Shown piece by piece: positions 1-64,000 of a DNA stretch of 64,000 bases. A model generated the notes under the pieces. The model made no database searches. It had not been told where the DNA came from and saw nothing but the letters and a program-made list of their open reading frames with translations. The translations under genes and the position numbers were made by a program. The DNA is from an uncultured Acidobacteriota bacterium (GTDB taxonomy: Bacteria; Acidobacteriota; UBA6911): NCBI GenBank assembly GCA_963827655.1, contig CAWHCF010000038.1, forward strand, positions 64,001 through 128,000, in the 5' to 3' direction. Each line of letters starts with the position of its first letter. Position 1 is the first letter of the stretch.

Positions 1-477
1 ATCGACGTGACCTCGCTGCTCGATAAAGCGCCGGCAGGCAAGAGTCCCCGCATTACGGTTGCCCACATCCAGGCATGGGAGAAAACGCATGGCTCCATCA
101 AGGCCGGCGATGTCGTCCTGTTTCGCAGCGGTTATACCGACAAATATTACAAGCCCTATCCCGAAGGGCGCCGGCTGACCTTCGATCCCGTGGTCGCAAA
201 GTCGGCGCCAGCCTGGCCGGCGCCGGAGCCCGCCGTGATGGACTACCTTCATGGCAAGGGAGTGTTCCACCTGGGAACGGATGGTCCAAGTATGGGGCCC
301 GCCGAGGCCGGGCAGGAGACCCATGTCGCCGGGCTGAAACATGGGATGAGCTGGGAGGAGATGCTCATCAACCTGGGCCAACTTCCGGCGCGCGGCGCTT
401 TTTACATCGCATTGCCGATCAAGGTGGCCGGCCAGAGCGGCAGCCCGACGCGAGCTATCGCACTGGTCTCCCGCTGA
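1..477 (+). CDS. Cyclase family (kynurenine formamidase-like) metal-dependent hydrolase, 5' end outside window
   Basis: Frame open from base 1; GDVVLFRSG, GTDGPS, EMLINL..LP and LPIK..G.SGSP.RA.A are typical cyclase-family motifs. Confidence 0.85.
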   Translation: MDVTSLLDKAPAGKSPRITVAHIQAWEKTHGSIKAGDVVLFRSGYTDKYYKPYPEGRRLTFDPVVAKSAPAWPAPEPAVMDYLHGKGVFHLGTDGPSMGPAEAGQETHVAGLKHGMSWEEMLINLGQLPARGAFYIALPIKVAGQSGSPTRAIALVSR

Positions 478-480
478 GTT

Positions 481-518
481 CAACCGCCAAGACACCAGGA
501 CACGAAGAAACGCTAAGA
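481..518 (+). repeat. Intergenic octamer-array repeat copy
   Basis: CAACC-GCCAAGAC-ACCAGGAC-ACGAAGAAAC-GCTAAGA, 4 nt after stop codon. Confidence 0.85.
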
Positions 519-547
519 TCCACTGCCTCACGCGAACGGAGAAAAAG

Positions 548-1748
548 ATGCTCAGACGGTTTGCTGTAAAAGGCGCCCTGTTGTTTGTCCTGCTCCTGAC
601 TCTTTCACCCTCCCACGGATGGGCGCAAGGATCTGAGTATATTTTCCCCCACATGGTTGATGGCGAGTCCGGGACCATCTTCTACTCCACATCCTTTCTG
701 CTGAACAACGCTTCCAACCTGGTCACCTCGGTGACGATTCGTTTCTTCCGCTCGGACGGAACTCCATGGATGGTGGATCTTCGGAGTTTCGACAGAAACG
801 AATTGGCAGGAAGGGTGTCATCGCGGATGTTTAACCTGCAGCCGCGCGAAACAGTCGAGTTGTTTACGGGCGGGGCTGATCCTCTTGCCGCAGGATGGGC
901 CAAGATCGATTCCGGCATGGCGATTGAGGCATCCGAGGTCTTTGGAGTATTCAACAAAAGCCCGGTATTTCTTCGTTCCGAAGCGGGCGTGCTCCCGGCG
1001 CCCGCCGCGACGCTGCACACCCTTTATACCAGCGTCTCGACCGACGAGCCGACCATGGGTACCAACGTCGACACGGGAGTCGCCATTGCCAACCTGAGTG
1101 GAGCCCAGGCGATGGTCACGGCAACACTGTTTGATCGCGCAGGCGTGCAGCTCACTCAAGGAACGCTGAGACTCGAACCCAACCGTCACACCGCCATGTT
1201 TGTCTCGCAGATCTTCAACAACTTCACTTTCTCCGGCCGGTTCCATGGGATGGTGCGATTTTCAAGCAACACCAATATCGCGGTCGTAGGCTTGCGTCAG
1301 GCCTTTGGGGCCAGTGACACCATCTCCACATTAGCCATCAACCCGGATTCGACCCTCGGACGTATTACGGTTTACGACCGGGAGCCCAACGATTCGCGCC
1401 CTCAAGCACAGTCGCTCGGTTCGTTGCCGGCCGAAATCATCGGCACGATGAACACTCCAGCCGACGGAGGCGATACAGATCTGTTTTCTGTGAACCTTCA
1501 GGTCGGCGACGTGCTCTATGTGTTTGCCGTGGCAGACCTGATCGGTTCGCCCCTCGACGATGCCATCACAATCAGGGATAGCCTCGGTGCCCAGGTCGCA
1601 ACAAACGATAGTTTCTCGAACGGCTTGAGAGATCCTTTCATTCGATACCCGGTATCGGTAAACGGCGTCTATTACATCGAGCACACCGGCGCCGCCGGCA
1701 CCAGCATCGCGCAACGCTCACTACCGCCTTCATGTCCTGGTGAGATAG
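548..1748 (+). CDS. Secreted protein: acidobacterial-type beta-rich N-terminal region plus C-terminal PPC (pre-peptidase C) domain; frameshift near 1705
   Basis: Signal peptide; EPND..QAQ and D.DLF PPC motifs; alternative frame reads SRNAHYRLHVLVR-TAG (1746-1748), a typical PPC end, so the ORF-track end at 1804 is probably artefactual. Confidence 0.65.
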
Positions 1749-1789
1749 GCTTTGCGTCCAAGGCGCAGGCGTTGGTAATTACGGTATCG

Positions 1790-1912
1790 TATTGGAGCAG
1801 CTGAGGCCTGGAGGGCCGATAGAGCCTGCGTGAGAAGCTGTGAAAATTGGCATTGGTCAGTAAGAACGGTTGCAAGCTCGTCGTGGCCCCGCAGAGGACT
1901 ACTGAACTTTCC
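1790..1912. repeat. Degenerate copy of the composite REP-like/MITE cluster also at 22110-22380
   Basis: Shared collinear blocks GCAGYTGAGGCCTGRARGGCCGAYAGAG, AGAAGCTGTGAAAA, GTTGCAA..CTCG, GGCCCC..ACTACTGAACT. Confidence 0.7.
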
Positions 1913-2325
1913 GGGCACAGGCGACAGCGGCCACGCAGAGTCTACGACAGGTCAAAAGTCAGATGCCACCGTGGTCGCTGGAAGGTTTTATGCACACGTT
2001 CTGCAGGGCCGGGCGAGACTTGCAAGACTCACCGACGCCCGAGGCTCACGGTCAATCGGACCGTGCGCTGAACTGTTCCGCACCTTCTGCGGCGGCTTGC
2101 AGATATCGGTCCGAAGCCGAGAACTCGTACTTCCACTGTGCCGCACCCGGCGCTCGGGTCTAAAGCGAACTCTGCCCGGCCTTACTTCGGGCCTTTATCA
2201 GCGGTTTCAGGTCAGCCGTGATCTATGAACCCAGGCGCCTGGACCGCAGGCAATGTGGCAGGATTGAGTTCACCCATTGGAGTAGACTATACTTGTCGGC
2301 CAACGGATCCGTCTCCCCTTTCGCC

Positions 2326-3111
2326 ATGCAAATGAAGGAAAGCCCCTGGAAGACCATTCGCATAGTCGCCGGCGGGCTTTCGCTCTGCGTCGCGCTGGTC
2401 TGGATCGCCCTTCTCTGGCCCGAGGTGTTTACGCTTCCTGGAGTTTCGGCCCATCTTCCGCCGCAGTTTGCCATGCCTCCCATGTACCCGCTCCTGGAAC
2501 TGCTCAAGCTCGCAGTTGCGGCTGTTCTGGGCCTGGTGGTCACAGCGGTGCACAAGCGCTATCACCGCGATAAGCCGCTCAGCCGCTCGCTGGAGCAGGC
2601 TCAGGTCTTGCTGGGTGTCGCGGGGGCGATGATCGTGATTATCATCGGCGATTCCCTCGCCCGCGCATTCGGAGTCCTGGGAGCGGCCAGCATCATCCGG
2701 TTTCGGACCCCCGTCGAAGATCCGAAAGACACCATTATCCTCTTCCTGCTGCTGGCTCTCGGCATGGCTTGCGGTCTTGGGGCTTTCGGCACAGCGGCGC
2801 TTGCAGCTCTCTTCATCTGTGTCGTCATGCTGGTGCTCGACCACATCGGCGAGCAGAAACCACGCCCCATGATGCTGGAACTGGTGGCCGCCGGCCGTGA
2901 GTTTCCCACGCAGCACGTGCAGAACGTTTTCGCCGCGTACGGCATGGCTTTCGAGCCGCGCGAAGTTTCGCAGGGTGATCAGGCAAGTATCAAATACCAC
3001 GTCATGTTAGCCCCCAACACCTCACTGGAATATCTCAGCGACCAATTGATAAGCGGCGGCTACTCAGGAATCAAGTCCGTGACCTGGGAATCCCCCAAGA
3101 AGAGCGGCTAG
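2326..3111 (+). CDS. DUF4956 (MgtC/SapB-like) membrane protein
   Basis: IIGDSLARAFGVLGAASIIRFRTPVEDPKD..LF..LALGMACG signature; start at 2326 or 2332 more plausible than 2218. Confidence 0.85.
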   Translation: MQMKESPWKTIRIVAGGLSLCVALVWIALLWPEVFTLPGVSAHLPPQFAMPPMYPLLELLKLAVAAVLGLVVTAVHKRYHRDKPLSRSLEQAQVLLGVAGAMIVIIIGDSLARAFGVLGAASIIRFRTPVEDPKDTIILFLLLALGMACGLGAFGTAALAALFICVVMLVLDHIGEQKPRPMMLELVAAGREFPTQHVQNVFAAYGMAFEPREVSQGDQASIKYHVMLAPNTSLEYLSDQLISGGYSGIKSVTWESPKKSG

Positions 3112-3113
3112 CA

Positions 3114-4061
3114 ATGTCCTCCGGTATCGGCGCGGGCCGAGATGGATCCCACCATCTGCGGGGTGAACAGATCATTCTCTGGCCGGGCGAGCGGCGCGAG
3201 GCTGTGTTGCGCGTGATCCGGTCGGCGCAGAACAGGCTTATTCTTTCGCTCTTCCGGTGCGATGATTCCAAGGTTCTCCAAGAGCTCGCCGAAGCTCGCC
3301 GCCGCAAGGTGCGGGTTCAAGCGCTGCTCACCCGGCGCGCGAAGGGCGGCAAGAAACGCCTCCGGGAACTCTGGGCCTGCCTCGAGGGGATCGGCGCCGA
3401 GGTTACCTGCTACGCGGACTCCGTGGTCAAATACCATGCCAAGTACATAGTGGCCGACGATGGCCCGGCCCTGGTCGCATCCCTGAATCTGACTCGCAAG
3501 TGTTTGGAAGAAACCTGCGACTTCGTCCAGATCACTTATGATCCGGAGGTCGTGTCGGGGCTCCAAAGACTCTTCGAGGCGGACTCCCAAGCACCCACAG
3601 GGGCCTTTCCTGAAGATCTAACCGACCGGTTGATTGTGGGACCGGAGCAGGCTCGGACCCGGCTCGCCAAGCTGTTTCAGGAAGCCCGGGTCAGCATCCG
3701 GATCATTGATCCCAAGCTGCGCGATCCCGAGTTCCTGGCGCTGTTGAAGGCCCGAAACGAAGCCGGCGTCCGCGTGGACGTGCTGGACGCGCCCGTGCTC
3801 GCTGACCTGCGCTCGCATGGAAAGATGATTCTCGTCGATGAGACCACCGCGGTGATCGGCAGCATTTCGCTTTCAGCCCTCAGCCTTGGATTCCGACGCG
3901 AACTGGCGCTCAAGGTGTGCGAGCCGCACTGCGTGAGCCGGCTGAACCATTTTTTTCGAACCATGTCGGCCGCGCGCGCTGATGCGGCGGGGGTGCTCCC
4001 GCGTGAACTGACGGCAGATGACGAAGACGACGAGGATGTATTCCCTGAGAGGGCACTTTGA
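3114..4061 (+). CDS. Phospholipase D superfamily protein with two HKD motifs
   Basis: HAKYIVAD...ASLN and HGKMILVD...GSIS; no signal peptide or TM segment evident; acidic C-terminal tail. Confidence 0.85.
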   Translation: MSSGIGAGRDGSHHLRGEQIILWPGERREAVLRVIRSAQNRLILSLFRCDDSKVLQELAEARRRKVRVQALLTRRAKGGKKRLRELWACLEGIGAEVTCYADSVVKYHAKYIVADDGPALVASLNLTRKCLEETCDFVQITYDPEVVSGLQRLFEADSQAPTGAFPEDLTDRLIVGPEQARTRLAKLFQEARVSIRIIDPKLRDPEFLALLKARNEAGVRVDVLDAPVLADLRSHGKMILVDETTAVIGSISLSALSLGFRRELALKVCEPHCVSRLNHFFRTMSAARADAAGVLPRELTADDEDDEDVFPERAL

Positions 4062-5398
4062 CCGACAACAGGCGCTCAGTCCTGGAGGCGCGCACCTATC
4101 GGAAACGGAGGGGGAACGGTTCTGGAGGTCTTGCAACACGCTCATGGCTGACAGTGGTCATGTTTTTCATCCCGGTTCTGTTGCCGGCAAGCGAACCATC
4201 ATCCGCTCAGAAGGATCCCGGCGAAACCAAAAAAAACGTGAGATTCGTGTGGAACAATCGTCCATCCTTGCGATTTGGAGACTGGCTTCGGGTAGATTTC
4301 CGAGTGAAACTCCAGGGAGATTTTCGAGGCTTCTCGCCCGAGTTGGAAACCGACGAAGGGACCTTTGAGCTTCAGCGGAAGCGCGTTGGGATCGAAGGAA
4401 CTTTTCTCAGACATTTTGAATATGAAGTTGAACGTGAGTTGCGTGAGTCCAATCCGTGGCGCGACGTATTCGTAAACGTTCGCTACTTTCGTAATTTTCA
4501 GGTCAGAGTCGGAAAGTTCAAGATTCCGTTCGGGCTGGACCAGTTGACCAGTCCCGTAAGGCTCGATTTTGTCTTCCGCTCGCGCATTGGCGACACCCTG
4601 GCGCCCGCGCGGGACATCGGCGTCGCCGCACACGGACGCTTTTTCAGAAGAGGCCTGAATTACGAAGCGGGATTCTTCCAGCACGACGGCGAAAATGCCC
4701 GCTCTGGCGAGAGTCTCGGCGCCGGGCGCACTTTCGCGGGTCGCGTGACCGGAACGCCTCTGCGCCTCCTGGAAATCCCCGACGCGATCGGAAACCTCGA
4801 GCTTGGAGTCGCGTTTACCACCGGCTCCGTGCCTGAAGGGCTCAACAGCGTACGAGGGCAAACGGATTCAGGGGAGACCTTTTTCCCTTCCATTTACGTC
4901 AACGGGAACCGATTGCGCCTGGGACTCGACATGAACTGGAGCCCCGGCCCCTTCTCGATCAAGGGCGAATTCATGCACCTCCAGGATGAACGGCGCAGCC
5001 AGGGATTGCTTGGCCAGGATCTGCCGGATCTCATTTCGCGCGGCTGGTATTTGAGCGGCACCTGGGCTGTAACCGGCGAGAGGAAGATCGAGGGTATTGA
5101 GCCGCGCAAAAACTTCCTGCGTGGTGGCATCGGCGCCGTCGAGCTGGCGGGGCGTTATGAGCAGCTTCGTTTCGGCAGCAGCGAGCACCCCGGGCCGCCA
5201 CTCCGAAACCCCAGGGCCCCGAACATTCTAGGCAACAGCGATCGGGTATGGACCGTTGGCGTCAACTGGTATCTGAATCGATGGGCGAAGATTCAAGCCA
5301 ATGCCATGCGTGAAAAGATTGAAGACACGCTGCGGAGCCCGATTCCCGGCCGCGAGAGCTTCTGGATGTGGATCCTCCGGTTACAATTTGTGCTCTGA
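4058..5398 (+). CDS. Phosphate-selective porin, OprO/OprP family
   Basis: RVGKFKIPFGL, LAPARDIGV, GWYLSGTWAVTGE, ELAGRY, GVNWYLN, terminal LRLQFVL; TTG overlaps the upstream TGA, true start may be downstream. Confidence 0.85.
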   Translation: MTDNRRSVLEARTYRKRRGNGSGGLATRSWLTVVMFFIPVLLPASEPSSAQKDPGETKKNVRFVWNNRPSLRFGDWLRVDFRVKLQGDFRGFSPELETDEGTFELQRKRVGIEGTFLRHFEYEVERELRESNPWRDVFVNVRYFRNFQVRVGKFKIPFGLDQLTSPVRLDFVFRSRIGDTLAPARDIGVAAHGRFFRRGLNYEAGFFQHDGENARSGESLGAGRTFAGRVTGTPLRLLEIPDAIGNLELGVAFTTGSVPEGLNSVRGQTDSGETFFPSIYVNGNRLRLGLDMNWSPGPFSIKGEFMHLQDERRSQGLLGQDLPDLISRGWYLSGTWAVTGERKIEGIEPRKNFLRGGIGAVELAGRYEQLRFGSSEHPGPPLRNPRAPNILGNSDRVWTVGVNWYLNRWAKIQANAMREKIEDTLRSPIPGRESFWMWILRLQFVL

Positions 5399-5413
5399 CC
5401 GGGCAAAAGAGAC

Positions 5414-5436
5414 GACCGCCAAGACTCAAAGACGCC
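5414..5436 (+). repeat. Octamer-array repeat copy (short)
   Basis: GACC-GCCAAGAC-TCAAAGAC-GCC. Confidence 0.7.
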
Positions 5437-5585
5437 CGAACTCTCACAAATTCTTGCATTTCTGTTGTTGTGATTCTTCCGCCGTTATGCGATGATACCG
5501 GGCGACGCTGGAGGGGGTTCGTCCAATCCATCGGGGATTCAGCGAATAAACTCATCACCAAGAGTTAGTTTCTGACTTTCTGATC

Positions 5586-7127
5586 GTGCCAACAAGACGC
5601 GACTTTTTCAGAAGTGCGTGCGGAGTACTGGGTGCATCCGGCGCCGGGACGCTTCAATCTGCGCGCCCGGTCAGCGCGGCTACAAAGCTTGGCGCTCAGT
5701 TAAAACTCGTTCGATATCCCTACATTCAGAATCTCGGCGGGGAGCGCGCCACGATTCTGTGGGCCACTCGCGGACCGGGCGTTTCCACAGTCGAATATTT
5801 CACCCGCCACGCATTTCCGGAAAGGGTTACTGCCAGCAGCCGCGAATTCTTGCCCTCTGAGACGGGACTCTCCACGCCTTTCTACCAGCACAAAGCTGAG
5901 TTGAGTGGTCTTCTCACCGGCACCGAGTATTTCTACCGCGTGGCGTTGAATGGACAGGATCTGGCGCCGCGAGACAGGCTGCGCTTCCGCACGGCCGGGC
6001 CGGGCCCTTTCAGTTTCCTGGTCTTCGGTGACAGTGGCATGGGGACGGCGGCGCAGTTGCGGTTAGCGCAGTTGAATGGCCAGGACCGCCCGGCGCTGGT
6101 GCTCCACACCGGTGACATCGGTTACTGGCACGGTACGTACGCGGATTACCAGGAGCGTTACTTTGAGTATTACCGCAACATGATGAAACGGGTCCCGTTC
6201 TTTCCAACTCCGGGGAACCACGACTATGGAACTGCAAATGCCGATCCTTATATCTCGGTGCACGCGGTTCCGGGCGACGATGTGCCGGAGGACGGGCGGG
6301 GCCGCTACTATTCCTTCGATTGGGGGAACGTCCACTTTGTCTCCCTGGACACTAATCTCTCTCTCACGCGCGCCGTAGAAGGAAACGGCGCAATGCTCGA
6401 TTGGCTCGAACGGGACCTGGAGCGAAGCCGGCAATACTGGCGGGTGGTGTTTTTCCACCATCCCCCTTTCGCGTGCGGGCCTAATGAGAATGATCCGGTG
6501 TCAACCATGGTGCGGGCAAGGATCGTGCCCATTCTCGAGCGCTACGGCGTTGAATTGGTTTTCAACGGTCACGAACACAGTTACCAGCGTAGCCAGTGCC
6601 TGCGCAACGGCGTGTTGGCCGAAGCCGGTACGGGAACCGTCTATGTTACTAGCGGGGGCGGTGGGGCCTATCTTTATCCGGTTGCCGGCGCAAGGCGCTC
6701 GAGCGTCGCGTACGGCGAATCCGCTCATCACTTTGTGCGCGTCGAGGTTGAGGGCAGCCGACTGACATCGCGCGCCATCCGCGACGACGCAGCAGAAATC
6801 GATAGTTTCAGCATCGAGCCGCCGCCGCGAATTTTCGGGACGGTTGCGTTCCAGGACGACTCGTTCACGCCTCGACTTTCGCCCCGAGCGCTTTTCAGCA
6901 TCTGGGGCAGAAACCTGGCCGAGCAGGCAATGGACGCCGCTTCGCTGCCGCTTCCCACCCTTCTCTCGGGCACCGCTGTCACCCTGAATGGCCGGCGGCT
7001 CCCGCTGCTTTACGTCTCACCCACGGAAATTGACGCGCAGGTTGTCACCGATACGCGGGGACCGGCTGTCCTCGGTGTAAGGACGGCAAACGGAACTGCC
7101 GAGATATCTGTAGAGATCTCCGACTGA
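5586..7127 (+). CDS. Tat-exported purple acid phosphatase-type metallophosphoesterase with C-terminal TIGR03437-like segment
   Basis: TRRDFF twin-arginine signal; GDSG, GDIGY, GNHD, FFHH, GHEH metal motifs; C-terminal SIWGRNLA..LPTLLSGTAVTLNG..PLLYVSPTEIDAQV. Confidence 0.88.
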   Translation: MPTRRDFFRSACGVLGASGAGTLQSARPVSAATKLGAQLKLVRYPYIQNLGGERATILWATRGPGVSTVEYFTRHAFPERVTASSREFLPSETGLSTPFYQHKAELSGLLTGTEYFYRVALNGQDLAPRDRLRFRTAGPGPFSFLVFGDSGMGTAAQLRLAQLNGQDRPALVLHTGDIGYWHGTYADYQERYFEYYRNMMKRVPFFPTPGNHDYGTANADPYISVHAVPGDDVPEDGRGRYYSFDWGNVHFVSLDTNLSLTRAVEGNGAMLDWLERDLERSRQYWRVVFFHHPPFACGPNENDPVSTMVRARIVPILERYGVELVFNGHEHSYQRSQCLRNGVLAEAGTGTVYVTSGGGGAYLYPVAGARRSSVAYGESAHHFVRVEVEGSRLTSRAIRDDAAEIDSFSIEPPPRIFGTVAFQDDSFTPRLSPRALFSIWGRNLAEQAMDAASLPLPTLLSGTAVTLNGRRLPLLYVSPTEIDAQVVTDTRGPAVLGVRTANGTAEISVEISD

Positions 7128-7167
7128 CTCCCGTCATTACCACTCTGAGATCATCATCCATTTTCTT

Positions 7168-7206
7168 CTTTTGGCGTTTCTTCGAGTCTTTGAGTCTTGG
7201 TGGTTG
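7168..7206 (-). repeat. Octamer-array repeat copy
   Basis: Reverse strand reads CAACC-ACCAAGAC-TCAAAGAC-TCGAAGAAAC-GCCAAAAG. Confidence 0.85.
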
Positions 7207-7389
7207 GTTTCTGCCGCCGCACTCGCGTGTTGACAGAAGCGGACTGGTCGCACTAAACTCGGAACATTCGAGTTGGCTCTGACAGGATTGCCGGGTTATG
7301 GTTCGAAGGTCCCTGCAATCCGAAACCTCAATCTGTGATTGATCGGTTGACTTCTCTCCGACCTTGACGTCAGCGACGGGGAGGACGTG

Positions 7390-7743
7390 ATGAGGCACGC
7401 GCAACGCTGGGAAGCAGTGTTTAGCGCGGTGTTTTCCAACTCAAGAGTTCTCATTGCTCAATAAACGAGTTCATCTTGCGCCAGGCCCGTTCCTTCGCGG
7501 GAAAAATTGCGGCGGAGGCGGGATCGGATCCGATGGCTCATGCCAAGCGCGACTATCAGGCGCGCTGGGCCAGCCTCTTTCGAAGGAGGGGAAGGATCTC
7601 GTCATTCGGTTTTAGAGCGTCAGCACAGCCTCGAGGAAGCAGTCCCAATTAAGCAGGACGGGAGTGAGGCCAAGCTGGCGGCTCTGACCGACCTGGCGCA
7701 TCTGCTCTTAAACCAGAATCAGTTCTATTGTGGAGCGCGGTAG
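7390..7743 (+). pseudogene. Probable remnant of a DUF1553-type gene (start stub plus C-terminal helix)
   Basis: GGGAGG followed by ATG near 7390; 7610-7743 encodes LERQ...AALTDLAHLLLNQNQF, resembling the end of the DUF1553 gene at 28049 (FEDVLWALLNSKEFLYNH). Confidence 0.45.
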
Positions 7744-7794
7744 CTTGCTGCGTTAGGCGGGTGAAGTTTGCTTCGCCAGTTCCAATTCAGCTGT

Positions 7795-8430
7795 TCACCT
7801 CTCTGTGACGGCGGGCGAGGTGGGAGCCGAAGCGGGGCGAGCGTGGCCGAGCGGAAGCCGGAGCGCGAGCGCGGCGACGGTTACGATCGCGAGTGGAGCG
7901 TATGCGATGGACACTATCGAGCGTGGAAGGTAGCTGATAAAGAAAATGAGCCAGATGTAGTAGACGCCGGTTGTGTGGAGAATACGCCAGGCGCGAGGTC
8001 CAATCCATGCCGCCGTTCGATCGAAGGACGTGAGCGTCATCGCGGTCAAGAGAACATAGGCAAGCCCGCCGAAGACGAGTGCGAACGCGTCCACGTCGCG
8101 TCGGAATCCCTCGGGTGCTAGCCGGGCCAGCGTTATGATTGCGGCCAGGTGAAAATAGTGCGATACGGCGAAGGAGACGCCGAGATAGCGCCGGTTCCTG
8201 ATAAGCCAAGAACTGAGGGAATTCGGCCACCTGCTATGGAGCGGCGAAGCAACAAAGGCGCTCATAAAGAGAACGAAGGAAGTTCGTGCCGTCGCGCGCA
8301 GGACTAGCCGGACGGCATATTCGTTCCAGCCCAAGAGCGCGATAATCGCGGTCACCATCGCGGCAATAATAACCGCCGACCAGCCTACGAGCGGCCACCC
8401 ACCAGCGCAGCAGCGTTTCTCCAGTGTCAT
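7795..8430 (-). CDS. Ferric reductase-like/MsrQ-like heme b membrane protein
   Basis: RNRRYLGVSFA..H..H, LTSF...IG..AWRILH..G.Y; several TM segments; ATG at 8430. Confidence 0.75.
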   Translation of the reverse strand: MTLEKRCCAGGWPLVGWSAVIIAAMVTAIIALLGWNEYAVRLVLRATARTSFVLFMSAFVASPLHSRWPNSLSSWLIRNRRYLGVSFAVSHYFHLAAIITLARLAPEGFRRDVDAFALVFGGLAYVLLTAMTLTSFDRTAAWIGPRAWRILHTTGVYYIWLIFFISYLPRSIVSIAYAPLAIVTVAALALRLPLGHARPASAPTSPAVTER

Positions 8431-8501
8431 TGCTTGACTCCGCCGGGATTTTCTCACGGATTATCGGATCGATACAATCGTGGCGCAGAGCTGTCTAACG
8501 A

Positions 8502-8540
8502 ATACCACTAAGACTCAAAGACGCGAAGAAACACAAAGAA
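8502..8540 (+). repeat. Octamer-array repeat copy
   Basis: ATACC-ACTAAGAC-TCAAAGAC-GCGAAGAAAC-ACAAAGA. Confidence 0.85.
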
Positions 8541-8604
8541 TCTTCCCCAAAAACAAGAAATTACGACCTTGTAATACTCAGGCTCGCTGCCGCTCGACGA
8601 AGCT

Positions 8605-9573
8605 TTAGAGTGCGGGCGGGGGTTGCGGGGCCGTACCGCTCTGTGGTCCGGTGGGCCGCAGGTAACGGCGTTCCTTTCGGGTAAATCCCTTACCGTAGGT
8701 TCGAGCGTAGACCTTGGTGAACTCCGCTCCGAGGAGCACCACCTGCGCCGAATAGTAGACCCAGAATATCAGCAGCACGAAGGCGCCTGCGGCGCCGTAG
8801 GCGGAGGCGAAACTCTCGCGCCCCAGGTAGAGTCCAATCAGTAATCTTCCCACATTAAAGAGAATCGAGGTCACGACGGCTCCAACCCACACGTCTCTCC
8901 AGGCGATCCGCGCGTCAGGGAGAACCTTGTAGATCACGGCAAACAAAACCGAGCTGAGGAAAAAAGAGATCAGCATCTCGGAAGTGCGCAGCGCTACCAG
9001 CGTCCAATCCGCGGTCCAGCCGACCACGTAAGAATGCATTGCCGTCAAGACCGCGTTCGCGAGCAGCATGACCACGAACACGACTCCCGCGAGGAGGACC
9101 ATCATAAATGACAGGAGCCGCTTGATGAGGACCGACAATAAGATCCCCTGTATCTCGACGTCGACGTTCCACACCTTGTTGAGCGCATTCTGCAGTTCGC
9201 CGAAGAAGGCCGTCGCGCCTAGAAACATCATCACAAACCCCAGAACCGTGGCCGCAAATCCGGCATGGCTCTGGCGCGCGCTTTGTATCAAGGCGCCCAG
9301 GAATTCCGCGGTACCGGAGCCGGTTAGACGTTCAACCTCCGAAAGCAGCCCCCGCTCGACGAGCTCGGGACCGTAAATACTTCCGGCGATAGCGATGACA
9401 ATGATCGAAATCGGCGCCGCCGAAAAGATCGTGTAAAAGGCGAGGGCGGCGCCGTAGTGTGGAACATCGTCGGCGAACCAATCGACAAAGACGCGAGCGA
9501 TTACGGTCCGGGCGAGCCGCAGGCGCCCGGTGCCTTTCAGGCCTGCGCGCTTTTCTGCCTGTAGATCCTCCAT
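8605..9573 (-). CDS. YihY/virulence factor BrkB family membrane protein
   Basis: GAALAFYTIFSAAP, LQNALNKVW, IYKVLPD, SAYGAAG..V..FWVYYSAQVVLLGAEF. Confidence 0.92.
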   Translation of the reverse strand: MEDLQAEKRAGLKGTGRLRLARTVIARVFVDWFADDVPHYGAALAFYTIFSAAPISIIVIAIAGSIYGPELVERGLLSEVERLTGSGTAEFLGALIQSARQSHAGFAATVLGFVMMFLGATAFFGELQNALNKVWNVDVEIQGILLSVLIKRLLSFMMVLLAGVVFVVMLLANAVLTAMHSYVVGWTADWTLVALRTSEMLISFFLSSVLFAVIYKVLPDARIAWRDVWVGAVVTSILFNVGRLLIGLYLGRESFASAYGAAGAFVLLIFWVYYSAQVVLLGAEFTKVYARTYGKGFTRKERRYLRPTGPQSGTAPQPPPAL

Positions 9574-9902
9574 TGTCTTGCTCTCCAGAACCAGGCCAGA
9601 GGCGGCGTTCGGGAAAACGTGCTCGAAGAATTCAAGACTGCGCGGCGGAAATGCCGCGGCGCCGGACTTCTCCGCACCGGTCCTTCATGTGTTGATTCCG
9701 CGGGATGCCAATGCCGGGCCGAGAACCCGCGAGACTAGCCGAAAGCCTTCTCCTTCTTTCCCGGGGGGCCTGAGATTCGGGGGGCATGACCATCGGGTCA
9801 ACATGTGCAGTGTTGACTCTGTAGAATCATAGTTCAGGCGCTTCATCCGGACAAGTGTGGACCTGATGGAGTTGAAAACCGAAAGCCGCAGGCAGGTATG
9901 AT

Positions 9903-9932
9903 TTTCTTGGCGCCTTTGCGTCCTGGCGGTGA
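9903..9932 (-). repeat. Octamer-array repeat copy
   Basis: Reverse strand reads TCACC-GCCAGGAC-GCAAAGGC-GCCAAGAA. Confidence 0.8.
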
Positions 9933-9950
9933 GTTGCGGTTGATCCACTA

Positions 9951-11933
9951 TCAGTAGAATCGGACATTGTCGAGCTCGAGCCAGCCGAAGCCACCGCCGG
10001 GCCGGGCGATCTCGAAGCTGAGCATCAGCAGGTCCGAGCCGGTCCAGGCCGCAGGCGACTGTGTCTTATCCTGCTCGAGCATCGCGAAATCAATCCGGAT
10101 GGTTTCCCAGCGGCTGGCGGCCTTGAACGGCGCCTGAAAATAGGCGTAGTTGCGCACCGAGCGCGTCGGCACAATGAGGCGATAGGAGAGGCCGTCGCCG
10201 CGGGCATCGAAGCGAATACCCCGAAAGGCTCTCGCATCGCCGGGCTCAAGCGCGCCGGGCGTGAGAGGCACACTAACGCGAACGAACGGGCGCTGGGCCA
10301 GCGACATGCGCGCCAGAATGGAGAGCGCGTAGCCGCCCTCCGCCCGCAGGATACGACCCATCATCAGACGGGAGTGGTCGTGGCCAGGATCGGTGCTGGT
10401 GATCCAGCGGGTGCCGAGAGCGCTGCGCGGTGAGTCGGTCGTGGGAGAAGCAATGCTTGCGTCGCCGGCGGTTTCAAAGTCATCAATTTTTTCCGAGACT
10501 TTGATCGCTTCAATCGGCGTGGGTTCTTTCGACGCGATCCGGCGCGCCAGGGACTCGCGGTCGATCTCGCGCCCGCCAAGAAAGACGCGCGCAATGCGTT
10601 CGATGTCGCTGATATTCTGATGGGGCGCCCCCGAGACAAGCACGAGGTCGGCCACCTTGCCGGCGGCTACCGAGCCGCGTTCATTGTCCACCCTCAGGGC
10701 TCTGGCGCTATCAAAGGTAGCGGCTGTGATGGCCTGCGCAGGCGAAAGCCCCCCTGCCACCAGCAGCTGCAGCTCGTGCAACGTCGCCCAGCCGTGATGC
10801 GTCCCCGTGACGCCTGCATCTGTGCCGACGCCAAGCCGGATGCCCGCGGTCTTGAGCGCCGAGACGTTATAGAGAAGGTTCCGCCAGCGTTGGCTTCGCT
10901 GTGCGGCGCTCGCGTTTTCGGAAGCATCGGGGCGAATCGTTCGCGCCGTCCTGGCAGTTCGTTGTTGTAGAGGCGCCTTTCCTCCCTCGTCCCGTGCGCC
11001 AGCGGCCGGGAGCGCCGGAGCCGCGGTTTCACGAACGGCCGGTTCGAGGACAGCCGGGAGCAGCGGTGAAAGAAGGTTGCGCCCGCGCGGTTCGTAAACC
11101 GCGAGCGTGGAGACGTAAGCCGTCCCGTTTGCGCGCATGAGCTCGATGACTTCGTTGTCGACTTCCCGGTCGCCGATGCCGTGCACAATCACGTCAACAG
11201 CGGCTCGAGCAGCCACTTTCGCGCGCTCCAGTGTGACCGTGTGGGTCAGCACCGGGACCCCGTTCTTGTGCGCTTCTTCCACCAGCGCTGAGAGCGTCTC
11301 CTGGTTCATGCTGGTCATGTCGGGGGCCGTGTTATAGCGCCAGCCGTCGGTGAAGACTTTAATTGCATCGGGTCGATAGGGGACGACCCGCCGGACTGCA
11401 TCGCGCGCTTCGCGCGGCGTCTGCGCTTCGAGGGTAAAAAAGTCGCCCCGCCCGCCTTCGGCGCCGTGTCCGCCCGGCGTAGTCATGCGGGCGGCAAGAT
11501 GGAGGCGTGGGCCCTCGATGGCGCCGCTGCCGAGCAACCGGCGCATCGGTTCAAAGGTTTCAGGGTAAGTGCCAAAATCCACAACGGAGGTGACGCCGCA
11601 GTAAAGGTAAGCGGCCAGGTGCTTGGGCCAGTCGCCGGTGATGCCCGGGAGGGTTGCATTGGGAAGATGGGTATGAAGATCGAAAAGGCCAGGCAAGAGG
11701 GTCTGCCCTTCGGCGCGGATGACGCGCGCGTCTTGGGGTAGAGCCAGGTTTGGCTCGACGGCGGCGATGCGGCCGCCGCGGAGAAGAACATCAGCCTGAA
11801 ACGGCGCTCTGCCGGTGCCATCCACAATGGTTGCGCCCACGATGGCAATGGCCGCGCCGCCCGGTTGTTGCTGTTGTTTCGCGACCCCGGGGAATAAGGA
11901 AATGAGAGCGAGTGCGAAAACAAGCGACGGCAT
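9951..11933 (-). CDS. Secreted amidohydrolase with C-terminal CIA30/CBM-like domain
   Basis: [27 protein letters not shown]; C-terminal [10 protein letters not shown]...WETIRIDF...LELDNVRFY; signal peptide from Met at 11933 (the ORF-track extension runs through a repeat). Confidence 0.85.
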
Positions 11934-11950
11934 GGTGCGCAGGAGAGTAT

Positions 11951-11986
11951 CAACCACAGAGATGCAAAGACGCGAAGAGACGCGAA
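11951..11986 (+). repeat. Octamer-array repeat copy
   Basis: CAACC-ACAGAGAT-GCAAAGAC-GCGAAGAGAC-GCGAA. Confidence 0.75.
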
Positions 11987-12114
11987 CTATCTTCGTAAGC
12001 CTTAGAACGCCCGCTGGTGACATGATGAGAGATTCTAGTCCACTCCCCTGGGGCAGTCTACTGCGCCCCTTGAAATCCCAGATTCTCCGTGACGCGGAGG
12101 CCATCGCGCGCCTG

Positions 12115-12123
12115 TGTTATGAT
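12115..12123 (+). promoter_or_regulatory. Candidate extended -10 promoter (TG-T-TATGAT) for the rhodanese-CBS operon
   Basis: Motif match about 120 nt upstream of ATG 12244; no clear -35. Confidence 0.35.
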
Positions 12124-12142
12124 GTCGCGAAGACTTGAATGC

Positions 12143-12232
12143 TCTTAGTGTTTCTTCGCGTCTTCGTGTCTTCGTGGTTAGAGCTGGAAAACAAATACTT
12201 CCAGGATACAAAGACACAAGGAGACACGCAGA
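12143..12232. repeat. Inverted pair of octamer-array repeats (hairpin) abutting the rhodanese RBS
   Basis: TCTTAGTGTTTCTTCGCGTCTTCGTGTCTTCGTGGTTA ... ATACTTCCAGGATACAAAGACACAAGGAGAC, then AAAGGAGGA. Confidence 0.8.
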
Positions 12233-12243
12233 AAGGAGGAATT

Positions 12244-12687
12244 ATGGCGATCAATCGAATAACGCCGGAGAAGGCCAAGGAGCTCCTCGATTCGGAGACA
12301 GGCTATGTTTACCTGGACGTTCGTACCGTGCAGGAGTTCGATGCCGGGCATGTCCCGGGCGCGAAGAACATTCCGGTTTTGGAACCGGATCCTGGCGGGC
12401 GCATGCAGTTGAATCCCCGGTTTGTAGAACTCGTCGAGGCCAATTTTGGCAAGGACGCGAAGGTTATTACGGGCTGCCAGATGGGAGGGCGCTCGCTAAA
12501 GGCGGCCGAGCTCCTGTTGGCGGCCGGGTTTTCCAACGTCGTCGACATGCGGGGTGGATTTGGCGGGGAGACCGACATGTCGGGACGCCTCACTTTCCCG
12601 GGCTGGGCGCCGCGAGGTCTTCCGACATCGCGGGAGAGCGCGCCTGACGACCGATACGAGAATCTCTCCAGAAAAGAGAAGAAATAG
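12244..12687 (+). CDS. Rhodanese-like sulfurtransferase
   Basis: YLDVRT.QEF.AGHVPGA.NIP, active-site loop GCQMGGRS; strong RBS before ATG 12244. Confidence 0.92.
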   Translation: MAINRITPEKAKELLDSETGYVYLDVRTVQEFDAGHVPGAKNIPVLEPDPGGRMQLNPRFVELVEANFGKDAKVITGCQMGGRSLKAAELLLAAGFSNVVDMRGGFGGETDMSGRLTFPGWAPRGLPTSRESAPDDRYENLSRKEKK

Positions 12688-12692
12688 CCGCG

Positions 12693-14078
12693 ATGATGAA
12701 AGGGGCAGTCCACAACGTTCTCGAAGCTGTCGGGTCCACGCCGATTGTCAAGCTCAACAATGTGGGCTCGCACCTAGCGGCCGATATCTACGTCAAGCTG
12801 GAATATCTCAACCCGGGCGGTTCGATGAAGGACCGCGTAGCCATCAACATCATTCGCGACTACGAACGGCGCGGGTTGCTGAAACCCGGCGGCACGATTG
12901 TCGAGGCCACGAGCGGAAACACCGGGATGGGGCTTGCCCTGGTAGCAGCCATTCGCGGTTACAAATGCATTTTCGTGATGCCCGACAAGATGTCGGAAGA
13001 GAAGATAAAGTCGCTTCAGGCCTTCGGAGCCCGCGTGGTCATCTGCCCGACGGCTGTGGATCCCGAGGATCCGCGCAGCTACTACAGTGTTTCACGTCGG
13101 CTGGCCGAGGAGACTCCCGGCGCGGTGCTCGCAAATCAATACTATAACCCCGCTAATCCGGGCGCTCACTACCTGTCAACCGGTCCCGAGATCTGGGCAC
13201 AGACCGGCGGAGAGATCGATGTTTTCTGCGCCGGCATGGGAACTGGTGGAACCCTTTCCGGCTGTGCCAGGTATTTCAAGGAGAGAAAACCGGAGATGAA
13301 AATCGTCGGGGTCGATCCGGTCGGTTCGCTTTATTACGATTACGTCAAAACCGGGACGATGGTGAGACCAAGACCCTATAAGGTTGAAGGGATCGGCGAG
13401 GACTTCCTTCCCGGTACCATGAATCTCGGGATCATCGATGAGGTGGTTCGCGTAAGCGATAAAGATTGTTTCCTCATGACACGTGAGCTGGTGCGGCGCG
13501 AGGGAATCTATTGCGGGGGGTCCAGCGGCGCCGCGGTCGCCGGAGCCATAAAATTCGCGGAGACGATCAACAAGAAAGTGAATATCGTGGTGCTCCTCCC
13601 CGATTCAGCCCAGAAATACCTGACCAAGATTTTCGATGACAACTGGATGCGGCACCACGGATTTCTCGAACCCGATCCAATCGGCACCGTCGCAGACCTT
13701 CTGGCGGCGAAGGCGCCAGGCGGAGTGGTAACCGCGTCGGCCAGCGACAAAGTGCGCGATGTCATCACCAAAATGAAAGCTCACAGCATCAGTCAAGTTC
13801 CCGTGACCCGCGATGGAAAACTGATCGGAGTGGTCGCCGAGATCGACGTTCTTCGGCACATGGCTGAGTCCGGTCATTCGCCCGATGACTCGATCGAGAA
13901 GCTTGTGACCGCGGAGTTCGCCACAGTTACGCCCGGAACGAGGATCGCCCTGGTCACCGAGTTGTTCGCTCAAGGGGGCATTCTGATAGTTCTCGACGAC
14001 AGTCGAATCGCCGGAGTGGTTACCAAGATCGACCTCATTGACTACCTTGCCAAGCGCATCCCGGAAGAGAGGCTTTAA
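12693..14078 (+). CDS. cbs: Cystathionine beta-synthase with C-terminal CBS domains
   Basis: KLEYLNPGGSMKDR (PLP lysine), EATSGNTG, GMGTGGT, VEGIGED, C-terminal CBS pair. Confidence 0.92.
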   Translation: MMKGAVHNVLEAVGSTPIVKLNNVGSHLAADIYVKLEYLNPGGSMKDRVAINIIRDYERRGLLKPGGTIVEATSGNTGMGLALVAAIRGYKCIFVMPDKMSEEKIKSLQAFGARVVICPTAVDPEDPRSYYSVSRRLAEETPGAVLANQYYNPANPGAHYLSTGPEIWAQTGGEIDVFCAGMGTGGTLSGCARYFKERKPEMKIVGVDPVGSLYYDYVKTGTMVRPRPYKVEGIGEDFLPGTMNLGIIDEVVRVSDKDCFLMTRELVRREGIYCGGSSGAAVAGAIKFAETINKKVNIVVLLPDSAQKYLTKIFDDNWMRHHGFLEPDPIGTVADLLAAKAPGGVVTASASDKVRDVITKMKAHSISQVPVTRDGKLIGVVAEIDVLRHMAESGHSPDDSIEKLVTAEFATVTPGTRIALVTELFAQGGILIVLDDSRIAGVVTKIDLIDYLAKRIPEERL

Positions 14079-14081
14079 TCC

Positions 14082-14120
14082 TCACCACCAGGACACCAAG
14101 ACGCAAAGAAACACAGCAGA
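14082..14120 (+). repeat. Octamer-array repeat copy inside an operon
   Basis: TCACC-ACCAGGAC-ACCAAGAC-GCAAAGAAAC-ACAGCAGA. Confidence 0.85.
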
Positions 14121-14132
14121 CGGGTTTCAAAC

Positions 14133-15296
14133 TTGAGCAAAGCATCGGATCGACTCGCCACTCTCGTCGTGCATGCGGGGCAATCGCCTGATCCCTCGAC
14201 CGGCGCAATCATGACTCCCATTTTCAACAGTGCGACTTTCGTGCAGGCCGAACCCGGCAAGCACAAAGGGTACGAGTACTCGCGCAGCGGAAACCCGACT
14301 CGCACCGCGCTCGAGGCTTGCCTCGCCTCGCTGGAAGGGGGAAAGCACGGCCTGGCCTTTTCCAGCGGCAGCGGAGCGCATGCCACGGCGCTGCACCTTC
14401 TTTCACCCGGCGACCACGTGGTGTGCGGTGACGACGTTTACGGGGGAACCTACCGTCTTTTCGAAAATGTCTTTCGTCCTTCGGCCGGCATCGAGACCAC
14501 CTTTGTTCCGTTAGAGAACCCCGCGTCGCTCGCGGCCGCGCTGCGCCCGAATACCAGGATGGTCTGGCTGGAAACACCCACGAATCCGCTGCTACGCATC
14601 ATCGACCTTCGGGCGTGCATCAATATAGCCACTGACGCGAGTGTCCCGGTCTGGGTGGACAATACGTTTGCTACGCCCGTGCTGCAGCGCCCGCTGGAGA
14701 TGGGAGCCACAGCCGTGGTGCATTCCACGACCAAGTATCTCAATGGACACTCCGACGTGGTCGGAGGCGCCATCGTAGTGAATGACTCCGAACTTCACAC
14801 GCGGCTGGCATATCTTCAAAACGCGATCGGCGCGGTTCCGGGTCCGAACGATGCATGGCTGGTTCTGCGCGGAATCAAGACCCTCGACGTACGAATGGAG
14901 CGGCATTGCAAGAACGCAGCCCTGGTCGCAGAATTTCTGGCGCTTCATTCCGGGGTGTCGCGCGTGAATTATCCCGGCCGCCCCGATCATCCTCAGCACG
15001 CCATCGCGGCGCGTCAGATGCGCGGGTTCGGAGGCATGGTGAGCTTCGAGCTGAAAGGAGGGCTCGAAGTCGCGCGCCGCGTCGTCTCCTCTACACGTCT
15101 CTTCTCCCTGGCGGAGTCGCTCGGAGGCGTCGAGTCGCTGATCGAAGCGCCGGCGCTCATGACTCACGCTTCGATACCACGCGAGCTTCGGCTCGAGCGC
15201 GGCCTGGCGGACGGGCTGGTGCGGCTTTCGGTCGGGATCGAAGATGCGGCCGACTTGATCAGCGATCTGGAACAGGCGCTCGCGAAAGCGGGCTAG
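14133..15296 (+). CDS. Cystathionine gamma-lyase/synthase (Cys/Met metabolism PLP family)
   Basis: YEYSRSGNPTR, ETPTNP, VDNTFATP, HSTTKYLNGHSD, SLGGVESL, RLSVGIED. Confidence 0.93.
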   Translation: MSKASDRLATLVVHAGQSPDPSTGAIMTPIFNSATFVQAEPGKHKGYEYSRSGNPTRTALEACLASLEGGKHGLAFSSGSGAHATALHLLSPGDHVVCGDDVYGGTYRLFENVFRPSAGIETTFVPLENPASLAAALRPNTRMVWLETPTNPLLRIIDLRACINIATDASVPVWVDNTFATPVLQRPLEMGATAVVHSTTKYLNGHSDVVGGAIVVNDSELHTRLAYLQNAIGAVPGPNDAWLVLRGIKTLDVRMERHCKNAALVAEFLALHSGVSRVNYPGRPDHPQHAIAARQMRGFGGMVSFELKGGLEVARRVVSSTRLFSLAESLGGVESLIEAPALMTHASIPRELRLERGLADGLVRLSVGIEDAADLISDLEQALAKAG

Positions 15297-15315
15297 CAGT
15301 CGCTATCTCGAATAT

Positions 15316-15340
15316 TCACCACAAAGACGCAGACGCCAGG
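15316..15340 (+). repeat. Octamer-array repeat copy (degenerate)
   Basis: TCACC-ACAAAGAC-GCAGAC-GCCAGG. Confidence 0.6.
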
Positions 15341-15484
15341 TCTTTGAAGAATTCCTGAAATAAGTCGCGCTGACAGGAAACTATGAACGCTAAAGCTGCC
15401 TTCGCTCGGGTCGGTGATCGCTTTGGTACTGGTTTCCATCCGGTGGTATCCTGGATCGCGACAGATTCAAGGAGGAAGCAGGCG

Positions 15485-16036
15485 ATGGCCACAAGAGTCC
15501 GGCTTACGGCTGAAGATCTCTGGCGAATGGCGCCCGCGGAAGTTCGCCGGGAGTTGGTCGACGGCGAAATCGTGGAGATGCCCTTGAACAACGCGCGCCA
15601 TGGGGAGGTCGCCACGATACTGGCGCACGCGTTAGTCGAACATGTGAGAAAGTGCGGTGGTGGGAAAGTCATGTGCGAAGTGGGTTTTGTGCTTCAACTT
15701 CCCTACGATCTGGAACAGGTGCGGTGTCCCGATCTGGCTTTCATATCGGACGCGCGTCTCGCGGGCCGTCCGCTTCCTCAGAAATTCTTTCCTGGTCCTC
15801 CCGACCTGGCGGTTGAGATTCTTTCACCGTCCGACGCCTCCGTGTATGTCCAGCAGAAAGTGCGAGATTATATCGAGGCGGGCGTACGCCTGGTCTGGCT
15901 ATTGGTCCCACAGTCGAAGACGGCGACAGTCTATCGAGCCGACGGTTCGGCCCGCCTGCTTCGCGAGCGAGATAGCCTGGAGGGTGAGGACATCCTGCCA
16001 GGGTTTACCTTTCGTCTTTCGGCCCTGTACGACTGA
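15485..16036 (+). CDS. Uma2 family (PD-(D/E)XK) endonuclease-like protein
   Basis: ELVDGEIVEM, PDLAFIS, PDLAVEILSPS, K..DY..AGV.LVW, LEGEDILPGF; AAGGAGG RBS before ATG 15485. Confidence 0.92.
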   Translation: MATRVRLTAEDLWRMAPAEVRRELVDGEIVEMPLNNARHGEVATILAHALVEHVRKCGGGKVMCEVGFVLQLPYDLEQVRCPDLAFISDARLAGRPLPQKFFPGPPDLAVEILSPSDASVYVQQKVRDYIEAGVRLVWLLVPQSKTATVYRADGSARLLRERDSLEGEDILPGFTFRLSALYD

Positions 16037-16056
16037 CCTTCCTTCCTGGCGAAGAT

Positions 16057-16136
16057 TCTTGCTGTTTCTTCGTGTCTTTGAGTCTTAGCGGTATTTCTTC
16101 GACACTCTAATCACGAAGACACGAAGACGCTAAGAA
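16057..16136. repeat. Inverted pair of octamer-array repeats
   Basis: TCTTGCTGTTTCTTCGTGTCTTTGAGTCTTAGCGGTAT ... TAATCACGAAGACACGAAGACGCTAAGA. Confidence 0.85.
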
Positions 16137-16148
16137 ATGGTGGTTAGT

Positions 16149-17777
16149 ATGAGGACGGGAGCGCCGGAACCAGTCAAGAGACTGGAGTGGGGCGTGGCCG
16201 CGGTAGCGGTGCTGCTCATTCTATGTTTCCATTTCGGGTTCTTGCTCCGGGCGGGAGCGCTCTGGCGCGACGAAGTCAACACTCTGCAATTCGCCACATC
16301 GGCATCCGTGAGGGAAACCTGGAATTCGCTCCAGTACGATTCCTTTCCGCTCTTCTCGTCACTGGCGCTGCGCGTCTGGGTATTTAGCGGTTGGGGAAGA
16401 ACGGATTTCGGACTCAGGGTCTTTGGCCTCATGGTAGGGATTGCTATTCTCGCCGCTCTCTGGCTCGATGCCCGGCTCAAGGGCTTTTCAATTCCTTTGC
16501 TATCGATGCCTCTGTTCGCATTTGCCCCTCTAGTGATTCAAATTGGCGATTCGATTCGCCCTTACGGGCTGGGCATCGTCTTCTTGCTGGTGGCGTCGGG
16601 ACTGATCTGGAAAATCAGTGTCAAACCCGGACGCCTGCAGGTCGCGGGGGCGGCCCTCAGCGCCGTTCTGTCTGTACAGTGCCTTTACCAGAATGCCTTC
16701 CTGCTGCTGGCGCTTTGCGCAGGAGGTATTGCGGTGTGCTCGCGCAAGAGACAATGGAAAAGATCGCTGCTTGTGGCGGGCATAGGAGCAGTTTCGGCGT
16801 TCTCTCTGTTGCCTTATTACGACATCCTGCGAAAGGCGCAGGATTGGACGGTACTGGTTCAGTCACCGACTACGATGCGGGGGATCTGGCGTGTATTCTC
16901 GAGGGCCATGGCGTCTGGGGGAGATTTCATGCTCTGGGTCTGGCTTGGCCTTGGCGCCCTGAGTCTGCTGGCCGCTGGCTGGTGTTGGGTGCGGCGCGCG
17001 CACAGACCGCTTTCAGATAACCGGAGAGATCTGGTCCTTTTTTCAACCACAGTCCTGCTGAGCGCAACGGTGGCTTTTTTACTCTTCCTGAAATGGGCAA
17101 GCCTTCCTTCGCAGCCCTGGTATTACCTTCCTTTGATGGCCGTCTGCGCGCTTTCCATCGATGGGATTCTTGCTGCGTTAACGGTTCAAACGCCGGTTCG
17201 GATCTTCCGGGCTGCAACAGCAGTTCTTGTTCTGGTGTTGAGCTTTCCCCGTGGCTGGCAGGAGATTCAGGTTCGACAAACCAACGCCGACCGGATCGCA
17301 TCCAAGCTGGAGGAATCCGCCCAGGCAGAAGACCTGATCGTCGTGAGTCCATGGTACTACGGCGTCGCTTTCCAGAGATACTACCGGGGCAAAACGCCCT
17401 GGATGACTGTGCCGCCGCTTGAAGACCTGAGGATTCATCGCTATGACTTGCTCAAGGAAAAAATGAAATCTACCGACCCGATCGGACCGCTCTTGACCAG
17501 AATGTCTGAAACGCTGCGCTCGGGAAACAGGCTCTGGCTGGTCGGAGGGTTTCCCAGCCAGCCGAAAGTTCAGCCGGTTGAGCCGCGGCCGCCGGCCCCC
17601 GACCGTCGATCAGGTTGGAACAGTCACCCCTATGTCTCGAGCTGGGCGGCGCAGGCGGACCACCTGGTCCAAACCCACGCGTGCCGAGTCGAAGCGGTGC
17701 CGGTATCATCGGGCGAACGTGTGAATCCGTATGAAAGTCTTATGCTGCAGGCTGCGCAGGGATGGCAGCGAGAGTAG
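16149..17777 (+). CDS. Polytopic membrane glycosyltransferase-like protein (GT-C fold, GT39/83-like)
   Basis: LWRDE motif after the first TM, RPY motif, about 10 TM helices, soluble C-terminal domain. Confidence 0.65.
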   Translation: MRTGAPEPVKRLEWGVAAVAVLLILCFHFGFLLRAGALWRDEVNTLQFATSASVRETWNSLQYDSFPLFSSLALRVWVFSGWGRTDFGLRVFGLMVGIAILAALWLDARLKGFSIPLLSMPLFAFAPLVIQIGDSIRPYGLGIVFLLVASGLIWKISVKPGRLQVAGAALSAVLSVQCLYQNAFLLLALCAGGIAVCSRKRQWKRSLLVAGIGAVSAFSLLPYYDILRKAQDWTVLVQSPTTMRGIWRVFSRAMASGGDFMLWVWLGLGALSLLAAGWCWVRRAHRPLSDNRRDLVLFSTTVLLSATVAFLLFLKWASLPSQPWYYLPLMAVCALSIDGILAALTVQTPVRIFRAATAVLVLVLSFPRGWQEIQVRQTNADRIASKLEESAQAEDLIVVSPWYYGVAFQRYYRGKTPWMTVPPLEDLRIHRYDLLKEKMKSTDPIGPLLTRMSETLRSGNRLWLVGGFPSQPKVQPVEPRPPAPDRRSGWNSHPYVSSWAAQADHLVQTHACRVEAVPVSSGERVNPYESLMLQAAQGWQRE

Positions 17778-17780
17778 CGC

Positions 17781-17848
17781 TCGTGTCTTTGGGTCCTCGT
17801 GGTTATTGGTTAGTCCGCTCCAACCACGAAGACACGAAGACACCAAGA
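17781..17848. repeat. Inverted pair of octamer-array repeats
   Basis: TCGTGTCTTTGGGTCCTCGTGGTTA ... CAACCACGAAGACACGAAGACACCAAGA. Confidence 0.85.
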
Positions 17849-18002
17849 AGTAATACGAAGGAATTGTATGAATTGTTTGTGTCGCCGCAGCGACGCCTTT
17901 TCCAGGAGGACGGCAGGCGATCTAATTCGGGCAGATAGTTCCAGGTGTGATGGTGCGTTAGATTGCGCGCCCGAGGATTGCGTTTATTCAGGAGGATGAG
18001 TC

Positions 18003-19040
18003 ATGCGTCCAGTGAGACGTCCGGTATCGATGATCGTGATGGCTTTATTTACTGCGGGCCTCTCGATCCTCGCGGCTCCGCCAACGCCTATCGAGCGATT
18101 GCGTCTTCAGATTACGCGCGCGATCCCTGCTGCCCAGGGAGAGATAGGAGTCGGAGTCAAGCATTTGGAGAGTGGAGTCGAGCTGTTCGTCAGTCCCGAC
18201 GAACCGTTCCCTATGGCGAGCACGTTCAAGCTGCCGGTCCTGTTGGAGCTTCATGCTATGGCGAAGTCCGGCGCTCTCAAATGGGATGAGATTATCGACA
18301 TCGGACCTCGCGACCAGCACCTGGGGAGCGGGGAGTTGTCGGTGCTTTACGATCTTCCCGGGGTCCGGCTCTCGATGCATAACCTGGCGAATCTCATGAT
18401 GATGATCAGCGACAATTCTGCCGCCGACATCTGCCTGGCCAAAGCCGGCGCCAAGAACGTGAACGCGCGGCTAAGCGCGCTGGGTGTGAGCGGCATCCGC
18501 GTCGACCGGTCGTGCCAGGAGTTGATCCTCGATTACCGCGGACACGACACGGAACGTTTAAAAGGGCTGGCTCTAAAAGAACTCCGCGCGGCCCTCCCCC
18601 GCTCGCCAAGCGATGAGCAGTCGCGCTGGACGGCGGATGACCGTTTTGCCAAGGATCCAAGGGACACCGCAACTCCACGAGGGTTCGTGACCCTGCTCGA
18701 GAAGATCTGGCGCGGTGAAGTCATCGACAAAGATGCATCGCAGGCTATCCTGAACTTGATGAAACGCTGCCGGACGGGTGAGAACCGGATTCGGGGACTT
18801 TTGCCTGCAGAGACCGAAGTCGGACACAAGACCGGGACCATTGGGGGCGTTGTGAATGATGTCGGAATCGTCTATCTCCCCGACGGCGCCGGCCACGTGG
18901 CGATTGCGCTTTTGAGCAAGCGCACCAGGGCGAGCACCGAGCAGGTGGAAAAAACTCTGGCCCAGATTGCGCGCTACGCCTACGACTACTTCTACTTCAC
19001 GTCGGGCTCATCCGAGCAACCGAGCGCGGGCCGGCAATGA
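18003..19040 (+). CDS. Class A beta-lactamase-like serine hydrolase with atypical omega loop
   Basis: FPMASTFK (SxxK), SDN, HKTG; signal peptide. Confidence 0.88.
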   Translation: MRPVRRPVSMIVMALFTAGLSILAAPPTPIERLRLQITRAIPAAQGEIGVGVKHLESGVELFVSPDEPFPMASTFKLPVLLELHAMAKSGALKWDEIIDIGPRDQHLGSGELSVLYDLPGVRLSMHNLANLMMMISDNSAADICLAKAGAKNVNARLSALGVSGIRVDRSCQELILDYRGHDTERLKGLALKELRAALPRSPSDEQSRWTADDRFAKDPRDTATPRGFVTLLEKIWRGEVIDKDASQAILNLMKRCRTGENRIRGLLPAETEVGHKTGTIGGVVNDVGIVYLPDGAGHVAIALLSKRTRASTEQVEKTLAQIARYAYDYFYFTSGSSEQPSAGRQ

Positions 19041-19045
19041 GGTAA

Positions 19046-19136
19046 TTCTTGGTGTTTCTTCGTGTCTTCGCGTCTTTGTGGTATTTGTTCCGCAGCGCTA
19101 ACCACGAAGACACGAAGACGCAAAGAAACGCGAGGG
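19046..19136. repeat. Inverted pair of octamer-array repeats between convergent genes
   Basis: TTCTTGGTGTTTCTTCGTGTCTTCGCGTCTTTGTGGTAT ... TAACCACGAAGACACGAAGACGCAAAGAAACGCGAGGG. Confidence 0.9.
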
Positions 19137-19149
19137 AATACTCTGATGC

Positions 19150-19698
19150 CTACCGGCCGAACCGGAATACGACCCCAAACGAAAGCCGCAGGTTATCCTG
19201 CCGCTCATCCTGGAATCGGGTCATCAGGTAGTCGGCCTGAACGGCGCGTATCGCCACAGTATCGTTCAGGTTGATGTCCACCCCCCCGCCGGCGGCAGCG
19301 GCGAGTGCGGTATCGGACACGGACAGACCGAAGGCGCCGGCGTTTGCGCGGGAGATTCCAATGAGAAAATGCCCGAATGGAATCACTTTGTCATTGCCAC
19401 GATAAGAAAGCCGGGGTCCAAAGAGGAAGGAGTGCTGGTTGACATCGACAAAGGGAATGCCGATCCCGAAAATCGATGGCGAGCCATAATGCCCGCTGAA
19501 GTCGCCTACAACGCCGAACCAGTCATTGAGATTTCCCGCAATAGATCCATTCCATCCATTCAGATGAATCGTCGTAGGATCAGAGGCGCGAAAGTAAGAA
19601 TAGCCGCCAAAAACCTCCGCTTTGGGGGTGCTTTCTTGAGCGAAGGCTGACCATGGGAACGCAAGACCTAGAACAGCCACCACAAACAACTTTCTCAC
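19150..19698 (-). CDS. Small outer-membrane beta-barrel protein
   Basis: GTG at 19698 after AGGAGGA RBS; signal peptide ending AFA-QE; EVFGGYSY, GGGVD, RLSFGVVFRF. Confidence 0.88.
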   Translation of the reverse strand: MRKLFVVAVLGLAFPWSAFAQESTPKAEVFGGYSYFRASDPTTIHLNGWNGSIAGNLNDWFGVVGDFSGHYGSPSIFGIGIPFVDVNQHSFLFGPRLSYRGNDKVIPFGHFLIGISRANAGAFGLSVSDTALAAAAGGGVDINLNDTVAIRAVQADYLMTRFQDERQDNLRLSFGVVFRFGR

Positions 19699-20043
19699 AA
19701 AGGAATCCTCCTGTTTACCGTCGATAATTCGAACCCTCAGCCCGTAGGGTCCGGATCCTTCCCGATGTGAATAGAATGGACCTTCCCGCGCTGCGGCGCA
19801 GCCTCCGACTCCTGCGGGCTTTCGTCTGCCGGACTCGAATCGCTGCACTCCAGATTTGATTCTTTGAGGATCCAAAGTGTTCACGGCGGTCTGATCCGCC
19901 GAGAAACAGTTTCTGAAGGCGAAGCCGCCAAGACGGCAGGAGACTGAAACCCGGCGTTCAGTGATGGAGCGGCGGCAACGATCCGCTTGAGATCTATGAA
20001 GCCGATTGGCTAGACTACGCTTCATCGACGGAGAAAACACACA

Positions 20044-20475
20044 ATGGCCAAGACCGACGCGGTTCTGGCGAAGATGCGGGAGATCTGCCTTTCGCTGCCG
20101 GACACGAAAGAAACAATGACCTGGGGCAAGCCGCACTTCCGCGTGGGCGAGAAGATCTTCGCCGGCTGCGGGGAGGAGAATGGCAGGCAGGTTATCGGCT
20201 TCAAGCTGCAAATGGCGCATGCCGAGGCCGTCATCAAGGATGCGCGTTTCTGGCGCGCGCCCTACGTGGGTCACAAAGGGTGGGTGTCGATGGACCCGGT
20301 CGGCGTCAAGGACTGGGACGAAGTACGGGCGATGATCCTCGAGAGTTTCCGGCTGATCGCCCCGAGGAAGACGCTGGCCAAGCTGGAGGGAGGCGTGGCG
20401 TCGGGCGCGAAGAAGCCGACCAAGGAAGCTCGCGCCACGCCGACAGGGTCAACCGCGAAGACGCGACGGCGCTAA
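20044..20475 (+). CDS. MmcQ/YjbR family protein
   Basis: ICLSLP..KET..WG.PHFRVG.KIFA, APYVG.KGWV, ILESFRLIAP. Confidence 0.88.
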   Translation: MAKTDAVLAKMREICLSLPDTKETMTWGKPHFRVGEKIFAGCGEENGRQVIGFKLQMAHAEAVIKDARFWRAPYVGHKGWVSMDPVGVKDWDEVRAMILESFRLIAPRKTLAKLEGGVASGAKKPTKEARATPTGSTAKTRRR

Positions 20476-20697
20476 GGGTTCGCGCAGAAATAGGTTCGCA
20501 TTCTGCTGCAGGCCCCCAGGCCCGCTGGCGAGGCGCGAGCGACGATGCGTACCCGGTGCGGTACGTGAGGAGCGAGCAAAAAGCCAGCGGGCCTGCGGGC
20601 CGCAGCGCGATCCTCACCGTGCTTAGCGAACAGAAACCGGTTCATGATTGACCGCCGATTCTCGCGCCAGAATGTGAAGTTATTTCTGCGCGAGCCC
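20476..20697. mobile_element. 222-bp MITE with 17-bp terminal inverted repeats and TAA target duplication
   Basis: GGGTTCGCGCAGAAATA ... TATTTCTGCGCGAGCCC (16/17 match); TAA at 20473-75 and 20698-700; internal stem CAGGCCCGCTGGC/GCCAGCGGGCCTG. Confidence 0.85.
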
Positions 20698-20737
20698 TAA
20701 GACGAAGCTTTCATGCCAAACCAGGAGGGAACAAACT

Positions 20738-22051
20738 TTGGGACAAGATACCAGGCACCAGGCTGATTTCAGCGCGGCCCAGCGGAGCCGGCTCTTCGTG
20801 CTAAGCTGCACAGCTCTGGTCACGACTGCGCTGATTTTCAGCATAAGAGCTTCCGTCCTGGAGGATCTCGGAAACACTTTCGGTCTGACTGCCGAGGCTG
20901 TGGGCTGGTGCGCGGGCGCGGCCTTCCTGGCTTTTGCAATTTCAATTTTCATAGGGAGTCCCCTGTGCGACTACCTGGGAATGGGTATCCTTCTGGGCGC
21001 GGCGGCGCTCTTGCATGTCGCCGGGATTCTCATGGTGATCTTTGCTCAGAACCTGGTCGGCGCCATGGGTCTGTCGGCAGCAGCGATACTATATCTGAGC
21101 TGGTTTGTGGCAGGATTGGGCAACGGTTTGGTGGAAGCTGTAATCAACCCCCTGGCGGCCACGCTCTATCCGGAGGACAAGACTCACAAATTGAACGTGC
21201 TGCACGCGTGGTGGCCCGGAGGAATCGTGATCGGCGGCGTTCTCGCGTACCTGCTGAGAACGGCAGGTTTTGGCTGGCAGGTTCGGCTGGCCACAATCCT
21301 GATCCCGGCAGGAATCTACGGCGCCATGCTAATCGGTCAGAAATTTCCGGCGACCGAACGAGTGCAGGCAGGAGTGTCCACCGGGGAGATGATCCAGCAG
21401 GCCTTCCGCCCGCTCTTTCTGGTCTGGTTTGGCCTGATGTTTCTTACCGCCGCTCTTGAGCTGGGGCCTGGCCAATGGGTCGATGCCACTCTCACCCGGA
21501 CAGTGGGGATCGAAGGGATCCTGCTTCTGGTTTACATTAGCGGCTTGATGTTCATCTTTCGCCATTTTGCCGGACCTCTGGCCCATCGTTTTTCGCCCGT
21601 CGGTCTGATGTGGATCTCCTCGGTTCTGGCCGGGTTCGGCGTCCTTGCGCTCAGCTATGCGAACTCTCCTGTTACCGCGTTTCTATCGGCGACGATCTGG
21701 GGCATCGGGGTTTGCTACATGTGGCCGACAATGCTCGGTGTGACCTCGGAGCGTTTCCCTAGAGGAGGCGCTCTCCTGCTTGGGCTGATGGGGACTGCCG
21801 GCAACCTTTCGATTCAGTTCGTCCTGCCGTGGATGGGAAGTATTTACGATGAGTTCACCAACAGGGCTCAGGCGGCGGGACTCGCCCCGGAAGCGGCCCG
21901 CGCGAGTGCGGCGCCGGTGGCCTTCCGCTATGTCGCGGCCCTGTCGCTCGTTCTTGTTGTTGTGTTCGGGTTGATCTGGCTGCGGGACAGAGCTGCGGGC
22001 GGCTACAAGGTCGAGTCTCTTGAAGAGCGCGCCCGAAAGACACCCGCCTGA
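20738..22051 (+). CDS. MFS transporter
   Basis: About 12 TM helices; GSPLCDYLG, GLGNGLVEA.INPL, LHAWWPGG, WPTMLG..SERFP. Confidence 0.9.
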   Translation: MGQDTRHQADFSAAQRSRLFVLSCTALVTTALIFSIRASVLEDLGNTFGLTAEAVGWCAGAAFLAFAISIFIGSPLCDYLGMGILLGAAALLHVAGILMVIFAQNLVGAMGLSAAAILYLSWFVAGLGNGLVEAVINPLAATLYPEDKTHKLNVLHAWWPGGIVIGGVLAYLLRTAGFGWQVRLATILIPAGIYGAMLIGQKFPATERVQAGVSTGEMIQQAFRPLFLVWFGLMFLTAALELGPGQWVDATLTRTVGIEGILLLVYISGLMFIFRHFAGPLAHRFSPVGLMWISSVLAGFGVLALSYANSPVTAFLSATIWGIGVCYMWPTMLGVTSERFPRGGALLLGLMGTAGNLSIQFVLPWMGSIYDEFTNRAQAAGLAPEAARASAAPVAFRYVAALSLVLVVVFGLIWLRDRAAGGYKVESLEERARKTPA

Positions 22052-22109
22052 TTATGCGTGCCAACCGCTTCGCGTTTCTTGAGCACTGCTGTTCACAATT
22101 GACGCTATG

Positions 22110-22380
22110 TATTTTGAAGCAGTTGAGGCCTGAAAGGCCGACAGAGAGTAGGCCCGGCCGTAAGAAGCTGTGAAAAAATTGGTTCAGTGGCGCGGGTCAT
22201 CAGAGACTGTTGCAAAACTCGCCGGTTCATGTGCGGACGGGCTATCAAGCCCGTCCGGCCCCCGATAGGCACTACTGAACTCTCGCCCCATCGCTTCGCC
22301 TGCCTACTTTCCCCTCAGCGACTTTTTACTTTTCACTCTCCACGGGCGGGGCCATTCACTGCACGGGCCTTCGGCCCTAG
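22110..22380. repeat. Composite REP-like element with nested inserts
   Basis: AGGCCTGAAAGGCC left end; right end CACGGGCGGGGCCATTCACTGCACGGGCCTTCGGCCCT is near reverse complement of 36111-36146; internal hairpin CGGACGGGCT-ATCA-AGCCCGTCCG. Confidence 0.75.
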
Positions 22381-22442
22381 GCAAAAACAGAGCTGCTCTG
22401 ACCTCAATACCGTTAGCGTATTTATGAATCCAGCCGACTTTC

Positions 22443-22552
22443 AGGCGCTTAGTGAAACGTTCAAACCAACATGTCGTCGTATCAAAAGGGGCCTTCTGAA
22501 TTCGGGGCGAAGTCCCCGAACGAACCTTAGTGTCCTGGTGTCTTCGTGGTAA
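22443..22552. repeat. ~110-bp dispersed repeat (hairpin element between CTTAG repeats plus minus-strand octamer array), copy 1
   Basis: Collinear near-identity with 59567-59673. Confidence 0.9.
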
Positions 22553-22569
22553 ACTCGTTGAGCATCACA

Positions 22570-24636
22570 ATGAAGATCACCTTTCTGCTCTCACTCATCA
22601 GTGTCGCGATACCGCTCGTTGCTCAACCGGAGGAACAGCCAGGCCCCCGTGTTGCCACGCGAATGCCGCAGTTGCTGAGCGTGCTTCCGATGGGGGCTCA
22701 AAAGGGCTCGGTGGTTGAAGTCGAATTGCAAGGCGAGTTCCTGGATCGGGCAGAGAACATTCTGTTCTCCACGCCCGAAGTTGTGGCTCGGGTCAAGAAA
22801 TCAAATTTTACGCGGGTGTTTCTTGAAGTGCGCGTGAGCCCCAAAGCAGAGTCGGGGCCGTGCTACTTTCGGGTAGTAACGCCGCGGGGGGCGTCGAACC
22901 TTCTGATGTTCCGCATCAGCGAGTGGCCGGCGATTACCGAACAGGAACCCAACGATGACCCGCGAGATCTTCGTGCCGTCGAGTGGCCGGTTCTGGTCAG
23001 CGGACGCCTCGAAACCCCGAGAGATGTCGATCTCTATCGCTTCCATGGGAAAGCCGGCCAGCGCCTGAATCTGAATCTTCTCGCCGCTCGCAACTGGTCC
23101 ACGGCCGATCTTTCGCTTGCGATCGTCGATGCCGCGGGCCGCGGCCTGCGCCAGGATGAAGGAACCTTCATATGGGATCCGTACATCAGCTTCACCTGTC
23201 CTGCGGATGGTGAGTATGTGGCTGCCGTGATGCTCACTCGAATGCCTGCCGGCGGACAGTCAAGGACCGACCTGGTTTACCAGCTGGCCATCGGTCAGGC
23301 GCCTGTGCTCGCGTCGGTCTTCCCGTTGTACCTGCAGTCGCAAGCGCCTGTGGAACTGCAGGTGCGGGGCGAGTTCCTTGACTCGAAAACATGGGAACTG
23401 GAGGGCGGGGAAATCCAGCGTCAGGAGAAGGGCGATGCGCCCCAGGCCCCGGCTTCGGTCGCTCTGGCCGGCCGGCTGAACACCGGGACGCCTCCGGGCG
23501 TCCGGTCGCTGCGCCTTCAGCACGCTTCCGGTTTGGTTACACCCCTGCGAGTCATGACCGGAGAAAGTCCCGCGAAAATGGAATTGGAGAAAAACGACAC
23601 CCTCCAGACGGCGGAAGCAATCGGGATTCCGGTAACCGTGAACGGGAGGATCGATAGCCGCTGGGATGAAGATATCTATCGCTTTGAAGTGGAATCGGAA
23701 ACCACGCTGGTCTTCGACATCGATGCGGAAAGGCTGGGTTCGCGGCTGGACGCAAGACTGGCTCTCCTGGATGGCTCAGGCAAGACTTTGGCCGCCAACG
23801 ATGATGCCAAGCTTGATGAAGGGCCGCTGAACTGGGATCCTCAGATCACCCACACGTTCAAGGAGCGCGGAACCTATTTCATCAAGGTCTCCAGCCAGCA
23901 GAGGCGCGGTGGCGAAGACTATGGATATGCCCTCAGCGTGCGGCGGCCTTCCCCCGGATTCACCCTCAGCCTCGCTTCCGAGCGGTTGGCTGTTCCGCGC
24001 GGCGAGACCGGCCAGTGGAATGTCTCGGTTCAGCGCCAGGAAGGCTTCCAGGGCGAACTTGCAATCGAGGTCACGGGATTGCCGCAAGGGCTCGAGACCA
24101 AACCGCTCCAGCTGAAGGGCGACCAGACTTCGGGCAAGATCGAAATAACCGCTGCACCGGACGCTCGCCTGGAAACCGCCTCGGTGACGATTCTGGGCAA
24201 AGGTCTGGTCGATGGGCAGGAGCAGTGCCGCACCGCCCTTATTCCTGCGGCGGCGCGAGTCTCGGGGAGCGGTCCTGGCTTCTCAGACTACCGATCGACG
24301 GAAGCCTGGGTTTCGGTCGTCGAGCCGCCGTTGTTTTCGCTCGAATCGGCGGCGTCAGAAGTCTTTCTCGTTCGGGGTGGGACGGCGGAGTTCGGAGTGA
24401 AAATTGTGAGGCGGCGCGGCTTTTCAGGGACGCCCGAGTTTTCCCTCGAGAATGCTCCCTCAGGGGTCCAGGTAGAGAAATTCGAGATCGTGGACGATGG
24501 ACGAATGGCCCGGTTGACGCTTCGAGCCTCAGAGTCTGCGGCCGTGGGACGGGTGCCTGACGTCGCGATCGTGGGCGCCGCGCGCGGCGATCAGCGCAGC
24601 GAGTCTGCACCCCGGATCAACGTGCAGGTTGATTAG
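22570..24636 (+). CDS. Secreted multi-PPC-domain protein of the type found with DUF1549/DUF1501 clusters
   Basis: Signal peptide; SVLPMGAQKG, EQEPND, DVDLYRF, ELEKNDT..A..I.IPVTVNGRI...DEDIYRF. Confidence 0.82.
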   Translation: MKITFLLSLISVAIPLVAQPEEQPGPRVATRMPQLLSVLPMGAQKGSVVEVELQGEFLDRAENILFSTPEVVARVKKSNFTRVFLEVRVSPKAESGPCYFRVVTPRGASNLLMFRISEWPAITEQEPNDDPRDLRAVEWPVLVSGRLETPRDVDLYRFHGKAGQRLNLNLLAARNWSTADLSLAIVDAAGRGLRQDEGTFIWDPYISFTCPADGEYVAAVMLTRMPAGGQSRTDLVYQLAIGQAPVLASVFPLYLQSQAPVELQVRGEFLDSKTWELEGGEIQRQEKGDAPQAPASVALAGRLNTGTPPGVRSLRLQHASGLVTPLRVMTGESPAKMELEKNDTLQTAEAIGIPVTVNGRIDSRWDEDIYRFEVESETTLVFDIDAERLGSRLDARLALLDGSGKTLAANDDAKLDEGPLNWDPQITHTFKERGTYFIKVSSQQRRGGEDYGYALSVRRPSPGFTLSLASERLAVPRGETGQWNVSVQRQEGFQGELAIEVTGLPQGLETKPLQLKGDQTSGKIEITAAPDARLETASVTILGKGLVDGQEQCRTALIPAAARVSGSGPGFSDYRSTEAWVSVVEPPLFSLESAASEVFLVRGGTAEFGVKIVRRRGFSGTPEFSLENAPSGVQVEKFEIVDDGRMARLTLRASESAAVGRVPDVAIVGAARGDQRSESAPRINVQVD

Positions 24637-24663
24637 AGGAGCGCTCGAAGTACCGGAGATCCA

Positions 24664-24752
24664 GTTTAACGGGCGGTGGGCTGGTGAAGCGCAGGGTGTT
24701 CGGGAGTCATTTTTTCGCTCTGCGGTTCACCAACCCTCGAGCCCGTTTGAAC
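24664..24752. terminator. Long imperfect inverted repeat between convergent genes
   Basis: GTTTAACGGGC..GGGCTGGTGAA.CGCAG pairs with CTGCG.TTCACCAACCC..GCCCGTTTGAAC. Confidence 0.5.
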
Positions 24753-24757
24753 CACCG

Positions 24758-25284
24758 CTATCGAAGCGGCTCTATGGCAACGCGGTTTTGCCCGCGGATT
24801 TCGCCGCCTGGGACGCTCATCGTGTGAATGTTCGTGTAGGTCAGGCCATTAATGATGGCGGCCCTGACGTCTGCGAAGTTACGGATGCCGCGCATGCCTG
24901 AGGGTCGTCGTTGATTCTAGGGGTCACATCGTCCACCGTAGAGACGCCATAGAATACGCCTCCAGTAATGGTATCGCTGTCCTCGATCGGACCGTGAATA
25001 GCCCTGTTGTACATGTTCATGATGATCGGACCGGCAAGTCCCTCAGGGGCAACGTGCACGTGGATCTGGGTGATGTCGGTCCCGAACTGCCGGAGCCTGA
25101 GGGAGAATTCGATCCTGTCCGAGTACACGTTATAAATAACGTCGGCGGTAGCCGCACTGATGATTTTTTCAGGTGCTTCCTGTCCGCCGTCAAGCTCGGC
25201 TTTGACGACAATCTGGGCCAAAAGCGTCGAACTCCCCACTAACAAGAAAGCAAACACAAGTAGACATTGTAGTTTTTTCATCAT
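24758..25284 (-). CDS. Secreted CHRD domain protein; frameshift near 24890
   Basis: Signal peptide; AELDGGQE, IHVH...G.AGPI; shifted frame gives YTNIHT..VPGGEIRGQ ending in TAG at 24758. Confidence 0.85.
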
Positions 25285-25442
25285 CGTTCGTTCCTTTGTG
25301 TTTTGCCTCGAGAGTCGCTGTCGCCTGGCAGTCTGCAAAGTTAGAGACCCTCGAAAGCTTTGTTAAATGCCAGATGCCCAGGGATGAGGAAGCCTAGCCT
25401 GTTTTTTGTCGAATTTCAACAAGACAAAAGAGAACCTAACAA

Positions 25443-25480
25443 ATACCACCAGGACGCAAAGGCACGAAGAAGCACCAAGA
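25443..25480 (+). repeat. Octamer-array repeat copy
   Basis: ATACC-ACCAGGAC-GCAAAGGC-ACGAAGAAGC-ACCAAGA. Confidence 0.85.
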
Positions 25481-25484
25481 GTCT

Positions 25485-25513
25485 TTGCCAAAAAAGCAAC
25501 TGTAGCTTATAGT
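25485..25513 (+). promoter_or_regulatory. Sigma70-type promoter candidate TTGCCA-N17-TATAGT
   Basis: Near-consensus hexamers, 17-nt spacer, 40 nt upstream of ATG 25554. Confidence 0.65.
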
Positions 25514-25553
25514 CTCTTAGATCAACAGGGAGTCACGAGGGGCACCCACCGGT

Positions 25554-28049
25554 ATGACACGTCGGATCGGTTACTTCTTTATGGTCCTTTTGGGCGGTTG
25601 GATACTCCCGTCAGAAACTCGTCCGGCTGAGCTGAATAACAGGCCCCCGGCAACTAAAGTGCAAGCCGAGGCTCGCAATCAGCATCGCAACTGGATGCGG
25701 CTCCTGGTCGAACCCAAATCGATCTTCTTGTCCGGAACTTCGACCACCCAGAGCCTGATCGTCAGCGCCCAGCGTTCGGACGGCTCGGCCGATGATGTAA
25801 CAACGCGAGCCCGCTTTCACTCGGAAGACCCGCGTGTCGTTTCCGTCGGGAAGGATGGAGTAGTTCAGGCTGCCGGCAAGGGGGCAACCTACGTGCGAGC
25901 CACGTGGGAAGGATTGGAAAGCAGAACCTTCGTCGTGGTGCGCGATTCGGTTGACAAGGCTCGCCCCTTCAGTTTTGCCAGCGATATTGCTCCCATCATT
26001 TCTCACTTTGGCTGCAATGGCAGCAGCTGTCACGGAGCGCTCAACGGCCAGAACGGATTCAAGCTGTCGCTCTTCGGTTACGATCCCGAAGCGGATTACG
26101 ACGCGATTGTGACCAAAGCGGACGGGCGCAGGGTCGACCGCTCCGATCCCGAACGGAGCCTGATCCTGCTCAAACCGACATTTTCCGTTCCTCATGGCGG
26201 CGGCCTGGTGATCGACAAAGGCGCCGGAGAATACCGGATCCTGCGTGACTGGATTTCACAGGGAACGCCCCGCGGGACCTCGAAAGGGCCGCGCCTGAAG
26301 CGTCTGGACGTTTATCCCAAGGACCAGCGTGTACTCACCGATTCGGATCAGAAGCAGCGGTTGGTGGTTGTGGGCCGCTACAGCGATGGCACCGAAGTCG
26401 ACATGACGCGCCAGGTGAGGTACACGTCCAACAATCCGGGCGTCGCGACTGTGAGTCCCGAAGGCATGGTGACTCCGGTCAGGGACGGAGAGACGGCAAT
26501 CATGGTGCGCTCGCTAGGCGCCGTAGGCGTTGCGCGCGTCGGCGTCGTACTTCGCCAGCCCGTCGCGCGCTATCCGCGGGTGCAGCGGAATAATCTCATC
26601 GACGACCTGGTTTTCGCGAAACTCGCTCGTTTGAATGTCGTACCTTCTGAACTCTGCACAGATGCTGAATTCATCCGGCGGGCAACTCTCGACATTACGG
26701 GCGCGCTGCCTCGCCCCGAGGAAGTAAGGCGATTTCTCACGGATCAGGCGGACGGCAAGCGCGCGCGCCTCGTGGAAGAGCTGCTGAAGCGTACGGAGTA
26801 TGCCGATTTCTGGTCGATGAAATGGGGAGACCTGCTGACCAATACCCCGCAATTCCTGTACAACGGCACGGCCTACTTTCAGGCATGGCTCCGGGACGCC
26901 CTGGCGCGCAACATGCCGTTCGACGAGTTTGCCCGCGAGCTGCTGACTGCGAGCGGCGGCACATACGAGCCGCTCCCTTCGAATTTTTATTCGATCATGA
27001 AGAAGCCTGAGGAGATGGCGACGTTCACGAGCCAGGTCTTCCTCGGGGTCAGCCTGGAATGCGCCCGCTGTCACGATCATCCGAGTGAGAACTGGCGGCG
27101 CGATGACTTCATGGGACTGGCGGCGTTTTTCTCGCAGGTCAAATTCAAAGGAGGGCCGCGGAACAACGAACGCTTCCTCTATATCGATCCCGACCTGGAG
27201 TTCAAGCACCCCGATACCAAGGAGCCGGTCCAGGCGCGAGTCCTGGGAGGGGTTCCGGCGACCTTTAATCCCGGAGAGGACCGTCGCGCCCGCCTGGCAG
27301 AATGGCTTACCGCCCCCTCGAACCCTTATTTTGCGCGCACCGCGGTGAACCGGGTTTGGAAGGAGTTGATGGGGCGCGGCATCGTCGATCCGGCGGACGA
27401 TTTTCGCGCGACCAACCCGCCCAGTCACCCCGAGCTTCTGGATCGGTTGGCGGCCGACTTTGTCGAACACGGCTTCGACCTGCACCATCTGATGCGGCAG
27501 ATCCTGGGCTCTCGCGCCTACCAGCTCTCGTCGCGGCCGAATGAGACCAACAAGGAGGATCAGACAGCATACTCGCGCCACTACATTCGTCGCCTGACAG
27601 CCGAGCAGTTGCTGGATGGCATTTCGCAAGTGACCGAAGTGCCGGAGCGGTTTCCGTACTTTTATCCCGGGAAGCGGGCGACCCAGCTTCCCGACCCGAT
27701 AGTCGACTCTTACTTCTTGACCATCTTCGATCGCGCCAGCCGGGAAAACGCAACCTGCTCGCGCAAACAGTCCATCAGCCTGACGCAATCCTTGCACCTG
27801 GTTGGCGGCGACACTGTTACCAAGAAGATTCGCGATGATCGCGGCGTCCTGTCGCGCCTGATCCGTGGAGAAAGCACCGACCAGGAGATTCTCGAGCACT
27901 TGTATCTCGCGGCAGTGAGCCGGTACCCAACCGCGCAGGAGAGCGCAGCCGCTCAGAAATCTGTGGCCGGTGCGCCGGATCGAAGAGCGGGCTTCGAGGA
28001 TGTGCTCTGGGCGCTGCTCAACTCGAAGGAGTTCTTGTATAATCACTGA
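25554..28049 (+). CDS. DUF1549/DUF1553 (PSCyt2/PSD1) protein with Ig-like repeats and heme c motifs
   Basis: CNGSSCHG, FIRRATLDITG.LP, FLGVSLECARCHDHP, VNRVW..LMGRGIV, NPPSHPELLD.LA, RRLTAEQL, WALLNSKEFLYNH. Confidence 0.92.
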   Translation: MTRRIGYFFMVLLGGWILPSETRPAELNNRPPATKVQAEARNQHRNWMRLLVEPKSIFLSGTSTTQSLIVSAQRSDGSADDVTTRARFHSEDPRVVSVGKDGVVQAAGKGATYVRATWEGLESRTFVVVRDSVDKARPFSFASDIAPIISHFGCNGSSCHGALNGQNGFKLSLFGYDPEADYDAIVTKADGRRVDRSDPERSLILLKPTFSVPHGGGLVIDKGAGEYRILRDWISQGTPRGTSKGPRLKRLDVYPKDQRVLTDSDQKQRLVVVGRYSDGTEVDMTRQVRYTSNNPGVATVSPEGMVTPVRDGETAIMVRSLGAVGVARVGVVLRQPVARYPRVQRNNLIDDLVFAKLARLNVVPSELCTDAEFIRRATLDITGALPRPEEVRRFLTDQADGKRARLVEELLKRTEYADFWSMKWGDLLTNTPQFLYNGTAYFQAWLRDALARNMPFDEFARELLTASGGTYEPLPSNFYSIMKKPEEMATFTSQVFLGVSLECARCHDHPSENWRRDDFMGLAAFFSQVKFKGGPRNNERFLYIDPDLEFKHPDTKEPVQARVLGGVPATFNPGEDRRARLAEWLTAPSNPYFARTAVNRVWKELMGRGIVDPADDFRATNPPSHPELLDRLAADFVEHGFDLHHLMRQILGSRAYQLSSRPNETNKEDQTAYSRHYIRRLTAEQLLDGISQVTEVPERFPYFYPGKRATQLPDPIVDSYFLTIFDRASRENATCSRKQSISLTQSLHLVGGDTVTKKIRDDRGVLSRLIRGESTDQEILEHLYLAAVSRYPTAQESAAAQKSVAGAPDRRAGFEDVLWALLNSKEFLYNH

Positions 28050-28082
28050 GTTCAGACTTTCAACCCTTGAGGTGCAGCTCCA

Positions 28083-28280
28083 TTGAGTCTAAAGGGTATT
28101 CAATTTCTCTTTGATGCCGAAGGGAAAGAGACGGCGGTCCTGATAAACCTGAGGCACAATCGCCACGTCTGGGAGGACATCTACGATGTAATCGTGGCCG
28201 ACAGTCGTAAGGATGAACCGCGTGTGGCGTGGGAAGAGGTGAAAAGGAGGCTAAAAGCCAGGCGCGCTTCCCGTGGCTGA
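28083..28280 (+). CDS. Small antitoxin-like protein
   Basis: GIQFL.D..G..TAVLI, WEDIYD...SRKDEPRV.WEEVK..L resembles antitoxins found before RelE/ParE genes. Confidence 0.6.
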   Translation: MSLKGIQFLFDAEGKETAVLINLRHNRHVWEDIYDVIVADSRKDEPRVAWEEVKRRLKARRASRG

Positions 28281-28335
28281 ATATCGGCTTGACCTCGAAC
28301 TTCGGGGGTTGCCTCGTAATAGTGTGTGCATATGG
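28273..28335 (+). pseudogene. Possible RelE/ParE toxin N-terminal stub
   Basis: GTG overlapping the antitoxin stop reads MAEYRLDLELRGLPRN, then runs into a repeat. Confidence 0.35.
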
Positions 28336-28339
28336 TTCT

Positions 28340-28396
28340 CAACCACGAAGACGCGAGGACGCGAATCTTCTCTTGGGTCTTGTGTCTTGGCGGTGA
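28340..28396. repeat. Inverted pair of octamer-array repeats (forward then reverse) abutting an RBS
   Basis: CAACCACGAAGACGCGAGGACGCGAA ... TCTTGGGTCTTGTGTCTTGGCGGTGA, then GGAGGAG. Confidence 0.8.
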
Positions 28397-28413
28397 GGAG
28401 GAGTTAGCTTCAA

Positions 28414-29724
28414 ATGGCTGCGAAATGTGATTGCGGGAGCGTTCCGAAGACGCTGTTCGGGCGGCGGGATTTCGTCAAGATCGGATCGCTGGGCATCCTC
28501 GGATTGAACCTGCGCGATTACTTCTTTCTAAGGTCGGCGTCAGCGAATTCGTCCGTGCCGGATCGATCGGTCATTCTTGTCTGGCTGAGCGGCGGTCCTC
28601 CCCATCACGATACCTTTGACATGAAGCCTGAAGCTCCGGCCGAGATTCGAGGCACCTTCAAGCCGATTCCCACCAACGTCTCAGGTATTCAAGTCTGTGA
28701 GCATCTTCCGCGCACCGCGCGGCAGGCCGACAAATTCGCCATTGTCCGATCCATGACGTCGCGGGAGAACAATCACGAGCCGGCGATCAACTATCTTCAG
28801 ACGGGCTACCTCCCTTTGCAGACGCTCGAATTCCCTTCGATGGGATCTGTGATCGCAAAAGAAAAGGGTTCACGCAACAGCCTCCCGCCCTACGTCACGA
28901 TCCCGAACATCTTCCCTTCGTTCGGTCCCGGTTTTCTGGGCGGGGAGTACGGACCCTTTATTGCGGGCGATCCCAACGTCAAGGACTACAGGGTTCGGGA
29001 CCTGAATCTTCCCGTCGATGTCGACTGGCATCGGGTCAACAACCGGCGCTGGCTGCTCGATCATATGGATCAAAGATTTCGTGAGATCGACACGAAGAAC
29101 GAGTTTCAGGCGATGGATTCCTTTTACGAGAAGGCCTACGACCTGATTCGGTCGCCATCGGCGCAGAAAGCCTTTGATATCGAGCAAGAGCCCGAGACTA
29201 TACGAAACCGATACGGGCGCACCCCTGTGGGTCAGGGGTGCCTGCTGGCCCGCCGCCTGGTCGAAGCGGGGGTGCGTTTCGTGACTGTGGCGAAAGGCTG
29301 GCTGAACTGGGACACGCACGGCCGCAACTTCACCACCCTGGAAAAGACCTTGCTTCCCGAGCTCGACATGGCCTATTCGGCCCTGCTGGAGGATCTGGCC
29401 GCGCGCGGGATGCTCGAGTCGACGCTGGTTGTCTTGATGGGAGAATTCGGCCGGACGCCGAAAATCAATTCAGACGCCGGCCGGGACCATTGGTCCAAAG
29501 CTTTCTCGATCGTTCTTTCCGGCGCAGGCGTCATCGGCGGCAGGATACTCGGCTCAACTGACGCCACTGGATCGGAGGTCAAGGATGATCCGGTGCACGT
29601 CGAGGATCTCACCGCCACGATCTACGAGCGCCTGGGCATCGACCACACGCGCGAATACCACACCGACATCGGCCGTCCCGTCAAGCTCTCGAATGGCGGC
29701 AAGGTGATCACCCAGCTGTTCTGA
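28414..29724 (+). CDS. DUF1501 domain protein (Tat-like N-terminus)
   Basis: RRDFVK, WLSGGP.H.DTFDMKP, CLLARRLVEAGVRFV, WDTH, GEFGRTP.IN..GRDHW. Confidence 0.95.
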   Translation: MAAKCDCGSVPKTLFGRRDFVKIGSLGILGLNLRDYFFLRSASANSSVPDRSVILVWLSGGPPHHDTFDMKPEAPAEIRGTFKPIPTNVSGIQVCEHLPRTARQADKFAIVRSMTSRENNHEPAINYLQTGYLPLQTLEFPSMGSVIAKEKGSRNSLPPYVTIPNIFPSFGPGFLGGEYGPFIAGDPNVKDYRVRDLNLPVDVDWHRVNNRRWLLDHMDQRFREIDTKNEFQAMDSFYEKAYDLIRSPSAQKAFDIEQEPETIRNRYGRTPVGQGCLLARRLVEAGVRFVTVAKGWLNWDTHGRNFTTLEKTLLPELDMAYSALLEDLAARGMLESTLVVLMGEFGRTPKINSDAGRDHWSKAFSIVLSGAGVIGGRILGSTDATGSEVKDDPVHVEDLTATIYERLGIDHTREYHTDIGRPVKLSNGGKVITQLF

Positions 29725-29739
29725 ATCGCGGAACAAAAC

Positions 29740-29778
29740 CAACCACCAAGACACCAAGACTCGAAGAAACGCGAAGAA
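29740..29778 (+). repeat. Octamer-array repeat copy
   Basis: CAACC-ACCAAGAC-ACCAAGAC-TCGAAGAAAC-GCGAAGA. Confidence 0.9.
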
Positions 29779-29812
29779 CCTTGGTTCTTAACGGCTGAAT
29801 CCCGCGAGGGAA

Positions 29813-31636
<1,824 letters not shown>

Positions 31637-31658
31637 TGAGCCCTCTCCTCGATTGTCA

Positions 31659-31683
31659 GTGTTTCTTGGCGTCCTTGTGGTTG
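31659..31683 (-). repeat. Octamer-array repeat copy
   Basis: Reverse strand reads CAACC-ACAAGGAC-GCCAAGAAAC-AC. Confidence 0.75.
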
Positions 31684-31699
31684 TCTTGTTTCGAAGGAC

Positions 31700-32068
31700 T
31701 CAGTCATAGCCGTATTCCTTCAGAATCTCTTCATCCAGTCCCATGAAATGCGCGATCTCGTGGACCAGGGTAATCTCCACCTCGCGGGCCAGCTCTTGCG
31801 GATCGGGAAAATCCTCCTCGAGGGGACGCCGATACAGGTAGATTATAGAAGGAAGATCTCCCCAATCGTCAAATCGCCTGTCGGTTATCGGCTTTCCGGT
31901 AAAGAGTCCGTAAACCAGGCCGTCCGGATCTCCGGTTACCTCCTCCATCAAGCGCGGGTCGGGCCAGTCTTCGACCACGATCTCCACGTTCTCCAAGGCA
32001 TCGCGAAAGCGGCGCGGAATCTTGCGGAGAGCGCTTTCGACCAGCGCGTCAAATTGACTTCGCTTCAC
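31700..32068 (-). CDS. Minimal zincin (Zincin_1/DUF1025) metallopeptidase-like protein
   Basis: NVEIVVED.P, YGLF.G, IYLYRRP, TLVHEIAHFMG. Confidence 0.9.
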   Translation of the reverse strand: MKRSQFDALVESALRKIPRRFRDALENVEIVVEDWPDPRLMEEVTGDPDGLVYGLFTGKPITDRRFDDWGDLPSIIYLYRRPLEEDFPDPQELAREVEITLVHEIAHFMGLDEEILKEYGYD

Positions 32069-32136
32069 CCAGGTCCTCGTCGACTAAACCTTGTACCATC
32101 GACCCGTGAAGCTACCAAGAGTTGTTTTTCTGCCTT

Positions 32137-32191
32137 ACCCACCGAGTCTCGAAGACTCCAAGGAATCTTGTTCTTTGCGTCCTGGCGGTTA
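32137..32191. repeat. Degenerate inverted pair of octamer-array repeats
   Basis: ACCCACCGAGTCTCGAAGACTCCAAGGAA ... TTCTTTGCGTCCTGGCGGTTA. Confidence 0.65.
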
Positions 32192-32198
32192 AGGATCG

Positions 32199-33496
32199 AT
32201 GGTTGATCTTGAAAAAGCGCGTGAAAATCAGATAGATTCGCTGTCTATGGTTAGGACGCCCGGGCTGTTCTGGCTCGAGAAACGACTCCTTCGGATGATC
32301 CTGCGGCGGCTCGTCAAGCCCGTTCGAGTGGTCCTTTGGAATGGAGAGGAGATCTCAGAATCGATCGATCCTCCGTCAGCCCGAATTACGGTTCGAGATG
32401 AAGCAACGCTCTGGGGGCTGATCTTGAATCCCGACCTTCATTTCGGCGAGGCCTACAGCAAGGGTCGAATTGAGATAGAGGGAGACCTGGTCGGCCTGCT
32501 TGATACAATCTATCGCTCGAAGACTCAGACCACCGAAGGCCTCGGCCGGAGACTCATGTCTCGCTGGTTCGCCCCGCGGGCCTCGAATACGTTGCGAGAC
32601 TCCCGCACGAAACATTCACCGCCATTACGACATTCGGACCGATTTTTATAAGCTCTGGCTCGATTCACAGCTCGTCTACACCTGTGGCTACTTTCCATCC
32701 TCCACCCACTCGCTGGAGGCGGCACAATTTGCAAAAATGGACTACGTTTGCCGTAAGGTGCGGCTGCAACCGGGGGACCGTGTCGTGGAAGCCGGATGCG
32801 GCTGGGGCGCGCTGGCCCTCCATATGGCCAAGCACTATGGAGTCTCGGTCAAGGCTTTCAACATTTCCCACGAACAGATTCTTTTCGCCCGCCAACGCGC
32901 CCGAGAGGAGGGCCTGGCGGCTCGCGTGGAGTTTATCGAAGACGATTACCGGAACATTTCGGGGCGCTTTGATGTTTTCGTTTCGGTGGGAATGCTGGAG
33001 CATGTCGGCTTGCAGTATTACCGCGAACTCGGGAACCGTCATTGATCGCTGTCTGGAAGCGTCGGGGCGGGGGTTTCTGCATTTCATAGGACGCAACCGG
33101 GAGCTCCCTCTGAATGCCTGGATCAGGAGGCGGATTTTTCCTGGCGCCTACCCTCCCACGCTTCGTCAGGTGATGGATATTTTCGAACCGTGGAGTTTTT
33201 GCGTGCTCGACGTGGAGAATCTTCGTCTGCACTATGCCAAGACGCTCGAACACTGGCTGGCTCGGTTTGAAGAATCGGCCGGCCGGATTTGCGCCATGTT
33301 TAACGCGGATTTCGTGAGAGCATGGCGTCTCTATCTGGCTGGATCCCTGGTCGCCTTTCAGACCGGTTGGCTTCAGTTGTTCCAGATTGCGTTCGCTCGG
33401 TTCGATCACAACCAGATTCCCTGGACCCGAGGTTACCTCTACCGGGACGAGTCGGACCCCAAGCAGGAGTCGAAATGGATTCATGCGATGTCGTAA
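32199..33496 (+). CDS. cfa: Cyclopropane-fatty-acyl-phospholipid synthase family SAM methyltransferase; frameshifts near 32610 and 33035
   Basis: Three overlapping ORFs give FGEAY..G.IEIEGDL / NI..HYD...FYKLWLD..L.YTCGYF, EAGCGWG, SVGMLEHVG / WI...IFPG, LRLHYAKTL..W, W.LYL. Confidence 0.88.
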
Positions 33497-34605
33497 TCGT
33501 GGGTGCCGGCCCGGCAGGTTCTGCCTGCGCCTGGAAGCTGATGCGAGCCGGATTGGACGTCGCGCTGCTCGAGAAAGGCAAGTTTCCCCGAGACAAGGTC
33601 TGCGGTGGATGGATCACGCCTCCGGTGCTCGAGGAACTGGAGATCGACCCGCGCGACTATGCGGGCAGCGGGAAAATCTTCCAGCCGATTACCGGTTTTC
33701 GCACCAGCCGCATGGGCGATGCCCAGGTGGAGACGCACTACGGAAAACCGGTCAGCTATGGAATCCGCCGCTTTGAGTTCGACCATTATCTTGCGGTGCG
33801 TTCGCGCGCCCGGCTGATTGAAGGAGTCGCTTTTGGCAGCCTGGAACGGCTGGGCGACGCCTGGCTTGTCAACAATCAGCTCAAAGCCCGGCTGGTAATT
33901 GGAGCCGGAGGTCATTTCTGTCCTGTGGCGCGACACCTGGGAGCGAAATCCGGAGGAGAGGCAATTGTGGCGGCCCAGGAGACCGAGTTTGAAATGGACG
34001 TCCGCCAGCAGGAAGAGTGCTCGATCCGTTCCGAAGTTCCCGAGCTGTTCTTTTGCCCTGACATGAAGGGTTATGGCTGGGCTTTCAGGAAAGGAAGTTT
34101 CCTGAATATCGGTCTGGGACGGCTCGACCGCCGCCATCTCTCCGGTCACGTCTCCGGCTTCATCAGTTTTCTAAAGAGCGCTCGAAAAATTCCGGGCGAC
34201 GTGACGCCGTCGCTATCCGGACACGCTTATCTCTTGTACGGCCTGGGCGGCCGCCGGCTCGTCACCGACGGGATTCTCCTGATAGGGGACGCGGCAGGGC
34301 TCGCCTACTGGCAGAGCGGAGAAGGAATTCGACCGGCCGTCGAATCGGGGTTGATGGCAGCCGAGGCCGTCGTCGCAGCTCGCGGAGACTACAGGGAAGG
34401 ACGGCTGGAGCAGTATCGCAAGATGATCGCGGCGCACTTCGGAAAGTCGGAGCGCGATTGGGCAAGCGGTCTCGCCGGCCTGATCCCTCAATCCTGGATT
34501 GCAGCTATGGCGCGAAAGCTCCTCGCCACGCGATGGTTTTCACGACACGTGCTGCTGGACCATTGGTTTCTACATTCCCACCAGCCGGCTCTTCGCGCGT
34601 CTTAG
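33475..34605 (+). CDS. Geranylgeranyl-reductase-family FAD-dependent oxidoreductase
   Basis: DVVIVGAGPAGS, FPRDKVCGG, GYGWAF, LIGDAAG...SGEGI..AV.SG; AGGAG RBS before ATG 33475. Confidence 0.88.
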   Translation: MDSCDVVIVGAGPAGSACAWKLMRAGLDVALLEKGKFPRDKVCGGWITPPVLEELEIDPRDYAGSGKIFQPITGFRTSRMGDAQVETHYGKPVSYGIRRFEFDHYLAVRSRARLIEGVAFGSLERLGDAWLVNNQLKARLVIGAGGHFCPVARHLGAKSGGEAIVAAQETEFEMDVRQQEECSIRSEVPELFFCPDMKGYGWAFRKGSFLNIGLGRLDRRHLSGHVSGFISFLKSARKIPGDVTPSLSGHAYLLYGLGGRRLVTDGILLIGDAAGLAYWQSGEGIRPAVESGLMAAEAVVAARGDYREGRLEQYRKMIAAHFGKSERDWASGLAGLIPQSWIAAMARKLLATRWFSRHVLLDHWFLHSHQPALRAS

Positions 34606-34630
34606 CGGCTTTCCTGGGAGAGGAGAATGA

Positions 34631-34906
34631 ATGGATGTCGTAGACCTTTTGATCCTGTTGCTGGTTGCGGGGATTTGTGGCGCATTGGGACAGGCGATCA
34701 CAGGTTTCACGCGCGGCGGCTGCCTGGTCTCAATCGCTCTCGGATTCATTGGCGCGGTCATCGGGATGTGGTTAGCACGGAAGCTTGGCTTGCCTGAAGT
34801 ATTTGCTCTGACAGTTGGGACTGCGACCTTTCCGATTATATGGTCCATTATCGGCTCGGCGCTATTTGTGGCGGTCGTCAGCTTGTTGACCCGTTCGCGC
34901 CCTTGA
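34631..34906 (+). CDS. GlsB/YeaQ/YmgE (transglycosylase-associated) membrane protein
   Basis: 91 aa, 3 TM; GG.L.SI.LGFIGA.IG, SIIGS. Confidence 0.85.
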
Positions 34907-35243
34907 GCGGATAGAGTTCATCGGTCTTTGCGGCCATGATGAAGTCGTTTCGATGTAACCCTCGGATTTTGTGGGTCCACCACGCTACCGAGACGCGCCC
35001 CCACTCGGTGAGGATTGCCGGGTGGTGCCCTTCGCTTTCCGCGAGCTCCCCCACTTTGATCGTGAATGCCAGCGCCTGGGCGAAGTCGCCGAAGTGAAAT
35101 ACGCGTTCCAGCCGCGGAATGTCGTCTCGGACCAGGAGCTCCCAATCGGGAATCTGAGGTTTCAATTCCGCGATCTCCGAATTGGTGACCGTGGGCGCGC
35201 CTTTCCGGCACGCCTCGCATTTTTCCTTGATAAGCATATTCAA
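34878..35243 (-). CDS. phhB: Pterin-4-alpha-carbinolamine dehydratase
   Basis: [37 protein letters not shown]. Confidence 0.92.
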
Positions 35244-35959
35244 CTCCTCTGCCTATTGCCTGTTGCTTCTGAATATTCCGCCAACGAAAACCCGGGCGTG
35301 AGCAGGAGCGCGTGGCCGGCCTCTGGGAACTCGTAGACCGTCGAATCAGGAATGCAGGACGCCATGAAACGAGCCTCCGCGATAGACGGCACGATCTTGT
35401 CACGGCCGGAGGCAAACAAGAGGGTCGGGACCGTGATCTCATGCAGCCGTGGGCGCAGATCGACTTGTTGAACAAGCTCGAGCCGGCGCCGGTAGGCGCC
35501 GAAATTCACCAGCTGGACGATTCGCCGATAGACCTTCCTGTCTTCCTCGGGCACGCCTTCATGGGCGAGGGTTCGATCGACGATGAAGTTCTTGATGCTT
35601 TGCAATCTTTTCACTCTCAGAAGCGGGACCAGGCGGCGCCCCAGGAGAATGCGTCTTCTCGGCCTGTAATACGGAAAAGTGTTGATCAACGCGAGACGAC
35701 TCACGCGCTCCGGGTAAGCCAGCACGTAGTGCATGGCGATCGTTCCGCCGAACGATTCCCCCACTACCAGAATCGATCCAGGCTCCTCGCCGGCTGTCCC
35801 TTCGCCGAGTTCGTCGACAAGATCGCGGAAATCAAAACTTGAACGCTCGCTAAACTTCCAGGCCAAAACCCGGTGACGCGACGATAAAGCAGCGATCTGC
35901 CGGTAAAACATCTCGCCGGTGCCATCGAGCCCGGGTATCAACAAGGCAAGCGGCTTCAT
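35240..35959 (-). CDS. Alpha/beta fold hydrolase
   Basis: [14 protein letters not shown] nucleophile elbow, D (GRDKIV), H (AGHALL). Confidence 0.88.
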
Positions 35960-36110
35960 CGGTTATAGGCGCAAAGAAGCGGATATAAAAGGCCGTCAGA
36001 AAGTGTGAATCAATGGACAGGCGCCCCTTCTCACAGTCGGCTCTTCGAACCAGCCCATCGGCCCGGAGTTTGGACATTCGCTGGCACGGCAGCGCGCGTG
36101 CGGTTAACAG

Positions 36111-36320
36111 AGGCCGAAGGCTCGGCAGTGAATAGCCCCGCCCGTTAGGCGGGGACGCACGAGCGTCGAGTGCCGAGGTCCGAAGGACCGGCACTTCGAA
36201 TGTGTCGCACCTTCGGCGCTCAAGCTTGTGAAACCCAGATTCCCCGGCCTACGGCGGGCTACGCACTGCCGGCCCTTCGGCCTAGCTCTTACCTTCTTCA
36301 CAGTTTCTCACGGTCGCGGT
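36111..36320. repeat. REPIN-like palindromic element with ~42-bp terminal inverted repeats plus adjacent insert end
   Basis: AGGCCGAAGGCTCGGCAGTGAATAGCCCCGCCCGTTAGGCGGGG ... CCCCGGCCTACGGCGGGCTACGCACTGCCGGCCCTTCGGCCT; inner GGTCCGAAGGACC hairpin; TTCACAGTTTCTCACG is the reverse complement of the motif at 1829 and 22159. Confidence 0.8.
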
Positions 36321-36371
36321 TGGAGTTTGGCCATTTCACGGACGCGGCAGCTCGCCGACGCGACACAAAGC

Positions 36372-37532
36372 TTACCGCAATTTTGCGAACCGTTCCTCGA
36401 CCAGGTCCAGAGTCTGATCCCTCTTGGGAAAGGCAAACCTGACCAGGCCGCGCCCGAGAGACGGATCCGAGGTATAGAAGCTCGATCCGGGAACGGTAGC
36501 CACCCCGATTTCGTCGATGAGCCAGTAGGCAAAAGCGGTATCGTCTTCGTCGCGGCCCAGGTGCCTGAAGCTTGCCATGGTGTAGTAGGCCCCCTCGGGC
36601 GTGTGGCTCTCAAATCCATGATCGGAGAGTATTTTCATCATGCGCGCGCGCCGGGAGTCGTAGAAGGCGCGGAGCCAGGCGTAGTACGAATCCGGCATGT
36701 TCAAGGCCGCAACCATAGCCGCCTGAAGCGGCGTGGGCGCGCATACTGTGGTGAAATCGTGAACTTTGCGGAGGGCGTCGGTCAACTCCTCGTTCGCAAT
36801 GGCGTAACCGAGCCGCCAGCCGGTGACGGCGAAGGTTTTCCCCATCCCGCAAATAGTGATGGTTCGTTCCCACATCCCGGGCAGAGTCGCCATCGGAATA
36901 TGCCGCCGCCCGTCGTAGACCAGGTGCTCGTAGATCTCGTCGGTTATCGCTACCGTGTCGAACTCGACACAAAGATCTGCAATGATCGAGAGCTCCTCGC
37001 GCGTGAACACTCGCCCGGAAGGATTGTGGGGAGAGTTGAAGATGATGGCTTTGGCTCCGCCCTGGAACGCGGCTCGCAGCTCATCGGGTCTGAAACGGTA
37101 ATCCGGCGGGCGTATCGGAACCCACACCGGAGTTCCCCCTGCAAACGCAATGCCGGCATGGTAGTTCTCATGAGCAGGTTCCAGAACGATCACTCTTTCA
37201 CCGGGATTTACAATCGCGACCAGACTCGCGATGACCGCCTCGGTGACGCCGCAAGTTACCGTCACGTGGCGCTCCGGATCGACACTCTGATCGTAGAAAC
37301 GCCGGCTCTTATCCGCGATTGCCTTTCGCAATGACGGCTGCCCCCAGGTCATGCCGTACTGGTTGTAGCCTTGCCGCATGGCTTCTTCGGCGGCTGCAAT
37401 GACTTCGGCAGGAGGGTCGAAGTCGGGAAAGCCTTGAGCGAGCAGAACGGCGCCCTTCTCGATGGCATATCGAGTGATGGAGCGTATGACAGATTCCTGA
37501 AGGTATTTCAGTCGGTTAGCGGCGTAAGGCAT
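36372..37532 (-). CDS. PLP-dependent aminotransferase class I/II
   Basis: LAQGFPDF, NSPHNPSG, TDEIYE, GKTFAVTGWRLG, VPGSSF; ATG at 37532. Confidence 0.93.
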   Translation of the reverse strand: MPYAANRLKYLQESVIRSITRYAIEKGAVLLAQGFPDFDPPAEVIAAAEEAMRQGYNQYGMTWGQPSLRKAIADKSRRFYDQSVDPERHVTVTCGVTEAVIASLVAIVNPGERVIVLEPAHENYHAGIAFAGGTPVWVPIRPPDYRFRPDELRAAFQGGAKAIIFNSPHNPSGRVFTREELSIIADLCVEFDTVAITDEIYEHLVYDGRRHIPMATLPGMWERTITICGMGKTFAVTGWRLGYAIANEELTDALRKVHDFTTVCAPTPLQAAMVAALNMPDSYYAWLRAFYDSRRARMMKILSDHGFESHTPEGAYYTMASFRHLGRDEDDTAFAYWLIDEIGVATVPGSSFYTSDPSLGRGLVRFAFPKRDQTLDLVEERFAKLR

Positions 37533-37597
37533 GAACTGAGCAGGGTACCAAAATGCCAGATCTCGAGGCAAGGACTTCCAGGGCTGACGATAACCGC

Positions 37598-37630
37598 CAA
37601 CCGCTAAGACGCTGAAGACGCCGAAGAAAC
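37598..37630 (+). repeat. Octamer-array repeat copy
   Basis: CAACC-GCTAAGAC-GCTGAAGAC-GCCGAAGAAAC. Confidence 0.75.
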
Positions 37631-37695
37631 TAAAAGGAACTTGACAAATAACTGCCGGCGCGGCAATGTTCGCAGTATCGCGGGGCCCGACCGGC

Positions 37696-39357
37696 ATGCG
37701 GATCTTGATTTTCTTGACGCTTTCGATACTTGGTCAGTTTCTGTTCTCACAAGGGGGCTCGCAGGGGAGTAACCGGTCACCCTCTCCGATTCGGTTCAGG
37801 AATGTTGCCGGGCCGGCCGGCGTCAATTTTGTCCTGGAGAATCACCCAACGCCCGAGAAGCACCTCATCGAGACGATGCCGGGCGGAGTCGCCACTCTCG
37901 ACTACAACGGCGACGGGTTGATCGATATCTACTTCACAAACGGCGCTGCCATCCCTTCGCTCGAAAAGGAATCACCCAAATACTTCAACCGTCTGTTCCG
38001 GAATGAAGGTGGAATGAAGTTTACCGACGTCACCCAGGAAGCGGCGGTGGCCGGCGCCGGTTATTCGATAGGGGTTGCGGCCGCGGACTACGACAACGAC
38101 GGCGACGTCGATCTTTTCGTCGCGGGAGTGAATCGTAATACACTCTATCGAAATGGCGGGAAAGGAGTCTTTCAAGATGTTACGTCCGGGGCCGGCATCG
38201 AAAGCAGCGTGTGGTCAGTCGCGGGCGGTTGGTTCGATTTCGACAACGATGGCTGGCTCGACTTGCTCGTAGTGAACTATGTGAAATGGTCGCTCGCGCT
38301 CGATCGCTACTGTGGCGACGCGGCCAGGAAACTGCGGGTCTATTGCCACCCAAGATATTTTCAGGCGCTTCCGAACACGCTCTACCGCAATCGGCGAGAC
38401 GGAACTTTTGAGGATGTCTCACTGCGAGCCGGTATTTTGCAGCATGCCGGGAAAGGTATGAGTGCGGCGTTCGCCGACTACGACCTGGATGGCTTCGTCG
38501 ATGCGTTTGTCACAAACGATAACCTGCCCAATTTTCTTTTTCACAATCGTGGAAACGGCGCCTTTGAAGAGACTGGACTCCTGTCCGGAACGGCTTTGCT
38601 CGAGCACGGCAAGCCGGTTTCCAGCATGGGCGTGGATTTTCGCGACTATGACAACGACGGACTCCCCGATATCACTATCACCGCCCTGGCTGGGGAGACA
38701 TTTCCACTATTTCACAACGAGGGAAAAGGGTTGTTCCGGGACGCTACCTACGGCAGCAGGCTCGGTGCTCTGAGTGCCAGGCGAAGCGGCTGGGGCACTG
38801 GTCTGGTTGATCTGAATAATGATGGCTGGAAAGACCTCTTTACTGCCAACGCACACGTCAACGACAAGATCGAACTCTTCGAATCCGGGCAGTACAAACA
38901 GGCCAACAGTGTCTTCGCCAACTTGGGAGACGGGACATTTCGTGATTTCTCGAACAGCGCTGGCGAGGGCTTTGAGATTGCCTGCGCTCACCGCGGGAGT
39001 GCGTTTGCGGATTTCAACAATGACGGCAGAATCGATGTCGTGGTGACGGCGCTGGGAGAACCAGCGGAGGTTTGGGAGAATATCAGCAGTGAAGAAAACA
39101 AATGGCTGATTCTCAAGCTGGCAGGGATTCGGAGCAACCGGGACGGAATCGGGGCTCGGATTCGCCTGGGAAACCAGAGCAACGACATGACGACCAGTGT
39201 AGGTTATGCTTCAGCCAGTCATGGTGGAGTCCACTTCGGGTTCGGGAAGGCGGAGAAGATCGAAAACATCGAAATAAAATGGCCCAGCGGCGCGGTCCAG
39301 GTTCTGAGAGACGTGTCCGGCAATCAGGTGCTCCAGGTCCGCGAACCCGCGCCTTGA
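37696..39357 (+). CDS. CRTAC1 family protein (FG-GAP/VCBS repeats plus ASPIC/UnbV), secreted
   Basis: Repeated DYDNDG..DL motifs; SNRDGIGARI, GY.S.S...VHFG.G, I.WPSG. Confidence 0.92.
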   Translation: MRILIFLTLSILGQFLFSQGGSQGSNRSPSPIRFRNVAGPAGVNFVLENHPTPEKHLIETMPGGVATLDYNGDGLIDIYFTNGAAIPSLEKESPKYFNRLFRNEGGMKFTDVTQEAAVAGAGYSIGVAAADYDNDGDVDLFVAGVNRNTLYRNGGKGVFQDVTSGAGIESSVWSVAGGWFDFDNDGWLDLLVVNYVKWSLALDRYCGDAARKLRVYCHPRYFQALPNTLYRNRRDGTFEDVSLRAGILQHAGKGMSAAFADYDLDGFVDAFVTNDNLPNFLFHNRGNGAFEETGLLSGTALLEHGKPVSSMGVDFRDYDNDGLPDITITALAGETFPLFHNEGKGLFRDATYGSRLGALSARRSGWGTGLVDLNNDGWKDLFTANAHVNDKIELFESGQYKQANSVFANLGDGTFRDFSNSAGEGFEIACAHRGSAFADFNNDGRIDVVVTALGEPAEVWENISSEENKWLILKLAGIRSNRDGIGARIRLGNQSNDMTTSVGYASASHGGVHFGFGKAEKIENIEIKWPSGAVQVLRDVSGNQVLQVREPAP

Positions 39358-39419
39358 CCGCGAAGACAGCAAGGAAAGCATTCATCGGTGATATCTTCGT
39401 GACTTCTGCCTCGTGGTAT
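39356..39419. repeat. Degenerate inverted pair of octamer-array repeats
   Basis: GACCGCGAAGACAGCAAGG ... TCTTCGTGACTTCTGCCTCGTGGTAT. Confidence 0.55.
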
Positions 39420-39443
39420 TTGTTTCGCGGCGCTTTCCGCTTG

Positions 39444-41081
39444 ATGGTAGCGATTCTGATTCTCGTGTCTTGGGCCATTTCTCAGACCCGTGAATTCCGC
39501 TGCGACAAGGCATCGCTCCGATCCGCTTCCAGAATGTCGCCCGGAGCGCCGGGATCGATTTCATTCTCGAGAATAATCCGACTCCGCAAAAGCATGCTAT
39601 CGAGACCATGCCTGGCGGTGTCGCGGCCTTTGACTACGACGGTGACGGGCTCACCGACATCTATGTTACAAACGGGGCTGCGATCCCGTCGATGGAGAAG
39701 GATTCAGCAAAGTTCTATAACCGCCTCTACCGCAACAATGGCGGGATGAAATTTACTGACGTCACCGAGCAGGCGTCGGTAAGAGGTGCGGGCTATTCGA
39801 TGGGCGTTGCGGTGGCGGATTACAACAATGACGGCGACGTGGACATTTTCATCGCTGGAGTCAATCGCAACATTCTGTATCGAAATACCGGAAAGGGAGG
39901 GTTCGAAGACGCAACGGCGCAAGCTGCAATCCAGAGTCCCATGTGGTCGGTAGCGGCGGGCTGGTTCGACTATGACAACGATGGCTGGCTTGACCTGTTT
40001 ATTGTCAATTATGCCAAGTGGTCGCTGGCCTACGACCAGTTCTGCGGGGACAAGGAAAAAAACGTGCGAGTTTATTGCCACCCGAAGTATTTCGAGGGAT
40101 TGCCCAATACACTCTATCGTAATCGAGGCAACGGAACCTTCGAGGATGTTTCGAAAAGGGCCGGCATTCTGAAGCACGCCTCGAGGGGGATGAGTGTCGC
40201 TTTCGCGGATTATGACGAGGATGGCCACATCGACGCTTTTGTGACGAATGACAAGTTACCTAACTTTCTCTTCCGCAATCGCGGTAACGGGACCTTTGAG
40301 GAAACTGGACTGGCAGCGGGGGTCGCTCTCCTGGAGCACGGGAAGCCCGTATCCAGCATGGGCGTCGACTTCAGAGACTACGACAACGATGGCCTGCCGG
40401 ATATAAATGTCACGGCTCTTGCCAGTGAAACATTTCCGCTCTTCCATAATGATGGCGGGGGCTTCTTCACTGACAAAACATTTCTCAGCGGACTCGGCCC
40501 GCTGAGCGCCCCACGCAGCGGGTGGAGCAACGGATTGTTGACTTCAACAACGACGGCTGGAAAGACCTGTTTTCAGCCAACTCACATGTAAATGACCGAA
40601 TCGAACTTTTCGAAGCAACCGAGTACAAACAGCCCAACAGTGTTTTTGCCAACGTGGGAGCCGGAAAATTTCGGGACGTATCCAGGGAGGTCGGAGGCGG
40701 TTTCGAGGTTGCTAGAGCTCATCGGGGAAGCGCCTTTGCCGACTTTAACCGCGATGGTCGAATGGACGTCGTCGTCACGTCGCTCGGAGAGTCTGTGGAA
40801 CTCTGGGAAAACGTCAGCCCGAACGATAATCATTGGCTTTTTATCAAGCTGGTTGGAACCCGAAGCAACCGGGACGGCATTGGGACTCGGATCCGGATTG
40901 GAAGCCAGAGCAATCTCATGACTACGAGCGTCGGCTACGCCTCCTCGAGCCGACACGGCGTGCACTTTGGACTGGGGAACGTGCCGAAGATCGACAAGAT
41001 CGAAATACTCTGGCCCAGCGGCAAGGTTCAGGTTCTGAAGGATGTGGCTGCCAACCAGGTTTTGCAGGTTCAGGAAAATAG
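39444..41081 (+). CDS. CRTAC1 family protein, tandem paralog; frameshifts near 39500, 40540 and probably 41078
   Basis: ORFs 39608-40591 and 40522- are collinear with the 37696 gene (ETMPGGVA, VYCHP.YF, LLEHGKPVSSMGVDFRDYDNDG). Confidence 0.88.
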
Positions 41082-41089
41082 GGACGTCC

Positions 41090-42750
41090 CTAATTTTGAG
41101 CTGTGTTGGGTGCGGGAGCACTCACCGAGAAGCTGCCACGGACGGCAACCTTTGCGCGACCGATGCGGTCCTCGACTTCCACCTCGAGCCCATAGGAGCC
41201 GGGGGCCAGACCTTGCAGGTCTAACCTGTTGATCAAGACCGCGCGATCCTGAGAAGAGTATTGGACCGATTCGCCACCTTCATCCACAAACTCCTTTGCC
41301 GTGCGGCCGTCTCGCACAATCCGGTAGAGCACCCGGAGCGACGGCCGGAGAGTGGCCTGGTCCAGCTGCAGGTTGTAAATGTGGAAGTAGATTCCGAGGG
41401 GCCGATCCGGCTGAAACTGCCTGTCCACGCTCGGCCTGACCTTGACGTCCCCCAGCACGAACATGGGGTTCCCTTCCGGAACCTGCTTCAGGAACTGGAT
41501 ATACTCCGCCACGATCAACGAGCTGGCGGCAAGCTTCCCCGGCTGATGCGGCGGAGGGAAGATTCCGGTTCGAACGACTCCCAGGTTGGTCCCGTTCAGG
41601 TCTTTGACCACCAGATCCAGCTTGTAGCGGCTCATCCGCTCCAGGACGAGATTTTTCTGGTAGAGCGAGGATTTCCTCAGGCCTTGTTCGAGCAAGAGGG
41701 GCTTGTAGGAGATGAAAAAATCGTCCTCGAATTCCGTTACGACTTGATTCGCAAGCGTGGAAACGATTCCATACACCGCCACTCGCGCGACCCGGTTTCC
41801 CCCTTCCTCTTTGAAGGTCAAGTCTTGATTCTTGATCTGAAGGGTGACGGGAACCAGCACCTGATTTTCACTCAAGGCGAAGCAGTCATCCCTTACCTGG
41901 AAAGGAAGGCTGGTGTAGCTTACGTTGACCTTCACCAGTTCCTTCAGGTCCTGGTATTTGATGGGCGTCGGTTGTTGTACTTTGGCGAGAGTTTCATACC
42001 TGGCGAATGGATTGTCCCTCGCCCGCTGGTACTCCGAGTAGTAGGGATAGCTCGAGCGGTTCGCCGGGTTGAAGGCCGGGCGGTCTTTTTTTTCAGCGGC
42101 GCCAATCAGCTCCGCGAATGTAGCCCCTCCTGGAACGTGAAGAAAGGCGTCCTTTTCGTCCGGACTCAACGCCAACCGGTATTCATCCGTAAAGGTGGGA
42201 TCTACGAATTCGAGCTCGATGTCGTTTCCAAGCCCTTCAATGTGCCGGTAACGCCATCGTTCCCACGGGAAAGTCCCGGTGATGCCGCCTCCTTCGTTAG
42301 GCCGTCTCTTGTAGGGACCCCCGGATGGGGCAGCGTCAACCTCATCCGGAGCACCGTGAATGATGTAGATCCGGCCTCGGTCGGTTTTCCAGCCGGCCTG
42401 GGCGCTTCGGTAATGCTGGTTTGCGTAAGCAATCCTTCGATAGTGCTCCTCTTTGAATTCATTGCCCGGCGTGCGCGGATCCGGATCGCGGCGGCGCCAG
42501 AACTGTTCGATGAAGTTCTCTTTCTCTTCCAGCGAGGTCAGGTCTTCGAAGACTTTCTTCTCTTCGTCGGCGATGATGTAGACGACATCCTGCTTCAGCC
42601 ACTTCTCGAAATAATCCTTCCCTTGTTCAGGGTTCTTGCCGGCGTTTCACCTTTACTCTTCCCTTGAGCCACCAGCGGCGACGGTGAACACAATGCGATC
42701 AAGAGGAACGCAAGCAGAGAACCAGGGGGAAGCGACCTGACGAATGCCAT
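41090..42750 (-). CDS. GWxTD domain protein, secreted; frameshift near 42635
   Basis: Frame of ORF 41090-42175 extends upstream through KWLKQDVVYII, FWRRRDP, EHYRRIAYAN, GWKTDRGRIY; signal peptide from ATG 42750 lies in another frame. Confidence 0.9.
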
Positions 42751-42797
42751 GTCTATACCAAAAGCACGGGCGCAGAGCTCGATCGTCGACCCTGCGC

Positions 42798-45700
42798 CTA
42801 GAATTCCAATCGCAACGCGAACCGGATCTGGCGCGCATCGTCAAAGGCGCCGTTGAACGAAAGGAAGTTCCCTGACGTGATGTTGTTAACCGGAGCTCCG
42901 AAGTGAGGTGTATTGGTAAGATTGAACACCTCGGTACGAAACTCCAGATTAACTTCTTCCCTGAGTCGAAATCTGCGAAAGAGGCTGAAGTCCAGATTTG
43001 CCTGACCAGGCCCGATGAACTGATTCCGGTTGGTATTGCCGAAACGCACCTCGGTTGGCTGGCGAAAAGCGGTGGGATCCATCCAGGGTTGGCCCGGTCC
43101 CCTTCCTCCCAGCTTTTCGACACTTTCCTTCACCTGGTCCGCTGTCTGCGTGCTGGCGGGGGCATTGAGTGAGGCTCCGGAAGCCGTAACCGTAAAGGGC
43201 CGGCCGCTGAAAGAGCTGACCACGCCATTGACCTGCCAGTCCCCGAGGATCGCTCGCGCAGCCCCGGTTTGCGCAAACTGTTTGTTGGGACCGAAAGGCA
43301 GCTCATAGACAAACCCCATCTGAAAGATATGCCGGACGTCGTAGCCGGCGTTTGCGCGATTCTTCTGAAGGAAGCCCGGCGCATTGATTGTCAGGCTCGC
43401 CCAGCCATCCTCGTCGGTCATATTGATGGCATGGGACCAGGTGTAGGCGCCCTTGATGAACAATCCACGCTTGAACGGGCCGGTTGATGGCTGCCTGCAA
43501 GGCATGGTAATTGGCGCTCAGCCAACCGTTCAGCCGATTGGTAGAAGCCGTGCGCCCGAATTGCGCAAAGAAAGGCCGCCCGGTGTTGCCGCCTCCGACT
43601 GGAGCCGCATTCAACTCTTCATCCGCCATTTGGCGGACGGTCTGGGTTCCCACATAACCCACATCAACGATGAAATCCTGCGGCATTTTCCGTTGCAGAA
43701 ACAGATTCCAGGACTGGATGTAGCCGCGCGAGAAGTCTCCCTCGAACACGGTTCTCATCAGTGCCGTCGGCGGCAGCGGAGCGCGACCCTTGCTCAGGTC
43801 CGGTGTATCGAGCGGCGGAATCCCCGCGGTATCCAATGGTCCGAATGGCTGAAACACGTTTGCTCCCTCGAACGCCTGGGATATCACGATGGGGTAGAAG
43901 CCGCGCAAAGGTCGCGAGAGATTGATGGGATCCCAGCTTATTCCGTAACCGCTCCGGATCACGGTGCTATCGTTCAGCTCATAAGCGATTCCGACACGAG
44001 GAGCAAAGTTCATCTTGGACCACTCGGCCCCGAGATTCTTCGGCAAACCAGCATACCCTCCGAAGAGTACTTCCATCGTCTGCAAATCCAGCCGCTCAAT
44101 CCCTCGATCGTCGGCTCTGCTGCCCAGCGGAAACATCTCGTATCGCAGACCCAGCGTGATGTTCAGTTTGGGGGTTACATGCCAGCGGTCGCGGATGTAC
44201 CAGCCGAACTGCCATTCGTTAAACGTCTGTTGCACGTACTGCAGGCTCTTGGCCGATGTTGAGGGCAGCCCCAGGAGAAAGCCGCCAAAGGCATTGAATC
44301 GATCGGAGGCAGGACCTCCCCGCAGCGCGGTGACGGTATCGCTGAACGAGAAACCTCCCCGCGGCCCCTGACCGATTTCGGGCTGCCACTGATTGAGTTC
44401 AAAGCGAACTACATCAAAACCCCAGCGAATGTCGTGATTGCCTCGAATATTGTTGGCGTTGATTTTTCCGCTGTAGTTCTGGTCGTCAAAATAGAAGGGA
44501 GCCCAGTTGGGACTGCCTCCGAACTGGGTATATCCAGTCACAGTAAAAATAGGCGCGCCGCCCTGGCGTGGATCCGTTCCGTTGGTGCCGGGAATGCCGA
44601 GTACATCCAGACCGATGTTCTTTTCGATGCCCAATGGCACGCCGTCCTGGTCCTGGCGAGTCCACCCAAAGCTACCGTCCACGATGAAAGTGTGACTGGC
44701 GGTGAAATTCGTGCCGAACGTGCCAGACTGGACGTAAGCTCTGCCCCTGCCAGGCAAGGCGCTCTCGGCGAAACCTGCTACCCCCGAGCAAGGGCCGCCA
44801 CCCTCGCCGAAAACCGGCGGGCAGTCGGTCCTTGCCCACATGGCGCTGTATTTGCCCCAGAGACGATATTTCTGCGCCTGCTTGTCGATTTTCAGGTCAA
44901 AGTTGTGCCGATCCAGCTCGCGGCTGAACTCCCGGAACAGGTTCTCAGACGATCCGGACAGATTGGGAGCAGGCAGAAAGGAGAGCATTTTCGAGGCCGC
45001 GGGGCTGAACCGCGACGAGGGGATGATGTTGTTCGCGAAAGCTGTGCGCCCCGAGCCGTCGGGATTTCCTGTCAATGGGTCAAAGATCGTCGTGCCTGTT
45101 CTGCTGAAATCCCCCGCGCGAATATCGGCCGTCGGAACTGTGAACAACCCGGCCATGTTTCTTCGTTCGGCCAGATACTCCCAGGACGCAAAGTAGAATA
45201 GCTTGTCTTGGGAAATCGGCCCGCCAATGGTCGCGCCGACGATGTTGCGAACATGTTTGGGTTCCTTTTCCTGTGGAACGAAAAAGTTCCGGGCGCGAAA
45301 CAGATTGTTTTCATTGTAGCCGAATGCCGAACCGTGGACCTCGTTGGTTCCTGACTTGGTCACGAGAGTCATGATCGCTCCCCCCGTGAGCCCCTGGTCG
45401 GCGTCGAAACTGGCGGTCGAAATGCTGACTTCCTCGACAGACTCGCTGGGCGGAACATACGCCGTATGATGAGGAAGCCACACGAACACGTTGGAGGCTC
45501 CGTCGACGATGGTCCGGTTGTTGTTGCGGTTGGTGCCGTTGACATTGGTCGTCAGTCCGCGCGCCGGGGTGGAATCGACCGAGTTCTGGAAAAGCGCCGG
45601 CGTGGCTCCCGGGACCAGATTGATCAGGCTCTGGTAGTTCTTGTAGTTGGACAGCGGCAGGTTCTTGACTTCCTTGTCATCGAGAACGGTACTTACATCA

Positions 45701-46122
45701 CTCTTCTCTGTTTGAAGCGTGACGGCCGCCGCCTCGACGGTTACCTGTTCGGTGAGCCCCCCGACCTCGACGCTGAGGTCTACCCGGGTCACGATGTTCG
45801 CCCTTATCTCGACGCCCGTTTGACGAGCCTCCTTGAAGCCTGTCAGCCTGACGGTCAGGGTATACCTTCCACTCTGGAGAGTGGCGAAGGTGTACCGGCC
45901 GGCGTCATTGGTGATTGCCTCGCGAGCGTCGTTGGTCTGCTCGTTCAGAGCGGTCACGGCCGCTCCTGGAACAGCGCCACCCGAGCTGTCGCTTACGTTA
46001 CCGGTGAGTCCGCCGTAAAGAACCTGGGCCTGTGCAGTTTCTTGAGTAACCCAGGTCAGCAAGAGAAGAGACAGACCGGACACCAAAAGCGCTGTGGACG
46101 ATTTCTTGATCAGGTAGAGCAT
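42798..46122 (-). CDS. TonB-dependent receptor (Oar-like, N-terminal carboxypeptidase-regulatory-like domain); frameshift near 43470
   Basis: Signal peptide; G.V.DSSG..VPGA.VT, TKSGTN..HGS, LGLRYE, NFAPRVG.AY, terminal RQIRFALRLEF. Confidence 0.92.
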
Positions 46123-46741
46123 GGCTCCTCCGCTTCACCATCCAAGAGTCGACGAGGTTTTTATGCTTGTGTGAAAGACTGGTTGTGGCATCGTACGGCT
46201 CCTTCAGCAACCGGTGTCGGTCCTGAAAGTCCACTGTGTAGACGGCCGCTAACCCACTACCTAGGGTGGCCTAGGATTGCGCATCATTAGTGAATCTGTC
46301 AAATGAATAACTATCGAAAATAAGGGGCGTCTCCTATTTTTATCGTTGGTGGCCATCGATTGGATGGCCATTCAGATAGTCGCTGGCATGAACGAAGGCT
46401 TGTCTCGCGGTCTCTGGAGAAGCGGGGCCGTTTGTTTGTCAAAGCCGCTGAATTGGTCGTCGCTGCTTTGTCCTTCCAGGACACAGTCTGTGATTTGGCT
46501 GTTTCGCGGATGCCGACATACAGACCTAAAGCCATGTCTGTCGAACAGGCTGGTGAGCCGGTTCATCCGCAGTAGCGCCCGTCGCGGCGCTCCGCACCTC
46601 AAGATGTTTAAACTCCATCCATTGTTCCTCCGGGGCAAAGCGCGGACAAAGCTGAGTCGCACTTCTAATCGCACTCCAGGAAGAAGACGGCGCAGCACAG
46701 AGCTAACCCATAGAATGGTCAGCGGTCAGAGTGCCGAATGA

Positions 46742-48253
46742 TCAAGGCGGGGTGATTGTAGCCTCTTTTTCGAGCTGCTCTCTCTCAAGCTGGAGGGTCT
46801 TCTGGATCTCCTGGTATTTCTGGAGCATCTGACCCGCTAGCTCGCGCTGGCCAGTGCTGCGGTAGGCTTGAGCCAGCTGGTAGAGCAGACTTCCATCATT
46901 GTCCAAAACCAGAGCTGATTTCAGATGAGGAATGGCCTTGGCGGCCTCCCCGAGGGTAAGGAAGGCCCGCCCCAGAGAAGAATGCGCCGGCGGGAAAGTC
47001 AGGATCATACTCCACAGCCTTCTTCAAAAAAGGAACGGCTTCACCGGGCCGCTGTTGATTCAACAGGATGTCCCCTGCCAGGTAGTTCACTTGGGCCGAA
47101 TTGGGCTCTTCCGTCAGAAGGCTGTCCACCAGCGGTTTGGCGGCATCATAGTCGTGAGTCAGGATCAATGAAACGGCCAGTTCCTTCCTGGCGTGGGGTT
47201 CCCGGGAGAGATTTCGAGCGCCTTCTTCCATTCATTAACCGACTCCACGTGCCGTCCCTGATTTCGATGGATTTCGGCCATCACCTCATGCATTTCGAAA
47301 GAAGGGGGGAGTTTAGCCAGCCTCGAGAGAGCGTCGAGCGCAAGCGCATTATAGATCTGTGATCGCCAATAATACGATTCAGGCGTCTGCTTGTTCTTGA
47401 CGGCGTCCAGGGCTTCCCGAAAGCGGCCTGCCAGGAAATCACAGACTACCTTCTCGGAATTGCAATCCGGCAATCCGAGCTGCATTTCCTTTTCTTCCTC
47501 CTGCGTTGCCCATTCGGCGTGGCCCGTCCTTCGGTAAATCTGGCTCAGGGCCATATGGATCCCCCGCATTTTCGGCTGTTTCTCGAGAGCCTTGCGGTAA
47601 AAAAAGAAGGCGCTGCGATACTGCTGTTGTACCGCCCGCGTGTCGGCCACCAAGGCAAGCCAGTAAGCCGATTCGGGAGCGATTTTCTCGAGCCTCTCAA
47701 AAGCTCTTCCCGCCAGTGCCTCGTAAGATCTTCCCAGGCCGTGCCAGGCCTTGGGGTTTTCGGCCTCGAGCTTCGTCAGAGCGTCATACTGCTCAGCAGC
47801 CTGCTCGAACCTTTCCACGGCGAACAGGGCATCCCCGAGCAATTGCCGTCCCCTTGGATCCTTCCCATCCTTTCCAACATACTTCTGCAAGGACGGAACC
47901 GCTCGGGCTGGATTTCCCAGCCTTTGTTCACTTGCCCCAAGAAACAGAAACGCCTGCGTCATCTCCGGATTTGCTTTTACGGCCGCCTCGAGGTGCCGGA
48001 TCGAGTCCCGGTATTGACCTGCCATGTAGTGGGCGATTCCCAGGTTCATCCTCAATCCCGCTTCACCGGGCAAGACTTTGATCAGCTCCTGGTAGATGGA
48101 AATCGCCTCTTTATACTTGCCCGCGCTCATTGCCTCGCGAGCCCGTTGCGACTTTGCCGCCAGCTCATCGGACTGCCCGACTGCCCAGGCGCCATTTGAA
48201 AGCAGAAGGGCGCAGACCAGGAGAAACGGCGAGAGGAGCTTTCTTTCACTCAT
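46742..48253 (-). CDS. Secreted TPR protein; frameshifts near 47190 and 46985
   Basis: Three overlapping ORFs with TPR helices; signal peptide. Confidence 0.82.
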
Positions 48254-48299
48254 GACGCGTCAGTATACGCGGTTCAATGAAATAACCCTGGTTGCAAGG

Positions 48300-50177
48300 C
48301 TATTCGCCGGGGAGGGTAAAGGCGATCAGAGCGTCGGCAAAGGTGTTTTGGTATCGGTTTCCACCACCGGCGGCAATCACGACATATTGCTTGCGGGTCT
48401 TGCGGCCCAGATACGTTACCGGAACGGCGTGAGCGCTGCCATCGATCTTGGTCACCCACAATTCTTTGCCGGTATCCTTGTCGAAAGCCCGAAATCGGCT
48501 GTCGTTGCTGTAACCAATGAAGACCAGCCCGCCGCTGGTGACGATACCCCCACCGATCCCGGGTGCGCCGGTGTTGGTTATTCCTTTCTGGGCCAGAGAT
48601 TCGACAATTCCAAGGGGTTTCTGCCAGACGATGGACCCTTTGTTGAGATCGATGGCCGTCAGCGTGCCCCAGGGGGGCGTCTGCAGCGGGATGCCTGTCT
48701 CGTAATCCCACAACCAGGCGGTTCTGAGAAATCCTCCTCCGGTCATTCGATACGCTGGAAAGGACTGCTCCGTAGGCACCATCTTCATGACCATTCCCAG
48801 GTTGGAAGAGCTGACAAAATAGAGGCTCGAGGTTGGGTCGTAGCACCCCCCTCCCCAGTCGGCTCCTCCGTTGTTTCCCGGAAAGACCATGACACCCTTT
48901 TCACTGGGCGCAGAGAACACGCCGCCGGCGTCGTATTCGCGAAAGATTTTCTCGGCGAACTTACGATGTTCGGGCGAGACATCGGCGATTTCGTCCGGTC
49001 GGATCGAAGTGCGCGCGAAAGCGGGTGGCGCGGAGGGAAACGGCTGTGTGGGCGAGAGCTTTTCTCCGGGCACGGTGCTCTGTTGCACCGGCCGCTCTTC
49101 GACTTCGAATAGAGGTTTCCCCGTCTCACGGTGGAGGAGAAAAAGAAATCCTTGCTTGGTCACCTGGGCGACGGCGGGGATGTCGCGCCCATCACGGCGG
49201 ACCGTGATCAGATTCGGCTGTGCGGCTATATCGTAGTCCCAGACGTCGTGGTGCGAGAACTGGAAATCCCAGATCAATTCCCCGGTCTTGGCTTTCAGGG
49301 CCAGCAGCGAATTGCTCCAGCGATTGGCGCCATGCCGATCACCGCCGTAATAGTCATAAATCGGCGAGTCGGTTGGAACGAAGAGCATTCCGCGATCCCG
49401 GTCGAGGCTCATGATGGTCCAGCACAGGGAACCACCCTGTCGCTTCGACGAATCGCCGCCCCAGGTCTCGTGACCCGGTTCTCCTGACCGGGGAGCCTTG
49501 AATCTCTCCCAGATTAATTTGCCCGTATGAACATCGTAGGCCCGCAGGTAGGGAATGATGCCCCCGACAATCACCAGATCTTCATAGATCGTGGGGGGAG
49601 AGGCTATGTTGCGCATCCAGTCGGACGGACGCGGATCCGGCATCCCGATCGATCCGTGACGCACTCTTCCACCCTCGCCAAAACCCGGGACCGGCTTTCC
49701 CGTTCGCGCGTCGAGACACCAGAGGTCGCCATCGAGAGTGCCTGAAAACACCCGGCGGTCCTCTCCTTTCTTCCACACGGCCAGCCCTCTGTGGGCCCAC
49801 ATGTTTCTCCGTGTCATCCGATCCAGTTTCGGATCGAACGACCAGAATTCCTTGCCGGTCTCGGGATCCAGGGCGACAACTCTGCAAAACGGCGTCGTTA
49901 TGTACATGACCCCGTCCAGCACGATCGGAGTGCACTCGAACGCCGACTTTGTGGGGTAGTTCTTCCCGTCGCTCATTTCGCCGGTATGAAAGGTCCATGC
50001 TCGACGCAAGCCGCCGACGTTGGTCTTGTCTATTTGCTTCAGGGGTGAATAACGCTGTCCCCCCTCGTCGCCGCCCCAGGAGGGCCAGTCGTAGACCATT
50101 GAGTTTGGCGTTTCGGCCGGTTTGAAGTACGAAGGACTGATTGCAACCGAGACGAGAATCAGTATCAGCTTCCGCAT
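48300..50177 (-). CDS. PQQ-dependent dehydrogenase (quinoprotein glucose dehydrogenase-like, no membrane anchor)
   Basis: RYSPL.QI, ECTPIV.DG, HHDVWDYD, EERPV, GGADWGG, PPWGTL.AIDL..G...W; signal peptide. Confidence 0.92.
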   Translation of the reverse strand: MRKLILILVSVAISPSYFKPAETPNSMVYDWPSWGGDEGGQRYSPLKQIDKTNVGGLRRAWTFHTGEMSDGKNYPTKSAFECTPIVLDGVMYITTPFCRVVALDPETGKEFWSFDPKLDRMTRRNMWAHRGLAVWKKGEDRRVFSGTLDGDLWCLDARTGKPVPGFGEGGRVRHGSIGMPDPRPSDWMRNIASPPTIYEDLVIVGGIIPYLRAYDVHTGKLIWERFKAPRSGEPGHETWGGDSSKRQGGSLCWTIMSLDRDRGMLFVPTDSPIYDYYGGDRHGANRWSNSLLALKAKTGELIWDFQFSHHDVWDYDIAAQPNLITVRRDGRDIPAVAQVTKQGFLFLLHRETGKPLFEVEERPVQQSTVPGEKLSPTQPFPSAPPAFARTSIRPDEIADVSPEHRKFAEKIFREYDAGGVFSAPSEKGVMVFPGNNGGADWGGGCYDPTSSLYFVSSSNLGMVMKMVPTEQSFPAYRMTGGGFLRTAWLWDYETGIPLQTPPWGTLTAIDLNKGSIVWQKPLGIVESLAQKGITNTGAPGIGGGIVTSGGLVFIGYSNDSRFRAFDKDTGKELWVTKIDGSAHAVPVTYLGRKTRKQYVVIAAGGGNRYQNTFADALIAFTLPGE

Positions 50178-50192
50178 CGACTACTCTCGAAA

Positions 50193-50236
50193 CCTCGCGT
50201 CATTGGGTCTTCGCGGTTGGTCGCCGCAGGACGCAA
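50193..50236. repeat. Degenerate inverted pair of octamer-array repeats
   Basis: Reverse strand reads CAACC-GCGAAGAC-CCAATGAC-GCGAGG; forward TCGCCGCAGGACGCAA. Confidence 0.6.
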
Positions 50237-50267
50237 TTGTGAATGGACGTTTCATTAGATCCACGTT

Positions 50268-52790
50268 TCGAACGTCAGTGACCGGTCGGAACGACGAGGG
50301 ATCGTAGAAGGGTTGTCCCGGGCCGACCCCTCCCAGTTTCGTGATGGGTCCAACCTGATCGGCCGTCTGGGTGTTGCCAGGAGCGTTGAGCGAAGCGCCC
50401 GAAGCAGTCACGTTGAACGGCCTACCCTGAATCGCACTCCAGATCCCGTTAAGTTGCCATCCCTTGATCAGCTGATTGGCCAGACCGCCGCCGTTCTTTC
50501 CAAACGGAAGCTCGGCGACAAATCCGAGCTGAAGCATGTGAGGGATATTGAAACCAGCCTGAGCACGATTGCGGTTCAGGACCGAAGGATGGTTGAACGT
50601 CAGCCCGGTCCAGCCATCATCATCCGCCCAGTTGATCGCTTTCGAATAAGTATAGGCGCCTTTCAGGAATAGGCCTTTGGTGAAAGGCCGGTTGACTGCC
50701 ACCTGCAAGGCGTGGTAGTTCGCGCTCAGCCAGCCGTCCCACTGGAGCGTGGCAGACGTGCGTCCGAACACAGGCGCATAAGGCCGGCCGGAATTACCCT
50801 GACCAGGGCCCGCAGCGTTGAGCTCAAGATCGGCAAACGATCGGGTCGTTTGTGAGCCGACGTACGCGGTCGATACCACGAGATCCAGCGGGAACTTGCG
50901 CTCGAATGACAGGTTCCAGGATTGAATATATCCCCTGTCAATCTGATCCGGGTAAGGGGTCCGCATGTCGACTGTCGGAGGCAGATCAACCAGACCCGTG
51001 TTGAGGTCGGGCCCCGTGAATTCGGGTATCCCCAGGGCGATCGACCGGAAAGGAACGAACGCACTGGGTCCGACAAAATTCTGAGCGACCACGAGGGGAT
51101 AAAAGCCTCGAATCGGACGAGCGAACGGCATAGGGTTGTAGGTGAGACCATAGCCGGTTCGAATCACGGTGCTGTCTCCCAAGCGATAGGCGAGGCCGAA
51201 GCGCGGAGCTAGGAGTTTTTTGCTGGTCTTGATCCCAAGATCCTGGGGGTTTCCACCCCGGTCGCCGAGTTTCACTTTCATTGTGGAAAGGTCGAGCAGC
51301 TCAATGCCGCGGTCCGCGCGATGCATCAAAGGATAGAGCTCGTAGCGCAGCCCGAACGACAGGGTCAGGTTGCGGCTAGCCTGCCAGCGATCGCGGAAGT
51401 ACCAGGCGAACTGCCATTCGCGCCCGGTCATCAGCTCATACTGCAGGCTCTTGTCCATGGAGGCGGGAAGCCCGAGCAGAAAGGCCGCATACGCATTGAA
51501 TTGATTGGGCGAGCGCGCTCCGCCCCGCAGGGCGGTAATGTCACCAGGGAAGACAAACCGTCCCCTGGGCCCGCCGAGTTGCTCCGGCTGCCAGTGATTC
51601 AGCTCGTGCCGGACTAGATCAAAACCCCATCGGTATTCATGCGCGCTCTGAATCCGGGTGAAGTTGACGGTGCCGGTGTAGCTCTTATCATTGCGCTCAG
51701 CCGGCATCCAGTTAAAGGTGTTGCCCAATGACGCATAGCTGGTGATATTAAAGGCAGGCAGGCCGCTTTGCTTCGGATCGCTGCCGTTCGTGCCGGGAAT
51801 GCCGAGCACTTCGAGTCCGAAGTTCTGCCCCAAGTCCGGGGGTGTGCCGGTCTGGTCCATCCGGGTAATTCCGAAGGTCCCATCCACAATCATCCTGGGA
51901 CCCATGGTCCAGGTAGTACCGATGGTTCCTACATAGACCTTGGTATCGCCAACACCGGCGCCGCCATCGCATAAGCAGCCGCCTCCGGCCTGCCCAAGGG
52001 CGTATTCACCGCTGACCTGGGCATCCATCATGCTGAACTTGGCCCAGACCTGGTGGGCGGTGGTGCGGTTCCAGTTTAACTTGACGTCGAAGTTATCCCG
52101 GTTCATGGCCTGGGTAGCCGACCGAGAGTAGTTATTGGTCACGCCGGGAAGATTGGGAAGTGGAACGAGGTCCTGCATCTTACGGGTGATCGGACTGATC
52201 CGGTTCTGGCGGAATAATGTTATTTGGAAACGGGATGCGATCCGGAGCCATCCGGATTTCCGCTCAGCGGGTCGTAAATGATGGTGTCGTAACGTGCTGA
52301 AATCCCCTCGACGCTGATCTTGGGGTTGCAAGCGTGAATCGAGTGTTGAAGCCGCGGGCCACCCGCTCGCGCGTCCCCTCCCAGCCGCCGAAGTAGAAGA
52401 GTTTGTCCTTGACGATCGGCCCGCCCAGCGTAAAGCCGTCGATGTTCTGAATGCTGTTGGGCTTTTTGAGCCCCGCCGGGAGAAAGAAGTTCTTGGCCCG
52501 CACAGCGCTGTTGTCATGCAATGCGAAAAGCGAGCCGTGAAGGTCGTTGGTTCCCGCTTTGGTGACCAGGGTAATGGCCGCTCCCCCTGCCATGCCCTGC
52601 TCGGCATCAAAGTTGTTCGTGCTGATATTCACCGTCTCGATGGTTTCTGCCGGCGCCACGTAGGCGGTGTGGTGCGGCAGAAAGATGAAAACACTGGTCG
52701 AGCCGTCGATGCGAGTATTGTTGTTGTTGCGGTTGGTGCCGTTTACGTTGGTCGTAAGGGCCCGCGCAGGTGTGTCAGTGTTGGCATCTT
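50268..52790 (-). pseudogene. Second TonB-dependent receptor, truncated at both ends and frameshifted
   Basis: Collinear with the 42798-46122 gene from TPARALTTNVNGTNRNNN to FRPVTDVR; signal peptide, N-terminal domain and final barrel strands absent. Confidence 0.8.
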
Positions 52791-52921
52791 GTCAATTTAC
52801 CTGGCCGAAATGTGCCACAGGACTCTCGATCTCTTCAACATCTAAAGAATAAGCTCGCTTGAAGGTCATTCTCGGCATGAAGCCGCTCCCCGGAACCTGT
52901 GCTATCGTATAGACCGCAAAG

Positions 52922-54374
52922 ATGAATCCGAGTCGTCGCATGATTTTCCCCTTGAATCTGCCTCACTGCCGTTTCCGTATGGCGCCTATCATGGGGTTCT
53001 CGTTCGTCCTGACCCTCTATGCCGGCGTGATTCCACCCCTGCCCAAGCTGCCTCTCGAAAGTTTCACATCTCCTATGCGCGAGCAGATTCAGGAGGCATT
53101 TGAGGATGCCGTTCAGAATCCGGAACGGGCGGAAAATAACGGGCGCCTTGGGATGCTTCTCTATGGATACGAGCACTTCCAGTTTGCCGAGACGTGTTTC
53201 GAGCGCGCCCGGGCCTTTGATTCCAACGACAAGCGCTGGGCTTATTACCTGGGGAGGACGCAGGCGGCGCTGGGGAAGCACGATCAGGCGGCTATCTCCT
53301 TGCGAGAAGCGCTGCGCCAAAACCCCGACTATCTTCCCGCAGAGCTGTCCCTGGGCGAATCTCTCCGTGCTGCGGGCCAATTGGACCAGAGCCGAAAAAC
53401 CTACCAGGCGGTTGCAGAGAAGCATCCCGAAGCGGCCGCGGCCTACTACGGGTTGGGCAGAGTTCTGGCCGTCCAGCGTGAGACTGCGCGTGCCATCGAG
53501 TTTTTCCGGAAAGCTTGCGACCTCTTCCCGAGTTTCGGCGCCGCCCATTATGCGCTTGCCCTTGCCTACCGCGATCTAGGCGACCGGGCTAAGGCTCAAG
53601 AACACCTGGCTTTCTATCAAAAGGACAAACTGAGCTGGCCTCCGACGCCGGATCCGCTGCTCAGGGCGATCGACGACCTCAAGACCGGAGCGAGCGTCCA
53701 TCTCAGGAAGGGAGTCCGCCTCGAAGCGGTCGGGCGAGATGCAGGCAGCCGTCGAGGAACACGAACGGGCCCTTGAGGCCGATCCAAAACACGCTCAGGC
53801 TCGTGTCAATCTGATTACGCTGTATGCAAAGCTGGGCCAGACGGAGAAAGCAGAGGAGCATTATCGCGCGCTTCTTGCGATCGACCCGAACCTTGTGGAA
53901 AGCCATTACAACTATGGAGTGATGCTGACCGGGCAACAAAAGTACAAAGAAGCGGCTGAAGCTTATCGCCGGGCTTTGGAGATAAACCCGTACTATGCCG
54001 ATGCGCACAGCAACTATGCCTATCTGCTCATGGTCGAAGGGCGGCTGGATGAAGCCGCGGAGCACTACCGGGCCGCCATCGCAAACAAGCCGAACCACCG
54101 GCTCGCTCACTTCAATCTTGGCCGGATCCTCGTGCATCAGGGAAAGGCCCAGGAAGCAGTCAGTCATTTTCTTCAAACATTGACACCGGAAGACGAAAAC
54201 ACTCCCCGTTACATGTATGGCCTCGGCGCCGCTTACGCGCGCGCCGGCGATCGCAAGAGCGCCTTGAAATACATGCGCGATGCGCGGCAGCGGGCCGTGA
54301 CTCTCGCTCAGTCCGAACTGCTCAAGTCCATAGACAAAGACCTGGCGGTCCTGGAACAGGGGGAGAATCGGTGA
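52922..54374 (+). CDS. TPR protein; frameshift near 53735
   Basis: ORFs 52922-53776 and 53739-54374 carry consecutive TPRs; stop overlaps the next start (GTGA); true start may be 52979. Confidence 0.82.
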
Positions 54375-56200
54375 CCGGAGCCTTTTCTCGCGGCAGCGGG
54401 TTCCAGACTGAGGATTGCGACAGTCGAAAAAGGGCACCGGTAGTCTACTCTCTCCTCGTCATCGCCGGAGTCGGCCTGCAGATCGGTTTCCTGCGGCCTT
54501 CCCCAGCCTACGTGGGGAACGCCGGCGCCCGGGCGCAGGAAAAAACCGCCGCGGCGCCGATCTTCCGCGAAGTGGCCGCTCAAGTGGGACTCAATTTCCG
54601 TCATTTTACGGGAGCTACGGGCGAGTTTTACATGCCCGAAATCATGGGTTCAGGAGTCGCCCTGTTCGATTTTGATGGAGACGGCGACCTGGATGTGTAC
54701 CTGCCCCAGGGTACTCTGGTCGATACGACCAGGCGCCCTGCCGACGCCCTCTTTCCGCCACCCCCCGGTCAGCCGCGTGGCCATCGATTGTTCCGCAATG
54801 ATCTGAATCCTGGCGGAAAGCTTCACTTTGTGGACGTCACCAAGCAAGCGGGGGTCGAGCGCGAAAGTTACGGCATGGGGGGTGCGGTCGGGGACTACGA
54901 TAACGATGGCGATCTCGATCTCTACGTGACCAACTTCGGGTCCAATGTCCTTTATCGCAATAACGGCAATGGCACCTTCGCCGACGTCACGCGGGAAGCG
55001 GGAGTGGATGACGAGCGCTGGAGCTCGAGCGCAGCCTTCCTGGACTACGATCGCGACGGCGATCTCGACCTGTTTGTGGCGAACTACATCGACTTTACCA
55101 TCAAGGGAAACCGCAAATGCTTCGCGGCAACCGGGGAGCGAGACTACTGTACCCCCAGCATCTACCGGCCTGTTCCCAGCCGTCTATTCCGAAACGAAGG
55201 AGCCGGGAAGTTCGCGGACGTCACCGGGACAGCCGGCATCGGGAATGCCTTTGGCCCCGGATTGGGAGTCGTGTGCGCAGATTTCAACGGCGATGGCTGG
55301 CTGGACGTCTATGTCGCCAACGATGGCGCCGCGAACCTGTTATGGATCAACAAAGGGGACGGCACTTTCGAGGAATCGGCTCTCCTCTCCGGGGTCGCGT
55401 ACTCCGCCGACGGAGTGGCCCGGGCGGGCATGGGTGTCGGATGCGGCGACTTCGACAACGATGGCGATGAAGATGTTCTGGTTACGAACCTTCGAAGAGA
55501 AGGGAGTACGCTGTACCGAAACGACGGAAAGGGCCTCTTCCTTGACGCATCGGCCGAATTCGGGCTGGCCCACACCAGCTTTCTTTCGACCGGCTTTGGT
55601 ACCGGTTGGTTCGACTACGACCGCGATGGACGGCTGGACCTGTTTACGGCCAATGGCGCCGTGACGCTGCTCGAGACGCTCAAAGGAACCCCCTACCCGT
55701 TCGCACAACGCAACCAGCTTTTTCATAACGAAGGGGAGAACCGGAAGTTTGTGGAAACCACAGCGGCGGCAGGGCCGGCGCTGGCGCTGGTCGAGGTCGG
55801 ACGGGGAGCGGCCTTCGGCGACATCGATAACGACGGAGATGTCGATATTGTCGTGAGCAACAACAACGGCCCCGTGAGGCTGTTGCGCAACGAAGCCGGC
55901 TCCGGAAATCACTGGCTGGAAGTTCGTCTCGAGGGGATAAAAGATAACCGGAGCGGTCTGGGAGCGCGGGTGGCCGTTCTCCGAAAAGGGATGCCGGCAC
56001 TCTGGCGGCGATGCTCGACCGACGGCAGCTACCTGAGCGCAAGCGACGCCCGCGTCCATTTCGGACTGGGCAAGGTCGCGGCACTCGAGGCCGTGGAAGT
56101 CTACTGGCTCAACGGGGATCGCGAAGTCTGGAGGGACATCAAAGTCGATTCCAGCGTAACCCTCCGCCAGGGCTCCGGGAAACCGGTCACACCGCCGTAA
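54371..56200 (+). CDS. CRTAC1 family protein (FG-GAP plus ASPIC/UnbV)
   Basis: DFDGDGDLD/DYDNDGDLD repeats; NRSGLGARV, GSYLSASD.RVHFGLG. Confidence 0.92.
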   Translation: MTGAFSRGSGFQTEDCDSRKRAPVVYSLLVIAGVGLQIGFLRPSPAYVGNAGARAQEKTAAAPIFREVAAQVGLNFRHFTGATGEFYMPEIMGSGVALFDFDGDGDLDVYLPQGTLVDTTRRPADALFPPPPGQPRGHRLFRNDLNPGGKLHFVDVTKQAGVERESYGMGGAVGDYDNDGDLDLYVTNFGSNVLYRNNGNGTFADVTREAGVDDERWSSSAAFLDYDRDGDLDLFVANYIDFTIKGNRKCFAATGERDYCTPSIYRPVPSRLFRNEGAGKFADVTGTAGIGNAFGPGLGVVCADFNGDGWLDVYVANDGAANLLWINKGDGTFEESALLSGVAYSADGVARAGMGVGCGDFDNDGDEDVLVTNLRREGSTLYRNDGKGLFLDASAEFGLAHTSFLSTGFGTGWFDYDRDGRLDLFTANGAVTLLETLKGTPYPFAQRNQLFHNEGENRKFVETTAAAGPALALVEVGRGAAFGDIDNDGDVDIVVSNNNGPVRLLRNEAGSGNHWLEVRLEGIKDNRSGLGARVAVLRKGMPALWRRCSTDGSYLSASDARVHFGLGKVAALEAVEVYWLNGDREVWRDIKVDSSVTLRQGSGKPVTPP

Positions 56201-56236
56201 CCAGCGAAGACTCGAAGACACCAAGAAACGCCGAAG
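56198..56236 (+). repeat. Octamer-array repeat copy overlapping the TAA stop
   Basis: TAACCA-GCGAAGAC-TCGAAGAC-ACCAAGAAAC-GCCGAAG. Confidence 0.85.
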
Positions 56237-56244
56237 TTTTACTG

Positions 56245-58365
56245 CTACCGCTCGGGCAGGGCGAAGCAGTAGTAGGCATCGCCAGATTTGGTCTCGGGCT
56301 TGCCCCCGCCGCCGGCCGCGATGACGACGTACTGGCGCCCGCGCACCTCGAACGTGGCCGGCGTGGCGTAACCCCCTGCATTCATCTGGTATTGCCAGAG
56401 CACTTGTCCGGTGTCGCTGTCGAAGGCGCGAAAGCGTTCGTCCATCGCGCCGCCGATGAAGACCAGTCCCCCTGCGGTCACGATCGGCCCGCCCATGTTG
56501 AAGGTTCCGGTCGGCGGGTACCCCTTGGCTTCGAGCTGGGGATAGGTTCCCAGCGGTACCTGCCACAGGATCGCTCCCTTGTTGAGGTCGATGGCGCTGA
56601 GGGTTCCCCAAGGGCGCTTGTTTGCCGGGAAACCCTTCGGGTCGCGAAACTCGTTGTGTCCCGTGGCGACATACGGCATGGACTCGAGCGACGGGAGGGT
56701 GTGCGGATCGACCATCTCCTCATCGCCGTCGCGGAATAGAAAGGCGAGAAGCGCTCGTCGTTCACCGCCGGACAAACCCGGGAAGGAAGGCATCAGGCCC
56801 CGCCCAGTCTGCAGCAGCGTCGTCACCTGTTCTCGCGTCAATCGGTCCCTTACGTTTCGTAGCGATTGCGGCCCGCCTCCGGTGGTTGGGCCCTCGGTCG
56901 TGCTGTGGCAGATCGAGCAGTTCGCGTGGAATACCAGGCTGCCCGCGTCACCGAGCCGAAGAGGCCGCCGCGAAGTCGAGGGGACCATCGAGATCCACTC
57001 CGCCTCGTTGCTCGTGTTCACGTAGAAGACCCCCGCCCGCGGGTTGAACGCGCCGCCGCCCCAATCGGTGCCGCCGTTGAACTGCGGCAGCGTCACTGCC
57101 GGATCCAATCCGGGTGGGAGGAACATGTCCCCGGTGCGCATCCCGCGAAGGCGCTCGAGCGCCCATGCGTGCGACTCGGGATCGAGGTCGGTTGCCTCCG
57201 CTGCCGTCAGTCGCTGCTGCGCGTAGGGCGGGGGCTTCACCGGGTAAGGTTGTGTGGGCCAGGTCTGCTCGCCGGGAAGCGTGGATTGCGGGACCGGGCG
57301 TTCCTCAATCGGAAACACCGGCTTCCCGGTCTCCCGCTCCAGGACGAACAGGTGTCCCATTTTCGTTGTCTGGACCAGGGCATCGATCGATCGATTATTG
57401 GGCCGGATCTTGACCAGAACGGGCGGACAGGGGAGATCGTAGTCCCAGAGGTCGTGGTGGACCGCCTGGAAATGCCACTTCAATTTCCCGGTCGCCGCGT
57501 CCAGCGCAAGGATGCAGTTGGCGTAGAGGTTCTTTCCGATGCGGTTGCCGCCGTAATGATCGTATGACGCCGAGCCCGTGCCGCAGAAGACGATCCCCCG
57601 CTTCTCGTCGAGGGTGAATCCCCCCCACGAGTTGGCTCCGCCCACGGTCTTCCAGGCATCGGGCGGCCACGTTTCGTGGCCCGGCTCGCCCGGACGCGGG
57701 ATCGTACGGAAGATCCACCTGCGCGCGCCCGTGCGGACGTCGAACGCTCGGATGTGGCCCGGGGCGGCGGGACTCGGGCCCTCGCCGACCTCGGATCCCA
57801 TGATCAAGAGATCACGGTAAACGATCCCCGGTGTGTTCGATCGAAAGTGAAGGTAGGAAACGTCCTGGTCGAGTCCCTCGCGCATATCAATGGAGCCGTC
57901 CTTGCCGAAGCTCGGCAGCGGCCGTCCCGTGCCGGGGTCGAGCGCGTAGAGGAAAGGCCCGGCGGAAAAGAACAGGCGTCTCTCGCGCCCCTGCTCCCAG
58001 TATGCAAAACCGCGATTGACGCCGGCTCTTGCGGTCGGCGCTACGAACTCCCAGATCTTCTGTCCCGTCGCCGCTTCGAGCGCGAAAACCTTGAGCGAGG
58101 GTGAGGTCAGGTACATCACGTCGCGGATCACGAGCGGATTACACTCGATGGTCGAGAGACGGCCGGCGATTTCCGGGGCGTGGAAGACCCACGCGGGCTG
58201 GAGTTGCCCGACGTTCGAACGGTTGATCTGGCTCAGCTCCGAATACTTGGTGCCGGCGAGGTCTCCGCCGTACACGGGCCACTGACGGGGTGCGACGGTG
58301 GACGCGCCGTAGGCCGCGAGGGAGAGCAGCCAGAGTATTACCCAAGATCGCGTAAGCCGGTTCAT
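56245..58365 (-). CDS. PQQ-dependent dehydrogenase with internal cytochrome c domain
   Basis: ECNPLV, HHDLWDYD, GGTDWGG, CSICH heme motif with GRGLMP axial Met candidate, PWGTLSAIDL; signal peptide. Confidence 0.92.
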   Translation of the reverse strand: MNRLTRSWVILWLLSLAAYGASTVAPRQWPVYGGDLAGTKYSELSQINRSNVGQLQPAWVFHAPEIAGRLSTIECNPLVIRDVMYLTSPSLKVFALEAATGQKIWEFVAPTARAGVNRGFAYWEQGRERRLFFSAGPFLYALDPGTGRPLPSFGKDGSIDMREGLDQDVSYLHFRSNTPGIVYRDLLIMGSEVGEGPSPAAPGHIRAFDVRTGARRWIFRTIPRPGEPGHETWPPDAWKTVGGANSWGGFTLDEKRGIVFCGTGSASYDHYGGNRIGKNLYANCILALDAATGKLKWHFQAVHHDLWDYDLPCPPVLVKIRPNNRSIDALVQTTKMGHLFVLERETGKPVFPIEERPVPQSTLPGEQTWPTQPYPVKPPPYAQQRLTAAEATDLDPESHAWALERLRGMRTGDMFLPPGLDPAVTLPQFNGGTDWGGGAFNPRAGVFYVNTSNEAEWISMVPSTSRRPLRLGDAGSLVFHANCSICHSTTEGPTTGGGPQSLRNVRDRLTREQVTTLLQTGRGLMPSFPGLSGGERRALLAFLFRDGDEEMVDPHTLPSLESMPYVATGHNEFRDPKGFPANKRPWGTLSAIDLNKGAILWQVPLGTYPQLEAKGYPPTGTFNMGGPIVTAGGLVFIGGAMDERFRAFDSDTGQVLWQYQMNAGGYATPATFEVRGRQYVVIAAGGGGKPETKSGDAYYCFALPER

Positions 58366-58410
58366 GTCAGGAATCGGAACAGCAGCGGTGATCAGATGCG
58401 TGCGAACAAG

Positions 58411-58439
58411 ATTTTAGAAAGCGATCAGGGAAGTGTCAA
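58411..58439 (-). promoter_or_regulatory. Sigma70 promoter TTGACA-N17-TAAAAT
   Basis: Consensus -35 (58439-58434), 17-nt spacer, -10 (58416-58411), 45 nt upstream of ATG 58365. Confidence 0.8.
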
Positions 58440-58452
58440 GCAGAGGGACGTA

Positions 58453-58491
58453 GGGAGTCCCGGCACGAGGACAAATCGTGCCGGGACTCCC
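58453..58491. terminator. Perfect 16-bp hairpin downstream of the 58536 gene
   Basis: GGGAGTCCCGGCACGA-GGACAAA-TCGTGCCGGGACTCCC; no U-tract; a GTAG overlaps its 5' edge, so it could be REP-like. Confidence 0.6.
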
Positions 58492-58535
58492 GGAGGCAGG
58501 CAGAGTCAGCCGCGTCCACAGTGAAAGCTTCTCAC

Positions 58536-59428
58536 TCAGGGGACGTTAGGCGCTTTCTCGGGAATGACCGGGACTGCGGTGATCAGGGGTCCGTTCTGTA
58601 CCAGTGCGACGACCACGAATGTCTGACCCGCCGTCGCCCCCTGGAGCACCATCGACCCCCTGAATGTGGTCCGAGCCGGGAGGAATCTCGTGCAGGAAGA
58701 TCGCGATCTGGCCATTTGCTGCAAGGGGTTCAGTTCAGCGGGCGTAATTGCAGCGTCCGCATCGTTCCAGTTCTCGTTCACGGTAGTCAGCCTGAGACTG
58801 ATAGCCGAAGCATTAGGGTTCGCGATGGCAAAGCCGACGAAGCGCGCTGCGGCAAGATCATTGTAGACCGGAATCGTGGCAGCCGAAATGAGGTTGCGAC
58901 GACAGAACACCGGCGGCCGTCGCTAATTGGTTTCCTACTGACTGTTGGAAGGTGGCTACGCCCGCGGCATTTCCGCCAATATTCTCATACCGGGCCCAGC
59001 CAGCCCTCAATGGATCGGTCGCCGAAACTGGATTGGCGATCAGTGTCCGGGTGCCGCCTGAGGGAACCGACACAGCCAGTGCAGAAGTAACCGTCCCATC
59101 GATATTGGCATTGATTGGCACTGCCGTTCGCCCCGGTAATGGTAAGAGTGCCATTGACAGTCGTAGCTCCAGTGTTCACGATCGAAAAGATCGTGTTCCA
59201 GCCTGCGCCCAGGGCCACTTGGCCGAAGTAGAGACTTGTGGTTGTTTCCGCCCCTATCGGACCGGGATCGGTAAGGTTGCTGAATGTAGGCTGCACCGTG
59301 CGCGTGTTTCCCAGGTAAAGTACCTCGTCACTCTGGGCGTACAGCGCGGGCGCCATTACGAAAAGAATCGCGACAAGAATCGCCGATTTTGCAAGTGTGA
59401 TGCTCGTAGGTCCTGAAGTCGAACGCAT
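58536..59428 (-). CDS. Secreted protein homologous to the N-terminal region of the 548 gene; several frameshifts
   Basis: Three ORFs: signal peptide, YFGQVA.G..W.T.FSIVN / AGWAR...AGVLSS / GFAIANP...FRGSM...VVAL...TAVPVI. Confidence 0.65.
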
Positions 59429-59499
59429 GCTAGCTCCCCCTCTTAGAACGGGCTCATCTTAGGAACGTCTGCACAGTATGGCTCAAAGAACCGGGGTGC

Positions 59500-59529
59500 A
59501 TCTTACATCCCACCCCTTGGTCGAGTCAA
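59500..59529 (-). promoter_or_regulatory. Sigma70-type promoter candidate TTGACT-N18-TAAGAT
   Basis: Upstream of ATG 59428, which has an AGGGGGAG RBS. Confidence 0.5.
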
Positions 59530-59534
59530 CCTCA

Positions 59535-59673
59535 TAAGCGCAAAGACGCCAAGACGACAATTTTCTTAGGCGCTTAGCGAAACGTTCAAACCAACATGTT
59601 GTCGTTCAGAAGGGGCCTTCGTTCGGGGCGAAGTCCCCGAACGAACCTTAGCGCCCTGGCGTCTTTGCGGTTG
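59535..59673. repeat. Octamer-array pair containing copy 2 of the ~110-bp dispersed repeat
   Basis: GCGCAAAGACGCCAAGAC ... CTTAG-[element with perfect 11-bp stem TTCGTTCGGGG/CCCCGAACGAA]-CTTAG-CGCCCTGGCGTCTTTGCGGTTG. Confidence 0.9.
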
Positions 59674-59683
59674 AAAAAACAGG

Positions 59684-61527
59684 TTAGGGTTTTGCGGTCA
59701 TCACCCGCCGGAGTTCTTCAATCCGTCCCTTGTAGCGTCCATCCCGGTCATTTGAAGCCAGCAGGCGCAGCTCTTCCTCGGCTTCCGCGAACCGTTTGTC
59801 GCCGACCAGGGCATAGGAGAGAAGATACCTGATCTCGAGAACATCCGGCTTCTCGGATTTCAGATTCTCGAGTAATACCCGGGCCGAGCCGTAGTCTTTC
59901 TGCTGGAGCTGAAGGGTGGCGACGGTCTGCCGCGCCGGCCAGTACTCCGGCTTCAGCCGGATTGTCTCCCGAAACTCAGCCATGGCTTCCGCCAGGTTTC
60001 CCTCAAGGATTGCCAGGTTCCCGAGATTATGATGCGCCTGCCAGTTTGAAGGATCGACCTTCAGGGCTGCGCGATAGTAGCGCCGGGCTGATTCGAATCG
60101 GCCTTCGGTCTGTTCCAGCCACCCCAGGTTGTACATGGCAGGAGCGTGATCGGGACGCAGCTCGAGGGTCCTCAGGAATTCGCTGCGGGCCCGGCCTCGA
60201 TCGACTCCCAGATAGGATACGCCAAGGTTGTAACGAACCCGGGCCTTACCCGGGGCTTTCATCACCGCGTCCGTCCAGAGGCGGACATTGTTCCCCCACA
60301 AGGAAAGTCCGCTTTTTCGATGCTGCGGCGTATCCCACCAGGAGAAAAAGCGCGCAGATCGCAAACGCGGCCTCGCGCCACCTGCTGGTCTTGAGAATGC
60401 TCCCCACGACAGCGATGAGCGCCAGAGCCAGGACAATCGAACCCGTGATCATGGGAAGGTAAAGCCTGTGTTCAAACATCAGATCCGCGCTGGGAATGAG
60501 AGAGGAGGTGGGGGCAAGGAATATAAAAAAGGCCAGAACCAGGAAAGAGGTCGAGGGCGACCAGGTCCGTAGCCTCACCGCCACGGCCAGCACGGTAATC
60601 AGAAGCAGCGCGCAGAACCAGAAATAGCTCGACCGGGGCGAGACGGCCATGAAATCATGGTCCACGGAGAGGCCTGCCGGCCAGAGCACGAGCCGCAAAT
60701 AAGTCACTAGAACGGTCACCTGGCTGGTCAGGTAGCGCAGCGGGCCGCTTTGCAGCAAGCCCACGGTACGATCTCCGATGCTATAGAGGTTGTAGAGAAT
60801 GTAAGCGGCGCCGCCAAGCGAAAGGGCGCCCAGCGCCACAAGAAACCGGCGGACGGCGGGCGAACTCCTGAGGGGCTTGGGTTCTTTCTGGTAGCACCAG
60901 CTATAGGTCAGCAGCACCAGGGGGAGGACCAGGGCGGATTCCTTGCTGGCTGCGGCAAGGATGAAAAGAAGGCCGGCAAGCAGAAGAAAGGGACCTCGAC
61001 GCCGCGGCTCGCTCCGACCAGACGAAGGCGCTGATCGCTGCGATGGTGAAAAAAGCGGCTAGTAGCGTGGAGCGTTGATAGATGTAATTAACGGCGTGGC
61101 TTTGAATCGGGTGCAACGCAAAAATGCCGGCAGCCGTGAACGGCAGCCAGCGCCGGATCATCATGTTCGACAAATCTGATTTGGCCGCACACAGGAGGCG
61201 AACCAGAAGATAGATGCCAAGCGCGTTCGCCAGGTGGACGATCAGGTTAAAGAGGTGATACCCCGCTGGATTCTTTCCCCCCAGCCGGTAATTCATGAAG
61301 AGGCTTAGATAAGTCAGCTGGCGGCTCTGTGAAGGTTTGAGGAGGAAGAGAGGATCGCCGGGTTCGGTCACCTGCGTGCTTGCCAGGAACAGGGCATCGT
61401 CAAAGTGAAACGGGTTTTTCAGGCAACCCCAGTAAGCCCACAGCGTCAGGACCAGGAGCGGCGCGATTTCCGCAGCGCGCCATATCGAGTGCGGATTGTA
61501 GGTTGCAAATTGCCGGTCGGTAGCCAA
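59684..61527 (-). CDS. TMTC-like GT-C membrane glycosyltransferase with C-terminal TPRs; frameshifts near 60990 and 60290
   Basis: FHFDD, GYHLFNL..H..N, FALHPIQ..AV.YI.QR, LSVDH, EHRLYLP, then TPRs. Confidence 0.82.
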
Positions 61528-61550
61528 CGCAGGACTCTTTCTCGGTTCCG

Positions 61551-61600
61551 GTCTTCGCGGTAGACGACAACAGCAGGATCGCCCCGAAGACGCCAGGACA
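61551..61600. repeat. Highly degenerate octamer-array pair
   Basis: GTCTTCGCGGTAG ... CCCGAAGACGCCAGGAC. Confidence 0.4.
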
Positions 61601-61607
61601 ACAGGTT

Positions 61608-63407
61608 ATGCAGCAGCACAGACCGAAAATCAAGGCCGGAGGAGCGTCGCGAACGCCGGGAGTGTCACCGGTGCCGGCGATGTTTTCGCCGTCGCCGGGT
61701 CTTGCTTGTGCGGCTCTCGTGCTTGCGACCTTTCTTGCCTACGCCAATTCGATAGGCGGTGAATTCGTCTTTGACGACACTGTCATCATCCAGGGAAATA
61801 CAGCCATTCAAGGGTTGGACGGGGCCCACCTTAAAGAGATCTTCGGCGGGCATTACTGGAAGGCGGTAGAAAGGCAGGGTGGCCTGTACCGCCCTGTCGT
61901 CATGCTGACCTACGCTATCAATTATGCGGTGGACGGCGAAGATCCAGCGGGTTACCACCTTTTCAACGTGGTCCTGCACGCGCTCAACGGCATCCTGCTC
62001 TTCTTCCTGCTCGAGGAACTCTTCTCGCGGCGCCCTCTGTCGTTTTTGAGCGCGCTGCTCTTTATCCTGCACCCCATTCGCACCGAAGGAGTGGCATCTA
62101 TTGTAGGACGCGCGGAAAGCCTCTCAGCTTTCTTCATTCTGGCAGGTTGGTGGGCGTATGTTCGGCAGCGCAAAGAAGGCGGAGCCCGGTGGTTGGCGCT
62201 GTCATTAGTGTCGTTTCTCCTTGCTGTCCTTTGCAAAGAGAGCGCGTTCTCATTTATCGCCCTCCTCCCGCTTACCGATTTTTTGCTGGGCGGAGGCAAG
62301 ATTGGCGGATTGCGTCCGGCTCTGATCCGCTATGTCCCTTATGCCGCGCTCCTGGCGTTGACCCTCGCCCTTAGAGTGAAAATCCTGGGCGGCGTGATGC
62401 CTCTCTATATCAATCCTAGTTCGAATCCTCTGGTAAATGCCGGCGGCTGGTCCCGTTTCTTGACCGCGACCTGGGTTTTTGGACGCTACCTCTGGCTGCT
62501 GATTTTCCCGCTCCAGCTTTCGGCGGATTACTCATTCAATGCAATCCAGCCTGTGACCGGGCTTTTTTCGTGGCGTGCCCTGGTATCGCTGGCGGCCCTT
62601 GTCCTGCTTCTCCTCGGCACGGTGATTTCAGCGCGCCGGGCTCCGGTTTTCTTCTTCTGCGGCTTCGTTTTTTTCTCTTCTTTCGTCCTGACCTCAAACT
62701 GGTTGCGTCCGATCGGAACGATCATGGCGGAGCGGCTCCTCTATTTCCCGTCCCTGGGGTTTACCTGCGCCCTGGCGTTTCTCCTGTGCGAAGGCTTCGA
62801 ACGGACCCGATGGCGAACTCTCGCCCGGGTGGGTTCGCTGGTTCTCATCCTGGGGTACACCGTCAGGACCCTGGATCGCAATTTCGATTGGAAGGACCAC
62901 TACGCTCTTTTTGGCAGTGCGGTCCGAGCTTCGCCCAACAGTTCGCTGGCCCAGGCGAACTATGCCTCGATCTTGTTGAATGTGAAGAACGATGCGCGTG
63001 GGGCGATCGAGCACGCCCTCGAGGCCATCAGAATTTTGCCGGAAGATCCTGCGGCGCACTATACCCTGGGTGAAGCATATATGCGGGTCGGTGAGCGAGA
63101 GCGCGCGGCGGAAGCTTTCCAGGCAGTGGCGCAGCTGGCGCCGCGCACCTCGGGCGGGGTTTCGGCCCTGCGAAGGCTGGCGAGCATCCGGGAGGCGCAG
63201 GGTGATACGAGCGCCGCTATTTCGGATAACGAGAGACTTCTCGAGTGGCGGCCGGCGGATATTTCGTCATACCTGGCTCTGGGGCGCCTTTACGGGAAGG
63301 TGGGACGTTGGGATCGCGTGAAAGAGAGCCTGGAAAAGGCCAGGCAACTGGCGCCTCAAGACCCGGCCGTGATCCAGGCCTGGCAGAAATTCTCGCGCGG
63401 GCTGTGA
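61608..63407 (+). CDS. TMTC-like (DUF1736-type) GT-C glycosyltransferase with C-terminal TPRs
   Basis: FVFDD, LYRP, YHLFNVVLH, LHPIRTEGV..IVGRAE, LCKE, LSADYS, AERLLYFPS, then TPRs. Confidence 0.88.
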   Translation: MQQHRPKIKAGGASRTPGVSPVPAMFSPSPGLACAALVLATFLAYANSIGGEFVFDDTVIIQGNTAIQGLDGAHLKEIFGGHYWKAVERQGGLYRPVVMLTYAINYAVDGEDPAGYHLFNVVLHALNGILLFFLLEELFSRRPLSFLSALLFILHPIRTEGVASIVGRAESLSAFFILAGWWAYVRQRKEGGARWLALSLVSFLLAVLCKESAFSFIALLPLTDFLLGGGKIGGLRPALIRYVPYAALLALTLALRVKILGGVMPLYINPSSNPLVNAGGWSRFLTATWVFGRYLWLLIFPLQLSADYSFNAIQPVTGLFSWRALVSLAALVLLLLGTVISARRAPVFFFCGFVFFSSFVLTSNWLRPIGTIMAERLLYFPSLGFTCALAFLLCEGFERTRWRTLARVGSLVLILGYTVRTLDRNFDWKDHYALFGSAVRASPNSSLAQANYASILLNVKNDARGAIEHALEAIRILPEDPAAHYTLGEAYMRVGERERAAEAFQAVAQLAPRTSGGVSALRRLASIREAQGDTSAAISDNERLLEWRPADISSYLALGRLYGKVGRWDRVKESLEKARQLAPQDPAVIQAWQKFSRGL

Positions 63408-63409
63408 TT

Positions 63410-64000
63410 CTACTGGTGTAACTCCTTCCTCAACCGATCCACGGAGCGTCGTGTCTCAGCCAAGTCCTTCTGCCACTGTGTGTTGGTGGGGTCGTGTGCA
63501 GCTAGCCGCTCCGCGATGGCAAGGTCGTCCTCGAATTCGCGTAGTGCGTCCGCCAGCCGGCCCCAGGCTTCGTAGACCCGCCCGACGCAGTTGTGCGACA
63601 CCGACAGGTCGCGCTGCCAGCGTGTGTTGTCCGGGTCGCGCTGTGCGAGCCACATTATGATTTGCTTATAGGCCTCGAATTCATTCAGCGCCTCGGCCAG
63701 CCGGCCCTGAACTTCGTAAACGCGACCGACGCTGTAGTGCGACACCGACAGGATGCGCTGCCAATTTGCGTTGTCCGGGTCGCGCTGTGTGAGCCGCAGC
63801 ATGATCTGCTTGTAGGCCTGGAATTCGCTAAGCGCCTCGGGCAGGCGTCCCTGGGCCTTGTAAACGTTCCCCACGGAGTAGTGCGACATCGACAGGTAAC
63901 GCTGCCAGACGGTATTGTCGGGGTCGTGCTGGGTAAGCCGCAACATGATCTGCTTGTCGGCCTGGAATTCGCTAAGCGCCTCGGGCAGGCGTCCCTGCCT
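63410..64000 (-). CDS. C-terminus of a TPR-repeat protein with 48-aa (144-bp) tandem repeats; 5' end outside window
   Basis: Repeating DPDN..WQR.LS.SH..VG.VY.AQGRL.EAL.EF; similar DNA units at about 63623, 63767 and 63911. Confidence 0.85.
   Translation of the reverse strand, partial: RQGRLPEALSEFQADKQIMLRLTQHDPDNTVWQRYLSMSHYSVGNVYKAQGRLPEALSEFQAYKQIMLRLTQRDPDNANWQRILSVSHYSVGRVYEVQGRLAEALNEFEAYKQIIMWLAQRDPDNTRWQRDLSVSHNCVGRVYEAWGRLADALREFEDDLAIAERLAAHDPTNTQWQKDLAETRRSVDRLRKELHQ

What the first reader, a model, noticed from the sequence alone, without database searches (positions are those of the whole stretch)
481..61600. Dense intergenic family of ACC-headed 8-bp-period arrays at about 24 loci
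Seen: a polar motif with head CAACC/TAACC/ATACC/TCACC, then 2-4 units of about (A/G/T)CNA(A/G)GAC, often with a 9-nt step (GAAAC) before the last unit. Loci are near 481, 5414, 7168, 8502, 9903, 11951, 12143, 14082, 15316, 16057, 17781, 19046, 22526, 25443, 28340, 29740, 31659, 32137, 37598, 39356, 50193, 56198, 59535 and 61551. Every copy I found is intergenic, many start within about 15 nt of a stop codon, and both strands are used. The first three bases of each unit vary while the AAGA core and phase are kept. It is neither a palindromic REP nor a CRISPR. Inference: a spreading element or a reiterated protein/RNA-binding site. From memory, similar AACC-headed arrays occur near GxxExxY and four-helix-bundle genes in other genomes; this is unverified and no such gene is in this window.
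Basis: partly seen in the sequence, partly recalled or inferred. Interest (0 to 1): 0.75.

Follow-up and report, generated by a model that had tools for sequence, protein, structure and literature searches.

The report
Nuclease-linked mobile repeat family
The short repeats that fill most gaps between genes here are copies of the paired end sequences that, in many unrelated bacteria, enclose a small uncharacterised DNA-cutting gene, which points to an undescribed kind of self-spreading DNA.

Summary
The repeat is real. A profile trained only on other genomes finds 27 arms against 0.4 in shuffles, 26 of them non-coding, and 24 of 33 gene gaps hold one. The same arm occurs in about 20 phyla, mostly as 40-150-bp tail-to-tail doublets (146 of 233 arms). 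Of 845 ORFs in those loci, only 4 lie between open inward-pointing arms, and all 4 are GxxExxY PD-(D/E)XK nucleases with intact catalytic residues. Two such units with variant arms are absent from the matching gaps of relatives. The best reading is non-autonomous ends of a GxxExxY element, laid out like REPIN/RAYT but with a hydrolytic nuclease, non-palindromic arms and no target duplication, spreading by cutting plus host repair. The link to GxxExxY is shown in other genomes. Binding, cutting and movement are inferred, and no GxxExxY gene lies in this window. Ten literature searches found no description.

The parts
481..518 (+). solo arm, 4 units, head 5 nt after the cyclase stop
5413..5435 (+). 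solo arm, 2 units, 16 nt after the porin stop
7169..7206 (-). solo arm, 4 units
8486..8539 (+). type-A arm (head 8504) that keeps the head-to-head linker; partner arm decayed
9906..9943 (-). solo arm (head 9930) with an extra head upstream
11951..11985 (+). arm; points towards arm 12178 across about 190 nt of divergent gap
12143..12233 (.). head-to-head pair 12178(-)/12197(+), 18-nt linker
   Evidence: (z -3.1)
14082..14115 (+). solo arm, 5 nt after the cystathionine beta-synthase stop
15316..15340 (+). degenerate arm upstream of the Uma2 gene
15383..16036 (+). Uma2 (PF05685) gene lying between inward-pointing arms 15318 and 16092; context only, since bracketing here is not above chance
16057..16137 (.). 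head-to-head pair 16092(-)/16110(+), 17-nt linker
17781..17849 (.). head-to-head pair 17803(-)/17823(+), 19-nt linker
   Evidence: (z -3.4)
19046..19136 (.). best-kept head-to-head pair 19082(-)/19101(+), 18-nt linker
   Evidence: (z -8.85)
22443..22552 (-). arm (head 22550) fused to a palindrome-containing interior of about 85 nt shared with 59537-59671
   Evidence: 91% identity over 87 nt
25427..25480 (+). type-A arm (head 25445) with linker remnant
28340..28396 (.). tail-to-tail doublet 28342(+)/28394(-), span 53
   Evidence: (z -2.9)
29740..29778 (+). solo arm, 4 units, 17 nt after the DUF1501 stop
31657..31683 (-). solo arm, 18 nt after the zincin stop
32136..32191 (.). tail-to-tail doublet 32138(+)/32189(-)
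37598..37630 (+). degenerate arm with 9-nt units in a divergent gap
39355..39435 (.). decayed tail-to-tail doublet 39357(+)/39417(-); the right arm is type A with linker
50193..50219 (-). solo arm about 55 nt past the point where a TonB-receptor gene breaks off
56198..56235 (+). arm whose head overlaps the stop codon of an FG-GAP/ASPIC gene
59535..59673 (.). composite: inward-pointing arms 59537(+)/59671(-) around an interior of about 90 nt
   Evidence: (z -5.2)
61545..61600 (.). degenerate head-to-head pair 61561(-)/61581(+), 19-nt gap with a different linker

Best explanation
Each ACC-headed array is one end ('arm') of a small selfish element. The complete element is a GxxExxY PD-(D/E)XK nuclease gene between two inward-pointing arms. 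The window holds only nuclease-less derivatives (tail-to-tail doublets, head-to-head junctions, solo arms) that have filled most intergenic gaps. SHOWN: arm anatomy and pairing; the spread across phyla; specific bracketing of GxxExxY genes elsewhere; an intact nuclease active site; presence/absence of variant-arm units at orthologous gaps. INFERRED: the 8-bp units are iterated double-stranded binding sites for the nuclease. It nicks or cuts near the head (the fixed 17-19-nt head-to-head gap suggests about 7-9 nt outside ACC). Host repair then copies arms or whole elements to new places, and selection removes copies that land in genes. Also inferred: this genome encodes, or once encoded, a GxxExxY gene outside the window.
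For: 146 of 233 arms with room are tail-to-tail doublets of 40-150 bp. Of 845 ORFs >=100 aa in 76 non-redundant loci, 4 are bracketed by open inward arms and all 4 are GxxExxY (TIGR04256); a fifth, frameshifted copy (L029) has the same layout. 7 of the 8 GxxExxY genes in these loci have this arm type beside them and the eighth has another inverted array. PDDEXK_3 is the commonest family among the 147 nearest ORFs (5 against 3 of 698 elsewhere, Fisher p=0.005). Of 8 plasmid GxxExxY genes picked by protein alone, 5 have inverted variant arms on both sides. One GxxExxY clade (90/94) carries GGAT-type arrays across four phyla. E31, D71, E81 and K83 are kept in 242, 241, 242 and 241 of 242 homologues. 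The model (pLDDT 94.7) matches PD-(D/E)XK folds. Empty gaps: radA-FAD gene 13 nt against 478 nt, fabD-fabG about 30 nt against 464 nt. Head-to-head gap is 17-19 nt in 5 of 5 window junctions and 5 of 10 junctions elsewhere. A shared interior lies next to arms at two window loci. No pairing selection was found: variable positions agree as often between elements of one locus as within an element, and G-U 13 against A-C 16 on the transcribed strand.
Against: No GxxExxY gene in the window, and the rest of this genome was not available. 71 of 76 focal arms elsewhere have no GxxExxY as nearest ORF. No target-site duplication and no sharp end: same-genome identity upstream of the head fades gradually. 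Most window arms (18 of 34) lack a close partner, and only 6 of 34 have a tail-side partner above the 95th percentile of random sites. The two empty-site cases carry variant arms, compare different species or genera and cannot be mapped to the base. The best structural matches are weak (Foldseek E 2e-3; VIA Z 7.7, a level the tool calls common). From general knowledge, a lone hydrolytic nuclease cannot do strand transfer. In Sorangium the doublets ride inside a larger CTAG-bounded repeat, so copy number can rise by hitch-hiking. The tree has 15 rows, 1 starred branch and arm labels set by eye.
Confidence: 0.6

Rival explanations
1. Homing into a pre-existing repeat. The doublets spread by other means (host recombination, or as passengers in other miniature elements). 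GxxExxY is a homing endonuclease that cuts empty doublet loops and is copied in by gene conversion, using the arms as homology.
For: Loops vary in length and sequence, and five contain nested variant arms (L014, L048, L059, L091, L107). PD-(D/E)XK homing endonucleases exist (PMC3943268, passages). Doublets ride in a CTAG-bounded repeat in Sorangium, and one is fused to a palindrome in the window.
Against: The empty radA and fabD gaps lack the arms as well as the gene. Arm type appears to follow the protein clade across phyla. It does not explain the fixed head-to-head gap.
Confidence: 0.2
2. Host-maintained regulatory or structural sites (terminators, mRNA stabilisers, or binding sites of a chromosomal protein), with GxxExxY an incidental neighbour.
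For: 24 of 33 gaps are occupied, 10 heads lie within 21 nt of a stop, and paired arms fold strongly.
Against: All four gap types are used, including 5 of 7 divergent gaps. Solo arms do not fold. There is no G-U bias and no compensation at the variable position. The same sequence occurs patchily in about 20 phyla next to unrelated genes, and 4 of 4 bracketed genes are GxxExxY. No Rfam match.
Confidence: 0.1
3. Gene-cassette system. Head-to-head junctions are end-to-end joints of arm-bounded cassettes, so the arms capture and shuffle whole genes. Three same-polarity junctions at 16092, 17803 and 19082 separate Uma2, a 546-aa ORF, a class A beta-lactamase and an outer-membrane barrel.
For: The linker has seven conserved bases, three variable bases, then eight partly conserved bases in 7 copies (column identity 1.0/1.0/1.0/0.71/0.86/1.0/1.0, then 0.43/0.57/0.43). 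The three junctions fall in consecutive gaps. A TonB-receptor gene is cut short about 55 nt from an arm.
Against: Bracketed genes (5 of 45) are not clearly above chance: P=0.12 and 0.077; three consecutive junctions P=0.055. The second half of the linker also has columns at 0.57. No non-GxxExxY gene is bracketed among 845 ORFs elsewhere. The linker has no match in 130 other loci.
Confidence: 0.08

Closest known systems
REPIN-RAYT system (REP doublets and REP-associated tyrosine transposase; PMC2817692, PMC3116915, passages read)
   Same: An enzyme gene flanked by two inverted copies of a repeat; many enzyme-less extragenic doublets, singlets and tandem clusters; the repeat type tracks the enzyme clade.
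   Different: The enzyme is a roughly 125-aa PD-(D/E)XK nuclease, not an IS200-like HUH tyrosine transposase. The arm is a polar 8-bp array with an ACC head, not a palindrome with a GTAG head. There is no sign of selection for base pairing. Range is about 20 phyla with mixed clades.
Bacterial MITEs (PMC3184786, passages read)
   Same: Short non-autonomous units bounded by inverted ends around a variable interior; filled and empty sites; fusion with ORF ends (YjbR at 20452).
   Different: No target-site duplication detected; no related DDE transposase among neighbours; ends are degenerate periodic arrays; many solo and outward-facing arms.
Free-standing homing endonucleases, including the PD-(D/E)XK class (PMC3943268, passages read)
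   Same: A small nuclease gene that appears in intergenic gaps of conserved gene pairs and could spread by cutting and repair.
   Different: It has its own inverted arms and a large population of nuclease-less copies at unrelated sites, which allele-to-allele homing does not produce.
GxxExxY / PDDEXK_3 protein family (TIGR04256, PF13366; PMC3424549, passage read)
   Same: It is the partner gene. The paper lists it as function unknown, with multiple transfers and mixed clades.
   Different: The passages read mention no flanking repeats or mobile element.

Membership tests
REP/REPIN-RAYT | Cognate enzyme gene flanked by two repeats in inverted orientation | tested here: met
   L006, L009, L025, L029, L076; in other genomes, not in the window
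REP/REPIN-RAYT | The enzyme is an IS200/IS605-like tyrosine (HUH) transposase | tested here: not met
   The bracketed gene is TIGR04256/PF13366; no transposase family among the 147 nearest ORFs or among the window ORFs scanned
REP/REPIN-RAYT | Each repeat is a short palindrome with a GTAG or CGTC tag | tested here: not met
   Single arms do not fold; the head is ACC
REP/REPIN-RAYT | Doublets outnumber singlets and form hairpins | tested here: inconclusive
   146 of 233 arms in doublets elsewhere, but 16 of 34 in the window, mostly head-to-head
REP/REPIN-RAYT | Excision intermediates in population reads | not testable with these tools
   No reads available
MITE | Terminal inverted repeats around a non-coding core | tested here: met
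   74 short convergent elements in 61 loci; window 59537-59671
MITE | Target-site duplication | tested here: not met
   Longest shared flank word 3.73 against 3.69 in shuffled pairs, 73 elements; old copies could have lost it
MITE | Cognate IS transposase with the same ends | tested here: inconclusive
   None among nearest neighbours; whole genomes not searched
Homing endonuclease | Intact nuclease active site | tested here: met
   E/D/E/K in 241-242 of 242 homologues
Homing endonuclease | Cuts the empty allele and is copied in by gene conversion | not testable with these tools
   Needs biochemistry and genetics
Integron cassette array | Genes bounded by recombination sites more often than chance, with an integrase | tested here: inconclusive
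   5 of 45 genes bracketed, P=0.08-0.12; no integrase family among the window ORFs scanned
CRISPR array | Regularly spaced direct repeats with unique spacers | tested here: not met
   Copies are dispersed one per gene gap on both strands; no Rfam match
Intrinsic terminator / structured RNA | Strand-specific hairpin kept by compensation, biased to 3' ends | tested here: not met
   G-U 13 against A-C 16, p=0.71; no element-specific agreement at the variable position; 5 of 7 divergent gaps occupied

The most novel reading that the evidence does not exclude
A new class of prokaryotic mobile element whose only enzyme is a minimal PD-(D/E)XK nuclease. It recognises its own iterated 8-10-bp end arrays, cuts at a fixed offset outside the head, and uses host repair to replicate itself and large populations of non-autonomous doublets across many phyla. 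In repeat-saturated genomes such as this one, the arms could also join end to end and rearrange or carry whole genes.
Probability: 0.4. Interest if true: 0.88.

Novelty: new variant of a known kind. Interest (0 to 1): 0.77.

Why it matters
GxxExxY is a very large family of unknown function: 15,218 clusters at 50% identity score E<=1e-10. This finding gives it a candidate substrate and a direct assay. If the nuclease moves the arms, there is a second enzyme-plus-repeat system, independent of REP/RAYT, that shapes intergenic DNA in Acidobacteria, Chloroflexi, PVC and many other phyla, using an enzyme class not expected to transpose by itself. Arm variants that track protein clades would be a natural set of small sequence-specific nucleases. 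It would also explain a common unannotated repeat that fills about three quarters of the gene gaps here.

Tried and rejected
Rfam at gathering thresholds: 0 matches in the window. blastn of the best pair against plasmids and phages: only hits at E 3-4. tblastn of GxxExxY against phages: none. GxxExxY motif in six frames of the window: one spurious out-of-frame string only. Uma2 as the local partner enzyme: it is bracketed, but so are four other unrelated window genes, at a rate near chance, and Uma2 was not among the 147 neighbours elsewhere. Four-helix-bundle link: not among those neighbours; it may apply to other repeat types. My by-eye idea that solo arms are decayed doublets was not supported (6 of 34 above the 95th percentile, five of them in known pairs). 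Gene conversion between the two arms of an element: a 17-bp extension of the inverted repeat at L076, but no general extension beyond position -2. A universal end 7-8 nt outside the head: fits the window linker, but same-genome flank identity decays without a step, and Sorangium flanks are shared for about 40 nt. Foldseek gave no match at E<=0.001 and VIA-align none at Z>=8, so the fold assignment rests on Pfam, the catalytic residues and the consistency of the top matches. The third radA relative (Phocaeicola) has a different gene in the gap with no arms visible by eye, so that gap takes insertions of several kinds. Left open: a collection-wide search for arm pairs at gene-length spacing; a count of arm-encoded peptides at GxxExxY protein ends; metagenome and viral contigs; the rest of this genome and its close relatives; paper supplements (none opened; supplementary tables of the REP and PD-(D/E)XK surveys could mention these repeats).


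Full report
Observation. The motif is present at all 24 listed loci and at one more, 20452. A 17-mer pattern gives 25 matches against 0.13 expected. To avoid circularity I trained a profile on 160 arms from other genomes only. It finds 27 arms at 14 bits against 0.375 in shuffles, and 26 have non-coding midpoints in a window that is about 89% coding (I set some gene starts by hand). With degenerate partners the list is 34 arms at 25 loci. An arm is ACC followed by 2-4 units of D-C-V-A-R-G-A-C, often with one 9-nt step. The C at unit position 2 is nearly invariant. 24 of 33 gaps longer than 35 nt hold an arm: 10 of 11 and 5 of 9 co-directional, 4 of 6 convergent, 5 of 7 divergent. The gene content (Solibacter C-terminal domain, FG-GAP/ASPIC proteins, TonB receptors) suggests an acidobacterium; this is my inference. 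Rfam has no match.

Pairing. Five loci are head-to-head pairs with gaps of 18, 17, 19, 18 and 19 nt. Three are tail-to-tail doublets, and 59537-59671 encloses an interior that recurs beside arm 22550 at 91% identity over 87 nt. The best pair folds at z -8.85, while solo arms do not fold and one decayed doublet folds no better than shuffles. Four head-to-head pairs and three unpartnered type-A heads share a linker of seven conserved, three variable and eight partly conserved bases. This linker has no match in 130 other loci, so it marks a local subfamily. 18 of 34 arms have no close partner, and a test for decayed partners was negative.

Elsewhere. Record titles give about 20 phylum-level names and one archaeon (the titles are the submitters' and some look wrong). 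After dropping four overlapping loci (L003, L004, L026, L063), 146 of 233 arms with room on the tail side form tail-to-tail doublets of 40-150 bp. Many sit inside conserved operons such as hisF-hisIE, secD-secF, trpD-trpC and sufC-sufD (gene names inferred from Pfam families). Five loops contain nested arms of 9- or 10-bp variants. Of 10 head-to-head junctions, 5 have gaps of 17-19 nt, in Verrucomicrobia, Acidobacteria and a cyanobacterium; the others are 10, 22, 26, 45 and 46 nt.

Partner gene. The 76 long loci hold 8 GxxExxY genes (7 submitted and confirmed as TIGR04256). Five lie between inward-pointing arms, two have arms on one side or closed doublets, and one has a different inverted array. 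Of 845 heuristically called ORFs, only 4 are bracketed by open inward arms, and all are GxxExxY; the fifth is frameshifted and was missed. PDDEXK_3 is the commonest family among the 147 nearest ORFs (5, against 3 of 698 other ORFs, p=0.005). No transposase, Uma2 or four-helix-bundle family appeared, though many neighbours had no Pfam match. In the reverse test, of 8 plasmid GxxExxY genes chosen by protein similarity, 5 have inverted variant arms on both sides and 3 have other short arrays judged by eye. None has exactly the window's arm, and I computed no null. A 15-row tree puts the four GGAT-type loci, from four phyla, in one clade (90/94); most other branches are unresolved. The catalytic E, D, E and K are kept in 241-242 of 242 single-domain homologues, two-domain forms exist, and the model's best matches are Cas4, restriction enzymes and Hjc, each individually weak. 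No GxxExxY gene lies in the window, and I could not see the rest of the genome.

Movement. The radA-FAD gene gap is 478 nt with arms and GxxExxY in Bacteroides finegoldii, and 13 nt in Parabacteroides distasonis. The fabD-fabG gap is 464 nt in Sphingomonas parapaucimobilis and about 30 nt in S. paeninsulae. In both cases the arms are missing together with the gene. These units carry variant arms and are too distant for base-exact junctions. There is no target duplication signal. In Sorangium the doublets lie inside a larger CTAG-bounded repeat, so some spread is passive.

DNA site or RNA structure. The two arms of a doublet agree at the variable position more than arms shuffled across genomes (0.54 against 0.33). 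They agree about as much as arms of different elements in the same locus (0.50 against 0.44 and 0.59 against 0.42; only 22 elements). Mismatches on the transcribed strand are 13 G-U against 16 A-C in 27 elements. Each arm therefore seems to keep a consensus on its own, as a protein site in double-stranded DNA would, rather than keeping pairing.

Mechanism. I favour (0.6) a selfish system in which GxxExxY binds the iterated units and cuts near the head, and host repair copies arms or whole elements elsewhere. A fixed cut offset would explain the 17-19-nt junction and its variable centre; the resemblance to IS circle junctions is recalled, not tested. The rivals are homing into a repeat that spreads otherwise (0.2), host regulatory sites (0.1) and a gene-cassette system (0.08). 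The cassette reading rests on three consecutive same-polarity junctions, with P values of 0.055-0.12.

Known systems. The layout parallels RAYT genes flanked by inverted REPs and dispersed REPIN doublets (PMC2817692; PMC3116915; passages only). The enzyme, tag and palindrome tests fail, so it works like that system in layout but is not a member. It also fails the MITE duplication test (PMC3184786, passages). PMC3424549 lists PF13366 as function unknown with multiple transfers (passage). Passages of PMC3733652, PMC3943268 and bioRxiv 2021.01.26.428298 do not describe these repeats. Ten searches of the open library found no description. Other papers were seen as listings only, including one fish eDNA paper that contains the 17-mer and was not read. 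Subscription journals and supplements were not covered.

Verdict. A real, widespread and apparently undescribed repeat family tied to an uncharacterised nuclease. The association is strong, the mechanism is inferred, and it is directly testable. Interest 0.77.

Noticed in passing
window 50270-52800 (-): TonB-dependent receptor gene ends about 80 aa earlier than its paralog at 42798-46122; homology stops about 55 nt before arm 50217. It may be an arm-associated deletion or an assembly fault.
   Followed up: partly
window 18003-19040 (+): Class A beta-lactamase-like gene (NF033103 E 3e-49, below its curated cut-off) between two head-to-head junctions.
   Followed up: partly
window 32199-33496, 39400-41232, 42798-46122, 46700-48253, 50181-52800, 52922-54374, 59684-61527: Many genes are split by frameshifts, which suggests uncorrected sequencing errors.
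   Followed up: no
window 1801-1850, 22124-22176, 22342-22376, 36096-36300: A second repeat family of GC-rich palindromic type, with 3-4 related copies; REP-like by recall only.
   Followed up: partly
window 20472-20701: Nested inverted repeats (34-nt outer, 25-nt inner) directly after arm 20452 form an element of about 230 nt.
   Followed up: partly
window 28083-28340 (+): A 65-aa ORF without a Pfam match, followed by a short overlapping frame that stops near arm 28342; it looks like an antitoxin with a truncated toxin gene (recalled resemblance, untested).
   Followed up: no
window 7204, 9930, 17803, 29742, 31681, 37600, 50217: Several arms have a second ACC-like head 4-11 nt upstream.
   Followed up: no
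L007, L025, L088 (Sorangium): Doublets are embedded in a roughly 190-bp repeat bounded by CTAG on both sides, with flanks shared for about 40 nt.
   Followed up: partly
L028 9612-10025; L077; L103: Tandem amplifications of arm-containing units, with periods of 109, 53 and about 129 nt.
   Followed up: no
L066 9348-10135: A GxxExxY gene amid three doublets. The 17 nt after the first doublet resemble the 17 nt after the last, both ending at a start codon, as if a duplication accompanied insertion.
   Followed up: no
P0121-P0134 and others: Proteins of 240-295 aa with two GxxExxY domains in tandem, which hints that the enzyme acts as a pair.
   Followed up: no
Several GxxExxY proteins begin with a short peptide that matches the translated left arm (as at L025, L029, L066); seen by eye, not counted.
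   Followed up: no
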